DNA from: Amoebophrya sp. A120 | Taxonomy: Eukaryota > Protista > Dinoflagellata | NCBI GenBank assembly: GCA_905178155.1 | Contig: CAJINV010000003.1 | Location: 1,080,968 to 1,144,967 of the forward strand | DNA: 64,000 nt | Direction of reading: 5' to 3' | Shown: positions 1 through 64,000 of the stretch, in pieces | Position numbering within the stretch: position 1 is the stretch's first letter | Layout of the letters: the number at the start of each line of letters is the position of its first letter | The notes under the pieces: generated by a model | Databases searched by the model: none | What the model was told of the DNA's origin: nothing | The model's input: the letters and a program-made list of their open reading frames with translations, nothing else | Translations under genes and position numbers: made by a program

Positions 1-863
1 CTCTTATTTGTCTACTTATCATATACTTTATTCCCTTCTCCATATGTTTTGCTTTATTTGGCTTGTATTTAAATTCGTCGTAGATTGCCATATGAAGTCC
101 AGCAAGATCCTACAAGCGCAGACCGGTTGTACGAGAACAAAAGGCAGGACCCCTACAACCAAGCACCGCTGGGTACTGCGCGCCATGCATGGGGGTCCCA
201 TCTTCCCAGTAAAAAGCGTATAGAAGCAAAGTCGATCAATTTCGCGGACGTATCCGCGAAATTTCAAAGTGTTTTTCTTTTTTCCCTTCAAGCAGGAGCA
301 TAATAAACTACGTCGGTTTACAACGGTATAGATACACAAAGCCTACAGGCAGGTCCTCTGCTGAGGAGATCGCAAAAGAAAAGCAGATGCCAAGAAATGC
401 TTGAATGATGGTTTTCCGCAACCGAGCCCAGGCGGATGACCGCAGAAAAGATTTGGTGTGCGGGGTTGCCTGGTAAAGCGCCCAAATCCGCGAAATTTTA
501 AAATTTTACTTTTATCGCAGACCAATATCAAATCGAGCTTTGGAAATGCGATCTCATAGCACAGTGCCGATCTGTGGAACGAAAAGAAAAAAGCTTCTGC
601 AGGTTCTTTGTTTTCGCAAGCTTACAGAAAGGCGTGTGTCATCATGGGTCGCCCACCTGGACATTTTTTGTTTTCAAAACTTTGTTTGTATCTAATACGA
701 AGCAACGGAACAAATCGGCGCGCTTCTGCGGTCCGAGGATAGCTTATGCCTTTCCTTGAAGCAGAATTATTTATGATCCACAGCAGTAAAACCAAAATAG
801 TTGTGAGAGAGTTATATTTATACGTGCAAACGACTTCCGGAACCGGTACATTCAGCAACGCCA

Positions 864-3405
864 TTAACTCCGTGATCGTCGGCCGGTCCTCAGGGCAGAA
901 TCTTGATTATGCAATGCAAATAAGGTATTGCACACAAACGCGAAGCGCCACGAGCAAGACACACGGACCTCAAGAAACGCGGCCCAAGGCCAAGAAGCGT
1001 TAAAACCTCCTCCAACAAGAAAACCAGCCTCCAGCATCAGTAGTTGCAGTTGGCCCAGTGGTGCTTGCTTCATCAGGTGTGCGCGCAATACATGTACAAC
1101 TTCTGCTTTGCATATTAGCATGGAAAACACGATTTTCCGCCCAAAATCGCCGTAGTGTTCCAGGATTTTCCGCCATTTACTGGCCAGCTTCCGCAGCTCG
1201 TCGTGCTGCGCGTGGAGGGCAGGAGGAAGAAACTGCGTTTTGAACCCGAAAGTCGCATCAATCGGCGCTTCCTCGAACTCCAGCGGAATGTCGCAGAAAC
1301 CCATGCACCCGGGCTGTGCCTGTTTCGCGACCCGGGTGGGTTTCTTGTCCGCGGTAGAGGGGTGGTTTCCCGCCTCCGTAACCAGCATGTGCAGCCCGGC
1401 GGACTGCAGCTCCTGCCCGAAAGATCCGATGAACCGCGCCGTGCCGCAGGGGGTTTCGGAGGTCGTCGTTGAGCTTGAGGAGGAGGCCTTCAACATACTC
1501 CCATCGGCGGGGCGGTCCAGGATCCTTTTACTTTCGTCTGCTCCCTTGTTCATCAGATCCACTAAAAAAACCGCGAGCATGCCGATGTCCACCTGCTTGC
1601 CGAACCGAACCGGATCGGGCTGCTCCAAGATGCGGGCCTTGTAGGTCCCGAGCCGCGTAATTGGGTTCAACGTCTTTTCGCGCAGTTCCCGCGCCGCGTT
1701 CTGCTCCTCCGGCGACGGCATCTTGAGCATCGTCCGAATGTAGTCCGACAACCGCCTCCCGCGGTTTTCCTTCTTCTTGCTGAACACCCCGGGTTTGCCC
1801 AGGACGTCGAAATGGTGGTCGATTTGCTATCAAATGCAAATGCTTATGCCTGGGTCTGGAAGGTTGCAAATTGTCGTGCTTTCTTCGGATCATAAAAAAA
1901 CTTTCATGGCGTGACCAGGAAGAGGAGTCCAGTCTGTGCTACGCGGGAAGCGAGGGCATTGATTTGTCATCCATGCGGAGCGAATAAGTACTTACGCATC
2001 AGGATGCCCTCCAAGAAACAGAAGCCGGCGACGCTTACGCTAGGTCATGCATTACAAACATCATGGGCCACACACAACTTGCATGACAAGCCTGGCAATC
2101 TTCCAGGCTCGGGCATATTTGCACGCGATATCTGTTCGAAGTTCACAAGTTCCGGCAGGAACGAGTGCTCTTGCGTCGGCGGGTTGTCATCTGAAGCACA
2201 CGAAAACTCCCCGATCTGCACCCGGATGCCTTTGCCGCCGTCTGTGAACAGATGGAGCAGGGTATCTTCCGTGATGTCCCTGTGATAGACATCATTCACA
2301 TGGAGTATCAAATGTAAAAATGTCTGCGTCTGGAAGAATCCAAGTTTGTCATGCCTGTCTGGCATGACTCTTAAATCTGTCATGCACATTACCAAAGAGC
2401 CCCACTTTTCTGTCATGCAGAGACGTAGTTTGTCACGCAGAATAGGCAACATCTAGAAGCTCACAAACTTGTCATGCTGAGCCAGCAATTGTCGCCTCCT
2501 CATGATACGGCGCACAGCATCACAAGTCTCCAGACCCAGACACTTTTACATTTGATATGGAGCACATGCAACCCATTCGCCACCTGGTTCGCGATTGGCC
2601 GGATGAAGGCCTTCGTCTGTTCCTCGGTCAACTGCCTTGCCGCGAAGCTCTGAAGCCGCGGAAAAACAGCGAAGACCGTGTCCATCCGCGGGCCATCGAA
2701 GAACATGTGTAAAGGCGCCAGCAGGCCAGCGGGCTTGTGTAAGGCGAGCGAGGCCAGCAGTTGGAGCTCGACCAGCGGTTTGCGCTGGGGCCAGGTTTTG
2801 TCGCGCTGCGCGGTCGACAACACCGGCGACTTGAAGATCACCTCCTTTACCGCTGCTCCTCCGTGGTCGAAGACGATCGGGGGATGCACTTGTGCCACCC
2901 GGTACGTGCTGTACTTCCCAAACTGCACCTGCTTTGAGAAGCTGTGGTAGACTCGCGCTTTTTCCTCGGTAGTCCGCGGAACGGGGAGCACAATCTTCTC
3001 GTTAGCCGGAAAACGCTGAACTGCGGCGGCCCCGCAAGCTGCGAGCAGATCCCCGGGCTCGGTGCCAAGGCACGACACGTCGTCCTCCTGCAGCAATTTT
3101 TCCGGTAGCAATTCCGGAATCAGGTCCGGGTTCAGAGAGCCCGCCAGCGACTCCAGCGCCGATGTGTTGCTAATAGACATAGGGGGGAGAAGGGCGCAGG
3201 AATTGCTAGTTTGCAACGACGGTGCCGCTGCCCCGGTGGACGCCGGCTGCTGATTGTTGCTGGAGGTGCCGAGGGCATCGGCGGATGAAAGAACCCCGTG
3301 GCTTGCTTTTACCGCCCCTGCAGCACGCGGGGGGGCCTTCAAAGACTTAGTTTCAATTTTAGCCCGCTTGGCCCCTGGAGATCGTGATGTGTCTCCTCTG
3401 GCCAT
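864..3405 (-). CDS. Protein kinase-fold protein, probably a pseudokinase; 3 exons separated by two TIR introners
   Basis: ORFs 2500..3405, 2045..2452 and 864..1787 join in frame after element removal: NGLHVLH-VNDVYHRDI and PELVNFEQ-IDHHFDVLGKPG. Motifs: HRDI; EFS at the DFG position; LPE at the APE position; subdomain IX-like QVDIGMLAVFLVDLM. Confidence 0.75.
1828..2130. mobile_element. Degenerate family A TIR introner, 303 bp
   Basis: Left end TATCAAATGCAAATGCTTATGCCTGGGTCTGGAAG; right end CTTCCAGGCTCGGGCATATTTGCACGCGATA. Imperfect TSD TTTGC/TCTGT. Removal restores the kinase frame. Confidence 0.75.
2306..2557. mobile_element. Family A TIR introner, 252 bp
   Basis: TATCAAATGTAAAAATGTCTGCGTCTGGA ... 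TCCAGACCCAGACACTTTTACATTTGATA. TSD TGGAG at 2301-2305 and 2558-2562. Removal restores LH-VNDVYHRD. Confidence 0.92.
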
Positions 3406-4334
3406 CTTGGATAAGCTAAAGGGTGCGACAGAGTCAGTAACTGAAACACAACCAGATTGATATTACAATGCGGAGTGTTAATACCTTGAGGAGATGAGTA
3501 AAGGATCAGCTAGTATGCTATCGAAATCGAGGCAAAGAAGGTTGCAAAATACGAGCCACTACCAGCTCAAACAAAAAATGCTAGATTTTGGTCGAAAGTG
3601 AGTTTGGTACATTATAATCAAAATCATATTTTTATCTGGAAACCACGTCAAAAAGACAAAGTACAGACTAGAAGCAGCACAAGAAGCACTCTGACGTCAT
3701 GTTGGTCATACGGTAGTTACATACTAGAAAGAAGCAAGTAAATCGACGCAGCCGCCCAAAGAGGCTCGAGTCAATCTCGAGTCGAAGGTTTGCAAGAGAT
3801 CATGCGAACAAGCACACGAAGACGAAGTACGAAGTATCTATGATCTTCTTTTTCACGACGATCCCCGTTGTCATTCTTATCGTTAGCTCTCTACAGTCCC
3901 CCAAAACATTTGTTTTTAAAGCGTCAACGATGGAACAAAGAGGACGTACCCGATACGAATAAAATACGACTTCTTCCCTCGCCAATTCAGACGCTCACCT
4001 TCTACGAGTCTAATGAAACTCAACGGAAATTTAAAGTGTATGCGTTTTTGGTCGATGACATGAACATATCGTTACTGAGAGACACGGTCACGACAGATCA
4101 CTTACTTTGACCACCTGCAGACAGAAACAACTACCAGGAGCCGTTCTTCCACTCACAGCTGGGGACGTTGGCGTTCTATCTGCAACAAATCCGTGATCCT
4201 ATCTTCCTTATCGTGATCTATCTTTCTGCAGCAGATCCGTGATCCTCGTCATCGTCACGTGCCAATGCCATACTTTTAGAAGTTTATCAAATCGATATAA
4301 AGCATGATGCTACCTGCTGATCAATTACTGGGAG

Positions 4335-4914
4335 CCCGGGGATCCCGCAGTACCCATCGGGAGAAAGGTTTCGCAAGACCGCAAAAGCTGCCAAAACTGC
4401 GAATCCAACTCCCGATCTGTTTCACGGGATCCCCCGGGACCGGGCGGGCCCCGGGGATCCCGCAGTACCCATCGGGAGGCAGGTTTCGCAAGACCGTAAA
4501 AGCTGCCAAAACTGCGAATCCAACTCCCGATCTGTTTAACGGGATCCCCCGGGACCGGGCGGGCCCCGGGGATCCCGCAGTATCCATCGGGAGAAAGGTT
4601 TCGCAAGACCGCAAAAGTTGCCAAAACTGCGAATCCAACTCCCGATCTGTTTCACGGGATCCCCCGGAACCGGGCGGGCCCCGGGGATCCCGCAGTACCC
4701 ATCGGGAGAAAGGTTTCGCAAGACCGCAAAAGCTGCCAAAACTGCGAATCCAACTCCCGATCTATTTTACGGGATCCCCCGGGACCGGGCGGGCCCCGGG
4801 GATCCCGCAGTACCCATCGGGAGAAAGGTTTCGCAAGACCGCAAAGGTTGCCAAAACTGCGAATCCAACTCCCGATCTATTTTACGGGATCCCCCGGGAT
4901 CGGGCGGGCCCCGG
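4335..4914. repeat. Tandem array of 5 x 115-bp GC-rich units, each an imperfect inverted repeat
   Basis: GATCCCGCAG recurs at 4341, 4456, 4571, 4686 and 4801. The copies are nearly identical. Confidence 0.95.
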
Positions 4915-5193
4915 CACCAGGCTCGAACCGAGGACATCAACGATCGTAGACGAAAGAGAACAAGGTGGTCCCGCCTGTGCTTTGCACTAGTTGTACTAGA
5001 ATGATGATGCAGCTTCTTGTTCTTACAAGACACCAGCATGGGAGCAGCATCAAATGCAGCTTTGATAGTATTGATGGCCTACCCACTTGTTGATACAGCG
5101 AGAGCATTGCTTGCAATAAAAATGAATCGCAATGTCCACAAAAAAAGTTCGTATCCATCAAAGTTCAAATAGAGACACCCGGCGGTGGTCGTG

Positions 5194-8100
5194 CTATGCA
5201 CTCTCATACCCGCGGGCCATCGCGTCCGGGTAGCCTTCCCAGAACAGCAGCAGTTCGCCAGGGTAATGCGGCTGGTCTTCCTCCATCAACCGGTAATCCG
5301 CATTCGGGTGCCCCATGACGTACCGGAAGTCTGCGGCCCGGCTGTGCCGTTCCACGGCCCGCTGTCGTGCCTCCTCGACGTGCAGCAGACACTGGTCACC
5401 CTCGGTTGCCTTTCCCTCCGCGTCCGGCTCGTCTCCCAAGCGGTGCACGAGCAGCGGCACCGGCTGGCTGCTCGACCGGTTGTTGCCCGAGGAGGACACC
5501 ACCCCGACCGCGCCCCTTCGCTCGCTTCTGCTGATGTCCACCATGCAGGGCAGGTGGTCCGCGAATTTATTTTCGCCGTGCGGGTTGAGCAAGAGGGTGT
5601 CGCCGCCGGCGCTCTCGATCTGGTCGCGGGTGCGCGGGTACAAGTTAAAATCCTCGCCCCGGGGCGCGAACCGTGCGTAATCCACCAGTCGGTTGTTCAA
5701 GTGCGCGGACTGCTTCGTTGGGTCCACCGGATCTAAGATCAGCACGTCCCCCTCTTCGTCGGCGTCCAGAAAGTTCTCCACGTCGAAGTTCCGCTGTTGC
5801 GGGAACACCTTCCAGTCGTGGCGCGGCGCGGATTTGTCGAAGGAACGGACCTTGTAGGAGCTTTTAGAAGTTGTAGCATCTTCTTGTTTCAGACGAGCCT
5901 CCGCTGGGGCGCTACCGGCCCTCGTTGCCGCCGCGCCGAGCATTTCCGAACTCGTACCGAACCGCCACGGTTCGCGAGAAACCAAGATTTTCCGGGACCT
6001 CTTCTGTTTCCGTTCCTCGACGTCCGCGAAGTCGGCAAAGTCAATGTGCCTGCTGAAGTTTCTACCCCGAAACGCTCCCGCGTCGCTGCCGCTGGTCGGG
6101 CCAAAGGACACGCAGTCGGGCATCAAGGCTTCCCGGGCGTACAGCCGGTCCACGGTGCGCTCCCGGTTCAGGTTGAGCCGTCGGGTCTTAATTGGGGAAA
6201 GGCTGCGCGTTATCAGCGCCGTCCGAGCGCGTTTCAGCCGCACCAGCGCGTCGTGGAGATTCCGCCCCAGCGGGCGTCGGTCGTACTGTACCTTTGCGGC
6301 TTTGCGTCCGGTTGCCCGCGAAAAGGACAGGGCTTGCGGTGCGGTCCGCAGCCGGAACCGGTTGAAGGCATTAGTCGCATCGTACGTGTTCGGCCCCAGG
6401 TGCCGATACTTGCCCACTTCCCGCAAGTAGGAGAAATCCGCGCGGGACCCCGTCTTCTGCAGCTTCTGCAACCTGCTGCTATACACAGGCGGAGCGAAAC
6501 TGAAAGCACTGATGTGCCTGCTCCCCGGTAATTTCCGGCGAGAAGCTGCTGGGCCACCGTCCTGCAAGTCGCTGGCGCTATCGACGGTCGACTTGGAATG
6601 TAGTTTCTGGTCACCAGCTGTGAAGTCACTGTCGTTGTAGAACAGCATCGTAGACGCCGACGGCTGGACTGCGTAGTTGCTCCGCTCAACAGCTCCAGCA
6701 TCCCCATTCCGTTTGCGAGTTTGTACAACGACCTTTGAAGCGCAGCCGTATTCCAGTGTGTGCAGGTTCTCGTAGGGTAGCACGCCGACGGTGACGGGAC
6801 CTTGGGTGCCGCTCTTCCGCACGATACGAAGAATTCGGTAGCGCTGCGGTCCGTGCTTGAAGGAGTGCGTGGCCACCCGGCGGTGATGGGAGGCCAGCTT
6901 CTCCTCGATCTCGTACTTGCCTGGACCGAGCAGCGCTGCAGCCTTCTCCTTCTCCACCTTACTCGGTATCGATTTTTCCTCCGTAGTTGGCTTTCGGTAC
7001 CGCACAGTACCTTTGGCATTTTGTCCAAACGGTTTCGCGATATCGTAGGATCCGGGGCCCAGGTGCGCACTGGGATCTTCCTCTTCGCTTTCCGAGTTGG
7101 TAGCGTCTGTGTCGCTCTCTGCCGTATCTTCGTCATGATCCAGAGCCGCACTGTACTCGTCCTCGAGTGTTGTTCCTTGATGTGCCACACAACTCCCATC
7201 AAGTTGTGAAGACTTGTCGCCGACCAGATTTGAGGTCGGAGCTACTTTAATGTTTCGTTTTTTTCTAGCTCTGTTCTGCGGTGCACGCCCGGTCACGCGT
7301 GCTGCGGGGGCGAAGGAGAACTTGTGTTTCAGCTCGGTGTCGATGTCGCAGTGCGTGAGTGGCCGCTCTTCCAGCAGCTGCTGGTTACGGACCGACTCGG
7401 TCGGCACACGGGGCGGCGCAGCGGGTCCGGCCGCACCAATGTAGCCTCCCCGCCGCGGCGCGACGGACGGTTCCTCCGAAAGGCGCGTGATGGTCGACAG
7501 ATTTTCACCGTATTCATCGTCGAAAGCGAAGCTATCATCAGTCGTCTGGTTCTTCTGCTGGCGCCGCGACGAAACTGGACTCGTCCCGACTAGCCGCTTC
7601 GCCTTCCCAAATGTGCCCCCGCGGGCTGGATTGGACCGCGCTGCGGCATCGTACTTGGGGTTGTAGTGGCCCGGACCAGGAGAATCGTCCTCGTCGGAAG
7701 ACGTCGAATAAAGCAGCTCCGAAGGGGGCAGGATGGTTGAGGCCTCCTCAGACAGAAACGTTGTGTTTACTGCCCGCAGTGCTCCGCGGTGCTGCTTCCC
7801 CCGCCGTTTCTTTACCGGTGACGGTGTGCGCGACTTGAGTCGCTTCTGGCTACGAAAAGTAGAACTTTGCTGCTGCTGTTCCTGAAGCTGCTTTCGCTTG
7901 CGTTTCTGCTCCAAGAATATCGCACGATTTTTTTTTCTTACTTCTAAGGCCTTTCTCTCCTCGTTGGCCCGGAGAACGCGCGTCGGAGATAAAGAGCGGT
8001 CCACCCCGCCAGACGCGAAGTCGCGCACCATGGCCGCCGCGTCACGAAAGAGCGGGTCTCCGGCTCCGGTGGAGAGTCTCGCAGCCTCGGCACGCAGCCG

Positions 8101-9876
8101 ATTTTCTTCTCGGCGTCTCGCACTGGTTGAGCGCAGTCCAAGGTTCCTGGTTTGCTGCGAAACGAACTGCCGCTCCTGCGCTGGGTCGCGCGACGCTGAT
8201 CGTGAGCGTCCCGCTGAATGCATCCGTTCTGCAGAACGCCGCTGCGCCAGAATCCGTTGCATATTCGTCAGCTCTTGTCGCACCCCGGCAAAGTTTTCTG
8301 CTTGTAGTTGCCCAGTTGGAAGATTCTCTTGCAAACGAGCCGTCGTGTGCACTTTCAGAATACCCTTCGGCTTTGATTTGACACTCGAGCGCTTGCTTGC
8401 AGCTGCTCTCCCTTCCTCAGGCTCGTCAAAGATTCGTGCAGACCGGGCGGCTCGCCGCGTTGACAGTGCGTCAATGCTAGGGTACAGCAACGCGGGCTGT
8501 GGTTCTGGTTCCTTTGCACCCACCACCGTGGATTCTTGGTCCGCATTCGCTGCGGATGATGTGTCTACAGTTCCGCCTGAAGGACTTTTTGACTTGACCT
8601 TGACAGAACGAGCAGTCGCTGTCTTAGACGGCCGCGCTTTCTTCTCACTGTTCTTGCTCTCCCGGTCCCGCTTCGAATCTTCTGTTATTTCTCCTTGTTC
8701 TGGACTGAAGGCGAAAACACTGCGTCCCCGGGGCACGTTGTCCGCTGTCCTCAGCGTAAAGGGATCTGCGACAGTGGACTTGGAGGAGGGCGCGGAGGCG
8801 TTCGCGGGTTGATGTCCAGTCCGGACGTGAAGATCCTTAGCCTTTTTCTCCAGGCTTATGCTTCTCGTGATCGCGTTGACCTCACCCGCCACGAACCCGG
8901 GCGGCCGTTGGTTCAAAGCGCTCGTCACGTGCCCCAGCGTTGCGTCCACGACAGCTTGAGCGCGAACGTCGCTTCGCAAAGCTTCCGGATCATCGTTGAC
9001 ATTGGCAAAAAAAAGTCGCTCCACTTCGGTTTTAGAGATCATCGGCACTCCGGCTGCTGCATCAGTATTCTTATTTTTCTCCGCTCGCTCCGCCTTGATC
9101 TCCTGCCGCTTCTGCGCCAACTCACGACGCAGCTGCAAATTCAGAATGGGTCGCGGGGGGCGCAAGGCGTCCCACTCGCGCAGCGCGGCTCGCACGTCAG
9201 ACTTGCCCTGAACCCGCAAAAGCCGGTCGCCCGCGCGAACCACCTGGCCGTACGCAATGTTCTCCAGCGCCCTGGCGTTGTGCAGGTCGACGACAGAATT
9301 CTCCTCGATCTCCAGAATTTCGCCCGTGTCGTAGCGTAGGCGGAGCCCTAGCTTCTTGGACTTATTCTGAGAGGTTTTTTTGTGCCGCTCGACATGATTT
9401 TGTTCTTCGTCCGGTGGCTCCTGAACCTGGATTTCGCGGAGTTCGAAACCCAGCAAGTGGCTCCGGGAAGAACGTGGAAAGGACGGAGCGGCCGTGGACG
9501 TTGTGTTGAGGGCGTCTCTGTGCTGCAGTGCGTGCTCGTTCTGATCATCCTCCTTTCCAACAGCCGCGTATTTTTCATCGCTGACATGTTCGTTGAACCG
9601 CTGTGCTTGCGGAAACGAGAATCGGTTTTTCCCAGATTCCGCGCCGAAAACGGACACCGGGTCGGCAAAGGTGCTAAACGCCGATTGGTTCTCGGAATAG
9701 TCCAACGAACTGCGGACTGGTCCAGGCGCGAACGAAGACGTGTGCACCAGACGCTCCAGCGCTGCCAACTGCTCGTCAAAATCGTCGAATTGCGTGTCCA
9801 AAGACGTCGGCCCTTGGTGGTCCTCAACAGCCTCCATTGGGCGATTGTCTGGGGTAGTACCTTTCTCTGCACCCAT
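5194..9876 (-). CDS. Large low-complexity protein with an N-terminal PDZ-like segment and PGP(G/N)xY (SHIPPO/STPGR-like) repeats
   Basis: Uninterrupted ORF of about 1560 aa from ATG 9876. Repeats SPGPGHY, LGPGSY, LGPGKY and LGPNTY. PDZ-like segment KLGLRLRY...VRAGDRLLRVQG. Confidence 0.7.
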   Translation of the reverse strand: MGAEKGTTPDNRPMEAVEDHQGPTSLDTQFDDFDEQLAALERLVHTSSFAPGPVRSSLDYSENQSAFSTFADPVSVFGAESGKNRFSFPQAQRFNEHVSDEKYAAVGKEDDQNEHALQHRDALNTTSTAAPSFPRSSRSHLLGFELREIQVQEPPDEEQNHVERHKKTSQNKSKKLGLRLRYDTGEILEIEENSVVDLHNARALENIAYGQVVRAGDRLLRVQGKSDVRAALREWDALRPPRPILNLQLRRELAQKRQEIKAERAEKNKNTDAAAGVPMISKTEVERLFFANVNDDPEALRSDVRAQAVVDATLGHVTSALNQRPPGFVAGEVNAITRSISLEKKAKDLHVRTGHQPANASAPSSKSTVADPFTLRTADNVPRGRSVFAFSPEQGEITEDSKRDRESKNSEKKARPSKTATARSVKVKSKSPSGGTVDTSSAANADQESTVVGAKEPEPQPALLYPSIDALSTRRAARSARIFDEPEEGRAAASKRSSVKSKPKGILKVHTTARLQENLPTGQLQAENFAGVRQELTNMQRILAQRRSAERMHSAGRSRSASRDPAQERQFVSQQTRNLGLRSTSARRREENRLRAEAARLSTGAGDPLFRDAAAMVRDFASGGVDRSLSPTRVLRANEERKALEVRKKNRAIFLEQKRKRKQLQEQQQQSSTFRSQKRLKSRTPSPVKKRRGKQHRGALRAVNTTFLSEEASTILPPSELLYSTSSDEDDSPGPGHYNPKYDAAARSNPARGGTFGKAKRLVGTSPVSSRRQQKNQTTDDSFAFDDEYGENLSTITRLSEEPSVAPRRGGYIGAAGPAAPPRVPTESVRNQQLLEERPLTHCDIDTELKHKFSFAPAARVTGRAPQNRARKKRNIKVAPTSNLVGDKSSQLDGSCVAHQGTTLEDEYSAALDHDEDTAESDTDATNSESEEEDPSAHLGPGSYDIAKPFGQNAKGTVRYRKPTTEEKSIPSKVEKEKAAALLGPGKYEIEEKLASHHRRVATHSFKHGPQRYRILRIVRKSGTQGPVTVGVLPYENLHTLEYGCASKVVVQTRKRNGDAGAVERSNYAVQPSASTMLFYNDSDFTAGDQKLHSKSTVDSASDLQDGGPAASRRKLPGSRHISAFSFAPPVYSSRLQKLQKTGSRADFSYLREVGKYRHLGPNTYDATNAFNRFRLRTAPQALSFSRATGRKAAKVQYDRRPLGRNLHDALVRLKRARTALITRSLSPIKTRRLNLNRERTVDRLYAREALMPDCVSFGPTSGSDAGAFRGRNFSRHIDFADFADVEERKQKRSRKILVSREPWRFGTSSEMLGAAATRAGSAPAEARLKQEDATTSKSSYKVRSFDKSAPRHDWKVFPQQRNFDVENFLDADEEGDVLILDPVDPTKQSAHLNNRLVDYARFAPRGEDFNLYPRTRDQIESAGGDTLLLNPHGENKFADHLPCMVDISRSERRGAVGVVSSSGNNRSSSQPVPLLVHRLGDEPDAEGKATEGDQCLLHVEEARQRAVERHSRAADFRYVMGHPNADYRLMEEDQPHYPGELLLFWEGYPDAMARGYESA

Positions 9877-10641
9877 CTTCGGTAATGAAAACCTGCTCCT
9901 GGAAAAACCAACCAAAACCTTGCAACTGCAAGACTACATCCGATTCGGAGAATGAAAGACAGGTTTACTAGACCAGCCTACTCTCGCCGTTGCAAAACGA
10001 AAATCAAACGGGTGCAGCTGCCTTCAGCTGTACTTCTTGTTCTTCCTTTTGCGGTTTTGATTTTACATTATTGTGCAACTCTGTACAGCTCGAGCTCGAA
10101 TGAACGAGTTCTCTCGCCCGGCCTCAGCGCTGACGCTTCTTTTTGGTTTTGCGCTCCGTCACCGTCATAGTTCCAACCTAAAGATAAGAAGAAATTCTAC
10201 TCTGAAAAAACGATGACTGTGTGCACATTTGACAATCTCTCCCAAAAGAGCCATACTGGCAATCGCACACCCAGTCTCTCCAAGCGAACAAGAAATCACA
10301 AGCGAACAAGCTCTCTCAACAAGGGGATCGCACGCCCTCGTGGTCGTGGGTGCGGCAGCTATTTTATTTTGTCAGGTTTTTTTCTTGTTCCAGTTGAAGA
10401 AGGAGGGGACTTCAACGCCTGTATCTATCGTACAATTTAGGAAGTGCAACGGCAAAACAAGCAATCCGGCGGACTCATAGCTATTTGCATCTCAATCTTG
10501 TTAACAACACCGTCGAGGTCGTTCACATTTGGATTTGCGTACAACTGCAAGAAATCAGAAACATCAACATCATACACAGGGAATACTGCAAAAGGTGACG
10601 AAGGCTGCTGCATACTTTTTATTTGGGATTCAAAACCGGTT

Positions 10642-12780
10642 TCATTGGTAACAGCACTCCGGCGACGATTTCGCATCCATCTGGTGTCGGTGCATGGCTC
10701 GCAAGCTCTTGAAGGTCCGCTTGCAACCCTCGCAAGTCGCGACCTCCTTTTGCGTGCGCTTCAAAGTCAACGATGGAGCTGTTTGGCACATCTCCTGCTT
10801 TTGGAAGCCCGACTCGGACAGCAACCGCTGAGGAACACCGGTAATATCGGCAGTACTTTTCATTGCAGTCGATCGTGGTGGAACAGAACCACTTGCTGGC
10901 TCGGATGTGAGCGTCGGGTGCGAAATAGTACCCCCGTGGTTCTCCGCCGCCTCCTCCGGCGAAGTCGACGATGTGTCGTGCACATTGCTTTCAGCTTGTC
11001 CCCGAGCCTTGTTGCAGAAGTTGCAGAACTCCGCGATCTGGCGGTCGGCCTCGTTCTCAAACGCGTTGGGATCACGATATCCCTTCTGGTCCCCGAAAAC
11101 ATCTGTGAAAAAGCGAGCCCAGCGGCAAAAGGCCGCGTCATTCATGAAAATGTCGGCAAATGTGCGTCCCTTGTGCATCCCGTAGTTGAAGAAGACAACC
11201 TGCTCAGACGACGTGGCCGTGGCGAACGGGCAGGCCTCATCGTCGACGACCGAAGGTTCTTGAGCTTGCTGTGCAAACAGCGAGGTGTCCTGCTTAGTCC
11301 CGGAACAAGCACAGGAAGCGCAGAAGTGCTGCGGCAAGCTCATTCCTTTTGCCGCCTCGACAGTTCTAGTGCAGCACGCAGGAGCAGCCAGCTCTGCAGA
11401 CGGAACTGATCGGCCGTGCAGTCCGAGGTCACGAGCGATCTGTGGCACCTGCATTCGTGTCCGTGGCTGGCGGGATCGGGCTGCTTGCTGATTCTGTCTC
11501 CTGTTTTTCCAGCCAAGTGCAACGGCATCCGCAGTTGTCCTTGTGGTCCTTGTCACCTGCTTTTCATTATTTGGCACAACCACAAGGACCGGCGCAACGA
11601 GAGACTCGAAGAGAGACGAGCTCTGAGAGATCGCTGAAGTATCATGTTCCTCCAACGCACAGGCGGTGAGCAAACGGCACAGCCCCTGGTCTTCGGCCTG
11701 CAGATGCGCTGGAACAGAGGTGAGAACACCTGCGGAAGCCGCTATCTTGATCAGGTCATCGACGGCCTTGGCACGCTGCGGCAAAAGCCGTCCGTGCTCT
11801 TTCAGGACCGGCATGTAGTCTTTTCTCCACCTCGCGGTCTCTTCGTAGTGTAAGTCCTTGAGCGCATCTGTTTCCTGCAGTCTCCGCAGAAGCTGCTCCT
11901 TCGTGAAGCCGGATGCTAGGCGACCGTACCATCGCAAAAGCGTCTGCAACGTGTTCTGGTTAAACTCCGCACCGGTCTTCCTCGCTGGCGGAAAAGGAAT
12001 CTTCGCCCTGGTGTACCGTAAACTGTGATGATACGTCTCCGCAAGCTTCAGCATCCGCAGCATACAGCCGCCTTTCGTGTGTCCTTTATCGATCGCGACC
12101 TGAATTGTAGTTTTTGGCTGGCTAGAATTATGGGTGTCTTCAAATCGGAGAGACTCCAGCGAAACGTCCGCACCTCGAATCAGCAGCTCGACTACTACAT
12201 CTACATGGCCGTTCCGGACGGCGGCAATCAACGGTGTGTCGTCTTCTACACTGGTGACATCGACATCGTCCTCGTAGCCCCCGGCTCTTTCTTCGAAATC
12301 CAGTCGGACACGGCGCGCATTCAGCTTTCTCAATCCGTTCTTCGCGTCCAAAATTTCTTTCACTTTGGACACATCTCCGTTCATTGCCGCCTTTACGATC
12401 GGCGGATGCGGTTTGTCTCTGCCGCCGAATTCCATTTCCACTGTCGACTGATACAGCATATCATCGTCCGACCTGGGATCGGTAGTGCCGCGTCGCTGTG
12501 TCAGGTGTCGCGTGCAGTAGCCATATTTCAGAATATTGTGTGAGCAGTCGTAATCCAGCTGATCGTCGTGGTCGGTGGTGGTGCCGCAGCGCTTGCCTTT
12601 CTCCGTCTTACCTCGGCACCGAAAGTGGAAACCAGTGCCGTCCAGGTCGGAGCCCGCATCATCACTTGACGACGTCGACGTCTGCATTTCGTCAGAGTGG
12701 TCAGAGTCATTGCCATTGAGCAACCTGTCAAGGGAATTTTCTTCCCGGTTGGCGAGCAAGGTGGAAACCACGAACGACAT
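10642..12780 (-). CDS. Ankyrin-repeat protein with N-terminal Cys/His knuckle and C-terminal C2H2-like zinc finger
   Basis: Ankyrin motifs PIVKAAMNGDVSKVKEIL and TPLIAAVRNGHVDVVVELLIRGAD; RCRGKTEKGKRC...GYCTRH; FNYGMHKGRTF; CEGCKRTFKSLRAMHRH. Confidence 0.8.
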   Translation of the reverse strand: MSFVVSTLLANREENSLDRLLNGNDSDHSDEMQTSTSSSDDAGSDLDGTGFHFRCRGKTEKGKRCGTTTDHDDQLDYDCSHNILKYGYCTRHLTQRRGTTDPRSDDDMLYQSTVEMEFGGRDKPHPPIVKAAMNGDVSKVKEILDAKNGLRKLNARRVRLDFEERAGGYEDDVDVTSVEDDTPLIAAVRNGHVDVVVELLIRGADVSLESLRFEDTHNSSQPKTTIQVAIDKGHTKGGCMLRMLKLAETYHHSLRYTRAKIPFPPARKTGAEFNQNTLQTLLRWYGRLASGFTKEQLLRRLQETDALKDLHYEETARWRKDYMPVLKEHGRLLPQRAKAVDDLIKIAASAGVLTSVPAHLQAEDQGLCRLLTACALEEHDTSAISQSSSLFESLVAPVLVVVPNNEKQVTRTTRTTADAVALGWKNRRQNQQAARSRQPRTRMQVPQIARDLGLHGRSVPSAELAAPACCTRTVEAAKGMSLPQHFCASCACSGTKQDTSLFAQQAQEPSVVDDEACPFATATSSEQVVFFNYGMHKGRTFADIFMNDAAFCRWARFFTDVFGDQKGYRDPNAFENEADRQIAEFCNFCNKARGQAESNVHDTSSTSPEEAAENHGGTISHPTLTSEPASGSVPPRSTAMKSTADITGVPQRLLSESGFQKQEMCQTAPSLTLKRTQKEVATCEGCKRTFKSLRAMHRHQMDAKSSPECCYQ

Positions 12781-13656
12781 GATGTTGCGAGAAAACTTAA
12801 CAATCACAATCAGTAAAGACTAAAGAGGTGGACTCTAATCTTGTATATCAGCGTTTCCTCGTACTCACAAAAACCTTCCCCGTAAAAAACGCCTTCAAGC
12901 ACCTTTAGCCAATGAGAGGAAAAGCCACTGCTACCTTCGCGTAGATGAAGCCGCTGATGCTATAATTTGTATTCGTGTCGACCCTTATGTGTGCTTTTTC
13001 CGACGGGCCCTATGCCTATCTGAATCGACAAGGCGACGAAAAACGAGTAATCCCATCACGAACGCGAACTTGCACTTGGCTCTCTCCATCTCGACTTTCG
13101 TCCGTGACAAAGACCACTCATGGACGATACTGAATACTGTACAGAGAACCAAGAAAGCTTTTGGCGTAGAAAACAAGCTCGTGCTAGCTTCGCCAGCAGA
13201 GGGCAACAGCTTGCAACATACTGCAGGTTCACAACCTGCACCTTCAAGCGGAAAGAGTGATACCAAACAACAAGCTCTCTCAAGGGCTGCGTGCTCCCTT
13301 GCGCGAATAAAAACGTTGTAAAGTAATCCTTTGTGCGCCCATCCGATCCGTGTGCCCCGTGCCAAAGAAACAGCACGTCCGCACGGTCCGGCGACGAATC
13401 GAAATTGAGTCAAGCAAGATGTCTGTTTCAAGGACGTTAATCGGTTTCAGTTCGTCACGGTTAATTAGATTCGACTAAGTACCATAAACCATTTGCAAAT
13501 ACAAGATCTTCAAACAGGGTCTTCGATGAGAAAGTCGTAAAAAAGTACAATCAGTACGAAAAGTTCGTCAATTTTTCATCTTCTGTCCCGCCCAACTACG
13601 ACCAGCAGGCAGCAGCACTGTCACAGTACTAAACTGCATCACTAGTTCTGCGATTA

Positions 13657-16600
13657 CTAGTACCCCATCGTCTTCGCCATCGCGCGGGCCATTTTCTGCA
13701 CCTCCATATCCGCCACCTTGGCTTGGTGGGACAACCGTGCCACGGAGTCCCGCTCCTCGGCGAGGCGTCGCTCGACGAACTTCCGCTTCGAGCGCTCCTT
13801 CTGCAAGGCCTCCTGGGCAAGCTTCAAGACACGCTCGTTCGCCTTCTGCTGGTGCTTCTTGTGCGCCGCCGCGGGGTCGAACACGGTGCTCGAACTGCTA
13901 CCGGGGAGAATGGAAGACGGCAGCATTGCGGATACGTTCGTTGACCAAGTGGAGGAACCGTGCATCACAGACTGGCTGTGCTCGAGCTCGACCTGATAGG
14001 TTGTTCATCGAGGGTCTTGCTGTTCTTTCAAGCATGTCAACCGAACAAAAGTCCTTCCTTTGCTCTCTTTGTGCTGAAACACGTGATGATGCTCTAAAGT
14101 ATCTACGAAACAAAACAAAAGCTGGCAAACGGCATATTTATTATACGTCCTTGTGCTGCAATTGGTTTTCCAGGTAGCGAATTCGGTTCTGCATACTGCG
14201 GATCCGCATTTTTTGCTCCGCGTGCTCCGCAAAAAGCTCCTTCCGGTCCGAAGAGGTGGCCTTGGCTTTGTAGAACTCCACGTCGAGCTGCAAGTGCCTG
14301 ATTTCCATCAGCAAGTCCTCTTTCGTGTAGTCCGCCATCGGGATGTGGAAGTAGTCCGACGGCTTCTTGTGGTTTACCTGCACGGCCAACGTTTTCACCG
14401 CCTGCACGGCGCCGTTGTTGATCGACGTGGGCTTCTGGGCGGAGTCGCTCGTGATGTTGATCTTCGAGCTGATGTGGTCGAAATTCTCGTGCAGCGCCTT
14501 CCTCGACTCTTCCCCGAACTGTAGGGAAATGTGCTCCTCGGTGTATGTGTTTGTGTTCAGGCGCTGCTTCGGGGAACGCTTCCCCGGATTGGCCTGCCGA
14601 TTCAGCTTGTCGTTGTTGCTGGAAAAGGTCTTGTACTCCAGCTTGCGCTGCTCCGCTAGCTGCGCGTGGAGCCAGGAGACCTCGTTCTTCAACTTGGTCA
14701 CCAGGTCCGTGTCGTTGTCCTCCCACTTCGGAAATTTGATCCCGTCAAAAAACGCCGACCCGGTGTGTGCCTGGATGCTGGGCAGCTTCACCTTGGGACT
14801 CGGGGCAAAGGTACCCTGGCCGTCCCCGCCCATCTGGTCCGCGAGCCAGGAACGGACGACCAGAAACTTGCAGGCTGTGATTAATGGTATAGGATTTTGG
14901 TGAGCCACGTACGCTTACGCAACCTTGCGCTCGTTTTTACGTTGGGGATGGTTATATAATTCATTGTCATTCTCAACGAGGACTTCCAAACATCGCATAA
15001 ACAAGCACCAGCAGTAGTCAGCCGTTAGGAAGACGAGTATGAATCTTTCTATCACCAGGAAAAAATACCTTCTATGAAGTCCTCCAAGGACAGGTTCTTT
15101 GCGGGCGGGAAGATGTTCTTGAAGTGGTGAATGACCGGCTTGATATCCAACTGCGTTCCCCCGTCGCCAGGCAAATAGGCACACAGGTTTTTCACAATCT
15201 CTTGGAGAACAAACACGGGTAAAATACCTGTATTAACTAAGCCATTGTTCGACCGCAAGATGTAGTACATGATGAAGAAGGTTCTTGGCTACCACAGTGA
15301 AGTTGTTGTAGTACCTACTTCCATTGATTTGGCCAAGCGCATAGTGGTACAGTGGAATTTGCTTCTGCCTAAAATTCCAGTACTCACAGCAGCATTCTTT
15401 CGGTTTCAGGCACCCCTCAAAAAAAGTAAGTACCGTCCCCCTCGGTGTCCATATCCATGAACGCCTTTTCCACCTTCTGCGCGAAATCGTCACCGTAGAG
15501 CGTGTAGTCCAGCCAGATCGGAATGCCGTTCCCTATCTTCTCCCGAAACTTGTAGATGTTCTTCACATCCTCTTCGAGCCAGAGGAACATTGCTGTTTTT
15601 TAGTCGTGAATGAGTCTGGTTCCGTGCGCGCACGAGTTTTAAACTCGAGTACAACTTGTTCCTACCCTCATGCATAGTACACAGCGAAGAGCATCGTTGT
15701 ACTAGGTCTAGATTGTATCACCTCATGATAATGCAAGCGAAGAAGGGTCGTCCTCGCGGCGGCGGCCACGAACAATTAAAACGTAACCGGAAAAAGTAGG
15801 CAGCATTCATATGTACTTATCGCTTCCCGCTTGTCTAGCACCGAGGGAATTCGTCGTGGGGACAAGGTGCGCGAAGTTCCTCGTAGGTTGCCCTTCATGG
15901 TGGTGAACCGACTGTCGGGTCGAAGTTTTGGATAGCTAATCTTCGCGTCGGTGTCAACCTTTGGCCGCGGGAGGGGCATCGGCCCCGTCCGAAACGGCAC
16001 CAGCTTCTGTGGCGAGGCATTACTTGGGCCTTTCCGGGTGGTGACTGAGAAGATTTTGAAATCACTTCATAGTAGCTTCTGCTGCTGCACGCGAATAGGT
16101 AATGTTCCCACATGTTGCAAGTTGTAGCATCAATCTGAACGACAGAATGACTATATTCACATGCACTTTACCTTTCGGTTTTGGCGGCGTGTAAACTTCC
16201 TTCTTTGCTGGTTTTGCGGGTCGGGGCGCTGTCGACCCACTCGAGCCTCCTCCTTGCGCTACTGGTTTTGACGACGTTTTTTTCCGCGCATGCACTCCCG
16301 CCATCTTGCTTCCCCCAGAACCTGAAGACGGACGTAGACGTAGACGTAGAGGTCGTTGGATATGAAATGTAAAGAACATGTTGCTTTTCTTCAGCAGTAC
16401 AGGGCGAAATGCAGCCCAGAGTCTCCTATGCACGCGAAGAGGTGGAAAAACTCGTAAAAATAAATTCATTTCAAAAATACTGGCTTTTCCTGACGACTCG
16501 GTAGTCGCGAGCAGCGATCCCACTGCAGAGGACACCAGATGGTTGGCCTCGCTCTCGGCTACTTCTTCCCGGGCAACCTCCGAGTTTTTAGAGGATTGGA

Positions 16601-17362
16601 TCTGCTGCACCTCCACATCCGATCCACTCGGAATCATCTGCGGCCCACTCCCGATCTCGTCCGGCGGCGGGGCCTGCGATTTGCATGTGCACTCAGTATT
16701 ATACTGGCATGTTTCTTGCTTGTAAAACTTCTTGCAGAATATCTCACAACTTCGACACAAAAGGAAGCTGGCTTAGAAGATTGCGTTAGATGAAAATTAA
16801 GTACGCTAGAGGCAGCTCCCGCGGCCGCAGCCTCCTCCGCGGGGGGTGGTTCGGCTTCAGATGCTGTTGCCTCTGCGGTTGCGGCGTGCATTCCCTCAGT
16901 CACGATGGCTTGCAGGTGCCGTCGGAAAGCAATGTACTTCCCAAACGTCGTGAACTCCTCCGCGCTCATCCCGTTTTTGAAGGTGCTGAGTGTGTACTTT
17001 CGAAATTCGCTCTCGGTGTCTTCTTCCACGGTTTTATTTGCAGGGAAGGAGCTGGTGCTCGAGGAACTACTACTGGAACTTCTCGATCCAGCCACGACAC
17101 ACGCTGCAGGTATCGCCTCTGCGACGAGGCCGCCGATCTTCCCGACCAGGTTGTCCTGGACCTGGTCGAAGGAAAGCGCGTCGCTTCCCTCGGGATCTGC
17201 ATCTTGGTACTCCTGCTCGAGGGAGTATTCAAAGTCTGCACCTAGCACCTCCTCAAACCAGTCGAGGGACACGCCTCCGGACCGAAACTCGTCGAGGGTA
17301 CTACCTGTCTTTTTCAGCAAGGCAGCCGCTTCGGAAGCTGACGCCGGCCCTCCGGCGGCCAT
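13657..17362 (-). CDS. Multi-exon hypothetical protein with EF-hand-like segments and a C-terminal coiled coil (may be more than one gene)
   Basis: Coding-like ORF pieces separated by AT-rich gaps, several with in-frame GT-AG boundaries. EF-hand-like DADPEGSDALSFDQ and FMDMDTEG. Coiled coil in 13657..14908. Confidence 0.5.
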
Positions 17363-18406
17363 GATGGATGCAGATATAGGTGGAGCTGCGCACTGTTCGT
17401 CGTTTTGCTCGAGCGGACGGGACGATTTAAGTTCTTAGCAGGCACGTTAAAGGAGGGGCAGCAATGTTGAGCCTAAGCCTATGGACTACAAGTACAACAC
17501 TACATCACACAACTAGTTCGTATAAGATAATTGACGACAACATCATCGTCGCCAAAGTTCTTGCGCTCGTGGTTAACATCCTCTCGACTTCGAACAATCG
17601 CAATAGGATCTTGCTGTGCTGCTCTCCTCGAAAACTGGTACACAAAAATCGTCACTCAGTCCTTCATTCTCTCCAGCGAAGTAGCTGCGAGCTCTGGATC
17701 CGCCACGAGGAAGTTCATGAGGTTGATATTATCATTAGGAGATACGTAAAAAACGAAAAGGACCAAACGCTCGTTGAGTGCTACGGAACCTCGACAGATC
17801 GATGAACGAGGTAAAGTAATCCGTACGGGAGAAAATAAACTCCAACACGACAAATTCAATGCTGTCCGGCAGGGCTAAGTACATAGAAAATACGCGGGAA
17901 CCTTAACAAACCTTTCTACTCCGTGCATCACAAAGAAAACCGCGATAACGAATGTGGGAAACCGAAACGGTCTAGAAACCAAAACCTGCCCTGTCACACA
18001 CGCCTCCAAGTTTGCATTCTCATCAACTCTCTGCGAAGTAGAATCGTGGCTTCTTCATGCTTTGCAGACCAGTGGTCATACTTTTTTCATTACGACACAG
18101 CGCCAACACACGAGTTTCGACGAACAATTATCTAGTACACGATTTGAAACGGCTTCAGAGGAGAACAAGGTGAGGAGAAGCCTCGTTGGATTCCTCGGGC
18201 ATCTTCGGATGTTGGGATGACCTTTTTCAATCCGATGCTGATATCGTATGTGTTTTGTTGTACCAGCATGTCGTCTTGTTAGTCCATAGGGGCGATTCCA
18301 ATTTATAGACCTGGATCTGCTCTGGACCGTGTCGCTTTGTTGAGAATAATAAAATCTGATTCGTCTTTCTGCTCTACTTTCATTTCACAGAGCGTTGCTC
18401 TGGCTC

Positions 18407-20246
18407 TCAAATCTTTGCTTTTTCAGCCGTGATTGTCTGGACTAAGTTAGTGAGCACTTCGGTGCTCGGTACCTCAGGGAGCTCTCGCAACAATCTTTGC
18501 CGCCTGTCCGGGTCCGACTTCGTATCCAGGATTTTCAGCACCTTATCGTACAGTTCTACTCGCGCTTTCTTTTCCACAGCTGGCAGTCGGGCCATGGCCA
18601 GGTAGCTGAGCGCGACGCAACCATGGTCCGGACCGTAGAGACGCATGTAGATCTCCAAACTGCGCTGGTACGCATCCCGTGCCTGGTCTGGGTCTCCCTT
18701 TGCCCGATACGCCCTGTGATTAGTTGTATGTTGCAGATACAAAAAGTTGTACTAGACGCCTTACCACGATTGTTCACCAGTTATATCTTTTGAACTCTAT
18801 CTGTTCAAACCATGCACCATAACCATGTTGTTTTCAAGTAAGCAGTTGCTGATGCTGATCACAAACCGAATCCTCGAGAAAACAAAAACATTTCCTTATT
18901 CGTTTGTACTGGCCAAGATTCTGGAGTATCTGGGCACACAAGCTGGTCGTCAAGTTTTGCTCGTCCCCTTTGGTTGTTTCGTTGAGCGCGTTTCGCATCG
19001 AAGTTATCGCCGAGTCCACGTCCCCGCTCTGCTTGCAAGCGAGTCCGAGGTTGGAGTAGATATTCGCCAGGTCGTCCCGGTACTTCTGGGTTTCCTCCTT
19101 GAGGCGCAACTTGAGGGCGAGTTGGGCCTGGAAAACGTCGCGCGCCTCCTTCGGCCGGCGGAGCCGCATAAAGCACTTGGCCATCCACTCGTGGGCCTCC
19201 AAATCCGCGGTTACGTCCACGACATCAAACTCGCGCAGGTTCTTGTTCCCCATCGCATGATCACCAGCCTGGCTCGTTCCGCTCGGTTCCTTATTTTCCT
19301 CGCCTTCCTCACTCGTGACCTCAAATACATCTCGCTTCGTTGGCGTTTCGGCGGTGCACGTAGCACCTCCTGCGGGACTGCTCTCATCCGGCTGATCTAC
19401 TAGGTCGGCAACTGCTGATGATGAGGTCGCGGCACGACCCGTGGTACTACTTGTTGATTTTATTTCCGGCGATTGTTCTTGTGTGGGCGCAATTATGGGT
19501 TTGTTGTTCTCGAGCAAGACTGCCTCAAACTTGGAGATGGCGCCCATAACATCCCCCTTTTGGTACAGTGCTTTTCCTTCGTCGAGGTGGCGTCGCTTGG
19601 CGGCGTTGTGCGGATTTTGCTCCGCAAGTTTCACTGCCGTGTCGCTCTTGATCGTTTTCTTCATTTGCTTCTGGATTTCGTGTTCCGCCTTTTTCCGCCA
19701 GTCTCGAAGGACCTTGTCGAGTTCTTGTTTTGTTGTATCGGCGGGTTTACTATTTTTGCCCTCAACATCAGCCACCAGCGCCTGGAATCCTTTATCACTT
19801 AGCTCGAGACACTTTTGCCACTCTTGCAAGGCGAAGTGGGCCCGGAGCGCGTTGTGGTATCCTTTCGCGTTGAAAGCATCTTTTTGCACCGCGAGCGCGC
19901 CGTCGGCCGCGGCCTTACGATACTCTTCCCGCGCGTTGAAGCACATCGCGCGGTTGCTGTACAGCTTCGAGTTCTCGGAGCCGCCCGGCATTTCTATGGC
20001 TTTCGTAAAGTGGTCAATCGCCTTCTCGAAGCGCTTCCGCTTGTAAAAAAAGTTGCCTGCAAGCCGCTGGCTTTCCGCGTCAGAGCCACCACTTTCGTCA
20101 CTCGACCAGTAGTCTTTTTCCTCGCGCCGTTTTGCTTGTTTACGCGTTCTTTCGCCATCTGCCTCGTCTGTCGCCCCAGTCGCACTGGCACTCACGGGGA
20201 GCTGCACGACTTGCGCACCCGAAGGAGCTTGCTCTGGAGCCGTCAT
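18407..20246 (-). CDS. Tetratricopeptide repeat protein
   Basis: GNFFYKRKRFEKAIDHFTKAI, LYSNRAMCF and IYSNLGLACKQSGDVDSAI. Canonical GT-AG intron 18714..18909 joins NLGQ-AYRAKGD. Confidence 0.85.
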
Positions 20247-20693
20247 GATAGTTGTTGTCGTTTGGAGAAATTATGTTGCCACTAGTAGTCGTGGTTTCTG
20301 CTGCAATTGTCTCGCCAAATCTAGGTACTACTTCTCAATGTGCCCATTTGTACTCAAGCGATACTTCTACGGAGGGGGGTACTTCGTGGCGATTCATGAA
20401 AGTATCTGAGACTCAAAAACCACAAACACCGTACTGACAGACCTGTTCCCGTGCAATCAATCTTCAAGTTGCGCCACCGTGATTACCGTCTGTCAACAAG
20501 ATGATGAAGAACAAGAAGTGCAAAGCATCAGCGTTCTAACTAAGATCTATCAGAAAAAAAAGTGGGCTTACGTGCGATTTCAAGCACGAAGTATCCACGG
20601 AAGTTTGATTTTTGCCTCAATTCTGTTGAAGTTGAAGAAAGGATCGCGTTCGAGGACAAGGCGGACGATTAATTTGTCTTGCTGGTCCTACAA

Positions 20694-23063
20694 TCAAACT
20701 TCTCGTGATGAACTTGTTGTTAATACTTCTTCTTTTTTGTTCAATTTTCGGAGGCGTTGAATCACCTGGTCGCGATTTGCCAGCAGATCGTCTTCCGTCA
20801 GCATTTGGCCCCGCTTCATCAGTTCCGCCGCTGCCAATGTAATGGGCTCCTGGATGCCCATCGAAGCAACCGCTTGCACCTTGCCGTCGACGCAAAAATA
20901 GGCCGCGAAAAACATGGAGTTTAGGTCGCCGCGAATCAAGATTCTCTTTCGACAAGGCGAGGAAGCAGCTGTTGTTCGTGCTGTGGTTGATCCCGAAGCA
21001 GGTTGCTGCGACAGATGAACTACTTCAACGTCAGGCCCGGCCCAGTTTATGTGACTGTGTACTTGCTGTGACGATGCTGTACTGCTTGATGTAGTTCCCT
21101 TGCTGGCCTGGCTGCTGGCACTCGTACTTGAGCCAGGTGCTGTGCAATAACCAGCGTACTTGATCGTTTTGCCACACACAACCGTCCAGAAGAAAGGAAC
21201 CAGCTCGCCCTGCTCCAGAGCTTGCAGGTCCAGCATGGCGCGCGCCGCGAGGCGACCGTGCGTCTGCGCCAAGCCCCAATGCTCGATGCGCCGGCGCGCG
21301 GACCCGTCACCTGTGAGAACCGTAGCCACATCGCCCGCGGCGAACAAATCATCCGCAGAGGTGCGAAGAAAAGAATCCGTCAAAATGCTACCGTCCGAGC
21401 ACTTTTCGATCTCTTCGCCGGAAACCATTTCCCCGTTTGGAACGATGCCCGTCGCCGCGATCACCAAATCACACGAAAGCGGGTAAGACGATGCTGTGGC
21501 CTCGCTGGCAGCGGTAGGAGTCACGGTCACGGTCGTTTTCTTCGTTGTACTCGCGCCAGCACGTCCAGCACTCGCTACTACGTTGTTGGCACCATCTCCG
21601 AAAACTTTTGCTTTGGGAACAAACTTGATGTCCTTAGTTTGCAACAGCGCCAAAATTCGTGCGCCAATGGCTTTGCCGAGGAGTCGTTGAAATGGAAACT
21701 CGTCGGGGCTCACGACCGTTACGTCACAGCCTTTGCGCTTTAATGCGCTGGCGCACTCGACACCAATGAAGCCCCCGCCGGCGATCACCACCTGCTCCTG
21801 CTGATTCGTCCGTTCTGCAATTGCAGCTGCGTCTGCCGCCGTCCGCAGAGGCAAGGCGCCCGGCACGGTTACACGCGGTCGCCCGCCCGTGCAAACCAGG
21901 CACTTGTCATACGGAAGTACGATTTGGTCCTGATCTGTTTCAGCAGCACCGCTGCTGCTGCCGCTCGTGGAGACCCCAACCTCCAGAGTGGTTTTAGACT
22001 TCACCAGCGTCACTTGTTTCGCCTTCGGGTCCAATTTCGTGACTGTGCAGCCCAAACGCAAATCCACGCCGAGTTCCTCGGAGTAGAAAGAGCGGTCCCG
22101 CAGCAGGAGTTCCCGTTTCCGGCGGAGCATGTTTTTGCTCAGCACCGGCCGGTCAATCGGCGTGTTCGGCTCTTCGGAGACCAGCACGATCTCGCCCTGA
22201 AACCCACTCGCGCGCAGCTCCTCGATGCAGGAGGCGGCCGCGGCGCCGCCGCCGACCAGGAGGAAGCGCCGAGGATCTTTCGTGAAGTCCAAAACCGCCC
22301 GTTTCGGCAGCACGAAGTCCGGCTCGTGGTTGGTGGGAATGTCCACGTACACCGCCTCTTCGACGAGCTTCACCTTGTAGACCGGAATCGCGTCCAGGAC
22401 CGGGCCCCGGACCGGGCGCCCGGTGCGCAGATCGAAGGCCGCGTCGTGCCAGGGACACGTGATCGTGTGCTTATCCACCACGCCGTGGTACAGCGGCGCG
22501 CTGTAGTGCGAGCACGAGGCCCCGACGCAGTAGATGCGGCCCTCCGTGCGCGCGAGCGACACGACGGTCGGCTCATAGTTGGTTTGCGGAAACTCCACCC
22601 GGTGGACCGTGCCGTCCTGGAACTCGGCGACTTGTCCCGCAAACTTCCACTCGCACAAAACCGGCGGACGTGGACGGTGGCTGGTTTTGGTGGAAAAAAA
22701 AGGGAACAACCTTGGTCCCCTCGTCGTTGATGTGGGATCATGACTGCTGCAGCTGCTCTTGGTGCAGCTGTGTACGAATCCACTGTAGCTATTCGTCGTG
22801 CCGTCGTGAAGTTGTTGTGATTGTCCCCGTGGTAATGATCTTCTTGGAGTAAACCAAAAGCCTGCATTGCGATGTGTCCACGTCCGACCTGCCGAAGGTC
22901 CTCGTGATACTGATTCATCTTCTACTGCGTGTTCGTTTTTCTTTTCCCTCGTTCTGTTCTGCCCCTGGCAACTGCTCGCATACACAGACACAGATGTGCC
23001 TGCTGCACCCGTGAGCTGCACTGCTCTGCAACCGCGTGCATAGTACGAATGCGTCCATGCCAT
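20694..23063 (-). CDS. Rieske domain + FAD/NAD pyridine nucleotide-disulfide oxidoreductase (AIFM3-like); start uncertain
   Basis: Rieske CSHYSAPL...CPWHDAAFDLRTG; GGGAAA and GGGFIG dinucleotide motifs; FAAGDVA; RIEHW; VPFFWT. Confidence 0.88.
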   Translation of the reverse strand: MAWTHSYYARGCRAVQLTGAAGTSVSVYASSCQGQNRTREKKNEHAVEDESVSRGPSAGRTWTHRNAGFWFTPRRSLPRGQSQQLHDGTTNSYSGFVHSCTKSSCSSHDPTSTTRGPRLFPFFSTKTSHRPRPPVLCEWKFAGQVAEFQDGTVHRVEFPQTNYEPTVVSLARTEGRIYCVGASCSHYSAPLYHGVVDKHTITCPWHDAAFDLRTGRPVRGPVLDAIPVYKVKLVEEAVYVDIPTNHEPDFVLPKRAVLDFTKDPRRFLLVGGGAAAASCIEELRASGFQGEIVLVSEEPNTPIDRPVLSKNMLRRKRELLLRDRSFYSEELGVDLRLGCTVTKLDPKAKQVTLVKSKTTLEVGVSTSGSSSGAAETDQDQIVLPYDKCLVCTGGRPRVTVPGALPLRTAADAAAIAERTNQQEQVVIAGGGFIGVECASALKRKGCDVTVVSPDEFPFQRLLGKAIGARILALLQTKDIKFVPKAKVFGDGANNVVASAGRAGASTTKKTTVTVTPTAASEATASSYPLSCDLVIAATGIVPNGEMVSGEEIEKCSDGSILTDSFLRTSADDLFAAGDVATVLTGDGSARRRIEHWGLAQTHGRLAARAMLDLQALEQGELVPFFWTVVCGKTIKYAGYCTAPGSSTSASSQASKGTTSSSTASSQQVHSHINWAGPDVEVVHLSQQPASGSTTARTTAASSPCRKRILIRGDLNSMFFAAYFCVDGKVQAVASMGIQEPITLAAAELMKRGQMLTEDDLLANRDQVIQRLRKLNKKEEVLTTSSSREV

Positions 23064-23582
23064 CACAACTTTGAAGGAAAAAACGCGAAACCGATCCAAG
23101 AAGGCAGCCGTCTCCTGCAGTCCTCATTTACTGCACCTGTTGCGCTTGTGCGTAGTACGCGCAAATGTTTTTCTTGCGCTGAAATAGTTTCGGGTTATCT
23201 TGATCTTTCCTCAAAAAAACTCTCTCTCTGAAGAACACGACGGATCGAACTCCCGTTGAAAAGGAGAATATGCTCCGTCCTGTCGGAATAAACCAAGTTG
23301 ATATTAGACTCTTCTTTCAAAATTTCTATTTCGCACGGGAAACAGTCACACTTGTTCTTACCCTTACGGGAGATGAAAACCTTGATTTTGTTGCGCTCTT
23401 GGAATACATTATTAGGGGAGATACTTACTGTTATAGTCTGAATCTATTGTCCAGGGAACAAAAAAGCTACTCTACTACACGAGTATCAAAGGATGAAGAA
23501 GGGTGGACAACTCTATTGGAGAAAAAAATATCAGGTGAAGGGTAGTTGTAGAAGCAGAAAAGTAAAGACATTGCCTGTCCTT

Positions 23583-26500
23583 TCACCAAAATTTGCCCTT
23601 GCCTTTTCGATTCGGGCGCGCAAAACCCGTCATTTCTGCCCACTTGCCCTCGGCCCGCCTCCGGTGGTAGTGGGCGCCCTTTTTGACGCCCTTCCCCTTT
23701 CCCCAGATTAACCGCCCCTTTCGCGACGGCGGTGCTCCCTTGACCCAAACGGGAGCGTCCTTGTAACTGAGCGCTCCCGCGTCGACCCAGTTGGACCCGA
23801 AGGTTCCCCCCGTGAAATTCACCATCCCACCTCCCAGGATGTTTCCCTTATAGCCCCCAGCGAACCTTGGCAGGTTTTTGGCGAACCCGCAGGACCGGCC
23901 CCGCTCCGCTTCGGAAACGAGGCAATGCAGGTCCCCGTTTGTCCCCTGCGGCCCGATGAGCAGGAGCAGGCAGGGGTAAAACACCAAAGACATCAGCGCC
24001 GCGTACAGAATGGTGAAGAACATCGCGGCGCCGAGGCGCGTGAAAACGGAAACGTTGCAGAGGCGCCACAGCACCAGCGCCGTCGAAGCGGTTGTGACGA
24101 AGCCGGCCACGATCGACGGGCCCATCGACTGCATCGCGAATTGCACGCGGGGCCTCCGCCCGTAGAGCCCGTGGTTCCGTCCCCCCTCAATGTAACCGGT
24201 GCTTAAGTGCAGGATGTAGTCCATGGTCAGGCCAATCGCGATCAGCACGGCTAAGCTCTCGACGAGCCCGAACTCGGAGTCCATACTAATCAGCGTGGCG
24301 ACGACCATTTCCACGACGAAAAACGCGACCAGGTTCGCAAAGATCGTCACGATCCAATTCCGCGTGGCCAGGAGGACGGCGAGGAACACCAATGGGGTGG
24401 CCCACGCGATGCCGACAAAGTAGGAGATCGACACTTCCTTCATCGTCTCGTAAAACTGATAGCCCGTCGAGTACTGGTGCGCAAACCCCGCCTTCGCCGG
24501 CGCAATCAGGTTGAAATGGTCCAGAACACTCTGCACCGCTTCTGAAATCCGCTCGGCGTCGTCAAAGGGGATGTGCCGCAAAGAGGAAAAGGGGACAGAA
24601 AATTTCAATCCGTACATGGCGAAATTAGCCGAATTGATCCTGGTTTCGTCAAAATATAATCCGCCTCCGTCCTCGGTTGTGGACAGTAGAACGGGTACTT
24701 GGTCCGCGTCTTTATTCCCGTATTTCGCCGGGGGCTGGCAGGCGGAGGCACCGCTGCTCCAGGTGGTCGAGCCCCAGCACTGCGGACCGGTAACGTCGTC
24801 GCTTTCCAGTTTTCGCGCGGCACGCACGAATTGGTCCGTCCACGCCGGCCCCTGGTACACCGTGGTTGCGTCGGGCCGCTGGAAAAAGGCCGACTCGCCG
24901 CTGGCGGGGCCCCCTTGCGCGACGCGCTCCGTTGCGTAGGCCCGGTGGTAACCGCGAACCAAAGTCGCTCCGCCGGCCAACTGCCGTTTGGTTAAGAGGA
25001 AGCTCGCTGTGCTATCATCTTCGGAGGACTGGTAGTTGACGACGGGCAACGTGGTGTAGTCAAAGTCTTTGGCAAAAATGGTTTCTTCGGTTTGTTGCTG
25101 CACGACCTCTAGCACTGTGCGAAACGGACAGCGCAGGCTGTTGTCCACAAACGAATCCGTTTTATCGTTGAAGCTAGTCTCTAAACGTTTCCCCAGCTGC
25201 AGAATGTGGCGCACACTCTCGGGCGCGAGCAGGTCCACGGCCGGGTTTTTGTTCAGTTGCGGGTAGTTTCCGGAACTTTCGTCCCACTCCGGCAGCCACC
25301 GGGAACTTACGGTGGAGTCGCCCCCTTCGACCCACACCTCCTCCCTCACCCCCCAGAACACGTAGACCGTGTGGTTATTATTGGAAGACGGGAAATGGTG
25401 CCCCACCTCGTCCAAAATATCGCGCTCGTTGTACATGTGGGTTTCCGGGAAAAAGGACACGGGCTTCTCCGGGTAGTCAATCTGGCCGACGACGACGAGA
25501 GAAATGATCACCAGAATCCCCATCCCGAGGACAATCCCCATCGCCGGCGGGTAGCTGCACGCCGGGGTCGCGCGCAGATCCGCGTGCGCCGGGTTTATGT
25601 CCTCGTACGACTTGCCGAACGTTCCCGTGTACAAACCGCATAGCTCCTTCATGAACTTCGCCTTGGCCGAACGAAAATTTTCGTAGTAGTAATCGTTCCG
25701 CACGCCCCACAGGTCCTTTTTCGGCAGCGCGGAAAGGAGCGGGGAGGCGTGGAGGTACTTCAGGTAAGCGCTGAGAACCGCGGGCGCCACCACGACGGCC
25801 AGGAAATAGTCCGCGGTTAATAAACATGCCGTCAACAACCCGAGGTGGACCACGCCCGCGAAACTGCTGCTCAGCATCGCGAGGAAGGCGATGATAGTGG
25901 TGAAGGAGGTGGTGAAGATGCTCTTGTTGCTCCGGCGCAGCGCGCGGCGCAAAGCGATGTAGATGCGCACCTCTGTGTAGGCGGCTGGCCGGCCGGCGTT
26001 CAGGCCGTACTTGAAAGACTCCCGGGCCTCCCAAGCCAAGTCCGGATCATCGGTAACCGCCATGTATTACAGTGAAAAGTGCCCCCCCACCCCTGAAATT
26101 GTGATGCGAAGTTTCCACATGAAAACTGTTTGTGATGCATGAAAGGACTATGAATCTTTCTGATGCAGAGCCTAGGCGTGTATCGCATCGCTTGCATGAC
26201 AAGCGCCACCCTTGCTGGGGTCTTTTGCAATACAAATTTTCGCTATTCACGATTGGAAACCTGTCATGCTGATAGATGCAAGAGGGCGAGTGTTTCATTT
26301 GGAAAGGTTTGCAATACAAATGCTCCCAAGTTCGGGGGTGGGGGCATTTTTCATTGTAATACCATGGTTTGGAGCTTCGCATCTCCGTCCGGAACGTCGT
26401 GTCGCGCGTCCGGCAGCTCCTGTCGTAAAGTTTCGAACAGGACAAAGAAGTCGTCCGTGCCAACGGCGAAGAGGACGAAAAACGCAAAGTACATCACCGG

Positions 26501-28587
26501 GTCGAAGTAGCTCCGCCAGCAGACGTAAAAGTAGAGAAACATCCCCAGGCACAGGCTCGACAGCTGGAGTAAGAGCAGGTTTAAAATGCAGAAGGGGCTG
26601 AAGGTGAAAGCGTAGGTGATCACCACGATCGCGATCAGCGTGAACGGCAACCCGACCGCCACGTCGCGCGTCGCGAGCGCGTTGAGTTCTTCCCGGCTGC
26701 AGGCGGAATCGTAAAACCGGACCTGATAATCCAGGCTGTTAGGAAATTTATACCATCCCCCGTCGTTATTTAGGCGCGGGGATAAACCGGAGGCATCCGC
26801 GTCCGTGAAGGTCGATGCGAGCAAATCGTTCAGCCGTTCGCAGTAGTCGATGGTGAAATTGCTTTCCCGCGCGAACGTCGTCATCCCGGTGGAGGCCACG
26901 ACGCGGAGGGTAGTTATCAAATGTAAAAATGTCTGGGTCTGGAAGAATGCGCGATTTGTCATGCTGCTTTTCCATGACCCGTGAGGTCTGGAATGCAGGA
27001 CCTAGCATGACAGATTCTGCGACACTTCTCTAATGCCTATCCTGCATGAGAAACTCCCTCCCGACTTGGTCAAAACTGGACGACTTTTGGTAATCACGCA
27101 ACACAGATTTTTGCATGCTGCGGATTTAGCATGACAAGTTGCAATCTTCCAGACCCAGACATTTTTACATTTGATAGTAGTTTGGGCATTACTATCTCCG
27201 ACAACCGGCATTGCTTGTACCGTGCTGAGCGTTGGATCAATGGCGCCGACGGTTTCACAGCTGAGGATGTCGTCGATTTGGTCTTGCACCGCCTTCCAGT
27301 ACGACGCTTCCGCGGCCTCGCGCGCCTGTAAATAGTCGGTGGCATCCACGTCCAGATTCGCCAAGTAGGGCTCCATTTTTTCCTGCTCCAGTCCCCCCTC
27401 GCCCCAGAGCTGGGACGAGGAACTACTAGAGGCCAGCCACGCGAGAAACCCGATCCGACTGCGACTGTACACGAACCGCAGAAAGTAAAAATCCTTTCCC
27501 AACGGGAGGCTCGGCGAGCGCTGCAACGCGCCAAATAACGTCGTCTCCAGCTTGCAGGCAGCCCTCAAAAAGTTCCCCGATTGCAGGAGATTGTTGCCAG
27601 GATTATAGCTGATGTCCCGGTACAGGAGAAAGGGCTGCTGCATCAGCGTGGTCGCGTTCTTTTTGTCCCGGGAATCTGCGGAGAAAGTGGTGTAATCTGG
27701 CCCGTTGCTCGCTTCAAGCCCCTCCCGCCGCCGCAACGTCTGCATGTAGGCGAAGCTGTGTTCATAGTCCACCGGCGGCTTCCCCGAGTCCTCGTCTTTT
27801 AAATGTGAAAAGTAGGCCCGTGCGGCGTCGAACCCGTTGAAGCGCAGGTCCGTGTCGTTCCCGAGAAAAATGTCAGCTTCGGAGACGCCGGCCTGCGCGG
27901 ACGTCGACTTGGGAAACCCGAGCGTCTGCTGGGGCAGCGGGATTTTCAACCTGCCGTCCCACATGGTCCCCGCTTCTTCCCTCCACATCTGGTTCAGCGC
28001 CAACCGGATCTGCACCAGGGGAGATTCCAACGGGGCGTAGGACTATTACAATGAAAAATGCTCCCACCCCAGAACTTGGAAGCATTTGTATATGCAAACC
28101 TTCCCAAATGAAACACTCGCCCTCTTGCATCTATCAGCATCACAGATCGCCAATCGTGAATATGGTGTCCAGACGACAGAAGTTCGTAGTTCGTAGTTCT
28201 ATGACGGCACGCAAGACACAAGAGTTTCGAACATCGAAAGACTAGCAAAAGAGGAAGCTAAGCAGCTCAATGTCCGAAGTATTCGACTTCAGTCTATCCC
28301 TGTCGACCTGTAAAAGGTTAGCATCAAAAGATGAGGAAGAGTTTTAATTTGGAAACTTCGCATCACAAATCATCGAAACTTTGGCGGGGTGGGGGAATTT
28401 TTCACTGTAATAAGGAGAGCAGCGTGTTCCTCCAGTCGTCCGCGTCCACGAGGCTCGAGTCTACGCTGGAAATAGCCACCAGGCCGAGGCCAAGTAGGGT
28501 GAGAAAGTACGTCACTCCCAGCACCACAAAGGGAATCTTCGCCGCCGCGGCGCAGATCGGCCTCTGAACACAATCGCAAATGTACAT
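23583..28587 (-). CDS. Patched/Dispatched-like RND/SSD multi-pass membrane protein interrupted by three TIR introners; start uncertain
   Basis: Four ORF pieces join in frame: LLS-YAPLES, AQT-TLRVV and LQTM-AVTDD. Motifs AVGTDDFFVL and IGLTMDYILH; two hydrophobic TM clusters. Confidence 0.85.
26065..26361. mobile_element. Family B TIR introner, 297 bp
   Basis: TATTACAGTGAAAAGTGCCCCCCCACCCC ... GGGGTGGGGGCATTTTTCATTGTAATA. TSD CCATG at 26060-26064 and 26362-26366. Confidence 0.92.
26915..27176. mobile_element. Family A TIR introner, 262 bp
   Basis: Perfect TIR TATCAAATGTAAAAATGTCTGGGTCTGGAAGA. TSD GTAGT at 26910-26914 and 27177-27181. Confidence 0.95.
28044..28412. mobile_element. Family B TIR introner, 369 bp, inverted relative to 26065..26361
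   Basis: TATTACAATGAAAAATGCTCCCACCCC ... GGGGTGGGGGAATTTTTCACTGTAATA. TSD AGGAC/AGGAG. The first ~120 bp closely match the reverse complement of ~26245-26361. Confidence 0.9.
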
Positions 28588-29329
28588 TATCCTGTTGCCG
28601 CAAAAGTTACTATGTGTCTGACTGATAGTACACTAATCTGAGTGAAAGCATTGTCGTCGTGGTCGTTTGCTTTGATATAATTTTTGAGACACGATGGGTA
28701 AGAGTATCGGGTAAGCATAACAAAAACTTCTGGCGGTGGTCCTTTGACAGAATCTATTTGGGCAGCTACAGGCTAAGAGAAACAGTGCAGGAGCAACGTT
28801 CTCAACATAATCCTCAAATGGGCACGGCGATAAACATGGACAAGCAGCATAAGTACGAAATAAAACAACGCCTAGTAATCCACGAGCACGACCACGCACG
28901 AAAACGACGTCCAAGATTGAGTATAGTAAGTACAAACGTAAGTACTTTACGAAGCGCTTAGTGAACGACAAAAAGGAAGAACGAATTCCAAATTATTTCC
29001 TGTGGAGAGCAGTAGTATCAGAGTTGTAGATGGAGGACGAGACGATGGTAGTAGTGAGTCACGCAACGAAGAGAACGGACAACAGAGTGAAGCTGAAGAC
29101 GTACGATGTTCTCCAGAGGACTAGGACTATCTATGCATACCTCGAATTTGACAACAAAGATGAAAAGTCGATCACAGGCTTATCTCGCGGAAGGATACAA
29201 TGCTCCCCCAGCATCAAGCATGCTAGCTCGCATTCCTGCGGTATCATGGTCCATCAATCAGCAGCGGCGAGAGAGAGAGTCCAAAACAACGCGTTCGCAA
29301 ATCTGTCACAAAAAATCAGGACTGATTCA

Positions 29330-30635
29330 TTACAAAAGTTTCTGTACGCGGAAGAAGTGTTTTAGATGCCATACTTGCCAAATGCTGGTTACCAAAATGA
29401 GGAAAATCATGCCCAGGTTGACGGACATCATAGTGGAGATGGCGGATTCCAATAGGTACTCGAACTTCGCCAATTGCTTCTTCTCGTACTCGTTTTCGGC
29501 CGCAATCAGATCGGTCTGCGAAACCGACTCCTTCAGCAGCGCGTCGAGGGTGTTGATGTCCTTGGCCTTTACCAGCCCCCGCTGCTCATATAGACAGTAT
29601 GGAAACGAGAAAACAGACGAAGTTTGCTCCTTGCTCACTCGCTTTTTACCAACATGAACCAGGGAAGAGCACCACAACTGTAGTCCTGCTGTGGCACCGA
29701 TTGCTGTAACCACGTAGTGATTTTTCCTATCGCGTGGAGTAGACGTAGAAGATGACCTAGAGTATACTTAGACTTACTTACCACCTCCTTGAACCTGACA
29801 TACACAAAGTCCTGGCGACGCTTCAGTATTGAGCAGAAGCGGTAATGTTGACTTTGCATTTCCCTATGTTTGCGATGTTGCTGGCATCGGCATCCTCAAT
29901 TGCTGCGGTCTCTAAGGCCACAGTCCACCTGCTCTTCAGCTGGTTTCCCCACCAGTTCGTCTCTCCGCAGATTACTGAGAACCTTCGCGTTTATTTGTGC
30001 ATACCGTCACTACCATGAAAGGTCTCCATCGATCGCTGCAATTGAGCCTGATCGTCATCCTGATCTACTTCAAATGACATATTATAAGCAGAAAAAATCG
30101 CTCCTACACCAAACAAACTAGTTTTACCCAGTAAGGGCCTTAGGTCTAGCAAACGAAACAAACTTATGTACGAGTGTTCTCCTTCCATGTTGGTCAAGAT
30201 GCTGAACTTGCCCGCAGACTCGCCCTTGTCGTTGGGGGCCACGTTTTTCGTGTTGCGGACGACACCGTTGGTGTCTCGGAATTCGAGCCGGCAGTGCGTG
30301 GCACGGTCCTCGCTCACCGTGTACTTCACGCTGAACACTTGGCCCTCATCGAGGACTTTCACGAATGTTCTCGTCTGTCCCTCGCTCAAGTAGAAGTACG
30401 CACCTTTTTTTCCCTCCTCCACGGGGTCCGAGAGGGCGAGTTGCAGAGAGGCCGGCTTGGCCACTTGTTGCAGCATTTGTGTTGTACCCGCGGGCTGCAG
30501 CTCGGGGCCGGCGGCCGCCGCGGAGTCCTCGGAAGAGGTAGAGCCTCTTTGGTTGCTCCGCCCACCGCCACCCAGCGCGGCCACAGCGCCGCTGGCCACG
30601 AGGAAAAACCTCTTCCACAATCGCGGAAACCGCAT
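29330..30635 (-). CDS. emp24/gp25L/p24 GOLD-domain cargo receptor, multi-exon
   Basis: Signal-like N-terminus; YFYLSEGQTRTF; GKFSILTNMEGEH; C-terminal TM followed by WQVWHLKHFFRVQKLL, typical of p24. Confidence 0.85.
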
Positions 30636-31716
30636 GGGACTAGCGCGCAATGCTTGACGGTGCTGCGCTCTTGTTAGTGTTGCTGCCACACCCGATTTTG
30701 GTCCTGCAGGTCGGTTTCGCTTACTTGGGTGCTTAAGGTTCTTTTCTACTCGCACATTTTTTCGATTTTCCTTAACGACATTTTGGCGGTGCCACGAGGG
30801 TGAAGTGAACGCTGATAATGTCCTGAACCTCGACAGACTCCAGCATGCTGACGTCGTGCGGCTGCAGGACGCAATTGGTGCTTCTTGTTCTGCAGGAAAG
30901 CCTCCCTCTTTGTTCCCGTGCTTGAGACGCACAAGACTTGACTGCGTCAATCCATCGTCACCAGTCGCGCAACTTGGTTGACGCAACGCGTTAGTTGCTG
31001 AAGTCGGGCGGTTAAAAAACGAACGCACTCTGTAGTTACTGCTCCTGGACCGCACCTCGTTGTCCATAATGAGACCTTCCATATCCATCGGGCACAGAAA
31101 GAAAATCGATGCTGGCACCTGTACAACACGAGACTAATGGGCTCACTTCCGTCTAGGTCATTCAAGACTTCTACATAAACGAACTACAACAATGCAACCG
31201 TTTTACAACTACACCCTTGCGACGGTTGAACTTTGTTTTTAGGGTTTAGGGTTTATCACTTGATGTTGATCTTGCTACTTTATGTATGCGTAAATGGTAA
31301 AAAAGCCGATTTGTTTTAGCAGCACCAGCAAAAAGAAAGAAAGTGAAAGATGATGATCCATGAAAAACAAAGCAGCTCTGACAAAATGGAGCGTTGGAAA
31401 AAGCATGGAGCGGAGCCGACACACAGGTCAGATGCTGGGTCGCTCCTGAAACACACGGCGCCGGAGCGCAGCTCATCAGAGCATGATTGAAGCGAGCCTT
31501 TTCTTGTGATCCCGAATCATCACTCTCGGGCCGAGTAAAGCGAAAACCAGAAGCCTCGTCTGACCCTGACACCGAAATAAATGCTTCTTCTGCTTTTTCA
31601 TTTTCGCTAACTGCGCATATGCTGGCAAGCAACTACAAGAATAGCTACGACGCCACCTCTGCGAACACACGAATCAGTAGTTCGCACTTAGTACATGACG
31701 CGGCAAATCTAGGTCG

Positions 31717-33171
31717 TTATGTCCACGGTAAATTGTTGCAGTGACTGACTATTCCGAGCACAGCGTACAAGGCTGTCCAATAGAGAAAAAACGACTGCAG
31801 GTCCGGCCGTAGCGCGAGCCAATAGAGTATTGGACTGGAGGCCCAGGCGAGTCTCGTAATTGTTTCCACATGCGCGTTCAGAAACACAAACGTTACGAGA
31901 AGAATCGTGTGAAGTTCGTACTTCAAGAATGGGTCCCGCACCATGCGAAGTAGCAGGCGTTCTCGCTTGGTGATGCTCTTTTCTTCACCGCTTTGAGGCT
32001 GAAAACACGCAATCAGCTTTTTCGCGACGGCCGGCGCCACGTAGCCGTACACCATCCACAACATCGGCCCAGCCAGGAAGAAATTTGGGAGTTTGCGCAG
32101 CTGCCAATACCGCAGAAACCCGTTATTCCAGTACTTTTCCTGGACGGTAGCATATGCACTCTGCAGCCGAAACTCCGGCAAGAAGAGCCACCGGTCTGCC
32201 GTGGACGACGCCTCATCGAAAAGAACGCCACTGGTGGAAGGAACTTTGTGGGAAAAATCAAACCGCTCGGCTGCAAAACCCTCTACCAGCAGAAACGGCA
32301 GTACTGCTGCCGTGGCAAGAACCGTGAATCGCATCCACTTCCCACACAATGGATTGGAATCTGGATGTAATGCGATGAGAACCAGACTGAGAATTCCATT
32401 TGCCCGAGTTGCGGACGCTAAGAAAAAGCCAATGGCCGGTAAAAGCACGTTCACGTTCGACCCTTTCTCGAGCAGCCAGCAAGCGGTGAAATGCGCAGCT
32501 GCGTAGCTACTTTCCGAATAGTTCACGACGAAGAAAACCAAGGCGGGGTTGACGCACACCCAAAACCACAGCTTTTCATGCAGCCGCACTATCGCCCCAA
32601 AGTCGAGACTACTGTTTTCTCGTGGCTCGCTTGCACCAGGCGAAGCTGCAGGTGGTATCGACGTCCTTGTGCCTTGTTCACCACTGGCTGATACTCTACA
32701 GACTATAGTTAATTTCAGAAGCGCAATGCCGATGACGACCGACAAGAGCAGGTTTAGCACCACTCCGCTCCACGGCAGGGTGAGCGGCGTCCAGCTTGCG
32801 ATTTCTCGAATCACGCCCGGGAAGAAGGGAAAAAAAGCCAACTGCGGCTCTTCTCGGTAGCCGTCTTGCGCAACCGTCAGGAATTGCGCACTGTCCCAGC
32901 GGGTAAACGCCCTTTCGTGCCAAGCTGCACCATCATATCTTCGAACACTAGCATCAGGCACATGGTCGGGAAGAAAGTAATCCGCCAATAAGCAGCATAG
33001 GACGAGGACGCAGCGTGGCAAAAGAATACCTTGAACCGCAGCAATCAGACCGGTGTCCTCGCGCAGCCGAAACCACATTTGTTCGTCAGTGTCAGGGCTG
33101 CTACAGTGAAGATGACGAGAAGAGGCTACACCATGATCTTCCCTCCAGGATGTGTTCTTGTAGAAACGCAT
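31717..33171 (-). CDS. PIGV: GPI mannosyltransferase 2 (PIG-V/Gpi18 family)
   Basis: RWDSAQFLTVAQDGY, LAFFPFFP, YSES, RANG and VQEKYWNNGFLRYWQLRKLPNFFLA. ATG 33078 is an alternative start. Confidence 0.9.
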   Translation of the reverse strand: MRFYKNTSWREDHGVASSRHLHCSSPDTDEQMWFRLREDTGLIAAVQGILLPRCVLVLCCLLADYFLPDHVPDASVRRYDGAAWHERAFTRWDSAQFLTVAQDGYREEPQLAFFPFFPGVIREIASWTPLTLPWSGVVLNLLLSVVIGIALLKLTIVCRVSASGEQGTRTSIPPAASPGASEPRENSSLDFGAIVRLHEKLWFWVCVNPALVFFVVNYSESSYAAAHFTACWLLEKGSNVNVLLPAIGFFLASATRANGILSLVLIALHPDSNPLCGKWMRFTVLATAAVLPFLLVEGFAAERFDFSHKVPSTSGVLFDEASSTADRWLFLPEFRLQSAYATVQEKYWNNGFLRYWQLRKLPNFFLAGPMLWMVYGYVAPAVAKKLIACFQPQSGEEKSITKRERLLLRMVRDPFLKYELHTILLVTFVFLNAHVETITRLAWASSPILYWLALRPDLQSFFLYWTALYAVLGIVSHCNNLPWT

Positions 33172-33713
33172 TTGAAGTGCGATCACTTGATAAAGCGAAA
33201 GCCGCAGTGTGAACACAAAACAGCAAATGGAGGCTTGTATGTGCAGCTGCAGACGGGACTTTCAAATGATCTGATCTTCATGTCTTGCTTCACGCACAAG
33301 AGGTTTTATTGGTTTATCAGTTTTACCATGCATACACGTGGAGGTCGTGCCTATCCGCACTAGGCACCACAACCGCATGATAGCTTGAAAGGCAACAGAA
33401 GGAAGAGAAATAATGCCTCTATCTATGATTTGTTAAGTAGATGTCATGTTATGACCTTACCGCAAGACGGATGTATGTGTAATCATTAGAGCAAAAATCC
33501 CAGTAAGTTTCGTTTGTAATTGAAATTGTATGCAAAAAAAAATAACGTCCTTGAATCTGAAGATGAAAGTATAAGTTTGAGTATGTAGCAGAATAAATGC
33601 GAAAACAACTGAAAATTTTTTTGCCAACTCATGTTCCTTCGTAAACTCTCGGTGCCGGCAAACACCAGGTAGGTCGGTACCAAAAACTCCCGCCCGAGGG
33701 TAATTTGCTTCGC

Positions 33714-35206
33714 TCATTTCATCATGTAAGCTCCACTGTGCGCACACTTGTCACAGAAGAGTTGTCTGTGCATGGTCATGACCGCAAACTCCGTGTTGTT
33801 GTAAGGCACAACCCCGATCGCCTCGATCTCATCGGGTTCGTACAGCACGCTTTTGCTCGCTTCCTTCAAAATGAAGATCTTGTTTGACTTCTTCAGGAAG
33901 AGCACTTGCACCTGTTAATATGGGATAAGAACCACATGATCATTGTCATTCTATGACAAACTGGTGCCTACTAACTTCATCGGTATAATTTCCTTCAAGA
34001 ATACGGTATTGCTTTATTGAAAGATCTGACCCTTGTAGAAATGAAAAATCCGAATCCCTATCAATCTGTATGACGAGGTCGTACTAGAAGGGGACAATCA
34101 TGAGCATGGGATAACTGCACAGGCCACAAAACAAACCATACTAAGTAAAAGTACCTCCTTGTTCTCGACGTGCGATAGAATGGTTATTTTGTTCGCCTTG
34201 TAGGTAACCATGAGTTCCCGCACGAAGCGCGAAATGGTTTCGAAGAACTTCAAGCCCCCGTTCACCCGATCCGCCAGCTGTACACGGCCGGCGTTTTGCG
34301 TAAACTTGAACTTCGGCACGGGCGCCTTGGGTTGCATCCACAGGATGGCGTTCGCGGGGGTGTTTTCCGCCCATTGCATGTATATTGTGCCGAAATTGTC
34401 CTCCTTGTAACAGAGGTAGCACCCCACACCGCAGGCCTTCAAGTCCGAAATGTCGGCGCCTGTTTTTAGGTGAGGGATGTTATCAAATGTAAAAATGTCT
34501 GGGTCTGGAAGAATCCGAACTTGTGATGCTGCATTTGGATTCCAAAAAAATCTGTATTGCATAAGCAGCAAAGGGAATGCAATTTTGGCTACGGGGAGAG
34601 GGCATTTGCCATGCGGAATGGGCATCACAGAGCCCTCAGAAAGTCTGTGATGCTAGGGCATGCATCACAGACATCATAGCCCATGCAAAACGTGCATGAC
34701 AAGTCTCAGAATCTTCCAGACCCAGACATTTTTACACGTGATAGATGTGGAGAACGCGCAACGAAGTGCAGGCGCAAGGTAAATTTCAAATCGAATCGAC
34801 CGCAAAACCACATAATTACATACTGAAGTAGTGCGATTAATATAGTCCAAGACTTTACTTACCTATGAAGGCCATGATCATGAAATCATCAAAAAAGCCG
34901 AAGTAAATTTTTACCGTCTCCTTTTGCTCTGGCGCCGTCCGCTTTCAAGCCCCTCATGGCTTCGTCCGAGAAGCCTTCCGAGAGGGCAACCGCCCCCCCT
35001 GCGCCCGGAGTAGCAGGACCCAGAGAGAACATCGAGCCTTCCCGGGCGACCCGGCCGTGGGGAGAGCCCACGCCCGCGGGCTCCTTCGCTCTCTCCTCCC
35101 TCGCCGCGGTGGGCGAAATTTGCAGCCCGGCCACCGAGCTTCGCTTTGGAGTGCCCGAGTACGCGGAGGGCGTCGGAGGTCCTTCCGTCGCGAACGACAT
35201 TGTCAT
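33714..35206 (-). CDS. Immune mapped protein (IMP1/IMP2)-like, multi-exon
   Basis: GCYLCY...GTIYMQWAE...PKAPVPKFKFTQNAGR and C-terminal IEAIGVVPYNNTEF resemble apicomplexan IMP1-like domains (recognised by eye). Confidence 0.6.
34481..34743. mobile_element. Family A TIR introner, 263 bp
   Basis: TATCAAATGTAAAAATGTCTGGGTCTGGAAGA ... TCTTCCAGACCCAGACATTTTTACACGTGATA. TSD GATGT at 34476-34480 and 34744-34748. Confidence 0.92.
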
Positions 35207-36066
35207 CCGAACGTACTTCTCAGAACGCCAACGCTGGTAAAACGGGAAAGTGAAATAAAAGTTTTTGTTTTTGAATGTGAACAAACCTTAATTCGAAGAA
35301 AATACGGGGACAATGAATCGAAAAGTAAATACTTTTGACAATGACGCCACCTGTCTTGTTGAGAGTACATCAAGTGAAGAGCTGCGAAAGCAAGTTCTTG
35401 GTGATCTATCGACCGAAGTTGCGCTTGCGGCAAAACGCGCAAACGGATTGGGCACATTAGGCGATGGCGAACCAGCTCTGGCTTTACGACAGAAAAGTAG
35501 ATCAGCACGTTCAGGCACGAAAATTCGGACCGACTGTCTAGGAAGAGGCACATCGTCAAACCGAAAGCTCACATCGCGAAGGCGACTGACCTCCATTTCA
35601 TGTGTGCATGTCGAAATACCGAGGTGGAGGTATAAAGGGCTAATCAACCTTCGAAGCCACAAAATTTACCGACTTCGTGTTTTGGAAAATCAAACCGACA
35701 GCCCATCATCTGAGGGGATTATTAAACAGGTCACGTGTTCATGCTTGCTGTCCGACGCGGCACTCGTCGTCAAATTTGACGACATCTTAATTCTGAGAAG
35801 TAGAGTATGCGCATAGTTTCTTCATTCGAGTAATGGAAGATTTGGTTTCGTTTTCGATTTTGTGTTAGTTCATTTGTTTGTGCTCGATGCGACACAGGAG
35901 TCAAGAAGAACTTCCGCCAACGCGACTTGAGGGTCAACCTCAAGGATTTGTGGTCTTATGCAAAATGTAGCTTTACCTTCTATGTTTACACTTTGGTCAA
36001 CACAAAAATCGCAATATGCGACAAAATAACCCAGTACCCTGGTAGCTGGACGATCTTCTACCGTCA

Positions 36067-39000
36067 CTATTTGTAGATGATTTTCGCGCTGGACTTTAGT
36101 CGTACGGGGTCGTCCTGCGCCGCGGTTTCAAACTCGACGACAGAGATGGCGTTTTCCCCGGGCTTCAGCATCACGCCCGGGAGGTACAGGGTGTAGATCG
36201 GGCCTGCCGAGTTCCAGTATCTGCCAAGGTGCATGCCGTTCACAAAAACCACTCCTTTGCCAGTCGGAGACGGTGCGTTTGTGGAAAAAAGTGTTCGCAT
36301 GTCCAGAAATGTGTCGGCCAAGAGCTGCGTCGCCGGGTCTTTCGGCTCTGGAACCGAAAAAAAACCGGAGTAAATCGCGGGAAGTCTTGCCGTGGTGTCT
36401 GCGCTTGATGTAGTTTCCTGCTCCCGCTCTTGCTCGTTGCGCTGCCGTTCAGGTTCGTCCTCGCTTTGCTGTACTTGCTCGGTTTGTTCTTCAAGCTTTC
36501 TGCTCATTTGAACGACTACGTTGTTCGACTCCTGTATGCTGGACCCAGCTGCAGACGTAGTTGCTCGCTCTGCAGCGTTTTGTCGGTCCATGAGAGGCCA
36601 AATGTATCGCATTTGCGCCTTGGTAGTGTTGAAGGCCGCCATCTGGGCCGTGGCACGCTGTTGTTGTTTTCCACTCGACCATGTCGTCGTTTTAATCGAT
36701 GCCGCCACAAACTCTTCGTGCTGTGCCGATATCTTGTCGAAAAGTCCTTTGCACAAATGCAACGTACCCGCCGCAGCGGCTTTGAAGCCCGAAATCTGGA
36801 ACCCCTTCCGGTCCTGCAGCATTTGGGGCGAGAAGTTTTGCCGGCCGTAATTTTCCACGACGAAATCAATTATCCTGTGCAAAAGTATCGTACTCGTAGT
36901 AATTACATTCATGCATTACAAATCTTGCTCTTAAGCTAAATCCGCATTACAAATTTTATTTCTCATGCTGAGGAAACTTGTAATGCATTTATACGAGTAC
37001 GATACTTTTGCAGTGCATATCAATTTCCGCGTGGCAATCTTTCTTTTCGATGTGGAACTCCGCAGCTCTGTTTTGATTTTGATTTTGTAAAAGATAAAGA
37101 TCAAGAAGCACCGCATTAAATCGGACAAGCAGTACAGTACTTCTTCAGCAAAGCCCAATTTTGCGCTCCAAACAGAAGTTCAAATCAGCAAACGCAGCAG
37201 TTGTATTCTAGAGTTGAGTACCCACTATCTTCGCGGTCGACCCAGCGGATGAGGTTTCCGCCGACAAAGACGTAGACTCGGTCGTTGGCGTTTGTGATTT
37301 TGAACGAACGCTTCGAACAGCCGGAGGGTGTGGAACGGTACAGGAAAACGTGATCGAATACGTCGTGCTCGTGTGCAAACAGGTCCGCATCCACCGCCGG
37401 TGGGAGTGCTTGACACCGGGCACCGTCACTCACGTCGACCTAAAATCAAATTGACCGTTTGTTTGAATCAACCCGGCTCTTGGTGATCATTTTTGAGATC
37501 TTCATCTTCTACGAGGGGAGGGAGCAGATTATACATATTTGAATGCGGAAACTTCATCAAAACAATACCGCCTTCAGCAGCGAATATGACTCCTTCTGCA
37601 GGACGATATCTGGGTACACGGTCGGTGATGGCAGCAGGCTTCCTGACCTTGATGAAGATGATGTCCTCGTCCCGACTGGAGCACCAGGAGTTTTCCTTGA
37701 TGCGATTTCGTTTTTGATTGCCAGAAATTTGTCTTCATTATCCGATCCGATGCCGTGGCCGCCGTCCTCCGCGATCGGCGCGTTATAATCGTAGCTGGTC
37801 ACCTGCGGTTGCCCGAGGTATTTTTCCTTCAGCCAGGACTCCGATTTCAGATTCAACCCGTTCGTGAAGCCAAAGTTCGTACACCCGAAGGCCATGTAGA
37901 GGTTGAAATTGGGCAAGGACTTCATCGTGCTGATCATCGTTTTCGCGTCCGTGGTGGCGAAGTTGGAATCTTTCCAGGCCGTCATCCACCCCGTGTAGTA
38001 CTCGGACACAAACTCCGGCGACTTTCCCGCCTCGTTCCAGTGGCGCATGTTCATGAAACTGATGCGCGGCGACCAGATGGTCGGCCCGAAATCGCCCACG
38101 TGGTACACGTGCTTGGTGGCGTCGTGGATGCCCCCGGCGTTCAGGAGCAAGTAGTTGTCCGTGGTGTAGTACTGCACTTTCGTGCCCAGGTGCCTCTGCT
38201 GCTCGCTCAACGCCCAATCTATCCTGAGTAAAAACGTACCCACACCATAGTCAAGATGGGGAATCGGCTAGACAAGTCCACAAGTTTTGGCTGTTTTGCA
38301 TGACAAATTTGGATTCGTAGTGCAGTGCTGTTTGAGCTAGCTCAGCAGCATCACAGATCTAGCATACCATGCTGATTGGAGCATGACAAATTGCAAAACA
38401 CGACTAGAAAATGCTTCTCATGGGGCTCCGCATGAGAAACATTTTCAGCATGCAGATTTGCATTACAACTCTGGTGTGGGTACGTTTTTACTCAGGATAC
38501 AATCCATGTATTTCTTATCCTCGTCCGACTTTTGCACGTGCCCTTTGCATTTTGTGCAGGAAATCTAGCCCGGTCCTGGGACAAAAATTTCGGGCGGCTA
38601 ACCTCCCTTTGCATTTCAAAAAGGGAGGCTAGCCCGGTCCCTGGGCAAAGTTTTCGAATGGCTAACCTCCCTGTGCATTTCAAAAAGAGAGGCTAGCCCG
38701 GTCCCTGGGCAAAAATTTCGGGTAGCTAACCTTCCTTTGCATTTCAAAAAGGGGAGTTAGCTCCTGCCCAAAAATTTCAGTGGGCTAACCTAGGTTTGCA
38801 TTTCAAAAACCTAGGTTAGGAAAAATGAATTCGCGCACTTTTGCTAACCGCCCTTTTCAAAATGAAAAAGGCGGGTAGGAAAAAAAATCCGGCCGCTTTC
38901 CCAGGTTCAGCCTGGAAAAGCGGCACATTTTTTTTTCCCCATTCAAATGAAAAGGGCGGTTGGGAAAAAGGCGCCAATTCATTTTTCCTAACCTCCCTTT

Positions 39001-40567
39001 TTCAAGTCTCGTTCTCGTGCCCAAGCCAAAGCTGCCCACTACCTGAAAAAGTATTGAGGTTGTGAGAATTTAAATGGTGGCTTTCTAGCAGCCAGACTGT
39101 GCAAGTTGCGGCAGATGCACTATCACAAGGAAAAGCAAACGATAGGCATCGCAAATGCAGAAACCGACTTGCGTTTTTTATTGTCCGGAAAGGAGAGCAA
39201 TTAATAGCGCCACTCGTCGCGCACGCAGCATGGGATTGCGGCGGGCGAGGAGTAAGCTTTCCGATTTTCAGCTGCCTTGCTCGTTTTCTTGTTCAGTTCT
39301 TGCGCCTGGGCTGTGCAGTTGCCGCAGACGCGCTACGCCAATGATTACGCGTATGCATCTTGTATATTACATAGAAGCAACTTGCGCTGTTTGTTCTACG
39401 GAAATAAAGGGCGCACGCCTGTCGCACAAGGACGAGCAGCAGACGCAGCGCACAAAGGTTCCGACGCGTTTTTGTTTTCCATTCCTAGTCATCAGCTACT
39501 CGCGCTCGCTAAAATTATTCCGAGCGATGGGGCGTCAAATGTCTGGACTTATGAAAGGGCCGCTAATTCGGTTCTATAGAGTATTTCTTATCCTCGTCCG
39601 ACTTTTGCACGTGCCCGTAAGACCCAAACTCGTTTTCCACCTGGACCATCAGGATTTTGCCGCCCTGGTTTTCCACAAACAGGTGCTTTTTCAGCGGGGG
39701 GAGGAGGTAATTCCAGAAGGTTTTCACTTCATCAAGGTATGGCTTGGAAAAGGTGCGGATCTTCGGCAACTTTTGCAACCGTGCCGGCAAACCCCCGAAG
39801 TCCCATTCACCGCAAACGTACGGGCCCGGGCGAAGGAGAAGCCAGAATCCCAGCTTGGACGCCAACTCGATGAATCTGTGCAGCAGCCGGGTTTTTTCTT
39901 TTGGTGACGCCAAAAAGTTGTCATGCGTTCGTGCTATAATCACCGTTGCGTAAAAAAATAGGGTGTGATCAGTGATTTTGGCCGCAGACGTACTTACACA
40001 GAAAAAAAGCATCGCCATCGGTTTTTTCCATCTAAAAATAAATGCGAAGCACCTGACATGGCTCCCCTCACCGGCTAACTCAGCGAGATTCCAGGGCACG
40101 TAGAATTGGATGGTATTGAGCCCCATGTCCTTCATGCTCTGCAGTCGGTCCGCCCAGTACACTTCGGGTAGCCGGAAGTAGTGAAACGAACCTGAATACA
40201 GATTCAGCTTCTCTCCGTTGATGTGAAACTCATCATTCTCCAGCGTGAACGTGTTTTCCCCGGCCAGAGAGCTGACGTCTTTTGCTGCTGCGGCACTTGA
40301 ATCATCATAACCTGGAGTCGCCACAGCCACAGGAGACGCAGTTTCGGCAGGACTAGCTTGTATCCCTTTCCTGCCTCGCAGAATGTCTTTTTCTCCCGGA
40401 TTCAAATCCCCTGGCTGTGGCAAGTTGGTGTTTTTTAGCACGTAGATTACCGCGTCCCAGTCCCCAGGTTGCAACAAGTGGTTCCTGCAGCTGTGAAACA
40501 ACGCGAAAAAGAGCAGAGCCAGTGACAGCACTGCGCCAAACACGACGACCGCGCTAACGCGCACCAT
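36067..40567 (-). CDS. Glycoside hydrolase family 35 beta-galactosidase, multi-exon, with N-terminal signal/anchor
   Basis: [66 protein letters not shown] and [14 protein letters not shown]. Confidence 0.93.
36871..37019. mobile_element. Family C TIR introner, 149 bp
   Basis: TATCCTGTGCAAAAGTATCGTACTCGTA ... TACGAGTACGATACTTTTGCAGTGCATA. TSD TCAAT. Removal gives [11 protein letters not shown]. Confidence 0.9.
38220..38499. mobile_element. Family D TIR introner, 280 bp
   Basis: Perfect 28-bp TIR TATCCTGAGTAAAAACGTACCCACACCA. TSD CAATC at 38215-38219 and 38500-38504. Removal gives KKYMD-WALSE. Confidence 0.93.
38508..39616. repeat. Perfect 36-bp direct repeat of exon sequence flanking a 1037-bp insert
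   Basis: GTATTTCTTATCCTCGTCCGACTTTTGCACGTGCCC at 38508-38543 and 39581-39616. Confidence 0.92.
38565..38995. repeat. About four 64-bp tandem hairpin units followed by an inverted repeat with ~46-bp arms
   Basis: CTAGCCCGGTCC at 38565, 38629 and 38693. GGTTAGGAAAAATGAATT...CCGCCCTTTTCA (~38814-38859) is inverted at ~38949-38994. Confidence 0.8.
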
Positions 40568-41229
40568 TTTCCGTGCCTGGCTTTCGGCCGAGGAAGGCCG
40601 TTAATGTAGTCGAAAGGTGTAAGTAGCCTTGCTCGGCGGGGGATACCTTCCTGATGCTCCAGGCAGGGGGCACAACTTCGCGGGCAGTTTTGAACTATGA
40701 AGTGCTGACAGGGGAGCAGGGGGGCATCTAATAGGTGCGTATGCTTTTCCAACACGCTCGAGACTATTCCAACACGCTCAAGAAGGTTTGGCTTTTGCTC
40801 CACCAGCATCATGCTGCACCACAACTTAATAGTTCTCGTGGCCCGGCGCAACAGAGAAACTAAACACATGTGGGCAAATGAAATGCCTCAACTTTGGTCT
40901 GATCTGTGGCTTTCAATCGGTAGCATGGACGTTCGCCAATGAAATTTGCTCTCTCTGCACGATGCACCACGACAGGTTGGAATCACACTTGTTTTTTCCA
41001 CGTCTCGTTTAATATTCGCGCTTGCACACGACTAGAAACGAGTGAGATATTAGAGATACACGTTATCGCTGTTAAGTCAAGTGGTAAACCTAAACTCTTC
41101 AGCTGTTATTGTTATATGCCTTAGTTTATTTGTGAATCGTGCTTTGTATGGGAAGAGCAAGTTGCTCCTTAGACACATCACTGTGCTATATGCTTTGGAA
41201 AAAAAGTACAGCAATGCGGCTGGGTTTTT

Positions 41230-44200
41230 TCATCCCTGTTCCTCTGGCGGAGGAACGTTGGCCCAGTTTCGTACCGCTTTCAGACGTTGTTCTTGACGCT
41301 TCTTTTGCAAAGCCCGAAGCTTCTCCGAGGCCGATACCGGCCGAGGCACAGCACTTGTTTTTGCATCTGGCTTATTTTCCACCGGCGGTGGTGCGGTTTG
41401 CGGACGAATCTTGTGCCCATTGAGCTCCAGTTTTGCACTTTCGACCCGTTCCCGCGCACGGGCGATCAGCGACTCGTTAACGCCCTGCGACGCGGTGTTT
41501 TCCACACTCTCACGCAGATACGCCACTGTTTGATCTCCGGAGCCTGCGCGAGCGCGCGCAACGGCTCTGCTGGACGGTGTTGTAGCACTGGAAGATGATG
41601 AGCTCGCGGCCCCCGTTTGGGGTTGGACCACGACCGCGCCGCCCCGGTCCTGCACGGCAGCTGTTTGGTTCACCGAGTGCTCCAGCTCTCGCCGGAGCAA
41701 CGTGTTTTGTTGCTCCAAATTTCGCAAGGCCTGCTCGACCGCGTACAGCTTCGTTTCAAACAGATGCTCGCGCTCGTACTCCTCCACTTCGATCGTCCCA
41801 GGGGCAAAGGAAACGCTCCGCGGCTTCAGCATCGCGGACGAGGAGGAAGACAAGCCTGAGCCAGAGACAAGCGTAGGATCGTCGGATAGTTCATTGGGGC
41901 CTGATCTACCAGCGTGTACCAATCCCCGTGATGAATTATTTTCACCAAAACTTCTCGAGGTGGAAGATACCGCGCCCCCGCCGGACTTGCTCAACGGCGT
42001 TGGCGGCGTCGCGGGAACGGGCTGCTTGCGTGTCCGCACCACGGGCAGTCGTTCTCTTTCTGCCTCGTACCGCAGCTTGTTGCTCAGCTCCATCAATTGG
42101 CTCCGTTCGAACCGCAGCTTTTCGCCGTCGGTTTGCAGCTCCGTCACGCGACCGCGAAGACTGCTGAGCTCTTGCTCCTTGCAATCAAGCAACTCCTCGT
42201 ACTTTGCCTTGACCAGGTGCAGCGTCTCCTCGCTCTTTCGCATCTTCCGCAGATTCGTGGCCTCGGCAACCAGGGACTGATGCTCACTGGCGGCTGCCTT
42301 AGCGGCTACCGCACGGACCCGACTCTGGGCCGCCTCGACAAGTGAGGACGGACCTCCAGTGGCACCGCTGGCTGGTTGGTCCGGCGAAGAGGAACCGGGA
42401 AATTTCTCCGGCGTCAGGGTTCGCTGCCTGCTGTCTACTTCATCTTCCCCGTTCATCAGCTGGCGTCTCTCCGCGGCGAGTCTCATTTGCGCCATAACCT
42501 CGCGTATCTCTAGCAGCTGGTGCCGCAAGGAGTCGTTTTCCTTGCGGAGCTCGGCCTCGACTTCCTCACGGTCGTCGAACGGCAGCGACAGTACCTGCTT
42601 TTTGTTCTTTTCGAGCTCTGGAGACGTAAGCGAACTCGTAAGCGTTCCGCCCCCGACATTATTTGCAGTACGCCTTGCTGCAGCGGAGGAGCCCCCGGTG
42701 AGCTTCTTGCCCGACGTCGCACTGGCGGAGTTAGAAGGGGACCCCACCAATATGTGCCCGAAGTCGCCCGAAAAAAGCGGGTTGAAGTCGTCCTTGATAT
42801 TTCTACTACTCGCACCGCTGTTCCGCCATGCCTGCTGGTGCTGTTCTATGCGCTGTTTGTGATACTCGACCTCTGCCTGCAGCCGCTCCTGGTCCCGTTT
42901 GTGCGTTAGTGTGTCGTCCTCCTTCTCTGCACGCAAAATGTCGAGTTCCCCACAAAGCTCGGTGACGCGTCGCTGCTCCGCAAGAAATCTGTTTGACGAA
43001 AAAAATTGTCGCAGCTGCTCATCGTGGTTCTTCTTTTACTTTTGTGTTTTCATCGCAGCGCTGAATACAATCAAACTTCATCGAACAAAGCCCCGAATAA
43101 AGCGGCCGAGCAAGCACTGCTGGTAAATTCAATTATACTTCTTCCTCATCTCTTCCGTCTCCTCCCGTTTCCGATTGTTTTTTTCTTGCTCCGCGTCGAT
43201 GAGGCCTTGCAAACTTGCGATTTCGCGGCGGTGTTCGTCCTCCAGCCGCTCCACGGTGCGTTCAGTATTGGCCGCGTTCCGATCGCGCTCCGTCACGAGT
43301 TCCTGCTGCTTCTGGTCGACTCTCCGGTCCAGCTCCTCGCGCATTGCTCGCTGCTTGATCTCGTGCTCCCGCTGCGCGGCGTCCACTTTCTCGAGGCACA
43401 AGCGCTCCATCTCGCGAATCCGCCGGTTGGCGTCCTGCTTGAGCCATTCCACCTCGCGATCATGGTCCTCCTTGGCGCGTTCCAGACGCCGCTCATACTC
43501 GTCGGCGTCGCGGGTCGAAACCTGCTGCAGCTGCTGAATTTTCTCCGCGTCCTCGCGCTCGCGCTTGTCCAGCAGGGACCGTGTGGTCTCTAATTGCTCC
43601 AGCAGCTGCTTCCGCTCGCTGCCAAACTCGGCGCCGTCGCGCTCGTGGTCGCGGGTCACCCGGTCCAACAGCGACGACACCTCGCGCCGGCTCTCCTCCG
43701 CGGTGGCGTATTGTCGTTGCAGCTGGGTGAACTGGTCCACCACGGAACTGCGCTCGGCGTGCACCGCAGCCAGCTCGCGCGTCAGTGTATCCTGCCGCTT
43801 TTCCAAATCCTCCACCTGGTGCTTCCACAGAGCTTCTTTCGACGACTGTTCTGCCGTCTTGGTCTTCAGCTCCTGCCGAAAGGTCTCCTGTAGCTCCTGT
43901 ACGCGCCCGTCGTGCCGCCGCTCTTGCTCCGCCACAAAGGCGTCCTTCGAAGTGCGGAGCTGTGGCGAGTACAGTACGGAAAAGAGTACAGATCAAATGT
44001 CATCCTTTTGTTGAAGACGCGTCTCGTCTGCTTTCTTTGTTGAAAAAATTGTTTTTTTAGTAAGTACGCAGCAGCATGATCCTAGGTGTACTTCCTGACG
44101 ATCCTGAGAATCAAGACGAACAACTCTATTACTTCTACTGAGCGAACAAAAACTTGCAAAAATTAGGAGGCTACGAACCTTCTGCATTTGCTCTTTGTGG

Positions 44201-44822
44201 CGCTGTTCCGCAGTTGTGCCCATCTCCTCGAGCTCGGCGATTCGTCGCTTCAAGCTCTCCGTCTGTCCCAGCACCGCCTTGACTTCGGTTTCCTTTTCGG
44301 CCAGGTGGCGCGCGTGTTCGTCCGACGTGGTAGCAAGGTGGTCCTGCAGCGTGAGCACCAACGTCTCGCGCTCCGCCAGACGCGACTGCAGCTTCGTCAT
44401 CGTCACGTCGTGCATCGCAAGCTCCTTGTCGCGCTCTTCCAACAGCGACAAATTGTACTTGAAGTCGTTCTGCAGGCGGGCAAAATCGTGCCGCAAGTTT
44501 ACCTACAGGGATTGGAACCAACAAGTAGTCGCAGCGTATGTTATTTATAGTCATACCCTGTTGGCTATTGCGGTACGAAATCTTTGAATGATTGTGGTAG
44601 CATGCAAAACAAACGGCACGCGCACGGGAAGAGGCATATGATCAAGCAGTATCTCATAGTTAGTACGACGTCTTCCTCGCGCTTCTGAATCACCGACTCC
44701 AGCTCCTGGAAGTGGGCAGCATGCAGTGACTGCATCTCCGCTTCCTTGTGCTTGAACAAGTCTCGCATCGATGTCACGTCGCCGCTCGTGTTGAGCGTTC
44801 GTAGAGACGGGGAATTTGGCAT
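41230..44822 (-). CDS. CCDC57-like coiled-coil protein, multi-exon
   Basis: LQNDFKYNLSLLEERDKEL, ERSQLMELSNKLR and C-terminal VRNW resemble conserved CCDC57 segments. Long coiled coils; GT-AG introns. Confidence 0.65.
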
Positions 44823-45239
44823 GTTGATGTACTTAAAGCCCGAGTAGCCCAACACTGACGTACAACTATCCGGGATGGTTTTTCAGATTCGGGCACAGAG
44901 GAACGTCAGCCGCCACGACTGAGACGCATAGCTCGCGGAAGCGGAGCCGCCAAGTGGTCATTTTGCTGATACTTCATATCACAGGTACGGGGGGGCACGA
45001 TCTGCTGCCATCTGGCGGACGTCTGCCGCTCCTCTTTTGCTCCTACTGCCCACGGAAATTGCGGCTGCGGTAGGCAAAGCTCTAATACAGTGACAGTGAC
45101 AGTGAGTTGGATAGAATATAAAGATGCTCGAGAATGAGGTAGCGGTGGGCCGCGGCCGTCTCTCGGACTTTGGAACAGACAACTCATACGGACTTGGTGC
45201 GAGCTACGGGTCGCTACACCGTACCGCGTAGCACGGCTG

Positions 45240-46740
45240 CTTCATGCAATCAACGAACACCGAAAAGGCGGCGAGTGTCCGGGAAAAGGGGGCTTACAAG
45301 ACCACGAACGCTGAGACTCGGGATCTTTCAATCTCACATCGATCGGACGGACGGCGCCTTCGCGCGCGGCACGAGGCCTCGTAGGCTGGCGAGCAGGTAC
45401 AACGGCCGGGGGCCCTTCGAATGCGCGGCGGCGCCCGAACGTACCTACGGGGCTAGCGCAAGGAGCAGAGGCTGCTTGCAAAACAAAGCGATGCCGGCAG
45501 GGCGGTTCCCGTGCCCCACAAAGCTGCGGGGGCGAGCGGGCGCGAAGCGCGGCATCCATGCCCGCCCCCAAAACGAAGAACGAAGGAAGGAAGCACGGGC
45601 CCGGCGGCCCAGCAAACAGAAGGGGCCCCGGCCGGGTTGCCTGGCTCGCTGCTAAGGCCCGGCCGGCCGCCCCCCACAAGACACGGGAACACCCCTGGGC
45701 GCGCCCGGCCGGGCGCCCACAGTTAGAAAGCGGGCCCGCGGGTGGGCCGCCGGGCCTCACGTCCGTCCGAGCGTGGGCCAGAAAGGCGCGCGGCCCTCCC
45801 GCGCCAGCGGCGTAGCGGCTTGAGGGGCGGCCCTGCTTGCGTCCACAGCCAATCCATCCACTCGTGGGTGGGTCCGTTGACAGCATAGCACTGCTGCCCG
45901 GCGGCGCTTTTCGCGACATGGTCAGGCGTAGACGCGCCGCCGGCTCCTGTTCGCCCGGAGGAACATCCTGCCGCCCGCCGTGCCGGGGGGCGCGCGGGCG
46001 CCTGCCCAGTCGGGGCAGGGCCGCCAGCCACCGGGCAACGCAGCGTCCGGGCGCAAACACCGACAAAATGAAACCGCGGGGGGGCCACCCATCATTCAAA
46101 TAGAGGCGGGAAACTTCGCCGTCTCGCTTGCGCGCTTCTGCCATTCCACCGCGGGCGCCGGGGTGTAGCAATGCGAGGGCCAAAGCTGCAGCCTGCTGCA
46201 GCCCAGCGCGGCGCCCGAGGGAAGCACGGCCGCGCTACCCGTCTTCTCTTCTTTGTTCCCGCGCGCCTCCACTTGTTTCCGGGGCAGGGGGGGCGGTCGC
46301 CCTATCCATCGCCAACAGCGCCGCGCCTCTTGTCGGTCGAGCTCCGGGACGGGATGCCCGTCGCGTCCTCCGATGGCCATCAACCAAAAAATCTTACGCC
46401 CGCTACGGACCATAGCGGAGCAGCAAGCCCACACGGCGACGGAGCAGGAGCAACCGGGCCCCCCCCCGGCGGAGGGGCCCCCGGCGGGGCCCCGAGCAGT
46501 TGCCAGACAGCGCGCCATCCTGGACCCGCAAAGCCCTCGGGACTTCCATGCTTGGCCTGCGAAAATTTCGCGCCACGCAACTCATCGCGGGAAAGGCTGG
46601 CGGCTGCTTGCACCAGCGGGCTCACGCCCGCGCCCCGGCATCGATCTGCTGGCCTGTTTCCCGAGAAAGTTGACGCGAAGGGCGCGCCTTGCCCTCACGC
46701 GCAAGCTCCCGGATCCTGTAAAAAAGGTCACGCGTGCAAC
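45240..46740. other. Very GC-rich intergenic island, possible decayed mobile element
   Basis: Clearly richer in GC than the flanks (45661-45720 has 50/60 G+C). No recognisable intact ORF. Confidence 0.45.
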
Positions 46741-46957
46741 TCGTAGGTCTGCTAGATCTGCTCAAGCTCAACCGCAAGGAAGTACTTTATCTTCAAGAAG
46801 AACACGAACAATGCTTCTACTGCAGCACCCGATGAGTGCTCGACTTCCACCAGCCGTTTCTCGCACAATGTCAATGCAGCTCGCAAGGCAACGTTTTTTT
46901 GCAACACGCTCGTGGAGAGGGCGCGTTCGAATTACATCACTGCAGCTGCAGCACCTT

Positions 46958-49900
46958 CTAATGATCCTCTTCCTCTTTAGCAATGTAAAAGTCGTCCGGG
47001 TGTACTGGATGACAGAGCATTGGCTTGCTTGAGTGTTTACTTGGGTTGAAAGTCAGAGGATCTTGGTTTTGCCAAGCGTAGTGAAATTCAGCGCTCTCGC
47101 GGAGCGAAAGCTCTTTCATTCCATTCACCATGATTGCGACAAGCAGCTGTTCTCCGAACAGGAAGACGACCATGAACAGGAAAAATTGCACCAGCAATTC
47201 CAGCGTGCTCGTAGTAGCCAACGCGAGAGGTACCTCGCTCGCAGAAGCAGCGTGACTCTTGCTGCGACTGAGTGCGCCTGCCGCAGCGTTGGGATTGTCG
47301 TCGCGACCCGCAAATACGCCAGAAAACGCCTGTTCACTACTTAGCAAGCGGCAGCCCGCCATCAGCACGAACCAGCCCTGGCTCCCCGCGTAGCGACTCG
47401 TGTGAAAGGCCGAGAGCAGTAGCACGGCGGTCCCCAGCAATGGCAGGATCACGAAGGCGCAGGTGGAAAAGAAAAGCGGCCGCATAGCCCGTAGAAGAAT
47501 GCTCTTCGCAAGTTTCAGTTGCGGAAAAAAACCAATGAAGTATCGCAGGGCCAGGGTGTTCATGCAGAGAAGCAAAATCACCAGCGTTGCCTGCAGTCCC
47601 CACTGCCCGGAGGAAGCCGCTGCGATCTTCTCGCTCACCGTCAGTGGAATTGCCGTTGTTGTGGACGTGGTAGTTGTACTATTCCCGGTCTGTAGTAACC
47701 GGACGATAGAAGATCCAGAATCCTTCAAGCCTTTTTCCGCGATAGAAGTTTCTGTTTCCCTAGCGGGTAAAAACTGATCACCCGAGGACAAAACCGATTC
47801 GCTCTGCCAAGATGAACTACTGGTGACAATTTCGGTTATTTCCTGCCGGGCGTTGTTTGGTCCATCGAAAGTACTAGCTCCGTACTGGTAATTTTCTCGG
47901 CCGTATGGTGGACCAGCAATTTTACGCCAAAACCACGCAGCGAGGCCTGAGTTCGCCCCCTCGCGCGGTTCGGTGGGGAGGTTTCCTACTTCGCTGGAAT
48001 CAAAAACCCCAGTCGACATCCCTTCCTCCTCTTCCAATCTCCTACTCGACAAAGAACTCGTCGTGCTGTTGGCGCCGGTTCTCTCCAGCGCCAGCTCCTC
48101 CGCCGTGTCGGTGCCGACGGCCCACAGACTGGTGGAAAAGAACATGATCATGAAGGTGAGCAGCACGATGAACAGCAAGAGCTGCAGGCCGTGCGAGTAG
48201 AGCGAAAATCGTTCCGCCTCCTCCTTAAAGTGCGGCTTCACGATCCGCCGCAGGGACAGGAGAAACACCGCGATCGAAAAGATGGTGGCGAAAACGATGA
48301 AAATGACCTGCCCGGTTGACGCGCCCTTCGTCGTCTGGTACTGCACCTGCAACACGGGGCCCACGCCGCCGGAATTCCGTATGTCGAACAAAAGCCGCGA
48401 CACAACGAGCCCCTCCTCGTTCGAGTTGTAAAAGAAAGTGTTGAACAGAAAAGCCCGGGCGTAGGCGAGCGTTGTGTCCTTGGCGGTGAGCGCGGTCTGT
48501 AGGTCTGTTAGGAAGAGGCTTGCGCCCGTCGAGTCCAGCAAATAATCGGGATCGGCGCTCGCTTCCGGCAGGGGCAGGTCCTCTATGGACGTGCGGCACT
48601 GCGCAAAAAAATCTCCGAACATCTTCTGCACGGCAGCAGCGCGGTCATTCGGGCACGGGTAAACCGACTCCGTGTAGGACAAAGATGAACTAGTACTTTG
48701 CAGCGCACGTCCGCCTCGTTGCGATCGCATCAGCTGGGAGTCAACGACGGGGCTCTCGTTGGAGGGAGTCTCCTCTTCGGTACTCGACGGCGAAGTAGGT
48801 TCCAAAGATCCCGGCAAAGGTTCCGTCGCAACACCGGCGCGATCGCCATCGAAACTACTAGCAAGGAGACCGGTCGTTTTCGGTCTCTGCTCTGGCTGAT
48901 CTTCCTCGTTAACCAGCTGCAATCGACGAAGAAGCGCCGTCAAATTGGTTCCGTTTGTGCCATTTGTGGCATTGACCACAGGTTCGACAGTGGTAGTGGT
49001 TGTGACCGCCGCAAAGCTTGTTGCCGACACGATGCCAGTTGTGATGAGCGTGAGACCTGAGAGGAAGATTGCAGATAAAAACTGATGAAAGAACTACCCG
49101 CACAAGGTTACGAATAGTGTTAGGCAGCCCGCAATAACACACGAAAATAGCCAGAACAACATGTTTCGAAACTTTTCATTCCCATCGCACCCCGTCCGAT
49201 CGGGGTTTCTACGAAAAGAAAGCGCCATCAAGACGACAGGGAAGATCATCAACGTACCAGAAGTCGATATGTTCAAGGCTCCAAGTTTTGTCTCTAACGC
49301 CGCAAAGGTTGCATTCTGCAGCACCGCTACGTCGAGTGTCCGCATCACAGCCAAAGCTGCAACTGAGGTACGAGCATTCCCCCCACTGATGGTAATCTCT
49401 GTGGTTGCCGTGGCGGTCGTGAGCTGCCGCCGCAACGGCCGCTCTTCCTCCGGCTCCTCCTGCTCTGCAGTATTACCCGTGGAGGTCCCCGCAGGATCTA
49501 CTGGCGCTAGCAGAAGATTCCGCAGCAGGCGGGCCCACGTGGTGACTGCGGTTGTTTGCGACACGCACACAGCCGCGGTCGCATAAACCGTCCCAGAGAC
49601 TAGAGACGCACACAAGGTTTCGTACGTGGCTTCGTGGTAGAGGAGCTTCAACGTAGCCACCTCGGCGGTCGTGTAGTTCAAAAACGTCAATGACGCAGTA
49701 ATGGTGTGCGTGCTCTGCGTTTGCTGCGTTGACAGCGTGCTCCCGAGCGGGGCCAAGACCAGCGTGTTGCTGGCCTGCGACGCCGCGGGCTCCGTCACGT
49801 ACAGGTGCGCCTTCCCCAGTTGGAATAAGTTGTCCACCGCATTGCTGGCATCTTCGGTGAGTGCCAACGGCAGTGCGCTGCGCCCGAACTCCATAAACGT

Positions 49901-51540
49901 CGGCCGCGTTCGCACTGCGGGGAGCGACTGCTGTGTGGCGGGGACGCGAGTGTCCCACACACTGAAGGGCGTGCTCAGTATCTGAATTTCTGCGAGGCGG
50001 CGTGGACTTATTTCTTCCTCCAAGTCTGGCAGTTCTTGCTCTGGATCATCGGCTGTAAGTTTTCTCTCTGCAGTGCTACTTGTGCTCGCAAGAACGTCAT
50101 ATTCACGAGCAAAAGCAGCTCCCTGCGTGCTCGCGAAGGCTTCTTGCTCCGCTGAAAGCGGATAAGTTGTATCCGTATCGGGAGAAATAGTAGAACCATT
50201 TTCGTCGCTCATCAGCTCCCTTGGCGTTGGCGGCTGCTCATCCATTATGCCTAGCAACCTCCGTCGCCTCGCAGCTGGGGGCAGGAACGCGAGTTGCGTT
50301 GGCGAAGGCGGCACGAAGGTCTCCCGATAACTCACTCGGCTCTGCAAGTTCAGCTGCACCTGCCGGAGATTAAACGCCGCGCTGCGGTCCGCGTCGAGAA
50401 ACAAGTAGAGCATGACGACGAAGAGCAGAAACAGCAGGCACTCCACGAACCGGCACTGCAAGTCGAACACCGCCTTCTGTCGCTTGATCCGCCCGCGCTC
50501 GATCAGTTCCTGCAGGGTGGGGATTTTCGACGGGTCGACCGGATCCAAGTCAATTTCCATCTGGCCGCGCAGCTTCCGGTGCAGCGCCAGCTGCTGCTTC
50601 AAAAACGGGTGGTTGAAGGAGAAGTCCCGCCATTTTTGCCCCTTGGGCGCCAGCGTGTCCACCACGACCAATTCCGTGGTCGCCTTCACCAGGGTGAACC
50701 GGTAGTACTGGTTTGAGACCACGTAGTCACTGCCCGCGGGCAGGATGATCTCCCCCAGCGTCATGCTGTCCGGTACCAGCTGGCCCTCGCGGTCGAGGAA
50801 AAACACGATCTCCTGCTCCAGCCCCCAGTACTTCGCGGCCTGCTGCTGCAGGCTGAGAATCTTGGCATCCACCTGCACCATGAACACCGCGAGCAAGCTC
50901 CCGCTCCCCTCGACGACCGGCTTCCCCGTAACGGACTTCACGTGGTACACGACCTCCACCTTCATCTCGTTCTTTGCGACGTTGGTCGGGGACGAAGCGG
51001 TTGAAGCATTTCCGGCTCCACCACCTCCACGACCCGCCGACCCTGTCCCTTTCTGCACGAGAAACTGCACCAGCACGTTGTTGCAGCCGGAGTGGCACTG
51101 AAAGAGTGCCTCGTCGGACAGCCCCGCGGACGCGTTTTCCTTCAACTCCGCCAGCCGGCCCTCGGTGGACGCGAGGTCGAGCGTAACGCGCTGCAGATCC
51201 TCCTGCGTTTCCAGCACTTCCTTCCCCTTTTTTTGCACCAAGGCGTTGACGAGCTGGCCCTGCTTCGTGAGGTCGTGGACGATGCGCTCCAGCGTATGCA
51301 CTGCAAAACTATCGTACTCGTACTATTAATCGCAGTCATGCATAACAAATCTCGATCTTAAGGAAAATCCGCATTACATTTCTCATGCTGAGCTAATTTG
51401 TGATGCAATTCATACATACTAGTACGTGCACGACACTTTTGCGATGCATACAGCGCGTCCTTCTGCAAAATGCGGTCCACATGCTTCTCATCCACGATCC
51501 CCTCCACCACGTCCTGCTCCGTGCCCAGTCGCGGATCCAT
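46958..51540 (-). CDS. Polycystin-2/PKD cation channel-like membrane protein; start uncertain
   Basis: FLLFVVMLYLF first TM; FNTFFYNSNEEGLVVSRLLFDIRNSGGV resembles the polycystin domain end; last TM FFLFMVVFLFGEQLLVAIMVN; N-terminal coiled coil. Confidence 0.65.
51295..51450. mobile_element. Family C TIR introner, 156 bp
   Basis: TATGCACTGCAAAACTATCGTAC ... GTGCACGACACTTTTGCGATGCATA. TSD CAGCG. Interior similar to 36871..37019. Removal gives KDAL-ERIVHDL. Confidence 0.9.
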
Positions 51541-52729
51541 GATGTCGGGCAGAAAGTATATTCAAATGCCCCCCTCGACGTCGCCACACAGCTTTTAAAG
51601 GGAGTGAAAGCCAGGAGCGGTCGGCGACCGTACCTGCATGTGCGGCACGTGTCGCCCCGGAACGCTGGATGATGAAATCACCCGCGAAAAATTTTTATCG
51701 AGTCCAGCTCTTACCTCTGCATCTTTGTCCCGAGGTGCGCTTGGTCCTCGCGGCTATCGGTGCCATGCAAACGATCTTCTTGGAAACTCGAGCTGCAAGA
51801 ACAACCTGTAGTGCCTCTCTACAGCGTCGAACATGATGGCAGCCGCCTCTCCTCTGCATTTGGCTCTCGCGAAAACACTCCGAACATGGAATGGGGCCGA
51901 AGATAGAGAGCTGTTCATTTATCGCAGCGCGGTCGCTCTTGATTGTGAATAAGTCGAAATTCGAGAAGATACTCTCCAGCGCACTGTCTCGCCCATAGCG
52001 ACAGTTCACGACGCTCCAAGGGTCATACGCCGGCAGTAGCTCCGATTCCGGTGCAAGGCACGGATTTCCTGGGATCCCATACGTTGGCGCAGCAATCGCA
52101 GCCGAATCTGCTATCTCGCGCAAGCCAGTACAACAGAAAAGCGCCGCTACGACCACGAGATGTGTGTGCCTATCGGCCGCACTGGGAAAATGATGGAATG
52201 GTGAGTAGAGGTAAGTACATGACATTGTCCAAAATGAAACCGCCATTGTACAGGTCTTTCGTACGTACACGTGAGATTTTTTGGCCATCGTACGACATTC
52301 ATCTATTGCCGGTAGCTGGTGGACTAGCTGGTCGAAAAGCTCTGGTGTGTTAAAAGTGTTTGTGATACTCTGCACCGCAAAACAGTTGTCATTGGAAACT
52401 TCTAAAAAAATGTGGCTGCACAGGAGTACAACATAAACTTTCCGCGAATTTCTACTGCATGTCTTCAGGTTGATTGTAACGTAAAGAAACATTTGAAAAA
52501 ACTTTGTAAAGAGGCATTTCTTTGGACATTCTGAGTAAATTATTGCTTGAGTTGTCTATAAACGAAACTTGAACTTGTTGTGAGACTCACTCTACTTGTT
52601 GTTTTACATAGCATACTCTGATGAAATGCGAAATGGACTTGAAACTTCGAAAATGTTCTCTCGAAGCGATTAGCGGCGTAATTCATGGTAAGTACCGCCA
52701 ATGCTTTTCTGCCCTGGTTAAGAAGTATT

Positions 52730-55700
52730 TCACGGCGGCAGTTGCCTCGTATTAGCCAGGGCAGTTTCGAGATTCAAAATGCGGTTGTGGACGCCCTGCT
52801 GTTCCTCTTCTGTGGGCTCCTGCTCTTCCAGCCATTCTGCCTCCCACTGTCGCACGTTGCTCACAATGGTCTCCGCGCACGTGTACGTAGAGGGCATGAT
52901 GATGGCGAACTGGAAGTACAGTGGCGCCACAACGAACTCGATGAATCCCATTTGACTCTGCGGCTTTTTCACTTTCTCCCGGTCGTTCAGCATCTGCACG
53001 GTTAATCCTCGCGACTTCTCCAAATCTCCCTGCAGAAAGAACTCCTCGAGAACCTGTGGACGAACAAGTGTTTTTGAAAGAAAGCTCGCCATCGGATCAG
53101 GGGCGGGAATTACGTCGAAAGAAAACAACGAAATAAGTATGCGCTGGCGAAGTGGTTTCCAACAAAACGAAATTGAAGCTCTTTACGAACACGAATAAGT
53201 ACCAAATAAGCCCACGCTCTGCAAATCGGGAAGGGCTTCATGGGATTGCTGATGTCCGCTGAGTGAAGGATCAAATTCCGCAACAAAGCCGCCTTTTCCG
53301 GCTGTTTCCAGAACTCCACTGCCTCCGCGGGCAGTTCCCATTGCGACTGCTGGCCCAGTGAGAGCGCCGCCCCGGACTGGTAGCTGTGACTTTGCAGCTG
53401 CCAGTACTCGTGTTGCACCAACTGGATAATTTCGCTGTTTTCCTCGTGGAGGAGTTTGATGTGCGACACCATCGGGAAGTGGTTGATCATGTCGGTGTGC
53501 AGAATGGCGTCGATACTGACGCGACGAATCTCCATGTAGTGCGCCTTACTGCAGTTCGCAAAGACCGCGGTCTCCGGATTCACGAAACCCGCCTCAAACA
53601 TGATGGAGCAGTGCATGTTTTCCAAAGGCGACTTGTCATTGTATTTCAGCGCGAGAGGGTCGTTGCTTTCAACCTGAAGATAATAGACTTTTTTACCACA
53701 AACTCTCACTCGATTTCGATCTGCATCTGCTACTTTTCCGAAATACTAGGAGCCAAATGCAACGACAACGACTTCTACTTACTTACACAAAAAATTGCGA
53801 TTTCGATGCTGACTTAACGCATGAAGATGCTCTTTCACAGATCTCTTTATTCCTATTTGTTGTACCAGGAACGGGTTGTTGTAACCCGGGTGCCCGGCGT
53901 CGTGGCAAACCGCGGACAGCAGCATGGCGAACCGATCGGATTTGGAGAAGATGTCCCGCGTCTTGCACAGGTTTAGGAAGCTGTAGACGCCGTGGGCGAC
54001 GTCGACGGCGTGCAGCCAGTTGTGGTAGGGGTTCGTGTTCACGTACCTGCCCGAAATCTCCTCCAGGAACCGCTGAATCCGCCGCTCGTCGATCTTCAGC
54101 GTGTCCTTGATGAACCCACCGAGGTTCATGGCGTCGCCCTGCAAGAACCACAGCACCGCCGCGTAGGTCTGGAAATCGTCCAGCTCGAGCGGGTTGAACT
54201 CGAAAGACTCCACGTCCTCCAACGTCAAACCGGCCTGCATCAGCGCGACCCGCTGCAGCCGGAGGAATTCCTCGTCGCGAATCTCCTCCTCCTCTTCGGT
54301 CTTGTTCGTTTTCTGCTTGTACACCGCGGTCGCCGTGTACTGCTGGATCTCGTCGTCCAGCTAGAGATGAAACGAGTTTTATGTATAGCGGCCCTTTTGC
54401 ATCCTCGCTACACACAAAGAAGCGAGTAGTAGTGGTCTTTTCGTTTTCATCATTGTGAACTGTATTCTATTCATTCTGTTGCGAGAAAAAAAAACACAGA
54501 GGACTGAGTTACTTCTACGCTAACGCTACCAGTGGAGTACCTGATCCTTCATTTGTTTCGCCATGGTGATGTCAGTCAAAAGAGTGAGTTTGGACGCAAT
54601 CTTCGCCAGCAGTGCGGTTTCCATCAGACTGCCGTCAAACTCCATTTCATCCTCCTCGTCGTCGATTTCATCCTCCAGATCGTCGTCCTCGTCGTCGTCC
54701 CGCTTTATTGCCGACGACATGTCGCTCACACTTTTGAACATGGTCGCAGCCAGGTCGCGGACCTGGAAAAATTGTGATGATGATGATCTGCAGGAGGTTG
54801 CTGCACTTGGTCAGAAGTCACTTGCTTCATTAGGCAACCACAACCTATTGCGACAGCGACCAAAAACACGAGGCAGCAATGCCAACGGGAATGGTGAAGT
54901 TGTGAAGCGATAAAGTAAATGGTACCTGGTTCAGTAAACTCTCGAGTGGCAAGAGCACGACTTTCTGTATGACGCCCTGCAAGGCCATACTGAAGACCAC
55001 GAGAAGGGTCATGATGAGCGCAATCAGGACCATGTTCATTCCGGAGTCAAGCTGGTGTGTGTATGTGAAGTTGTACCGCACTTTTGCGATACTGTACGCG
55101 TGCGTGCTATTTCCCAATGGCGCGGGGCCGAGCTTGTCAGTTGCCTCCAGTGTCGGGTGAAGTGTGTTCCACTCAGAGCTGGTAAACAGGATGGGATCAC
55201 TTTTGCGAACAACCTGACATATTCATATTTTTGAGGGCGGGTAATGTCACGATATTAGAAGCGAGTTGAAAAAAACCACAAGACCCCCAGAAAAAAACTA
55301 CGCCTTCAAGCGCCGGAACTCGTTGAAAGTTAGATGCAAGAAGTCCCTGGAGTAGGATGATTCATCAAACACAAACACCACAGGTCAATACGATGTTCCT
55401 ATCATTCGGTTCGCTGCTGCCGTCCCGGCCGAAGGTTTCGAGGTAGTGCGTTGCGCCGGGTCCCGAAATATTATCGGTACCGGGGTACACAACCATCTCG
55501 CGGTAGTACGGCTTGGATTCCCAGACCGGTTCCGTGGTGCCCCAGTAGAATCTCCTTTCCAGCTCGTAAGGGTAGAACTCCTCCTTGGAAAAGAACCTTG
55601 CCATTTCGGCGCTCTTGCTTAGCGTGTCGGTCAGCTGCGTCTGCGCAACCAGATCCGGCCAGACGAGAAGGGACAAGTCCTGTTCCGCCAGTCGCACCGT

Positions 55701-58106
55701 CACGATCAGCAGACCGGGGATGAGAATCACCATGAAAATGATGACGAAGGAGACCCGAATCGAGACGGCTGCATGTAGTCGGTCGGAAATTTTCCGAGCC
55801 GTGCCGGCGTATTCGGAGGTCTGGCGCATGCCCGGCAGCATCTTCAAGATCTTGACCAGCCGAAAGAACCGCCCGGCACGCGCCGCTAGCTTAAACATCC
55901 TGGTTACCAGGATGATGGTCGCGTCACCGTCCTCACTCTGATAAAAATTGCATTTAGGAAGATGAACATTTGTTTGCCTAGCTTTATTCATCTCGCACCT
56001 CCGCACCTTGCAACTACAAACAAGCACTTCACAACAGAAAAACAAGCACAACTATAGTAGTACAAGTAGTGGGTGTGTCTATGAAAAACAACAAGTAGCC
56101 GCAGCCATGAGTACTCTTCTACCTGAGAATAGGTTGCCTCCGCGACGAAGCTGAAGTCTGCGACGACGGAGAGCATTCCGAGGGAGTCCATCCAAAAGAA
56201 AAAGGAGTAGGTATACCCAACCGTCCCGAGGCACTGGACGGATATTTCGAAGAGAAACGCGCCAATGACGAAGCCGAGCAGCACGTCCAGCGCCGTGGTG
56301 TTTGCCACGTCGCCCACCACCCACAGATCCGGGAAGTACAACGCGATCAAAAGGGTGAGCAGCATGACCATCTGGAACGTGGGGTCCTTTTGCATTTCCC
56401 GGGACGGCTTCTCCCAGCTGCGCACCAGGTTGCGCAGCTCCTGCAGCACTTGCGGTTCCCGTTGGAGTAAAACCGCGGACTGCTTCCCCGACCCGGCGGC
56501 ATTGTTCCGATTGAACGGCGAGACCGTGGCAATCACCGAGATGGGGGACGATATCAAGTTGGAGAAACCGCTTGTTGTTCCTTTCGAGTGCTTGCTCGGC
56601 GACGAGGAAGACATCGTTGGGCCGCGGTTTTGCGGCGTTGTGGTTGCGCCGGAGGAAGTGCCGGAAAGCTTCGCGGCCGCGCCGGGGGACGAAATCGATA
56701 AGCCGGCCTCCAAATCCGTGGCACTGCCGGAAGAGCCGAAACCGCCGCCGCCGCCCAGCGCCGCGTTCTCCAAGGCTAAAGCTTGCTGCTCCTGCTTCTC
56801 CTTCTCGAGCATCTCCGCCAACTCCGTTTTCCAATCGCTGGGCTCCATGCCGAACAGGTTCTCCCAGGTGCGCATGTAGTCGTTCAGCAGTAATGTTCGG
56901 TCGTCCTGGGGCCCGAACACCGTGGAGGCAACCTGCACCGGGAGTTTCCCGTCCTCGTCCCGCACAAAGGGGTCCGCGCCCGCGGAACAGAGGGCGGACA
57001 GCATCACCTCGTTCGAAGCAGACGGCAACTTCAGTGCGGTCAATAACGTCGGCCCCCGCGCGGGACTGGCGCCGGCGAGGAGCAGTGCCTGGAGCCCCAG
57101 GTAGTTGTCGTGCTCGATCGCGATTACCATCGGGATTTTGCTGATTCCTAAAGAGTTTGAGGTGGTCCTCGAGCCGTTATTCGCCACCTTCACCGCGGCA
57201 CGGTCCTCGAAGGTGCCGTTCTTGTCTGCGTGATACCAGAGCAGCAGCTCCACCAAAATCACCGAGAACATCTGCTCTCCATGAGTTGCCCCGCCGGAAC
57301 CCGGATTTTTTGCGCTAGACAGGGAAACCGCCGCGCAAAGCGGACTCCAGCCGTAGTGGTCCACAATGTCGTGTCTGGCCCCGCGAGAAAGCAACAGCCT
57401 CGCGGCCGCCACGTTCTTGTTCGCGCACGCAAGCAGCAGCGCCGTCTGCCCGCAGTCTGAAAGCGCATTGACGGAGGCACCGTGCTCCAAAAGCAGCTCC
57501 AGCATGGTTGTGCCGTTGCGCAGTTGCGGCCGAGACGCGACAAAACCTGGGTTACAGGAAGGTCTTTGATTTCAGCTATTTTGACTACACAGACTTCGAC
57601 CTAAAGTGCCTTCAAATCAAGCAACGAAGCAAAAACGGTAGCTGAAAAGGAACCTAGCAGCGTGGTGAAGGAATCGTGAAAGTCGTCGTAGCACGGGACG
57701 TCGATGCAGATGGACATCGTGCCCAGCATCTTCTTAACCTGCGTGACGTCCCCGCTGGCGACCACATTTCGAAGCTTGGTCAACCCTTCGAGATCGTCCT
57801 GCAGCTTGGTCAAAATGACCAAGTTATCACACAGAAAAAAGCTGGCAGGTCACATTTGTAATGCAAAAATAAATACACGAAAAACTCTGCACTGCGTATC
57901 CTAAGCAGCATGCTATGAGGCCGCCCATGACAGATTTTTCTGTGTATTAATTTTTGCATTACAAATATGCCCTGCCAGCTTTTTTCTGTGGGATACAAGT
58001 CCGCGGGGTTCAGCACTTCATCGCCCATCAGCCGGCTCGCGAGAGCAGCGGACGACGCGCCGCCGGCCCCGCCCGCGTCCTGGGGGTTCGCCAAACCCGG
58101 ATCCAT
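52730..58106 (-). CDS. Class I 3',5'-cyclic nucleotide phosphodiesterase with N-terminal ankyrin repeats and a multi-TM region
   Basis: PDE motifs YHNWLHAVDV, HDAGHPG, LENMH, TDM, LHSADISN, EFFLQGD and SQMGFI. Ankyrin GQTALLLAC and GWSPLCAAV. Canonical intron example: 53674..53865. Confidence 0.9.
57825..57995. mobile_element. Family E TIR introner, 171 bp, with ~58-bp TIRs
   Basis: TATCACACAGAAAAAAGCTGGCAGG ... CCTGCCAGCTTTTTTCTGTGGGATA. TSD CAAGT at 57820-57824 and 57996-58000. Removal gives PADL-VILTK. Confidence 0.93.
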
Positions 58107-59320
58107 GACAACCGCACAGTGCGGTCTTCGTCGAGACTAGTGTTCGACGTTTGAAATCACTTCATGTTCGACCAGATTTCATCACGAGCCGTCCTGCTTG
58201 AAGATGACCCGTCGATTTTGCTAGAAACAGCTTTTTGAATCAACGTAGCAAAGGATCAACATCATTGTGGCAGCCGCTTCAGCCACATGTAGTGGCGCAA
58301 TTGCTGAAAAAGACGAAATGAGACAGAAACCAGCGTTCTTGTTGACTTGGTTTAAGTATCTGAAAAAAATCTGTCATCGTGCTGTCCTAGCTACTCACGC
58401 TCAAGACCCGTTCATTCTTTCAGAGTGGAACAAAAAAAACGAACAAAGCGAAACACGGTTTGGAAAGCAGATGCGTTTTTCTGACTTCTGCGTCGGTTCT
58501 GCTGTAGCTATTCCTGCAACTTCAACATCATGTGTTTGTGTACATGTACATTTGTCCTGACACATTAACATACGATCCACTGCTGGTATAATTTCAGTGA
58601 CGCGAATACTCATCGACTACAAGAAGGGCGACGCCATGCAAACAGGCGATAGCAGAAGGAGCAAAAGTTGATTTTCTAGGAAACTACAGACGCAGATGCG
58701 ATAGCGAAGATTCTCGTAGAGATATAAATCAAGTACGAGGCTCTTTTTCGTTCTATAGGGTTCGTTAGGCTTTACGATACATAATCAAGATAGTCATTAT
58801 TCGACAGTTGCGTAGTTGAAAGACTTGAATTGTGAAGAGTAGAGGAGCAGAAACAATATTCGTCCAGAGTTACGTTTTGATTTTTTCGGTAACTAACGGT
58901 TTGTACAGTGTCTTTGTTTTTGAAAGTTAATTTTTTTCCAATGAATCAATGCTAAGTTTTACGTGGATGCAATGTCGAGTTCGAGATCAAATTCGAAGCA
59001 AAGCTATTCTTTCTATTTTACAACCAACTATTGAAAAGTTTCCTTCGTAGGGACACAAGCTGCTACTGCTAGCAGGGAGCTTCTCTTTGCTTACGTTGCA
59101 TCCATCTCATTTATTTCGCGTGAAGCAACACACACACACATACTCTGACATGCGCAACCTTGCAGCAACAGATCAACTGCTGCATAGCGGAGTCGCTCAG
59201 AGTCTTTAGTGCTTGCCGTCTTCCTGTGTATTCTTGTTACGTTAAACTGAAAGAGATACAGCTATCTCTAGAACAAGTATTTAGCATTTCTTTTCCCCAA
59301 ATCGCGATTTTGAAACTTTG

Positions 59321-62300
59321 TCACTGCAGCAGAAAGCTGGTGCTGTTGTTTCGATTCCGGTTGACGTGTGCCATGTACGCTGCGTCTGTCCGCTGGTAGT
59401 CGGGCGTACGTGATCGCGCAGGCGCGACGGCACCGCTGGCAACATTACCAGCCCCCCGCAACATGCGCCGGCCCGGGGACCGCGGTGGCGGTACGCTGCG
59501 GCCGCGATTCGCGCGCTCGCGATCCCGATCGCGATTTAACTCGGACCGGTCTGGTTTCCACCAGTCGTTGTCCCACTCCGGCTTTTTCTGTTGCTCCACG
59601 ATGCGCAGCAGCTTCCGGACCTTGGCTTGCAACTCGGCATTGCGCTCCACGAGATGCAAACTATCCGCAGCGTTAACCATCGCGGACGCCTGCACGAACT
59701 GTTGTGGCGCTCCGCCGTATGAAGGCGCTGGTGCTCCGTAGTAGTTCCCTCCTGTTGCTGCGGAGGGCATCGGATACGCGGTCGGCTGCGCAAACCCCGT
59801 GGAGGATAGGCCGGGCTGTGCCTGTGGTGCTGTTGGACCCGCTGGCGCGAACGGGTTGCCATTGGAAATGTACGCTTGTAAAGGCTGCTGGACCGGTGCT
59901 TGCGGTTCGACCATTGGCGGTTGGGTGGGCGAGTAGTGCTGTTGCGCGAGAAAGCTCGGAGAAAGCGCTAAGTCGCTCTCCGGAATACGACGGCCCCTGT
60001 TGGTTGTGGTTCAACGCAAATAGCGCAGCGAAAATGTTGAGCAGTGAATTTCTTTCTTCCCTTGCAATCAAGCTCGTACAAGTTCAAGCGTTCACGTGAG
60101 GCAGAATCACACAAGATCAAGGATAACGAAACGATTTGCAATGCATAAGCAAAAGTAGTACTGTGCAGCGTCATGCAACGACCTCCGGGTTCGAATCAGC
60201 TCCTCCTCCAACATAATGTTCTGCTTCCTCAGCTGCCCAACAGATTCTTGTAGCACGCGGACCTATGAGGATATTTTTATTCGAGATTGGGAAAGTTCAA
60301 ACAGCTTCGCGCTTCTTGTAACAGCATAAGCAGCTAAGTATGTACTACTTACTTTTACTTACTTACTAACTTACCTGTTCCGTCAAACTCCTGTTTTCAG
60401 CTTGTGTTTGCTCGACCAACCGCCTTGATTCCATAACCTGCATGGTGATTGTCTCGCTTTGGTCTTGCTTCATCCGCTGAAGCTCCCCCCGCGCTGCCGT
60501 CAGTTCCGTGACCAAGCGAATCTGCGTGGGTAGGTAAACGTTCTTTTGATCTTGAAGAAGTGATGTGCAAGTGCAGGTCCTTCATACAATAATGACAAAA
60601 AAAATAAATGGACGTCGAAGGAAAAGGTAAAGGACGACAAACAAAATTGAAGCGATTTCCACACAACCGAAACGACTTCCTACCTTCTGCTGACTGAGGT
60701 CCCTTACGGTCATTTCCAGAATGCTGACTTCCCGCGCGTCGTGCACGCTCCCCGGGAGCGCAAGTCCGGGTGGCGGCATCAAAATCCCGGGTGACGGCGC
60801 CCTTGGGTTGTAGCCGGTCGGCGACGGCGACCGCCGGTCCGCGGAGAAGATCATGGGTGGCCGCGTAATGTCGTCCAAGATGATGGCGTCCGCCTGCTCC
60901 ACGAGCGCGCGGTGCTTTCTGGCAGACAACACCGGCTTGCGGTACGAGGGGGGCCGGCTGGATGGAGGCTGGACCACCGCCTGCTGCTGACCAGTGGGTG
61001 TGCGAGCCCGCCGCGCGGCCGCCGCTCCTTCGGGCGTTTTGCCAGTGGGGGAAGGACTGCGTTCCCGCTTACTCGAGGAAACGGACCGTGGGGTGCGCCG
61101 TGGAGGCGGTGGAGTACTCTTCTCGCGCGCTGGCGGCGCATTCGGAGGTGCTGCCGGCGGCGGCGGCGAACGCGACTTCTTCCGTGGCGACGCAACCGGT
61201 CTACTTTTCGGCGCTGCGGCAGCAGGCGGTGGACTGCCGCTGCGACTACGCTGGGCTCTGCGGGGTCTGGGGTTGTACTTTGGTCGCTCCGCCGACGGGC
61301 TACCGGCACGGTGGATCGTCGGGCGGTGGTCGTAACGCCACATCTGCTCCGCAAAGGTCTGTCGTGAAAACACTTGACAAACTATAAAAGTTGTCGTCAA
61401 GAACAGTGCACATGAGGATACGAGGGTGCGGGAAGTAGAGACGACGTTCGAAAACGGTCGTAAGGAAAAAAACCTCTGGAACAACTGCATTTCGCAGTAC
61501 AGCTTCAACGTGCATAGTAATTCATTGCCCTTTCTCACACGACAAGAAGAGAGAAACATTTACGGTTCCAAATACCCTTTCCGGTTCCTGCTTCGCACGC
61601 GGGACTTTTGGGCTTCGCACCTGACTGCTCGGGCGCGATTTCTTTTTCGGTTTTTGCTGGATGCGCTTCTCCTTGGAGGACCGTGGGGACTCCCGTAGTT
61701 CTTCCTGGATCGTGGGCGGGGCGGCCGGCTGATCCAGGAAGCGCCGTCCGCCGCCCTCTGACGCCGAGCTGCCCTTCGGACACAGGAAATCCTCTTCCGA
61801 CGTGGGTTGCTTTCTCAACACCTTCTGGGGCGTGTTATTTCCGCTCCGGGACCGCGTCCTCGTACGCGTTTCGACCGATTTCGGAGCGGCCGCCAGGAAC
61901 TCTTCCGAGCCTTTTGCGTCCGGACTCGCGGATCGCGCGTCGCGCCTTCTCTGCGCCTCGCGCTGCGCGTCCTTTTTCCGCTTCGCACTCTGCAGCTTGA
62001 CGGCCGCGGCATCCGCCTCCTCTTGGATTTCAGCAATTTGTCTCGCGAGCACCTGGACCTCGTCCTCTTCGACGGGAGCAGTTTCTTCGGGCGCGTTGTT
62101 CGTTTGGGCACGGTTCGCAATCCGTTCGCGTTGCCGCCGCTGAATGGATATGGCCGCCTGTTCTTCCTCTCTCTTCTCCTTCTCCAACTTCTCCTCCGCG
62201 GCACGGCGGTCGTACACCGCTTGCCAGGCCAGGTCCAGATTGCCGTAACGTCGCCCGGTTTCCAACTCGACGTACCTTTTCAACAGGAACAGATTGTCTT

Positions 62301-63841
62301 GCTTGCAAGTGCAGAAGTTCTAGTAGCACATAGAGTGGGAGTGCGTTAAGTACACGTTATTTCGTTTTCGCAAAAAGCAATAAACAACGTCAAAAAGAAC
62401 ATGCAAAAGCTATAGTACGCGAAGTATCCGGGTCTGCTTCGCGAGGGCACGGCCTCGAACCCCGGTGGTGGTTTCCCGTTGTTTCCGTTTGCTTTGCCGT
62501 TCATCCCAGCACTGTTCAGGGTGTCATTCGAACCCCCGTTACCGTTGACTACCTGCTCGAGGTTCTCCTTGTTCTCTTGCTTTCGCAACCTCCGGTTGTA
62601 CACCTGCCACGCGGACCGCAACTCGCCGTATTTTTTTCCGGTTTCCGGATCCACAAACACCACGTGCCCGGGCCTTGACGCCGACGTTTTCGTGATCCAC
62701 CCTGGTGGCGGTTGGTCGGCCACTTCGTCGCCCTTCCTCCGGCGCTCGTACACCTTCCACGCCTGCGATTTGCCGTACTTTTGCCCGGTCTTCTTGTCGA
62801 TGTACGCAAACTCGCCGGGGCGACTCGCGGACGGGACCGGCTCGAAGCCTGGTGGGTGCACCGGTTTGTTCTCCTCTGCCGGGACAGACGGCGAGGCTGC
62901 AACCACCACAACCGGGGGTGCCTGCTCCTGTAGCATCTGCGGAGGAGCCTATTTGGGGAAGAATAATTTCGTTTTCTCTTGATGATGCAGCAGCAGCAGC
63001 AGCACATTTGTATGCTTCTACGTCACAAAAAATTCCACTACGCTACCAGAAGTCGATGAAATTGAAAGCACCTGAAACTGGATGACGAAAAATCAAAGCA
63101 AACTTTTACTTCCCGCGGAATTTCGTTCGTTGTTGGGACAGCGACAGCAGAAGGCGGTTTCTCGTTCGTGTAGATGTCTTCGGCCTTCAAATTCACTGCG
63201 GCATCTTTTGGTGGGGTATCGATCTTGTCTAACATAGCCTTGTCGAGATGCGGTTTGCTTTCCCCCGAACCCTCTTGTTGCGGCAAGCCCTCGTCGACTG
63301 GTGGTTGCTTTGGGACCACGACGTCCGCACTGCCCGCAGCGCTGGCCCGCTCTCCCTGGGGGAGATCCTGTGGGGCGGTCGCCGCCCGTTTGTCTTGCTC
63401 CTCCCTGGACCTCGAGCGCTCGCGGTCCTGCTGGGCCTTCTTTTTCTGCAGCGCAACCGACACAGTTTCGCTGCTGTCGGAGGACAGCCCTTCCAACACC
63501 CGCTGGACATGCAAGTCCTTCGCAAAAATCTTCTCGCCGTCCGAGTCCGCTGCTACGATGCTCTGCATCACGTCGAAGGTCAACGCATTTTCTTGCGTAG
63601 TTGGAGCTGATGTGGGGGCGGCGTGCATCGTATTGCCGAGCTCCCCCGGTGCAATTTCGGGGACGGCGGGATTACCTGGTACAGCCCCAGTCGTAGCTGC
63701 GCTCTGCCGATGTACCGCCCAAGCTAACTCCAGAGTTCCGTACTTCTTTCCCGTCGCATCTTCCTGATAGACAACCTGACCTGGCCGAGTGCGACTCGAC
63801 ACTTCCGAAAAGCCGGGGGGCGGAGTGTTTGGCAAGTCCAT
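59321..63841 (-). CDS. Multi-exon protein with four WW-like repeats, two IQ-like motifs and a Pro/Ser/Arg-rich region; 3' end uncertain
   Basis: Four PPG(F/W)...SxxRPG...TGxxYG...AW repeats. IQ-like AAISIQRRQR and AAVKLQSAKR. GT-AG intron 62276..62418 splits repeat 4. Confidence 0.65.
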
Positions 63842-64000
63842 CTTCGAGAAAAATGTGCTAGTACACAGTTATCAGTGTGGTCGTGCTCAGGAGGTGATGG
63901 TGAGCGTGGTGAGGCGCTTATGTGATAAAATCATCGTCCGACACAGAAGTTGAGCCGCCTTGTCTCCAACTTCCTACGCTTCTCTCTACATAAGTAGCAA

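Follow-up and report, generated by a model that had tools for sequence, protein, structure and literature searches.

Elements in the window and the genes that carry them

The window, the whole stretch of 64,000 nucleotides of Amoebophrya sp. A120 DNA that was analysed, contains eleven elements with inverted-repeat ends:

908..1114, minus strand: element of 207 nt, TAT…ATA ends, repeat matching at 2 of 5 positions; interrupts a kinase-like gene near the gene's end
1828..2130, minus strand: introner of 303 nt, repeat 3 of 5; exonic, kinase-like gene
2306..2557, minus strand: introner of 252 nt, perfect 5-bp repeat; kinase-like gene, directly ahead of the HRD motif
26065..26361, minus strand: introner of 297 nt, perfect repeat; exonic, host gene without a Pfam match
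26915..27176, minus strand: introner of 262 nt, perfect repeat; exonic
28044..28412, minus strand: introner of 369 nt, repeat 4 of 5; exonic, of the family of 26065 in the opposite orientation
34481..34743, minus strand: element of 263 nt, perfect repeat; nested in a GT-AG intron (~34460-34914) of an IMP2-domain gene
36871..37019, minus strand: introner of 149 nt, perfect repeat; exonic, GH35 beta-galactosidase gene, directly ahead of VENYGR
38220..38499, minus strand: introner of 280 nt, perfect repeat; exonic, GH35 gene
51295..51450, minus strand: introner of 156 nt, perfect repeat; ~30 codons past the likely start codon
57825..57995, minus strand: introner of 171 nt, perfect repeat; ankyrin-phosphodiesterase gene, past codon 37

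The first-pass annotation had placed ten such elements, each with a 5-bp target-site duplication, in the exons of six genes. All ten of its coordinates bound TAT…ATA with complementary ends (149-369 nt), and it had overlooked the eleventh, 908. The duplication is perfect in eight of the ten (8 of 11 overall), the decayed repeats being those of 908, 1828 and 28044. Nine of the ten are exonic, in five genes; the remaining one, 34481, sits in a GT-AG intron of 455 nt. When an element and 5 nt are deleted, the minus-strand frame stays open at all nine exonic sites, as had been claimed, and none of the eleven elements has GT-AG at the equivalent junctions, although 38220 has an adjoining GT-AG pair that keeps the frame. 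The conserved motifs said to lie beside the inserts, HRD and VENYGR, were found there. The “kinase” label holds by motifs only; Pfam gave no match on the three unjoined pieces of that gene.

A scan of the window for TAT…ATA pairs flanked by an intact 5-bp direct repeat found 8; 50 local shuffles gave 0.18 on average and never more than 2. The inverted-repeat motif consists of TAT, seven variable bases and at least three A residues, and is decayed at one end of element 908. Membership of a repeat family was indicated for 10 of the 11 elements by blastn matches in fetched loci (best matches 70-98%), with none for 908. In 10 of the 11, terminal pairing probability reached 0.9 or more at the majority of 16 positions; the end stem predicted for 908 is weak (pairing ~0.25, fold z 0.12), and this element is nevertheless removed. 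When the window was searched with a profile for further decayed elements, 908 was recovered among 41 pairs (shuffle mean 13 at the same threshold), many of which reuse known ends, and no convincing pair was found beyond the known elements and 908.

The fetched loci contained 266 elements, 125 of which passed an exon filter. A perfect 5-bp duplication was present at 136 of 169 end pairs and a perfect one of 6-8 bp at none; 9 of the 169 were mispairings over an inner end. The repeat matched at 3 or 4 of its 5 positions in 55 of the 266 elements, approximately one fifth. Of 32 mismatches, 8 fell at position 5. Within the exon-filtered set, repeat composition showed no favoured base, the 39 elements with an assignable orientation were split 20 to 19, and GT-AG was reachable at 5 of 125, compared with 0 of 11 used in the window. 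Several candidate signals were rejected with these data. Purines seemed favoured at position 5 of the repeat in the window (8 of 10 exonic elements), but this bias was gone in the 125 (0.60 versus ~0.56). Coding constraint on both repeat copies had been considered in view of three synonymous differences at 1828 and 28044, yet in the loci only 11 of 26 mismatched repeats were synonymous. Co-option of G-TAT…ATA-G as GT-AG was examined likewise, and this context occurred in 14 of 125 elements without enrichment.

The elements share with MITEs their inverted ends, a target duplication of fixed length, short non-coding sequence and many copies, and may have arrived by MITE-like cut-and-paste transposition. 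A duplication of 5 bp suits an integrase-type enzyme. No autonomous element or transposase was found, the two longest clean copies (631 and 972 nt) having no frame above 86 codons and viral contigs giving no match. The available portions of Gozashti et al. (2025; PMC12130899) describe introner family 38 of the same A120 genome, with integrase-like reading frames and inverted-repeat flanks. The window elements resemble this family as introners flanked by inverted repeats, but are short and non-coding; family 38 might supply the transposase that they lack.

Loss from transcripts and retention in DNA

Runs X3, X4 and X5 represent one sample in the form of assembled contigs, the RNA status of which is a tool's guess, none of the runs listed as containing this sequence being recorded as RNA; their zero depth in 3601-4300 and in 1873-2016 is as expected of RNA. 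In these contigs exactly the element plus 5 nt was missing, with both sides seen, at 5 of the 11 elements; 3 more were consistent with this and 1 is intronic. The precise loss without GT-AG that had been proposed from sequence is thereby supported.

In the kinase-like gene, joints were observed at 902->1115 (212 nt skipped; X4 and X5, with an agreeing loose end in X3), 1821->2130 (308 nt skipped; X3 and X4, two ambiguous letters) and 2299->2557 (257 nt skipped; X3 and X4). Retention of element 908 introduces stops. The upstream repeat copy at 1828 stays in the transcript. Contig 10 of X3 passes 26362->26059 and 27177->26909 with no intervening letters (302 and 267 nt skipped, elements 26065 and 26915), and a piece of it stops at 28038, so that only the downstream side of 28044 is represented among the pieces listed; its exon chain adds up to the contig's 3694 nt without a stop. 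Pieces of X3 contig 13 stop at 36864 and at 38214, beside elements 36871 and 38220.

Annotated proteins, which are perhaps derived from the same data as the RNA-like contigs, gave a corresponding picture, and three window genes are 100% identical to proteins labelled Amoebophrya sp. A120. P0001 skips 154 nt at 36871, collinear with A25 P0002, and reads MDW across 38220, where the in-frame GT-AG alternative is used neither by the transcript contig nor by the annotated protein. At 57825, P0006 skips 176 nt and is collinear with A25 P0007. For 51295, 4 of the 5 homologs compared align with the joined frame without a gap at the site, and the gap in P0036 is located just upstream. In the IMP2-domain gene, P0004 skips the single 455-nt gap that contains 34481. 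The raw RNA run X10 was uninformative for the window genes, with 155 of its 161 reads lying at 90-95% likeness on one related element. Matches in the estuary run X9 were mostly to copies of elements.

Template-switch artefacts classically arise where a hairpin adjoins a short direct repeat, and the joints were observed only in contigs derived from cDNA. They could accordingly be switches of reverse transcriptase over hairpins, in genes that are broken or otherwise spliced. That reading is the least probable of those considered, given that the joint at 908 is exact with only two shared letters and a weak hairpin, that the joints restore frames of 620 and 1231 codons and also collinearity, both with the A25 orthologs and with further homologs, and that no retained form of 1828 was seen at 1873-2016 in X3-X5.

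In the DNA-like run X1, contigs coming from the flanks continue into six elements without a single difference, at a depth of 40-44 (11 of 12 junctions among those listed), and X6 crosses into 908 and 1828. An element-free allele was found neither among the X1 joints listed nor among all joints of X6, a run of low depth in which none of the joints at 908, 1828 and 2306 appeared. Because the elements remain continuous with their flanks in both DNA-like runs, the IES-like DNA excision that the first-pass annotation had offered as one route is argued against. Such programmed excision through the direct repeats, giving transcribed gene copies free of elements, would be compatible with the anatomy, which resembles that of footprint-free transposon excision, and few life stages were sampled by contigs that drop rare variants. 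It is nonetheless regarded as highly improbable: X1 contigs continue through the junctions at flank depth, and a step at the RNA level is suggested by the upstream copy on the transcript being the one kept, an asymmetry between strands, although all three cases are on the same genomic strand. Moreover, a single nucleus would lose an excised element for good.

Position of the cut

The copies with decayed repeats (908, 1828 and 28044) were precisely removed with the upstream copy kept, and allow 5' cut offsets of {-2,-1,0}, {-1,0,+1} and {-4..0}, respectively. If one rule holds, the 5' cut falls either on the inverted repeat's first base or one position ahead of it (offset 0 or -1), a geometry based on these three elements. 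Since all three are still precisely removed, a matching repeat is unnecessary, and removal guided by the direct repeat, as had been suggested, does not hold for copies with 2, 3 or 4 of 5 matching bases, which are removed just as precisely. Given that decayed copies keep the upstream repeat, it is probably the paired element ends, and not the repeat, that determine where the cut falls. The signal is not fully accounted for by a stable hairpin, however, because 908 is removed despite its weak predicted end stem.

At offset -1 the intron begins N-T-A, resembling the GTA of most ordinary local donors. The same RNA-level removal and geometry might therefore come from the ordinary U2 spliceosome if its recognition were relaxed: the donor would be N-T-A-T at -1, and the acceptor, lacking AG, would be defined by how far it lies from an adenosine of the ATA end, in the manner of the rewired spliceosome of Fritillaria. 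Offset -1 is allowed and supplies T at +2 and A at +3, as in most local donors; in the available portions of Farhat et al. (PMC7789003), 83 of 89 spliceosomal proteins are reported, with U1 undetected, and those of PMC13326754 provide a tunicate precedent of a rewired spliceosome. Recognition of this kind fits poorly with the lack of a fixed base at either cut, with the removal of elements in both orientations from transcripts, with cut sites that would both lie within a stable stem and with disregard of the available GT-AG at 38220, and it is considered unlikely.

Proposed removal step and comparison with known systems

The element class is already known and published for A120, with 29,850 repeated introns; 1954 families are published. 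In the available portions of Farhat et al. (2021; PMC7789003), A120 introner elements have an end motif of TAT + 7 nt + AAA (section 11) and direct repeats of 3-5 nt (5 bp shown in the legend to Fig. S19), and the position of the border inside the repeat is left undetermined. The window elements agree with that description in end motif, repeats, non-GT-AG junctions, families and RNA support, with no difference in kind, in accordance with the link to Amoebophrya introners drawn at the outset.

We conclude, with a probability of roughly 0.7, that the window elements are these published introners, kept in DNA and cut from pre-mRNA by a step that measures from their paired ends. In such a step, distance from the paired ends would take the place of reading GT and AG. 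The ends may pair into a stem or be kept together by a protein recognizing the end motif they share. The 5' cut would probably lie at the stem foot (offset 0 or -1), and cutting on the 3' side would occur 5 or 4 nt beyond the stem. With cut offsets fixed relative to the stem, any insertion site would therefore be restored exactly. A dedicated end-guided pathway alongside normal GT-AG splicing, with a hypothetical enzyme, is favoured; neither an excised product nor an enzyme was found in the analysis. A more specific form is advanced tentatively, at somewhat below even odds: a second machine in A120, independent of the spliceosome, that requires paired ends only, cuts flush at the 5' side and at stem plus 5 at the 3' side at any site and in any orientation or duplication state, and is convergent with that of euglenids but has its own code.

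Relative to the literature searched, the new observation is that decayed duplications narrow the 5' cut and show a matching repeat to be dispensable. Any mechanism is thus constrained to keep the upstream repeat, cut at offset 0 or -1, work without a repeat match and in either orientation, and ignore a nearby GT-AG. The approximately one fifth of copies with mismatched repeats could report the cut position genome-wide from existing RNA reads.

In U2 spliceosomal GT-AG introners the junctions in use have GT and AG, which is the case for none of the 11 elements here. Mostly GT-AG is reported for AT5 and the Karlodinium parasite (PMC12005148). As described in the available portions of Nomura et al. 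(2025; PMC12501133) and PMC11282704, the nonconventional introns of euglenids share inverted-repeat ends, a likely MITE origin and the presence of GT-AG introns alongside, and have ~5 unpaired nt at the 3' end, as proposed for the window elements; these introns leave as full-length circles instead of lariats. The euglenid signature N3CDG…CHGN5-6|R is missing from the window elements (G at position 6 = 0.02; exon start without purine bias), and the stem of the window elements begins at the cut, unlike that of the euglenid introns. The non-canonical introns of Fritillaria borealis, according to the available portions of PMC13326754 and PMC11282704, are likewise MITE-derived, with inverted repeats, target duplications and non-GT-AG borders; they are processed by a spliceosome in which U2AF is duplicated. 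Their preferred ends are AG-AC and AG-AT, whereas the window elements have no fixed dinucleotide at either end.

Elements, host genes and class

Ten exonic elements in six genes had been proposed by the first-pass annotation. All ten coordinates proved exact, with a TAT start, an ATA end and complementary ends throughout, and the host frames all lie on the minus strand. The 5-bp flanking repeat claimed for every element was perfect in eight, the exceptions being 1828 (3/5) and 28044 (4/5); perfect pairs numbered eight in the window versus a mean of 0.18 and a maximum of 2 in 50 local shuffles. An eleventh element, at 908, with a flanking repeat of 2/5, was revealed by an unexpected transcript joint, 902->1115. 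The elements, named here by their starts, are as follows.

908-1114, minus, kinase-like gene
1828-2130, minus, kinase-like gene
2306-2557, minus, kinase-like gene
26065-26361, minus-strand frame
26915-27176, minus-strand frame
28044-28412, minus-strand frame
34481-34743, minus, IMP2-domain gene
36871-37019, minus, GH35 beta-galactosidase gene
38220-38499, minus, GH35 gene
51295-51450, minus-strand frame
57825-57995, minus, ankyrin-phosphodiesterase gene

Nine of the original ten are exonic, in five genes; 34481 is intronic, being enclosed in a single 455-nt GT-AG intron skipped by the IMP2-domain protein mapped on the window. Annotated proteins mapped on the window skip 154 nt at 36871 and 176 nt at 57825, 38220 is also omitted from its protein model, and all three are collinear with the related strain A25. 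At 51295, the joined frame aligns across the site to homologs. The three mapped genes also contain 12 gaps resembling ordinary GT-AG introns, as anticipated.

A120 introners are described, in the available text of Farhat et al. 2021 (PMC7789003), as having ends that begin with TAT, followed by seven variable bases and three or more A, and 3-5-nt direct repeats, with 29,850 repeated introns in A120. Three of three protein searches returned a 100% identical match labelled Amoebophrya sp. A120, plus an A25 relative at 45-61%. The window elements fit the introner description. They are real, have good support and therefore belong to a class already known from this very organism, in which it was described.

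Other features were also seen. The longest open frames and every Pfam-positive gene (864-63868) are on the minus strand, a bias that fits the unidirectional gene clusters known from Amoebophrya (PMC7789003). An intergenic array at 4335-5029 comprises 115-bp GC-rich units, 95-97% alike, with internal palindromes. In the GH35 gene (38508-39616, minus strand), ~1 kb containing 64-bp tandem units and palindromes lies between two identical 36-bp copies of exon sequence in direct orientation; one copy is retained in the annotated protein, which lacks 1073 nt here and is collinear with A25. This 1073-nt gap matches no GT-AG junction, the best being GA-AG, and may be another type of non-canonical intron, one that lacks inverted ends.

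Removal from transcripts and retention in DNA

Runs X3, X4 and X5 derive from one sample and are putatively RNA, a status backed by the lack of any coverage at 3601-4300 and at 1873-2016. Joints 1821->2130, 2299->2557 and 902->1115, skipping 308, 257 and 212 nt, were each present in two of these runs. In X3 contig 10, stretches of 302 and 267 nt are missing with nothing inserted at the joints, and the following piece stops at 28038; its four-exon chain totals 3694 nt, the contig size, with no stop across 1231 codons, and there is little to suggest that the joints are artefacts. Pieces of X3 contig 13 end at 36864 and 38214, matching the expectation for element plus 5 nt. Because only one flanking piece is among the matches listed, we infer the removal of 28044, 36871 and 38220. 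The exact loss of element plus 5 nt, put forward earlier as a check on transcripts, was thus seen at five sites in RNA-like contigs, and related elements in opposite orientations (26065/28044 and 2306/26915) form RNA-supported pairs.

Depth in the DNA-like run X1 was even, near 44 for unique sequence, and at six elements X1 contigs cross from flank to element without any mismatch (11/12 junctions among the matches listed). X6, whose coverage of intergenic sequence marks it as DNA-like, reaches into 908 and 1828, and none of the three kinase-like gene joints was found in it at its low depth. Elements plus 5 nt are removed from transcript contigs and retained in DNA-like runs. IES-like DNA excision, one of two routes first envisaged, is therefore made less likely and has little left in its favour, allowing that contigs drop rare variants, which limits these negatives in X1 and X6.

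Transcript contigs of the kinase-like gene run on from 822 into sequence beyond the window, which implies a further intron of >800 nt with a GT donor. X10, a 2026 RNA run with the same species label, contains an element end related to 27090-27176 (90-95% likeness) set in different flanks; transcripts of an apparently different strain thus carry this end family as well. X9, an estuary metagenome, contains element copies and, at low depth, a 192-nt contig that matches the unique sequence 29233-29424 exactly.

Position of the cut and proposed recognition of the ends

Perfect repeats conceal the cut position, whereas decayed repeats expose it. Three elements with decayed repeats, 908, 1828 and 28044, show the bases of the upstream repeat copy in the transcript, and their permitted 5' offsets from the element's first base are {-2,-1,0}, {-1,0,+1} and {-4..0}, respectively. 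Assuming a single rule, the offset is therefore {-1,0}, which places the 3' cut 4 or 5 nt beyond the element, in former target sequence, without a fixed base. The upstream copy is kept, either orientation is removed and the repeat match is dispensable: repeats of 2/5, 3/5 and 4/5 do not prevent removal, contrary to the direct-repeat guidance first suggested. The upstream-copy asymmetry was not found in the literature searched; Figs. 3, S19 and S23 of PMC7789003, where the Fig. 3 legend states the element border to be unknown, and the supplements of PMC12130899 may bear on it.

As claimed, no equivalent junction is GT-AG (0/11 elements). At 38220 a GT-AG pair would preserve the frame, adding one codon, but X3 contig 13 and the annotated GH35 protein P0001 use the non-canonical junction instead. 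Removal by a relaxed U2 spliceosome is, in our judgement, unlikely. The accessible text on Fritillaria indicates that a rewired spliceosome can handle introns of this kind (PMC13326754). RNA-level, end-measured removal, with a putative dedicated pathway favoured, has a judged probability of about 0.7. The elements would have arrived through cut-and-paste transposition, and their symmetric ends would be recognized by pairing. Predicted end-pairing probability is mostly at least 0.9 in 10/11 elements; because 908 pairs weakly, a protein perhaps contributes to recognition.

Metagenome copies and known systems

An end-pattern scan of metagenome contigs gave at least 137 stretches, of which 136 loci were used; all counts from them concern sequence, with RNA support confined to the window. 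Among the matches listed, one family had a perfect 5-bp repeat in 136/169 end pairs and a perfect 6-8-bp repeat in 0/169. A broader finder gave 266 elements among the matches listed, with repeats of 5/5 in 192, 4/5 in 43, 3/5 in 12 and fewer in 19. A codon-score exon filter passed 125 of these listed 266, the remainder being dropped; its strand call was correct for 7/9 window elements found (wrong for intronic 34481 and for 38220) and agreed in 35/36 loci with several calls among the matches listed. Within the 125, again among the matches listed, no base was favoured within or beside the repeat, 5 could reach GT-AG and 8 could reach GC/GA-AG, and the 39 assignable to a window family divided 20 vs 19 by orientation. 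Phase at the element start was uneven in the listed 125, with 31 in phase 0, 56 in phase 1 and 38 in phase 2.

Longer copies with perfect 5-bp repeats lie at L026 3862-4492 (631 nt) and L039 4791-5762 (972 nt); neither has a frame over 86 codons, and motifs resembling element ends in their interior point to nesting. The subterminal motif TTGT(A/C/G)ATGC is concentrated in elements: the 2709 nt of window elements contain it 22 times (10/11 elements), the remaining 61291 nt twice, and 249/266 metagenome elements among the matches listed carry it; it crosses families and is a candidate transposase or splicing-factor site.

What the window adds to the known class is a narrower rule for the junction, drawn from three copies, and a test that is ready for use across the genome. 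As far as the accessible portions of these sources extend, other Amoebophrya have mostly GT-AG introns (PMC12005148), and the closest working likeness is to euglenid nonconventional introns, whose signature the window elements lack (PMC12501133; review PMC11282704).

Follow-up and report, generated by a model that had tools for sequence, protein, structure and literature searches.

In the dinoflagellate Amoebophrya sp. A120, 29,850 repeated introns with non-canonical splicing have been counted by Farhat et al. 2021 (PMC7789003), where the inverted-repeat motif is given as TAT, seven less-conserved nucleotides and at least three As, and where the accompanying direct repeats are described as 3-5 nt long and variable in position. 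The whole pattern treated here is already known, as it has been in print for A120 since 2021 (PMC7789003). According to the same authors, strain A25 alone contains putative transposases, which in their view rules out a general transposase-mediated mobilisation (PMC7789003). Dataset S2 of Gozashti et al. 2025 (PMC12130899) carries the label 'TIR DNA / Unknown' for A120 families; for family 38 it notes '5-bp TSD, TA/TA termini', with Ginger as the assigned class. Here the window, i.e. the whole 64,000-nt stretch of A120 DNA (contig CAJINV010000003.1, positions 1,080,968 to 1,144,967), was analysed computationally. The TAT...ATA elements present in it were confirmed as a real feature of a known type. 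With a probability of roughly 0.85 they are miniature inverted-repeat 'introner elements' of A120, which carry a 5-bp target-site duplication (TSD) and are absent, together with one TSD copy, from transcripts.

Element ends and flank repeats

A script scan and an inverted-repeat finder located ten elements in the window, nine of them intact and one decayed (Table 1), among them all eight elements listed in a preliminary description of this DNA. Two further copies, B2 and the decayed A0, were seen beyond these eight. Compared with A1 and A3, A2 has its internal part in the opposite orientation, and B2 runs opposite to B1.

Table 1. Elements located in the window, with window positions and flanking repeats
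Element	Family	Position	Length	TSD or flanks	Remarks
A0	A-like, decayed	1828..2130	303 bp	TTTGC/TCTGT (3/5 match)	ends TATCAAATGCAAAT... / ...GCGATA
A1	A	2306..2557	252 bp	TGGAG	in minus-strand coding sequence
B1	B	26065..26361	297 bp	CCATG	
A2	A	26915..27176	262 bp	GTAGT	
B2	B	28044..28412	369 bp	AGGAC/AGGAG (4/5 match)	
A3	A	34481..34743	263 bp	GATGT	nested in GT-AG intron
C1	C	36871..37019	149 bp	TCAAT	in GH35 beta-galactosidase gene
D1	D	38220..38499	280 bp	CAATC	within GH35 catalytic domain
C2	C	51295..51450	156 bp	CAGCG	
E1	E	57825..57995	171 bp	CAAGT	near-perfect hairpin

All 18 ends of the nine intact copies carry a 5′ TAT at positions 1-3 and AAAA at positions 11-14, and the terminus shared across all five families in the window consists of TAT, seven variable bases and AAAA. 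The 5-bp flank repeat is perfect in eight of the nine intact elements, a 5/5 match being expected by chance in about 1 in 1,000 per element, and agrees in four of five bases in the ninth (B2). Past 5 bp the repeat extends in 2/9 elements on the left and in 2/9 on the right, which is chance level. The preliminary description had claimed TAT...ATA ends common to five families with terminal inverted repeats (TIRs), an A-run from about position 11 and a TSD of constant 5-bp length and varying sequence, and all three claims were borne out. On both strands of the window TATN7AAAA was counted 34 times, compared with 4.8 ± 2.0 in 100 block shuffles, and 18 of the 34 sites are paired element ends. For the 16 unpaired sites in the window no inverted partner better than 16/24 was found; they may represent chance occurrences or decayed ends. 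An Rfam scan of the window yielded nothing at the gathering threshold.

The related set comprised 129 loci (459 kb), which possibly belong to the same organism and hence offer no independent support. Because no match of at least 400 bp was found between the window and these loci, the window's own region is absent from them. Among 219 TAT...ATA pairs in the related contigs, 170 show an exact 5-bp flank repeat and 200 match in at least four of five flank bases; other repeat lengths are far rarer (1-10 pairs each) and 31 pairs are without a repeat. In their terminal 10 nt the related pairs fall into 57 variants, and the TSDs of the 170 exact pairs include 147 different sequences. In the 340 related ends, which were pre-selected on TAT and on AAA at positions 11-13, A is found at position 14 in 91%. 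Moreover, the sub-terminal octamer GCATNACA is present in 166 of 168 related copies; a search of the text and supplement text of PMC7789003 did not retrieve this repeat. The idea of a common end type, exposed in the 459 kb to possible variation of termini or TSD lengths, was not refuted.

Genic setting and mode of spread

All ten copies lie inside minus-strand genes and nine of them break up coding sequence, the sole copy outside coding sequence being A3, which is located in an ordinary GT-AG intron (34459-34913, minus strand). Since nearly the whole window is transcribed, the genic location of all copies says little. The window genes form a one-strand cluster, which suggested a kinetoplastid or euglenozoan host; this was rejected on an alveolate IMP2_N domain among the Pfam matches and on the proteins that carry the A120 name.

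It had been stated before that the window holds no transposase, and indeed none of its 293 stop-to-stop frames of at least 90 aa gave a Pfam match to a transposase, integrase or recombinase; among the 171 frames of at least 200 aa in the related loci (459 kb) no transposase was found either. In the related loci, long TAT...ATA pairs of 711-3,500 bp were rejected as candidates, since most of them falsely join the ends of adjacent elements and lack a flank repeat. Perfect repeats are found only in two related pairs of at least 711 bp, L063:1547-2930 (1,384 bp) and L026:4001-4972 (972 bp), the frames of which matched no Pfam family.

The shared end architecture and the single TSD length fit one transposition chemistry acting in trans for all families. 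To this extent the earlier proposal of a single trans-acting transposase lineage was upheld, while the enzyme itself was not found in the DNA searched. A single lineage is also pointed to by the uniform 5-bp TSD, by ends and a TSD that match those noted for family 38, and by the near-universal GCATNACA. The elements probably spread as non-autonomous cut-and-paste transposons. The target would be cut with a 5-bp stagger by a transposase whose gene lies elsewhere, and this enzyme would recognise the TAT-N7-AAAA ends, probably together with the sub-terminal GCATNACA repeats. The uniform 5 bp over 57 variants, the matching ends of an integrase-related family and GCATNACA provide concrete criteria for a transposase search.

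Alternatively, the elements could spread at the RNA level by reverse splicing and reverse transcription, or by another transposase-free route, with the 5-nt repeat originating from the removal machinery. This is regarded as improbable, even though it agrees with the lack of a transposase in the window and in 459 kb of related DNA, with the doubts of Farhat et al. about transposase-mediated spread in A120 (PMC7789003) and with the position of all ten window copies in transcribed genes, the latter being a weak point in a window that is almost wholly transcribed. The fixed-length repeat of arbitrary sequence (147 distinct in 170) and the family-specific TIRs, however, constitute the footprint of staggered-cut integration. 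Additionally, A3 has a perfect 5-bp repeat despite sitting inside another intron, and Dataset S2 (PMC12130899) lists an A120 family of greater length whose termini and TSD are the same.

Absence of the elements from transcripts and proteins

What is missing from public RNA-like contigs, and from two annotated proteins, is precisely the element with one copy of the repeat. The RNA nature of the element-free runs is a guess, none of the listed sources being recorded as RNA, and all contigs derive from libraries made by reverse transcription, a step in which hairpins between short repeats can be skipped; an origin from RNA is indicated because ordinary GT-AG introns are missing from the element-free contigs as well. 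Window frames are 100% identical to P0001 and P0121, annotated as 'unnamed protein product [Amoebophrya sp. A120]'.

For C2, a joint from 51289 to 51451 in runs X5 and X7 skips 161 nt (156 + 5), and for E1 a joint from 57819 to 57996 in run X7 skips 176 nt (171 + 5), with 5 ambiguous letters in each case. The remaining 13 of the 15 joints listed represent same-strand introns of the ordinary GT-AG type. At A3, an X3 joint from 34458 to 34914 skips 455 nt with the ends CT..AC. Record 10 of X3 spans 28038..27177 and 26059..23949; A2 is absent from it, and the 548 nt between its pieces correspond to the exon 26362-26909, a middle piece assigned from its length, so that B1 and one TSD copy are absent too. 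At B2, the aligned piece of the same record stops at 28038, just short of the left flank copy, and removal of the element reopens the reading frame (215 nt upstream, 1039 nt downstream). One X3 transcript is without B2, A2 and B1, and another is without D1 and C1. For C1, a model removing 36866-37019 translates into P0001 over 842/842 aa and agrees with the lengths of the pieces in X3 record 13. Removal of D1 is consistent with the same P0001 model (842/842 aa): an aligned piece of record 13 ends at 38214, the initial 44 nt of the record are as long as 38500-38543, and the A25 orthologue P0002 is aligned unbroken across the element site, from residue 127 to 128. For A1 and A0, the basis is public annotation only. 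Taking out A1 and one TSD copy lengthens the identity with P0121 from 283 to 340 aa and reopens the frame (900 nt upstream, 258 nt downstream), and taking out 308 nt (303 + 5) at A0, the flank differences of which are synonymous in the protein, lengthens it from 340 to 575 aa. The raw RNA runs X9 and X10, labelled as the same species, yielded no more than 6 and 9 reads, every one of them on element sequence, and so carry no weight here. Because five bases are ambiguous, the exact cut register is unreadable, and we infer that the flank mismatch of B2 excludes only the register removing the whole upstream copy.

In none of the nine elements was a GT..AG or GC..AG register found, six registers being possible for each. 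Hairpins are predicted in all nine intact elements (z = −5.4 to −14.4); the RNA of E1 has a folding energy of −99.9 kcal/mol, with z = −14.07 when compared with 200 dinucleotide shuffles, and in the nine elements the outermost mirror pair lies at the first or second element base or one base outside. Removal affects both orientations (A2 vs A1, B1 vs B2), which together with the lack of a GT-AG register argues that structure rather than sequence is read during removal from the RNA. After transcription, the terminal hairpin would juxtapose the two copies of the duplication and would act as the removal signal in its own right, in place of splice-site sequences. The excision machinery invoked in the preliminary description finds a counterpart in the precise removal observed, but the evidence places this removal in the RNA and not in the DNA.

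A short direct repeat, a strong hairpin and the lack of a splice consensus are the signature of template switching. The elements display this signature, and the apparent removal could be a cDNA artefact in which reverse transcriptase jumps the hairpin at the 5-nt direct repeats while the mRNA keeps the elements; all RNA evidence has passed through reverse transcription, and template switching is not mentioned in PMC7789003 as judged by a word search. We consider this very improbable. Left unspliced, eight of nine elements put an in-frame stop within the element, conserved domains are interrupted (GH35 in the window, and in a related contig RPB1, which is split by five such elements, with Pfam domain profiles that continue exactly on their other side), and about 30,000 such repeated introns were counted in PMC7789003; for these reasons a real removal step is needed by the cell. 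Excision from the DNA of expressing nuclei, with transcripts made from a cleaned template as for ciliate internal eliminated sequences (IES), would account for TA-bounded ends and precise removal, but can practically be dismissed, since six exon-element junction pairs are spanned by contigs of the DNA run at a depth of 40-44 against a baseline of about 45, no precise excision is seen among the 15 DNA-run joints listed (of 15 + 168), and the same RNA-like contigs are also without ordinary GT-AG introns.

With removal placed in the RNA, an endonuclease-plus-ligase route independent of the spliceosome is put forward tentatively, at less than even odds; a spliceosome working without U1 comes closely after it as a possible route, and something else accounts for the rest. 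A more far-reaching combination appears unlikely: that one integrase-like transposase lineage with a 5-bp stagger, reading TAT-N7-AAAA and GCATNACA, moves all of the about two thousand A120 'families', and that nothing but the terminal hairpin directs a spliceosome-independent step in which exactly the element plus 5 nt is cut from the RNA and the ends are joined. If true, transposon and RNA-level 'excisionase' would be a co-evolved pair, and the tolerance of tens of thousands of coding insertions would be explained. It is remarkable that mobile DNA sits inside essential coding sequence and, with no splice signals, is removed from the RNA to the exact base.

Comparison with known systems

Ciliate IES and Tc1/mariner elements share with the window elements TA at the boundaries and precise removal. 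They have a 2-bp TA duplication and DNA-level excision, whereas the window elements have a duplication of five variable bases and stay in the DNA, and the likeness drawn in the preliminary description was not supported. Tc1/mariner (IS630) was rejected on the five variable bases, and ciliate IES on the junctions at flank depth, with room left for rare excision. Transib elements have a 5-bp duplication and CACWRTG-like termini; the former agrees with the window elements, the latter do not, as the ends are TAT.

Introners of Micromonas and Aureococcus are likewise TIR-plus-TSD transposons that create introns on insertion, but their borders are canonical GT-AG and partly co-opted from the duplication, as described in PMC7789003, whereas 0/9 window elements are canonical; a spliceosomal introner of this type was rejected for lack of a GT/GC-AG register in the nine elements. 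The non-conventional introns of euglenids and diplonemids (PMC12501133, PMC12621601) are similar in that they have no GT-AG, have base-paired ends, are bordered by short direct repeats and are suspected to stem from miniature inverted-repeat transposons; their hosts belong to another eukaryotic supergroup. The Euglena signature N3-CDG...CH'G-N5-6 (PMC12501133) was rejected as well, since CDG occurs at positions 4-6 in 0/18 ends, which read CAA, CAC, TAC, CCT, CCC or GCA.

Ginger1 and Ginger2/TDD (Bao et al. [quoted passage not shown] Ginger elements, however, are described with TGTNR termini, mostly 4-bp duplications and a target preference (PMC2836005), compared with TAT termini and arbitrary targets in the window, and membership in Ginger/TDD by termini was rejected as the window ends are TAT and not TGTNR. 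By its description, family 38 resembles the five window families in TIRs, 5-bp TSD and TA/TA termini; it is about 808 bp long with ORF fragments homologous to LTR-retrotransposon proteins (PMC12130899), whereas the window elements are non-coding and 149-369 bp long.

The closest agreement is with the A120 introner elements of PMC7789003, which share with the window elements the organism, the TAT + 7 nt + A-run ends, the direct repeats, the hairpin, the non-canonical removal and the high copy number. Terminal motif, direct repeats, non-canonical removal, hairpin and host were all found to agree in the window. By the published description nothing essential differs (PMC7789003): the repeats are given there as 3-5 nt and measure 5 bp here when the elements are delimited as TAT...ATA.

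Shared ends and flanking repeats of the elements

An inverted-repeat finder and a dedicated scan applied to the whole window yielded nine intact elements of 149-369 bp, here named by the letter of their terminal-repeat family. Positions 1-3 read TAT and positions 11-14 read AAAA in 18 of 18 intact ends. The bordering 5-bp direct repeat (the duplication) was perfect in eight of the nine elements, with eight differing sequences, and matched at four of five bases in the ninth. The word TATN7AAAA was present at 34 sites in the window compared to 4.8 ± 2.0 in shuffled sequences. Because of these ends, flank repeats and word excess, the preliminary description of five families with common TAT...ATA ends and a 5-bp duplication is accurate and lies far above chance. 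Whole-element identity was 57-74% within families and 33-56%, about background, between them, and the terminal repeats were near-identical inside each family. Sixteen of the 34 sites were unpaired (e.g. 20548, 23514, 33334 and 52615; about 5 expected by chance for all sites); these words possibly derive from element ends that have decayed. Positions 4335-4914 hold five 115-bp units in tandem, 95% similar to one another.

Positions of elements in the window and in the RPB1 locus (L026, a related metagenome locus)
Feature	Location	Positions	Method
A0, decayed A-like copy	window	1828-2130	
A1, family A	window	2306-2557	inverted-repeat finder and scan
A2, family A	window	26915-27176	inverted-repeat finder and scan
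A3, family A	window	34481-34743	inverted-repeat finder and scan
B1, family B	window	26065-26361	inverted-repeat finder and scan
B2, family B	window	28044-28412	inverted-repeat finder and scan
C1, family C	window	36871-37019	inverted-repeat finder and scan
C2, family C	window	51295-51450	inverted-repeat finder and scan
D1, family D	window	38220-38499	inverted-repeat finder and scan
E1, family E	window	57825-57995	inverted-repeat finder and scan
RPB1 element	L026	1256-1547	
RPB1 element	L026	2978-3239	
RPB1 element	L026	4001-4972	
RPB1 element	L026	5517-5756	
RPB1 element	L026	6456-6777	

The 31-base left end of family A matched at least 130 stretches in one metagenome contig set, and 129 loci among the matches listed (459 kb, partly overlapping, duplicates dropped by flank key) were used as a related sample, which possibly stems from the same organism and is not independent of the window. 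These 129 loci held 219 TAT...ATA pairs, with an exact 5-bp flank repeat in 170 and at least four of five matching bases in 200; other repeat lengths were found in at most 10 pairs each, and 31 pairs were without a repeat. Among the 170 exact-repeat pairs the 10-nt termini came in 57 variants and the duplication in 147 different sequences, a strong target preference being absent. All five window families recurred. The RPB1 gene (L026:117-7550) carried five TAT...ATA elements with 5-bp repeats, and Pfam profiles resumed exactly across several of them, e.g. Rpb1_3 at 60|60 and Rpb1_5 at 25|24.

The octamer GCATNACA, counted on either strand, was found in every window copy and every terminal-repeat family. 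The ten window copies, 2,502 nt in total, contained it 33 times and the other 61,498 nt of the window 6 times, a 135-fold higher density inside than outside. In the related loci it was present in 166 of 168 elements (12.9 per kb inside versus 1.46 per kb outside) and peaked 30-49 nt from the nearer element end. Families A and C differ in which way the octamer faces relative to the end. A word search of the main and supplement text of PMC7789003, figures aside, did not find it.

Host genes and removal from transcripts

The genes of the window form a one-strand cluster, the minus strand carrying nearly all long frames, and the elements are located within these minus-strand genes, a location that the preliminary description did not see. 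Pfam matches in the window were eukaryotic, the alveolate IMP2_N domain among them. Two annotated proteins, both 'unnamed protein product [Amoebophrya sp. A120]', were 100% identical to window frames: P0001 (842 aa, GH35 beta-galactosidase) and P0121 (848 aa). Removal of an element plus one repeat copy reopened the minus-strand frame for A1 (900 nt upstream, 258 nt downstream), B1 (635 and 2479 nt), A2 (861 and 561 nt) and B2 (215 and 1039 nt), and eight of the nine exon-interrupting copies would bring in an in-frame stop, located within the element itself, if left unremoved. With A1 and A0 each removed together with 5 nt, the identity to P0121 grew from 283 residues to 340 and then to 575.

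The public sequencing runs included one DNA-like set with 97% of the sampled words and several transcript-like sets with 33-54%. Transcript-like contigs exactly skipped C2 plus 5 nt (161 nt, two runs) and E1 plus 5 nt (176 nt, one run), the five ambiguous letters being the duplication in both cases. In the 22000-40000 region, one transcript-like contig carried 28038..27177 and 26059..23949 separated by 548 nt, the length of the exon between A2 and B1; with the middle piece thus inferred from its length, one transcript lacks all three of B2, A2 and B1. A second contig was consistent with removal of D1 and C1, and a 455-nt canonical intron encloses A3. In 44001-64000, 13 of 15 joints listed for the transcript-like contigs were ordinary GT-AG introns of 107-201 nt, all on the minus strand, in one unidirectional gene cluster; the remaining two are the C2 and E1 joints. 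DNA-like contigs spanned the exon-element junctions at a depth of 40-44, equal to that of unique flanks, and broke about 25 nt into each element, as expected for a high-copy repeat. Two raw RNA runs labelled as the same species (X9 and X10) gave only 6 and 9 reads on 22000-40000, all within element sequence, which points to another strain or to very low coverage.

A GH35 gene model removing C1 plus 5 nt, D1 plus 5 nt, three GT-AG introns and one 1,073-nt non-canonical intron translated exactly to P0001 (842/842 aa), and the orthologue of strain A25 aligned across D1 without a break. The annotated protein was reproduced only if the 1,073-nt intron was removed. This intron has neither terminal inverted repeats nor a GT-AG register; a perfect 36-nt direct repeat marks its borders (38508-38543 = 39581-39616), and it holds a tandem array (64 bp x 3.9, 38565-38809) and, at 38802-39005, a hairpin whose arms measure 58 nt.

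Removal signal

Each element allows six cut registers, none of which was bounded by GT..AG or GC..AG; AT..AC occurred in two cases, which may be chance. A long hairpin was found in all nine elements (z = -5.4 to -14.4), and since its pairing extends to the first or second base of the element, the duplication copies sit at the stem base. In family A, A2 points the opposite way to A1 and A3, as B1 does to B2 in family B; apart from A3, inside its canonical intron, family A and B copies of either orientation were removed as introns of their own, which makes the signal symmetric. That copies are removed whichever way they point, with no splice signals, speaks for a structure being recognised.

Transposase and relation to published elements

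The earlier statement that the window lacks a transposase holds for its 293 frames of at least 90 aa, and none was found in 171 frames of at least 200 aa from the related loci. Nor was a transposase found in the frames of two long TAT...ATA elements with perfect duplications in the related loci. The constant 5-bp duplication, shared ends and sub-terminal repeats favour a single transposase lineage; Farhat et al. (2021, PMC7789003) were sceptical of transposase-driven spread.

For A120 the observation is already in print in that work; the feature is real, striking and previously known for this genome. More than 60% of A120 introns were described there as non-canonical, 29,850 as repeated (1,954 families, 17% of the assembly), with direct repeats of 3-5 nt, hairpins, an undetected U1 snRNA and, in a supplement legend, an example with 5-bp direct repeats. 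In Dataset S2 of Gozashti et al. (2025, PMC12130899) most A120 families are labelled 'TIR DNA / Unknown', and family 38, with '5-bp TSD, TA/TA termini' and ORFs homologous to LTR-retrotransposon proteins, is classed as Ginger. Ginger proper has TGTNR ends and mostly 4-bp duplications, those of TDD-4 and TDD-5 being 5 bp (PMC2836005). Compared by description only, family 38 has its duplication length and TA ends in common with the window elements.

What the first reader, a model, noticed from the sequence alone, without database searches (positions are those of the whole stretch)
2330..57965. GCATNACA motif repeated inside every introner family, in both orientations
Seen: GCATGACA, GCATCACA, GCATTACA, GCATAACA or their reverse complements occur repeatedly per element. 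Examples: TGTCATGC x4 plus GCATCACA in 2306-2557; GCATGACA x2, GCATCACA and GCATTACA in 38220-38499; GCATTACA x2 and TGTAATGC in 36871-37019; TGTGATGC x2, GCATCACA x2 and GCATGACA in 34481-34743. The interiors are otherwise dissimilar, even within family A. Inference: a cross-family cis signal, such as a binding site for the mobilising or excising factor; orientation independence points to DNA or dsRNA recognition.
Basis: partly seen in the sequence, partly recalled or inferred. Interest (0 to 1): 0.8.

Follow-up and report, generated by a model that had tools for sequence, protein, structure and literature searches.

The report
Shared 11-base site inside mobile introns
Every transposon-like intron in this stretch of parasite-dinoflagellate-type DNA carries two to five copies of one 11-base word that stays intact while the rest of the element drifts, so it is likely the docking site for the still-unknown protein that moves (or possibly removes) these introns.

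Summary
GCATNACA occurs 39 times in the window against 6.6 expected. 33 of the 39 lie in ten TIR elements (2.3 kb). None lies in 17 composition-matched canonical GT-AG introns (2.8 kb), and the remaining 58.8 kb is at chance level.

The real site is longer and asymmetric, GCATBACARRY. The elements match the published Amoebophrya A120 introner type: TAT+7+AAA inverted repeats and a 5-bp duplication. Transcript-like contigs skip exactly element plus duplication for 7 of 9 intact copies.

A further 114 elements from a public assembly, 13 interior families when pooled with the window's nine intact copies, all carry the site.

In 97 aligned family-A copies the site cores are 92% conserved, like the TIRs (95%). 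The central N (64%) and the spacers (68%) are not. Paired sites show no compensatory change.

One sub-claim fails. Family-A interiors are alignable; two of the three window copies are simply inverted.

Best reading (0.55, inferred): subterminal dsDNA docking sites for the mobilising transposase. Main rival (0.25): an RNA signal for excising these non-canonical introns. I found no report of the site in print.

The parts
1985..2130 (.). Degraded family-A element. The right TIR is recognisable and ends at 2130; the left boundary is approximate. Sites at 2049+ and 2081+.
   Evidence: Sequence read. The right end GCAATCTTCCAGGCTCGGGCATATTTGCACGCGATA resembles the family-A right TIR. Site positions.
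2306..2557 (.). Family-A introner A1, 252 bp, TSD TGGAG, inverted relative to A2. Sites at 2347-, 2378-, 2411-, 2470- and 2517+.
   Evidence: TIR 19/20 plus 5-bp TSD. Removing the element and one TSD copy gives a 186-codon open frame on the minus strand. Orientation. This stretch was not covered by a read lay.
26065..26361 (.). Family-E introner E1, 297 bp, TSD CCATG. Sites at 26100-, 26131-, 26194+ and 26262-.
   Evidence: A transcript-like contig joins 26059 to 26362, skipping 302 = 297+5.
26915..27176 (.). Family-A introner A2, 262 bp, TSD GTAGT. Sites at 26957-, 27005+ and 27129+.
   Evidence: Joint 26909 to 27177 skips 267 = 262+5.
28045..28412 (.). Family-E introner E2, 368 bp, inverted relative to E1, with an imperfect TSD (AGGAC/AGGAG). 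Sites at 28137+ and 28360+.
   Evidence: Sequence. Alignment to E1. Joint 28038 to 28413 skips 374.
34481..34743 (.). Family-A introner A3, 263 bp, TSD GATGT, nested inside a canonical minus-strand GT-AG intron. Sites at 34522-, 34622+, 34646-, 34662+ and 34694+.
   Evidence: The joint 34458 to 34914 (CT..AC, 455 nt) removes it together with the host intron. It ends 22 nt upstream of that intron's 3' splice site.
36871..37019 (.). Family-C introner C1, 149 bp, TSD TCAAT. Sites at 36913+, 36944+ and 36979-.
   Evidence: Joint 36864 to 37019 skips 154 = 149+5 in both X3 and X6.
38220..38499 (.). Family-B introner B1, 280 bp, TSD CAATC. Sites at 38298+, 38348+, 38381+ and 38460+, all in one orientation and antisense to the minus-strand gene.
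   Evidence: Joint 38214 to 38500 skips 285 = 280+5 in X3 and X6.
51295..51450 (.). Family-C introner C2, 156 bp, TSD CAGCG. Sites at 51340+, 51371+ and 51399-.
   Evidence: Alignment to C1. Joint 51289 to 51451 skips 161 = 156+5.
57825..57995 (.). Family-D introner D1, 171 bp, a near-perfect palindrome, TSD CAAGT. Sites at 57857- and 57956+.
   Evidence: (I1). Joint 57819 to 57996 skips 176 = 171+5.

Best explanation
GCATBACARRY is a conserved, asymmetric 11-bp site present in 2-5 exact-core copies in each of the ten TAT-N7-AAA-TIR, 5-bp-TSD introners of the window, and it likely serves as a subterminal double-stranded-DNA docking site for the transposase (or an accessory DNA-binding protein) that mobilises all these families.

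Shown directly:
- The site is confined to the elements.
- It is absent from canonical introns.
- It occurs in every family examined.
- The outermost exact site lies 32-48 bp from the terminus at 14 of 26 family ends.
- It is used in both orientations.
- Neighbouring sites are often 28-35 bp apart.
- Its seven specified bases are conserved like the TIR while the middle base and the spacers drift.

Inferred:
- The conserved TIR positions (TAT and a run of A) carry too little information to mark an element uniquely (my hand estimate: roughly 12-14 bits).
- A trans-acting protein would therefore read the internal site array on duplex DNA. It could do so in either orientation, possibly cooperatively along one face of the helix, since about 31.5 bp is three turns.
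- It would then assemble the two ends for cut-and-paste transposition with a 5-bp staggered target cut.
- The enzyme would be the one behind the published A120 'fam38' type of element, which has the same 5-bp TSD and TA/TA termini.
- Only lineages that keep the sites go on copying. That would explain why the sites and the TIRs are conserved together.
For: 1. Enrichment and specificity. There are 33 hits in 2,344 bp of elements, 0 in 17 canonical introns of matched GC, and 6 in the other 58.8 kb. Shuffled elements give a mean of 0.81.

2. Longer site. The RRY extension was not selected by the search, yet it replicates in three sets. In the window it is 32/33, 30/33 and 31/33. In 365 sites of 94 family-A copies elsewhere it is 355, 360 and 326 of 365. 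In 57 sites of 20 elements of other families it is 56, 53 and 52 of 57. The middle base is G>C>T and almost never A: 3/365 and 0/57.

3. Generality. All 114 TIR+TSD elements recovered from a public assembly have at least one exact core, with a median of 3-4. All 13 interior-similarity families carry it. The non-A families were by-catch in the flanks, so they were not chosen for the motif.

4. Constraint. In 97 aligned family-A copies, mean conservation is 0.946 for the TIR, 0.917 for the site core, 0.641 for the middle base and 0.683 for the spacer. 0 of 20,000 random window sets reach the core value. Shared variants in core columns number 261 against 870 expected. The core/spacer difference ratio falls from 0.66 in the closest pairs to about 0.27 in deep pairs, in parallel with the TIR.

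5. Orientation freedom:
- Among the 33 in-element sites, 20 are plus and 13 minus, although all genes here are on the minus strand.
- The outermost sites face outward at 15 family ends and inward at 11.
- E1 and E2 are mutually inverted and both are spliced.
- B1 has four sites in one orientation and is spliced.
- 7 of 10 multi-site families hold both orientations, against about 7.9 expected for random orientation (read; expectation by hand).

6. Spacing. Adjacent sites are 28-35 bp apart in 10 of 23 cases against 2.8 expected (P about 1e-4). With one representative per family it is 8 of 25 against 2.95 (P 0.006), and 6 of those 8 are in the same orientation.

7. Not a stem. There is no complementary covariation of the middle bases of facing sites.

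8. Precedent. Transposase-encoded proteins bind the TIRs and, cooperatively, the subterminal repeated motifs of a MITE, in both arrangements (PMC1636448, passages).

9. A published A120 element class is annotated '5-bp TSD, TA/TA termini', as found here (PMC12130899 dataset, row 580).
Against: - No protein, and no autonomous element carrying the sites, was found. None of the 27 long ORFs of the window has a transposase domain. The records behind the extra loci could not be searched.
- The evolutionary test does not separate selection on transposing lineages from selection in place, for example for splicing. Strictly private variants are not depleted in site cores (20 against 15.2 expected). 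Parsimony changes on terminal branches are depleted (ratio 0.36). The sample is sparse, so terminal branches include pre-insertion history.
- Every one of the ten window elements happens to carry at least one UGUNAUGC in the sense RNA. An RNA reading of that strand is therefore not excluded. By my hand calculation this has about a 0.23 probability under random orientation.
- The 28-35 bp window was chosen after seeing the data. In the family-A majority line the spacing is less regular: 32, 16, 39 and 85.
- Site positions are paired more often than other interior positions in minimum-energy RNA folds, 83% against 64%.
- The extra loci may come from the same or a very close organism, so they replicate the pattern but not the lineage.
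Confidence: 0.55

Rival explanations
1. RNA-level signal. One strand of the site (for example UGUNAUGC or GCAUNACA in the pre-mRNA) would be bound by an RNA-binding protein. That protein would mark these splice-site-less introns for excision by the unusual machinery of this lineage. Elements carry sites on both strands because they insert in either orientation.
For: - These introns have no consensus splice sites, and U1 snRNA was not detected in the published genomes, so some other intron-definition signal is needed (PMC7789003 passages).
- The site is specific to the elements that are removed non-canonically.
- All ten window elements have at least one UGUNAUGC in the sense RNA (with gene strand).
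- Terminal-branch changes are depleted in site cores, ratio 0.36, as selection in place would give.
- Recalled, not tested: the reverse strand UGUNAUGC loosely resembles PUF-type UGUANAUA elements, and GCAUG resembles RBFOX sites.
Against: - There is no strand preference relative to transcription: 20 against 13, with all genes on one strand.
- Three elements (the degraded A copy, E2 and B1) have no sense GCAUNACA, and two of them (E2, B1) are seen spliced.
- The orientation mix per family is what random orientation gives: 7 of 10 against about 7.9 expected by hand. Three families use one orientation only.
- Strictly private variants are not depleted in the cores.
- A3 is removed as part of a canonical intron and needs no signal of its own, yet it carries five exact sites. 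It may simply be young.
- Canonical introns show no related branch-site-like word.
Confidence: 0.25
2. Structural element. Facing copies of the site would pair with each other, in RNA or in single-stranded DNA, to lengthen the terminal hairpin or build internal hairpins. Conservation would then reflect the stems.
For: - Site positions are paired in 83% of cases against 64% for other interior positions in minimum-energy folds.
- In families A, C and D the outermost sites at the two ends are mutually complementary and extend the TIR stem.
- Facing pairs 13-17 bp apart occur.
Against: - The middle bases of facing sites do not covary: 26/97, 26/97 and 12/97 are Watson-Crick against 43.5, 19.6 and 14.6 expected. 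The 8-bp stems would therefore usually carry a central mismatch.
- B1 (four sites) and two further families have sites in one orientation only.
- A stem needs no particular sequence, yet the same word and the same one-sided RRY extension recur in all families.
Confidence: 0.07
3. Passive inheritance. All families descend from one element built of short repeats that contained this word, and the word persists without any function.
For: - All families share one TIR architecture and TSD length, so common ancestry or a common enzyme is likely.
- Within family A the sites are at homologous positions.
- A recurrent spacing of about 31 bp could be the trace of an old tandem repeat.
Against: - Within one family the seven specified bases are conserved at 0.917, the base in their middle at 0.641 and the spacers at 0.683. 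Neutral decay would not spare exactly those bases.
- Between families the interiors are unalignable, yet the site and its RRY extension are kept, at different positions and in opposite orientation relative to the termini.
Confidence: 0.08

Closest known systems
Introner elements (IEs) of Amoebophrya sp. A120 (Farhat et al. 2021, PMC7789003; passages, supplement text and figure legends seen, figures not seen)
   Same: - Inverted repeats start with TAT, followed by seven variable bases and at least three A.
- Direct repeats of 3-5 nt (here 5) lie at the borders.
- Elements are about 150-370 bp and have no consensus splice sites.
- They are absent from transcripts.
- Genes lie in one-directional clusters.
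   Different: The paper describes the terminal repeats and the hairpin. An internal shared site is not mentioned in the passages I read. 'GCAT' does not occur in the supplement text. Strain identity of the window was not tested.
[quoted passage not shown] 2006, PMC1636448; abstract and passages seen)
   Same: - Short repeated words lie just inside the TIRs of a non-autonomous element.
- They occur in direct or reverse arrangement.
- Their conservation and arrangement matter for the protein-DNA complex.
- The subterminal word resembles part of the TIR. Here 3 of 11 TIR types begin TAT-N-ACA.
   Different: - There the binding was shown by EMSA and footprinting. Here nothing was bound.
- Here the word is shared by many families with different TIR cores.
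- It extends through the whole interior.
- The elements function as introns.
- The superfamily differs (TA TSD there, 5 bp here; the Tc1/pogo TSD is recalled).
   Same: Five-base target duplication and TA...TA termini. The dataset rows I read (21 of 58 A120 rows, plus the fam38 row) mostly class the A120 families as TIR DNA transposons of unknown superfamily.
   Different: - No sequence of family 38 was available, so similarity and the presence of the site could not be tested.
- The window's elements have no ORF.
[quoted passage not shown]
Subterminal motif arrays of Ac/Ds (AAACGG hexamers) and En/Spm (12-bp TnpA motifs) - recalled, no call
   Same: Many copies of a short asymmetric word, in both orientations, within 100-250 bp of each end. 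They are needed in cis for transposition.
   Different: Different superfamilies and TSD lengths. Those arrays are family-specific and the elements are not obligate introns.

Membership tests
Amoebophrya A120-type introner elements | Inverted repeat = TAT + 7 variable nt + at least 3 A | tested here: met
   9 intact elements in the window and 114 in the extra loci. A few TIR types in the loci deviate after the TAT, for example TATGGGAGTGTCAGGA.
Amoebophrya A120-type introner elements | Direct repeat of 3-5 nt at the intron borders | tested here: met
   A perfect 5-bp TSD in 8 of 9 intact window elements and 4/5 in E2.
Amoebophrya A120-type introner elements | Removed from RNA at non-canonical borders | tested here: met
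   Joints skip exactly element + TSD for 7 of 9 intact elements. A3 is removed within a canonical intron. The runs are only guessed to be RNA, but the same contigs also skip GT-AG introns.
Amoebophrya A120-type introner elements | Belongs to that species or strain | not tested
   Organism names are coded and no genome is held. The assignment rests on the match to the published description.
Subterminal transposase-binding repeats of TIR transposons/MITEs | Several copies of a short word just inside the TIRs, direct and inverted | tested here: met
   2-5 exact cores per window element. The outermost exact site is 32-48 bp from the terminus at 14 of 26 family ends.
Subterminal transposase-binding repeats of TIR transposons/MITEs | Word conserved among copies relative to flanking sequence | tested here: met
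   0.917 against 0.683 in 97 copies. 0 of 20,000 random window sets reach the core value.
Subterminal transposase-binding repeats of TIR transposons/MITEs | Bound by the element's transposase and required for transposition | not testable with these tools
   No transposase was identified.
Subterminal transposase-binding repeats of TIR transposons/MITEs | Also present in the autonomous partner | not testable with these tools
   No autonomous element is held. The apparent 609-bp element is two adjacent copies.
Ginger-like / fam38-type TIR elements of A120 | 5-bp TSD and TA/TA termini | tested here: met
Ginger-like / fam38-type TIR elements of A120 | Integrase-like ORF or sequence similarity to fam38 | tested here: not met
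   No ORF lies in the elements and no transposase or integrase domain is found in 27 window ORFs. These are non-autonomous at best. Similarity to fam38 could not be tested.
Intronic RNA-binding-protein sites (splicing enhancer type) | Fixed strand relative to the transcript | tested here: not met
   20 plus against 13 minus, with all genes on the minus strand. E2 and B1 are spliced with no sense GCAUNACA. The strand UGUNAUGC is present in all ten elements, which is not significant.
Spliceosomal branch-point sequence | Present near the 3' end of ordinary introns | tested here: not met
   0 hits in 17 canonical introns. No related word appears in their last 45 nt.

The most novel reading that the evidence does not exclude
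The 11-base site is the intron-definition code of a hairpin-guided, U1-independent excision system. A dedicated factor reads GCATBACARRY (or its complement) and flags an insert for exact removal from RNA whatever its border sequence. This is what has allowed some 30,000 transposons to settle inside coding exons of this parasite.
Probability: 0.2. Interest if true: 0.9.

Novelty: new variant of a known kind. Interest (0 to 1): 0.6.

Why it matters
How the non-canonical introners of Amoebophrya are mobilised and how they are removed from RNA are both open questions. The genome paper found no general transposase and no U1 snRNA (PMC7789003 passages). The later survey leaves the superfamily 'Unknown' in most of the dataset rows I read.

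A short, well-defined site shared by all families gives a concrete bait for pull-downs. It also gives a search key for the autonomous partner and a variable for genome-wide tests relating site loss to intron retention or to copy activity. If the site is a transposase docking array, it explains how elements with very low-information termini are recognised. If it is read in RNA, it would be a new kind of intron-definition signal.

Tried and rejected
- Whole genome: none is held, so all statistics rest on the window plus 134 loci.
- Raw RNA runs X9 and X10 laid only 6 and 9 reads and gave nothing. No RNA holder is listed for the stretch.
- The records behind the metagenome loci could not be searched for an integrase.
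- Viral contigs: the two 21-mer matches lie in an AT-rich, phage-like coding sequence, contain no site, and are chance matches.
- Earlier notes of this scan: none on this genome and none on the motif.
- Branch-point idea: rejected.
- Stem idea: rejected on covariation. The third pair used a wrong column and was redone.
- A putative 609-bp long element is two adjacent copies 84 bp apart.
- Separating selection in place from selection on transposing lineages was inconclusive, because singleton counts and tree-based counts disagree.
- My first family-A alignment was misleading because the copies were not co-oriented.
- In the extra loci, 250 hits lie outside the recognised elements in 67 kb. These flanks hold truncated and unrecognised elements, so they were not used as background.

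Full report
**1. What is in the window**

GCATNACA, counted on both strands, occurs 39 times against 6.61 +/- 2.79 in dinucleotide shuffles. None of 100 shuffles reaches 39.

A search for inverted termini flanked by a 5-bp direct repeat found eight elements of 149-297 bp whose ends read TAT, seven variable bases, then AAA(A).
- Reading the sequence added a ninth intact element at 28045-28412, with a 4/5 duplication, inverted relative to the copy at 26065.
- It also added a degraded copy ending at 2130.

These ten elements total 2,344 bp and hold 33 of the 39 hits.

**2. The elements are introns of a published type**

Removing each element and one copy of its duplication restores long open frames. 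All Pfam-supported ORFs lie on the minus strand.

Contigs of two transcript-like runs skip exactly element plus duplication for seven of the nine intact elements:
- 26059>26362
- 26909>27177
- 28038>28413
- 36864>37019
- 38214>38500
- 51289>51451
- 57819>57996

The same contigs also skip 18 minus-strand GT-AG introns. The copy at 34481 lies inside one of those canonical introns and is removed with it. The copy at 2306 was not covered by a lay. The runs are only guessed to be RNA, but contigs that lack both kinds of intron are best read as transcripts.

The architecture is the one published for Amoebophrya sp. A120 (PMC7789003, passages):
- an inverted repeat starting with TAT, then seven less-conserved bases, then at least three A;
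- direct repeats of 3-5 nt;
- no consensus splice sites;
- one-directional gene clusters.

I take the window to be from that organism or a close relative. This is an inference from the description, not a tested identity.

**3.

| Region | Size | GC | Hits |
|---|---|---|---|
| 17 canonical introns (without a nested element) | 2,816 bp | 0.41 | 0 |
| Ten TIR elements | 2,344 bp | 0.43 | 33 |
| Rest of the window | 58,840 bp | 0.55 | 6 |

Shuffled elements give a mean of 0.81 and a maximum of 5 in 2,000. Interiors more than 50 bp from either end still hold 17 hits against 0.42 expected. An unbiased count of 6- and 7-mers in element interiors puts the pieces of this word at the top.

**4.

The three bases after ACA were not part of the search, yet they are R, R, Y in 32, 30 and 31 of the 33 in-element sites. 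Only 1 of the 6 background hits shows RRY. GCATBACARRY has 28 matches against 0.68 expected, and 27 of them are in elements. The middle base is G, C or T and almost never A.

**5. More copies**

No genome is held for the window.

- The loci contain 114 non-overlapping TIR+TSD elements.
- Every one has at least one exact core. The distribution is 1 core in 4 elements, 2 in 15, 3 in 39, 4 in 23, 5 in 19 and 6 in 14. That is 422 hits in 28.8 kb.

By interior similarity, these elements and the nine intact window copies fall into 13 families, counting the two window E copies as one. All 13 carry the site. The non-A families were by-catch in the 400-bp flanks, so they were not selected for the motif.

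The RRY extension and the avoidance of A in the middle replicate in both the A set (365 sites) and the non-A set (57 sites).

Two caveats apply. The assembly may be the same or a very close organism. The flanks outside recognised elements hold 250 further hits, because they contain truncated elements.

**6.

The interiors of family A are not dissimilar. The copies at 2306 and 34481 are inverted relative to the copy at 26915. Co-oriented, the three align without large gaps (141 of 263 columns invariant), and all 97 family-A copies align over 262 columns. My own first alignment made the same mistake.

Within a family the sites are therefore homologous. The case for function has to rest on differential conservation and on the comparison between families.

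**7. Constraint**

Mean conservation in the 97-copy alignment:

| Column class | Mean conservation |
|---|---|
| TIR | 0.946 |
| Seven specified bases of the five exact consensus sites | 0.917 |
| RRY extension | 0.784 |
| Middle base | 0.641 |
| Spacers | 0.683 |

None of 20,000 random sets of windows reaches the core value.

Further measures:
- Shared variants are three-fold depleted in the cores, 261 against 870 expected.
- The core/spacer ratio of differences falls from 0.66 in the closest pairs to about 0.27 in deep pairs, and the TIR behaves the same way.

Between families the interiors do not align at all, yet the site is kept. Its position and orientation relative to the termini differ between families: 15 family ends face outward and 11 inward. 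The outermost exact site lies 32-48 bp from the terminus at 14 of 26 ends.

This answers the second refutation criterion: descent alone does not explain the pattern.

**8. DNA, RNA or stem?**

*Against a stem.* The middle bases of facing sites do not covary. They are Watson-Crick in 26/97, 26/97 and 12/97 copies against 43.5, 19.6 and 14.6 expected. Three families use one orientation only. Sites are nevertheless more often paired in minimum-energy folds, 83% against 64%.

*Against a strand-specific RNA word.*
- With all genes on the minus strand, 20 sites are plus and 13 minus.
- E1 and E2 are mutually inverted and both are spliced.
- B1 is spliced with all four sites antisense.
- The orientation mix per family is what chance gives: 7 of 10 with both orientations, about 7.9 expected by hand.

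*Not excluded.* All ten window elements contain at least one UGUNAUGC in the sense RNA. By hand this has a probability of about 0.23 under random orientation.

*For duplex DNA.*
- Recognition is free of orientation.
- Adjacent sites prefer a spacing of 28-35 bp, about three helical turns: 10 of 23 against 2.8 expected. With one representative per family it is 8 of 25 against 2.95, P 0.006, mostly in the same orientation. The window was chosen after seeing the data, and the spacing is less regular in the family-A majority line.
- The sites are conserved together with the TIRs.
- There is experimental precedent for MITE subterminal repeats bound cooperatively by a transposase (PMC1636448).

*An evolutionary test that did not decide.* I tried to separate selection on transposing lineages from selection in place. 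Strictly private variants are not depleted in the cores (20 against 15.2 expected). Parsimony changes on terminal branches are depleted (ratio 0.36). With 97 copies out of probably thousands, terminal branches include pre-insertion history.

**9. The likely enzyme**

The window has no transposase. The 2025 survey of introners classes the A120 families I read as TIR DNA transposons of unknown superfamily. It annotates family 38 as '5-bp TSD, TA/TA termini', classed Ginger, with ORFs similar to LTR-element integrase regions (PMC12130899). The window's elements have the same duplication length and termini.

An integrase-type DDE enzyme is therefore the best lead. No sequence of family 38 was available to test this.

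In 3 of 11 TIR types the terminus itself reads TAT-N-ACA-G, which resembles the internal site. This was noticed after the fact.

**10. Is it in print?**

- No paper in the library holds two of the four 8-mers.
- 'GCAT' is absent from the text of the Farhat supplement.
- 'Subterminal', 'binding site' and 'internal motif' do not occur in the main text of the 2025 survey.
- The 2020 preprint on dinoflagellate introners mentions only terminal features.
- Figures, bioRxiv supplements and the final 2023 journal version were not seen.

**11. Verdict**

This is a real, specific and constrained 11-bp cis site shared by all introner families of this type.
- Most likely (0.55) it is a subterminal dsDNA docking array for the mobilising protein.
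- An RNA-level excision signal (0.25) stays open.
- Stem formation (0.07) and passive inheritance (0.08) are unlikely.

It is a new variant of a known kind: subterminal repeats of TIR transposons, here shared across families of obligate introns. Interest 0.6.

Noticed in passing
window 34459-34913: A canonical minus-strand GT-AG intron of 455 nt contains a complete family-A introner (34481-34743). The introner ends 22 nt upstream of the intron's 3' splice site, so it is removed without using its own borders.
   Followed up: partly
window 4300-4990: A GC-rich array of about 115-bp units, each internally palindromic (CTCCCGATC...CCCGGGACCGGGCGGGCCCCGGGGATCCCG...). It contains no GCATNACA.
   Followed up: no
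window 38802-39005: A different foldback element with 58-nt arms 84% complementary, flanked by TTCAA on both sides. It does not have the TAT type of terminus and has no site.
   Followed up: no
window 26065, 57825; loci L073, L002: In 3 of 11 TIR types the terminus itself reads TAT-N-ACA followed by G (TATTACAGTG, TATGACAGTG) or by C then AG (TATCACACAG). This is close to the internal site (C)AT-N-ACA-R, so the internal sites may be reiterations of a terminal recognition word. This is a post hoc observation.
   Followed up: partly
window 29594-29867: One contig of one run joins 29593 to 29868 (274 nt, AC..AT) with only 30 letters on the shorter side. This is a possible non-canonical intron without TIR or site, or an artefact.
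   Followed up: no
window, 18 canonical introns: Canonical introns start GTAC in 11 of 18 cases and show no obvious branch-site word in their last 45 nt.
   Followed up: partly
L047/L076 (one contig): Two complete family-A introners lie 84 bp apart in the same orientation, which shows how densely exons can be invaded.
   Followed up: partly
L135, L136 (viral contigs): The family-A 21-mer occurs by chance inside an AT-rich, phage-like coding sequence in two viral contigs. No element and no site are present there.
   Followed up: yes
window elements and loci: Near-variants of the site recur (GCAAYACAAAT, GCATGAGA, GCATATACAAAT), as does a second word, CATGCTGA, seen in all five window families. 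The true number of sites per element is higher than the exact-core count.
   Followed up: partly
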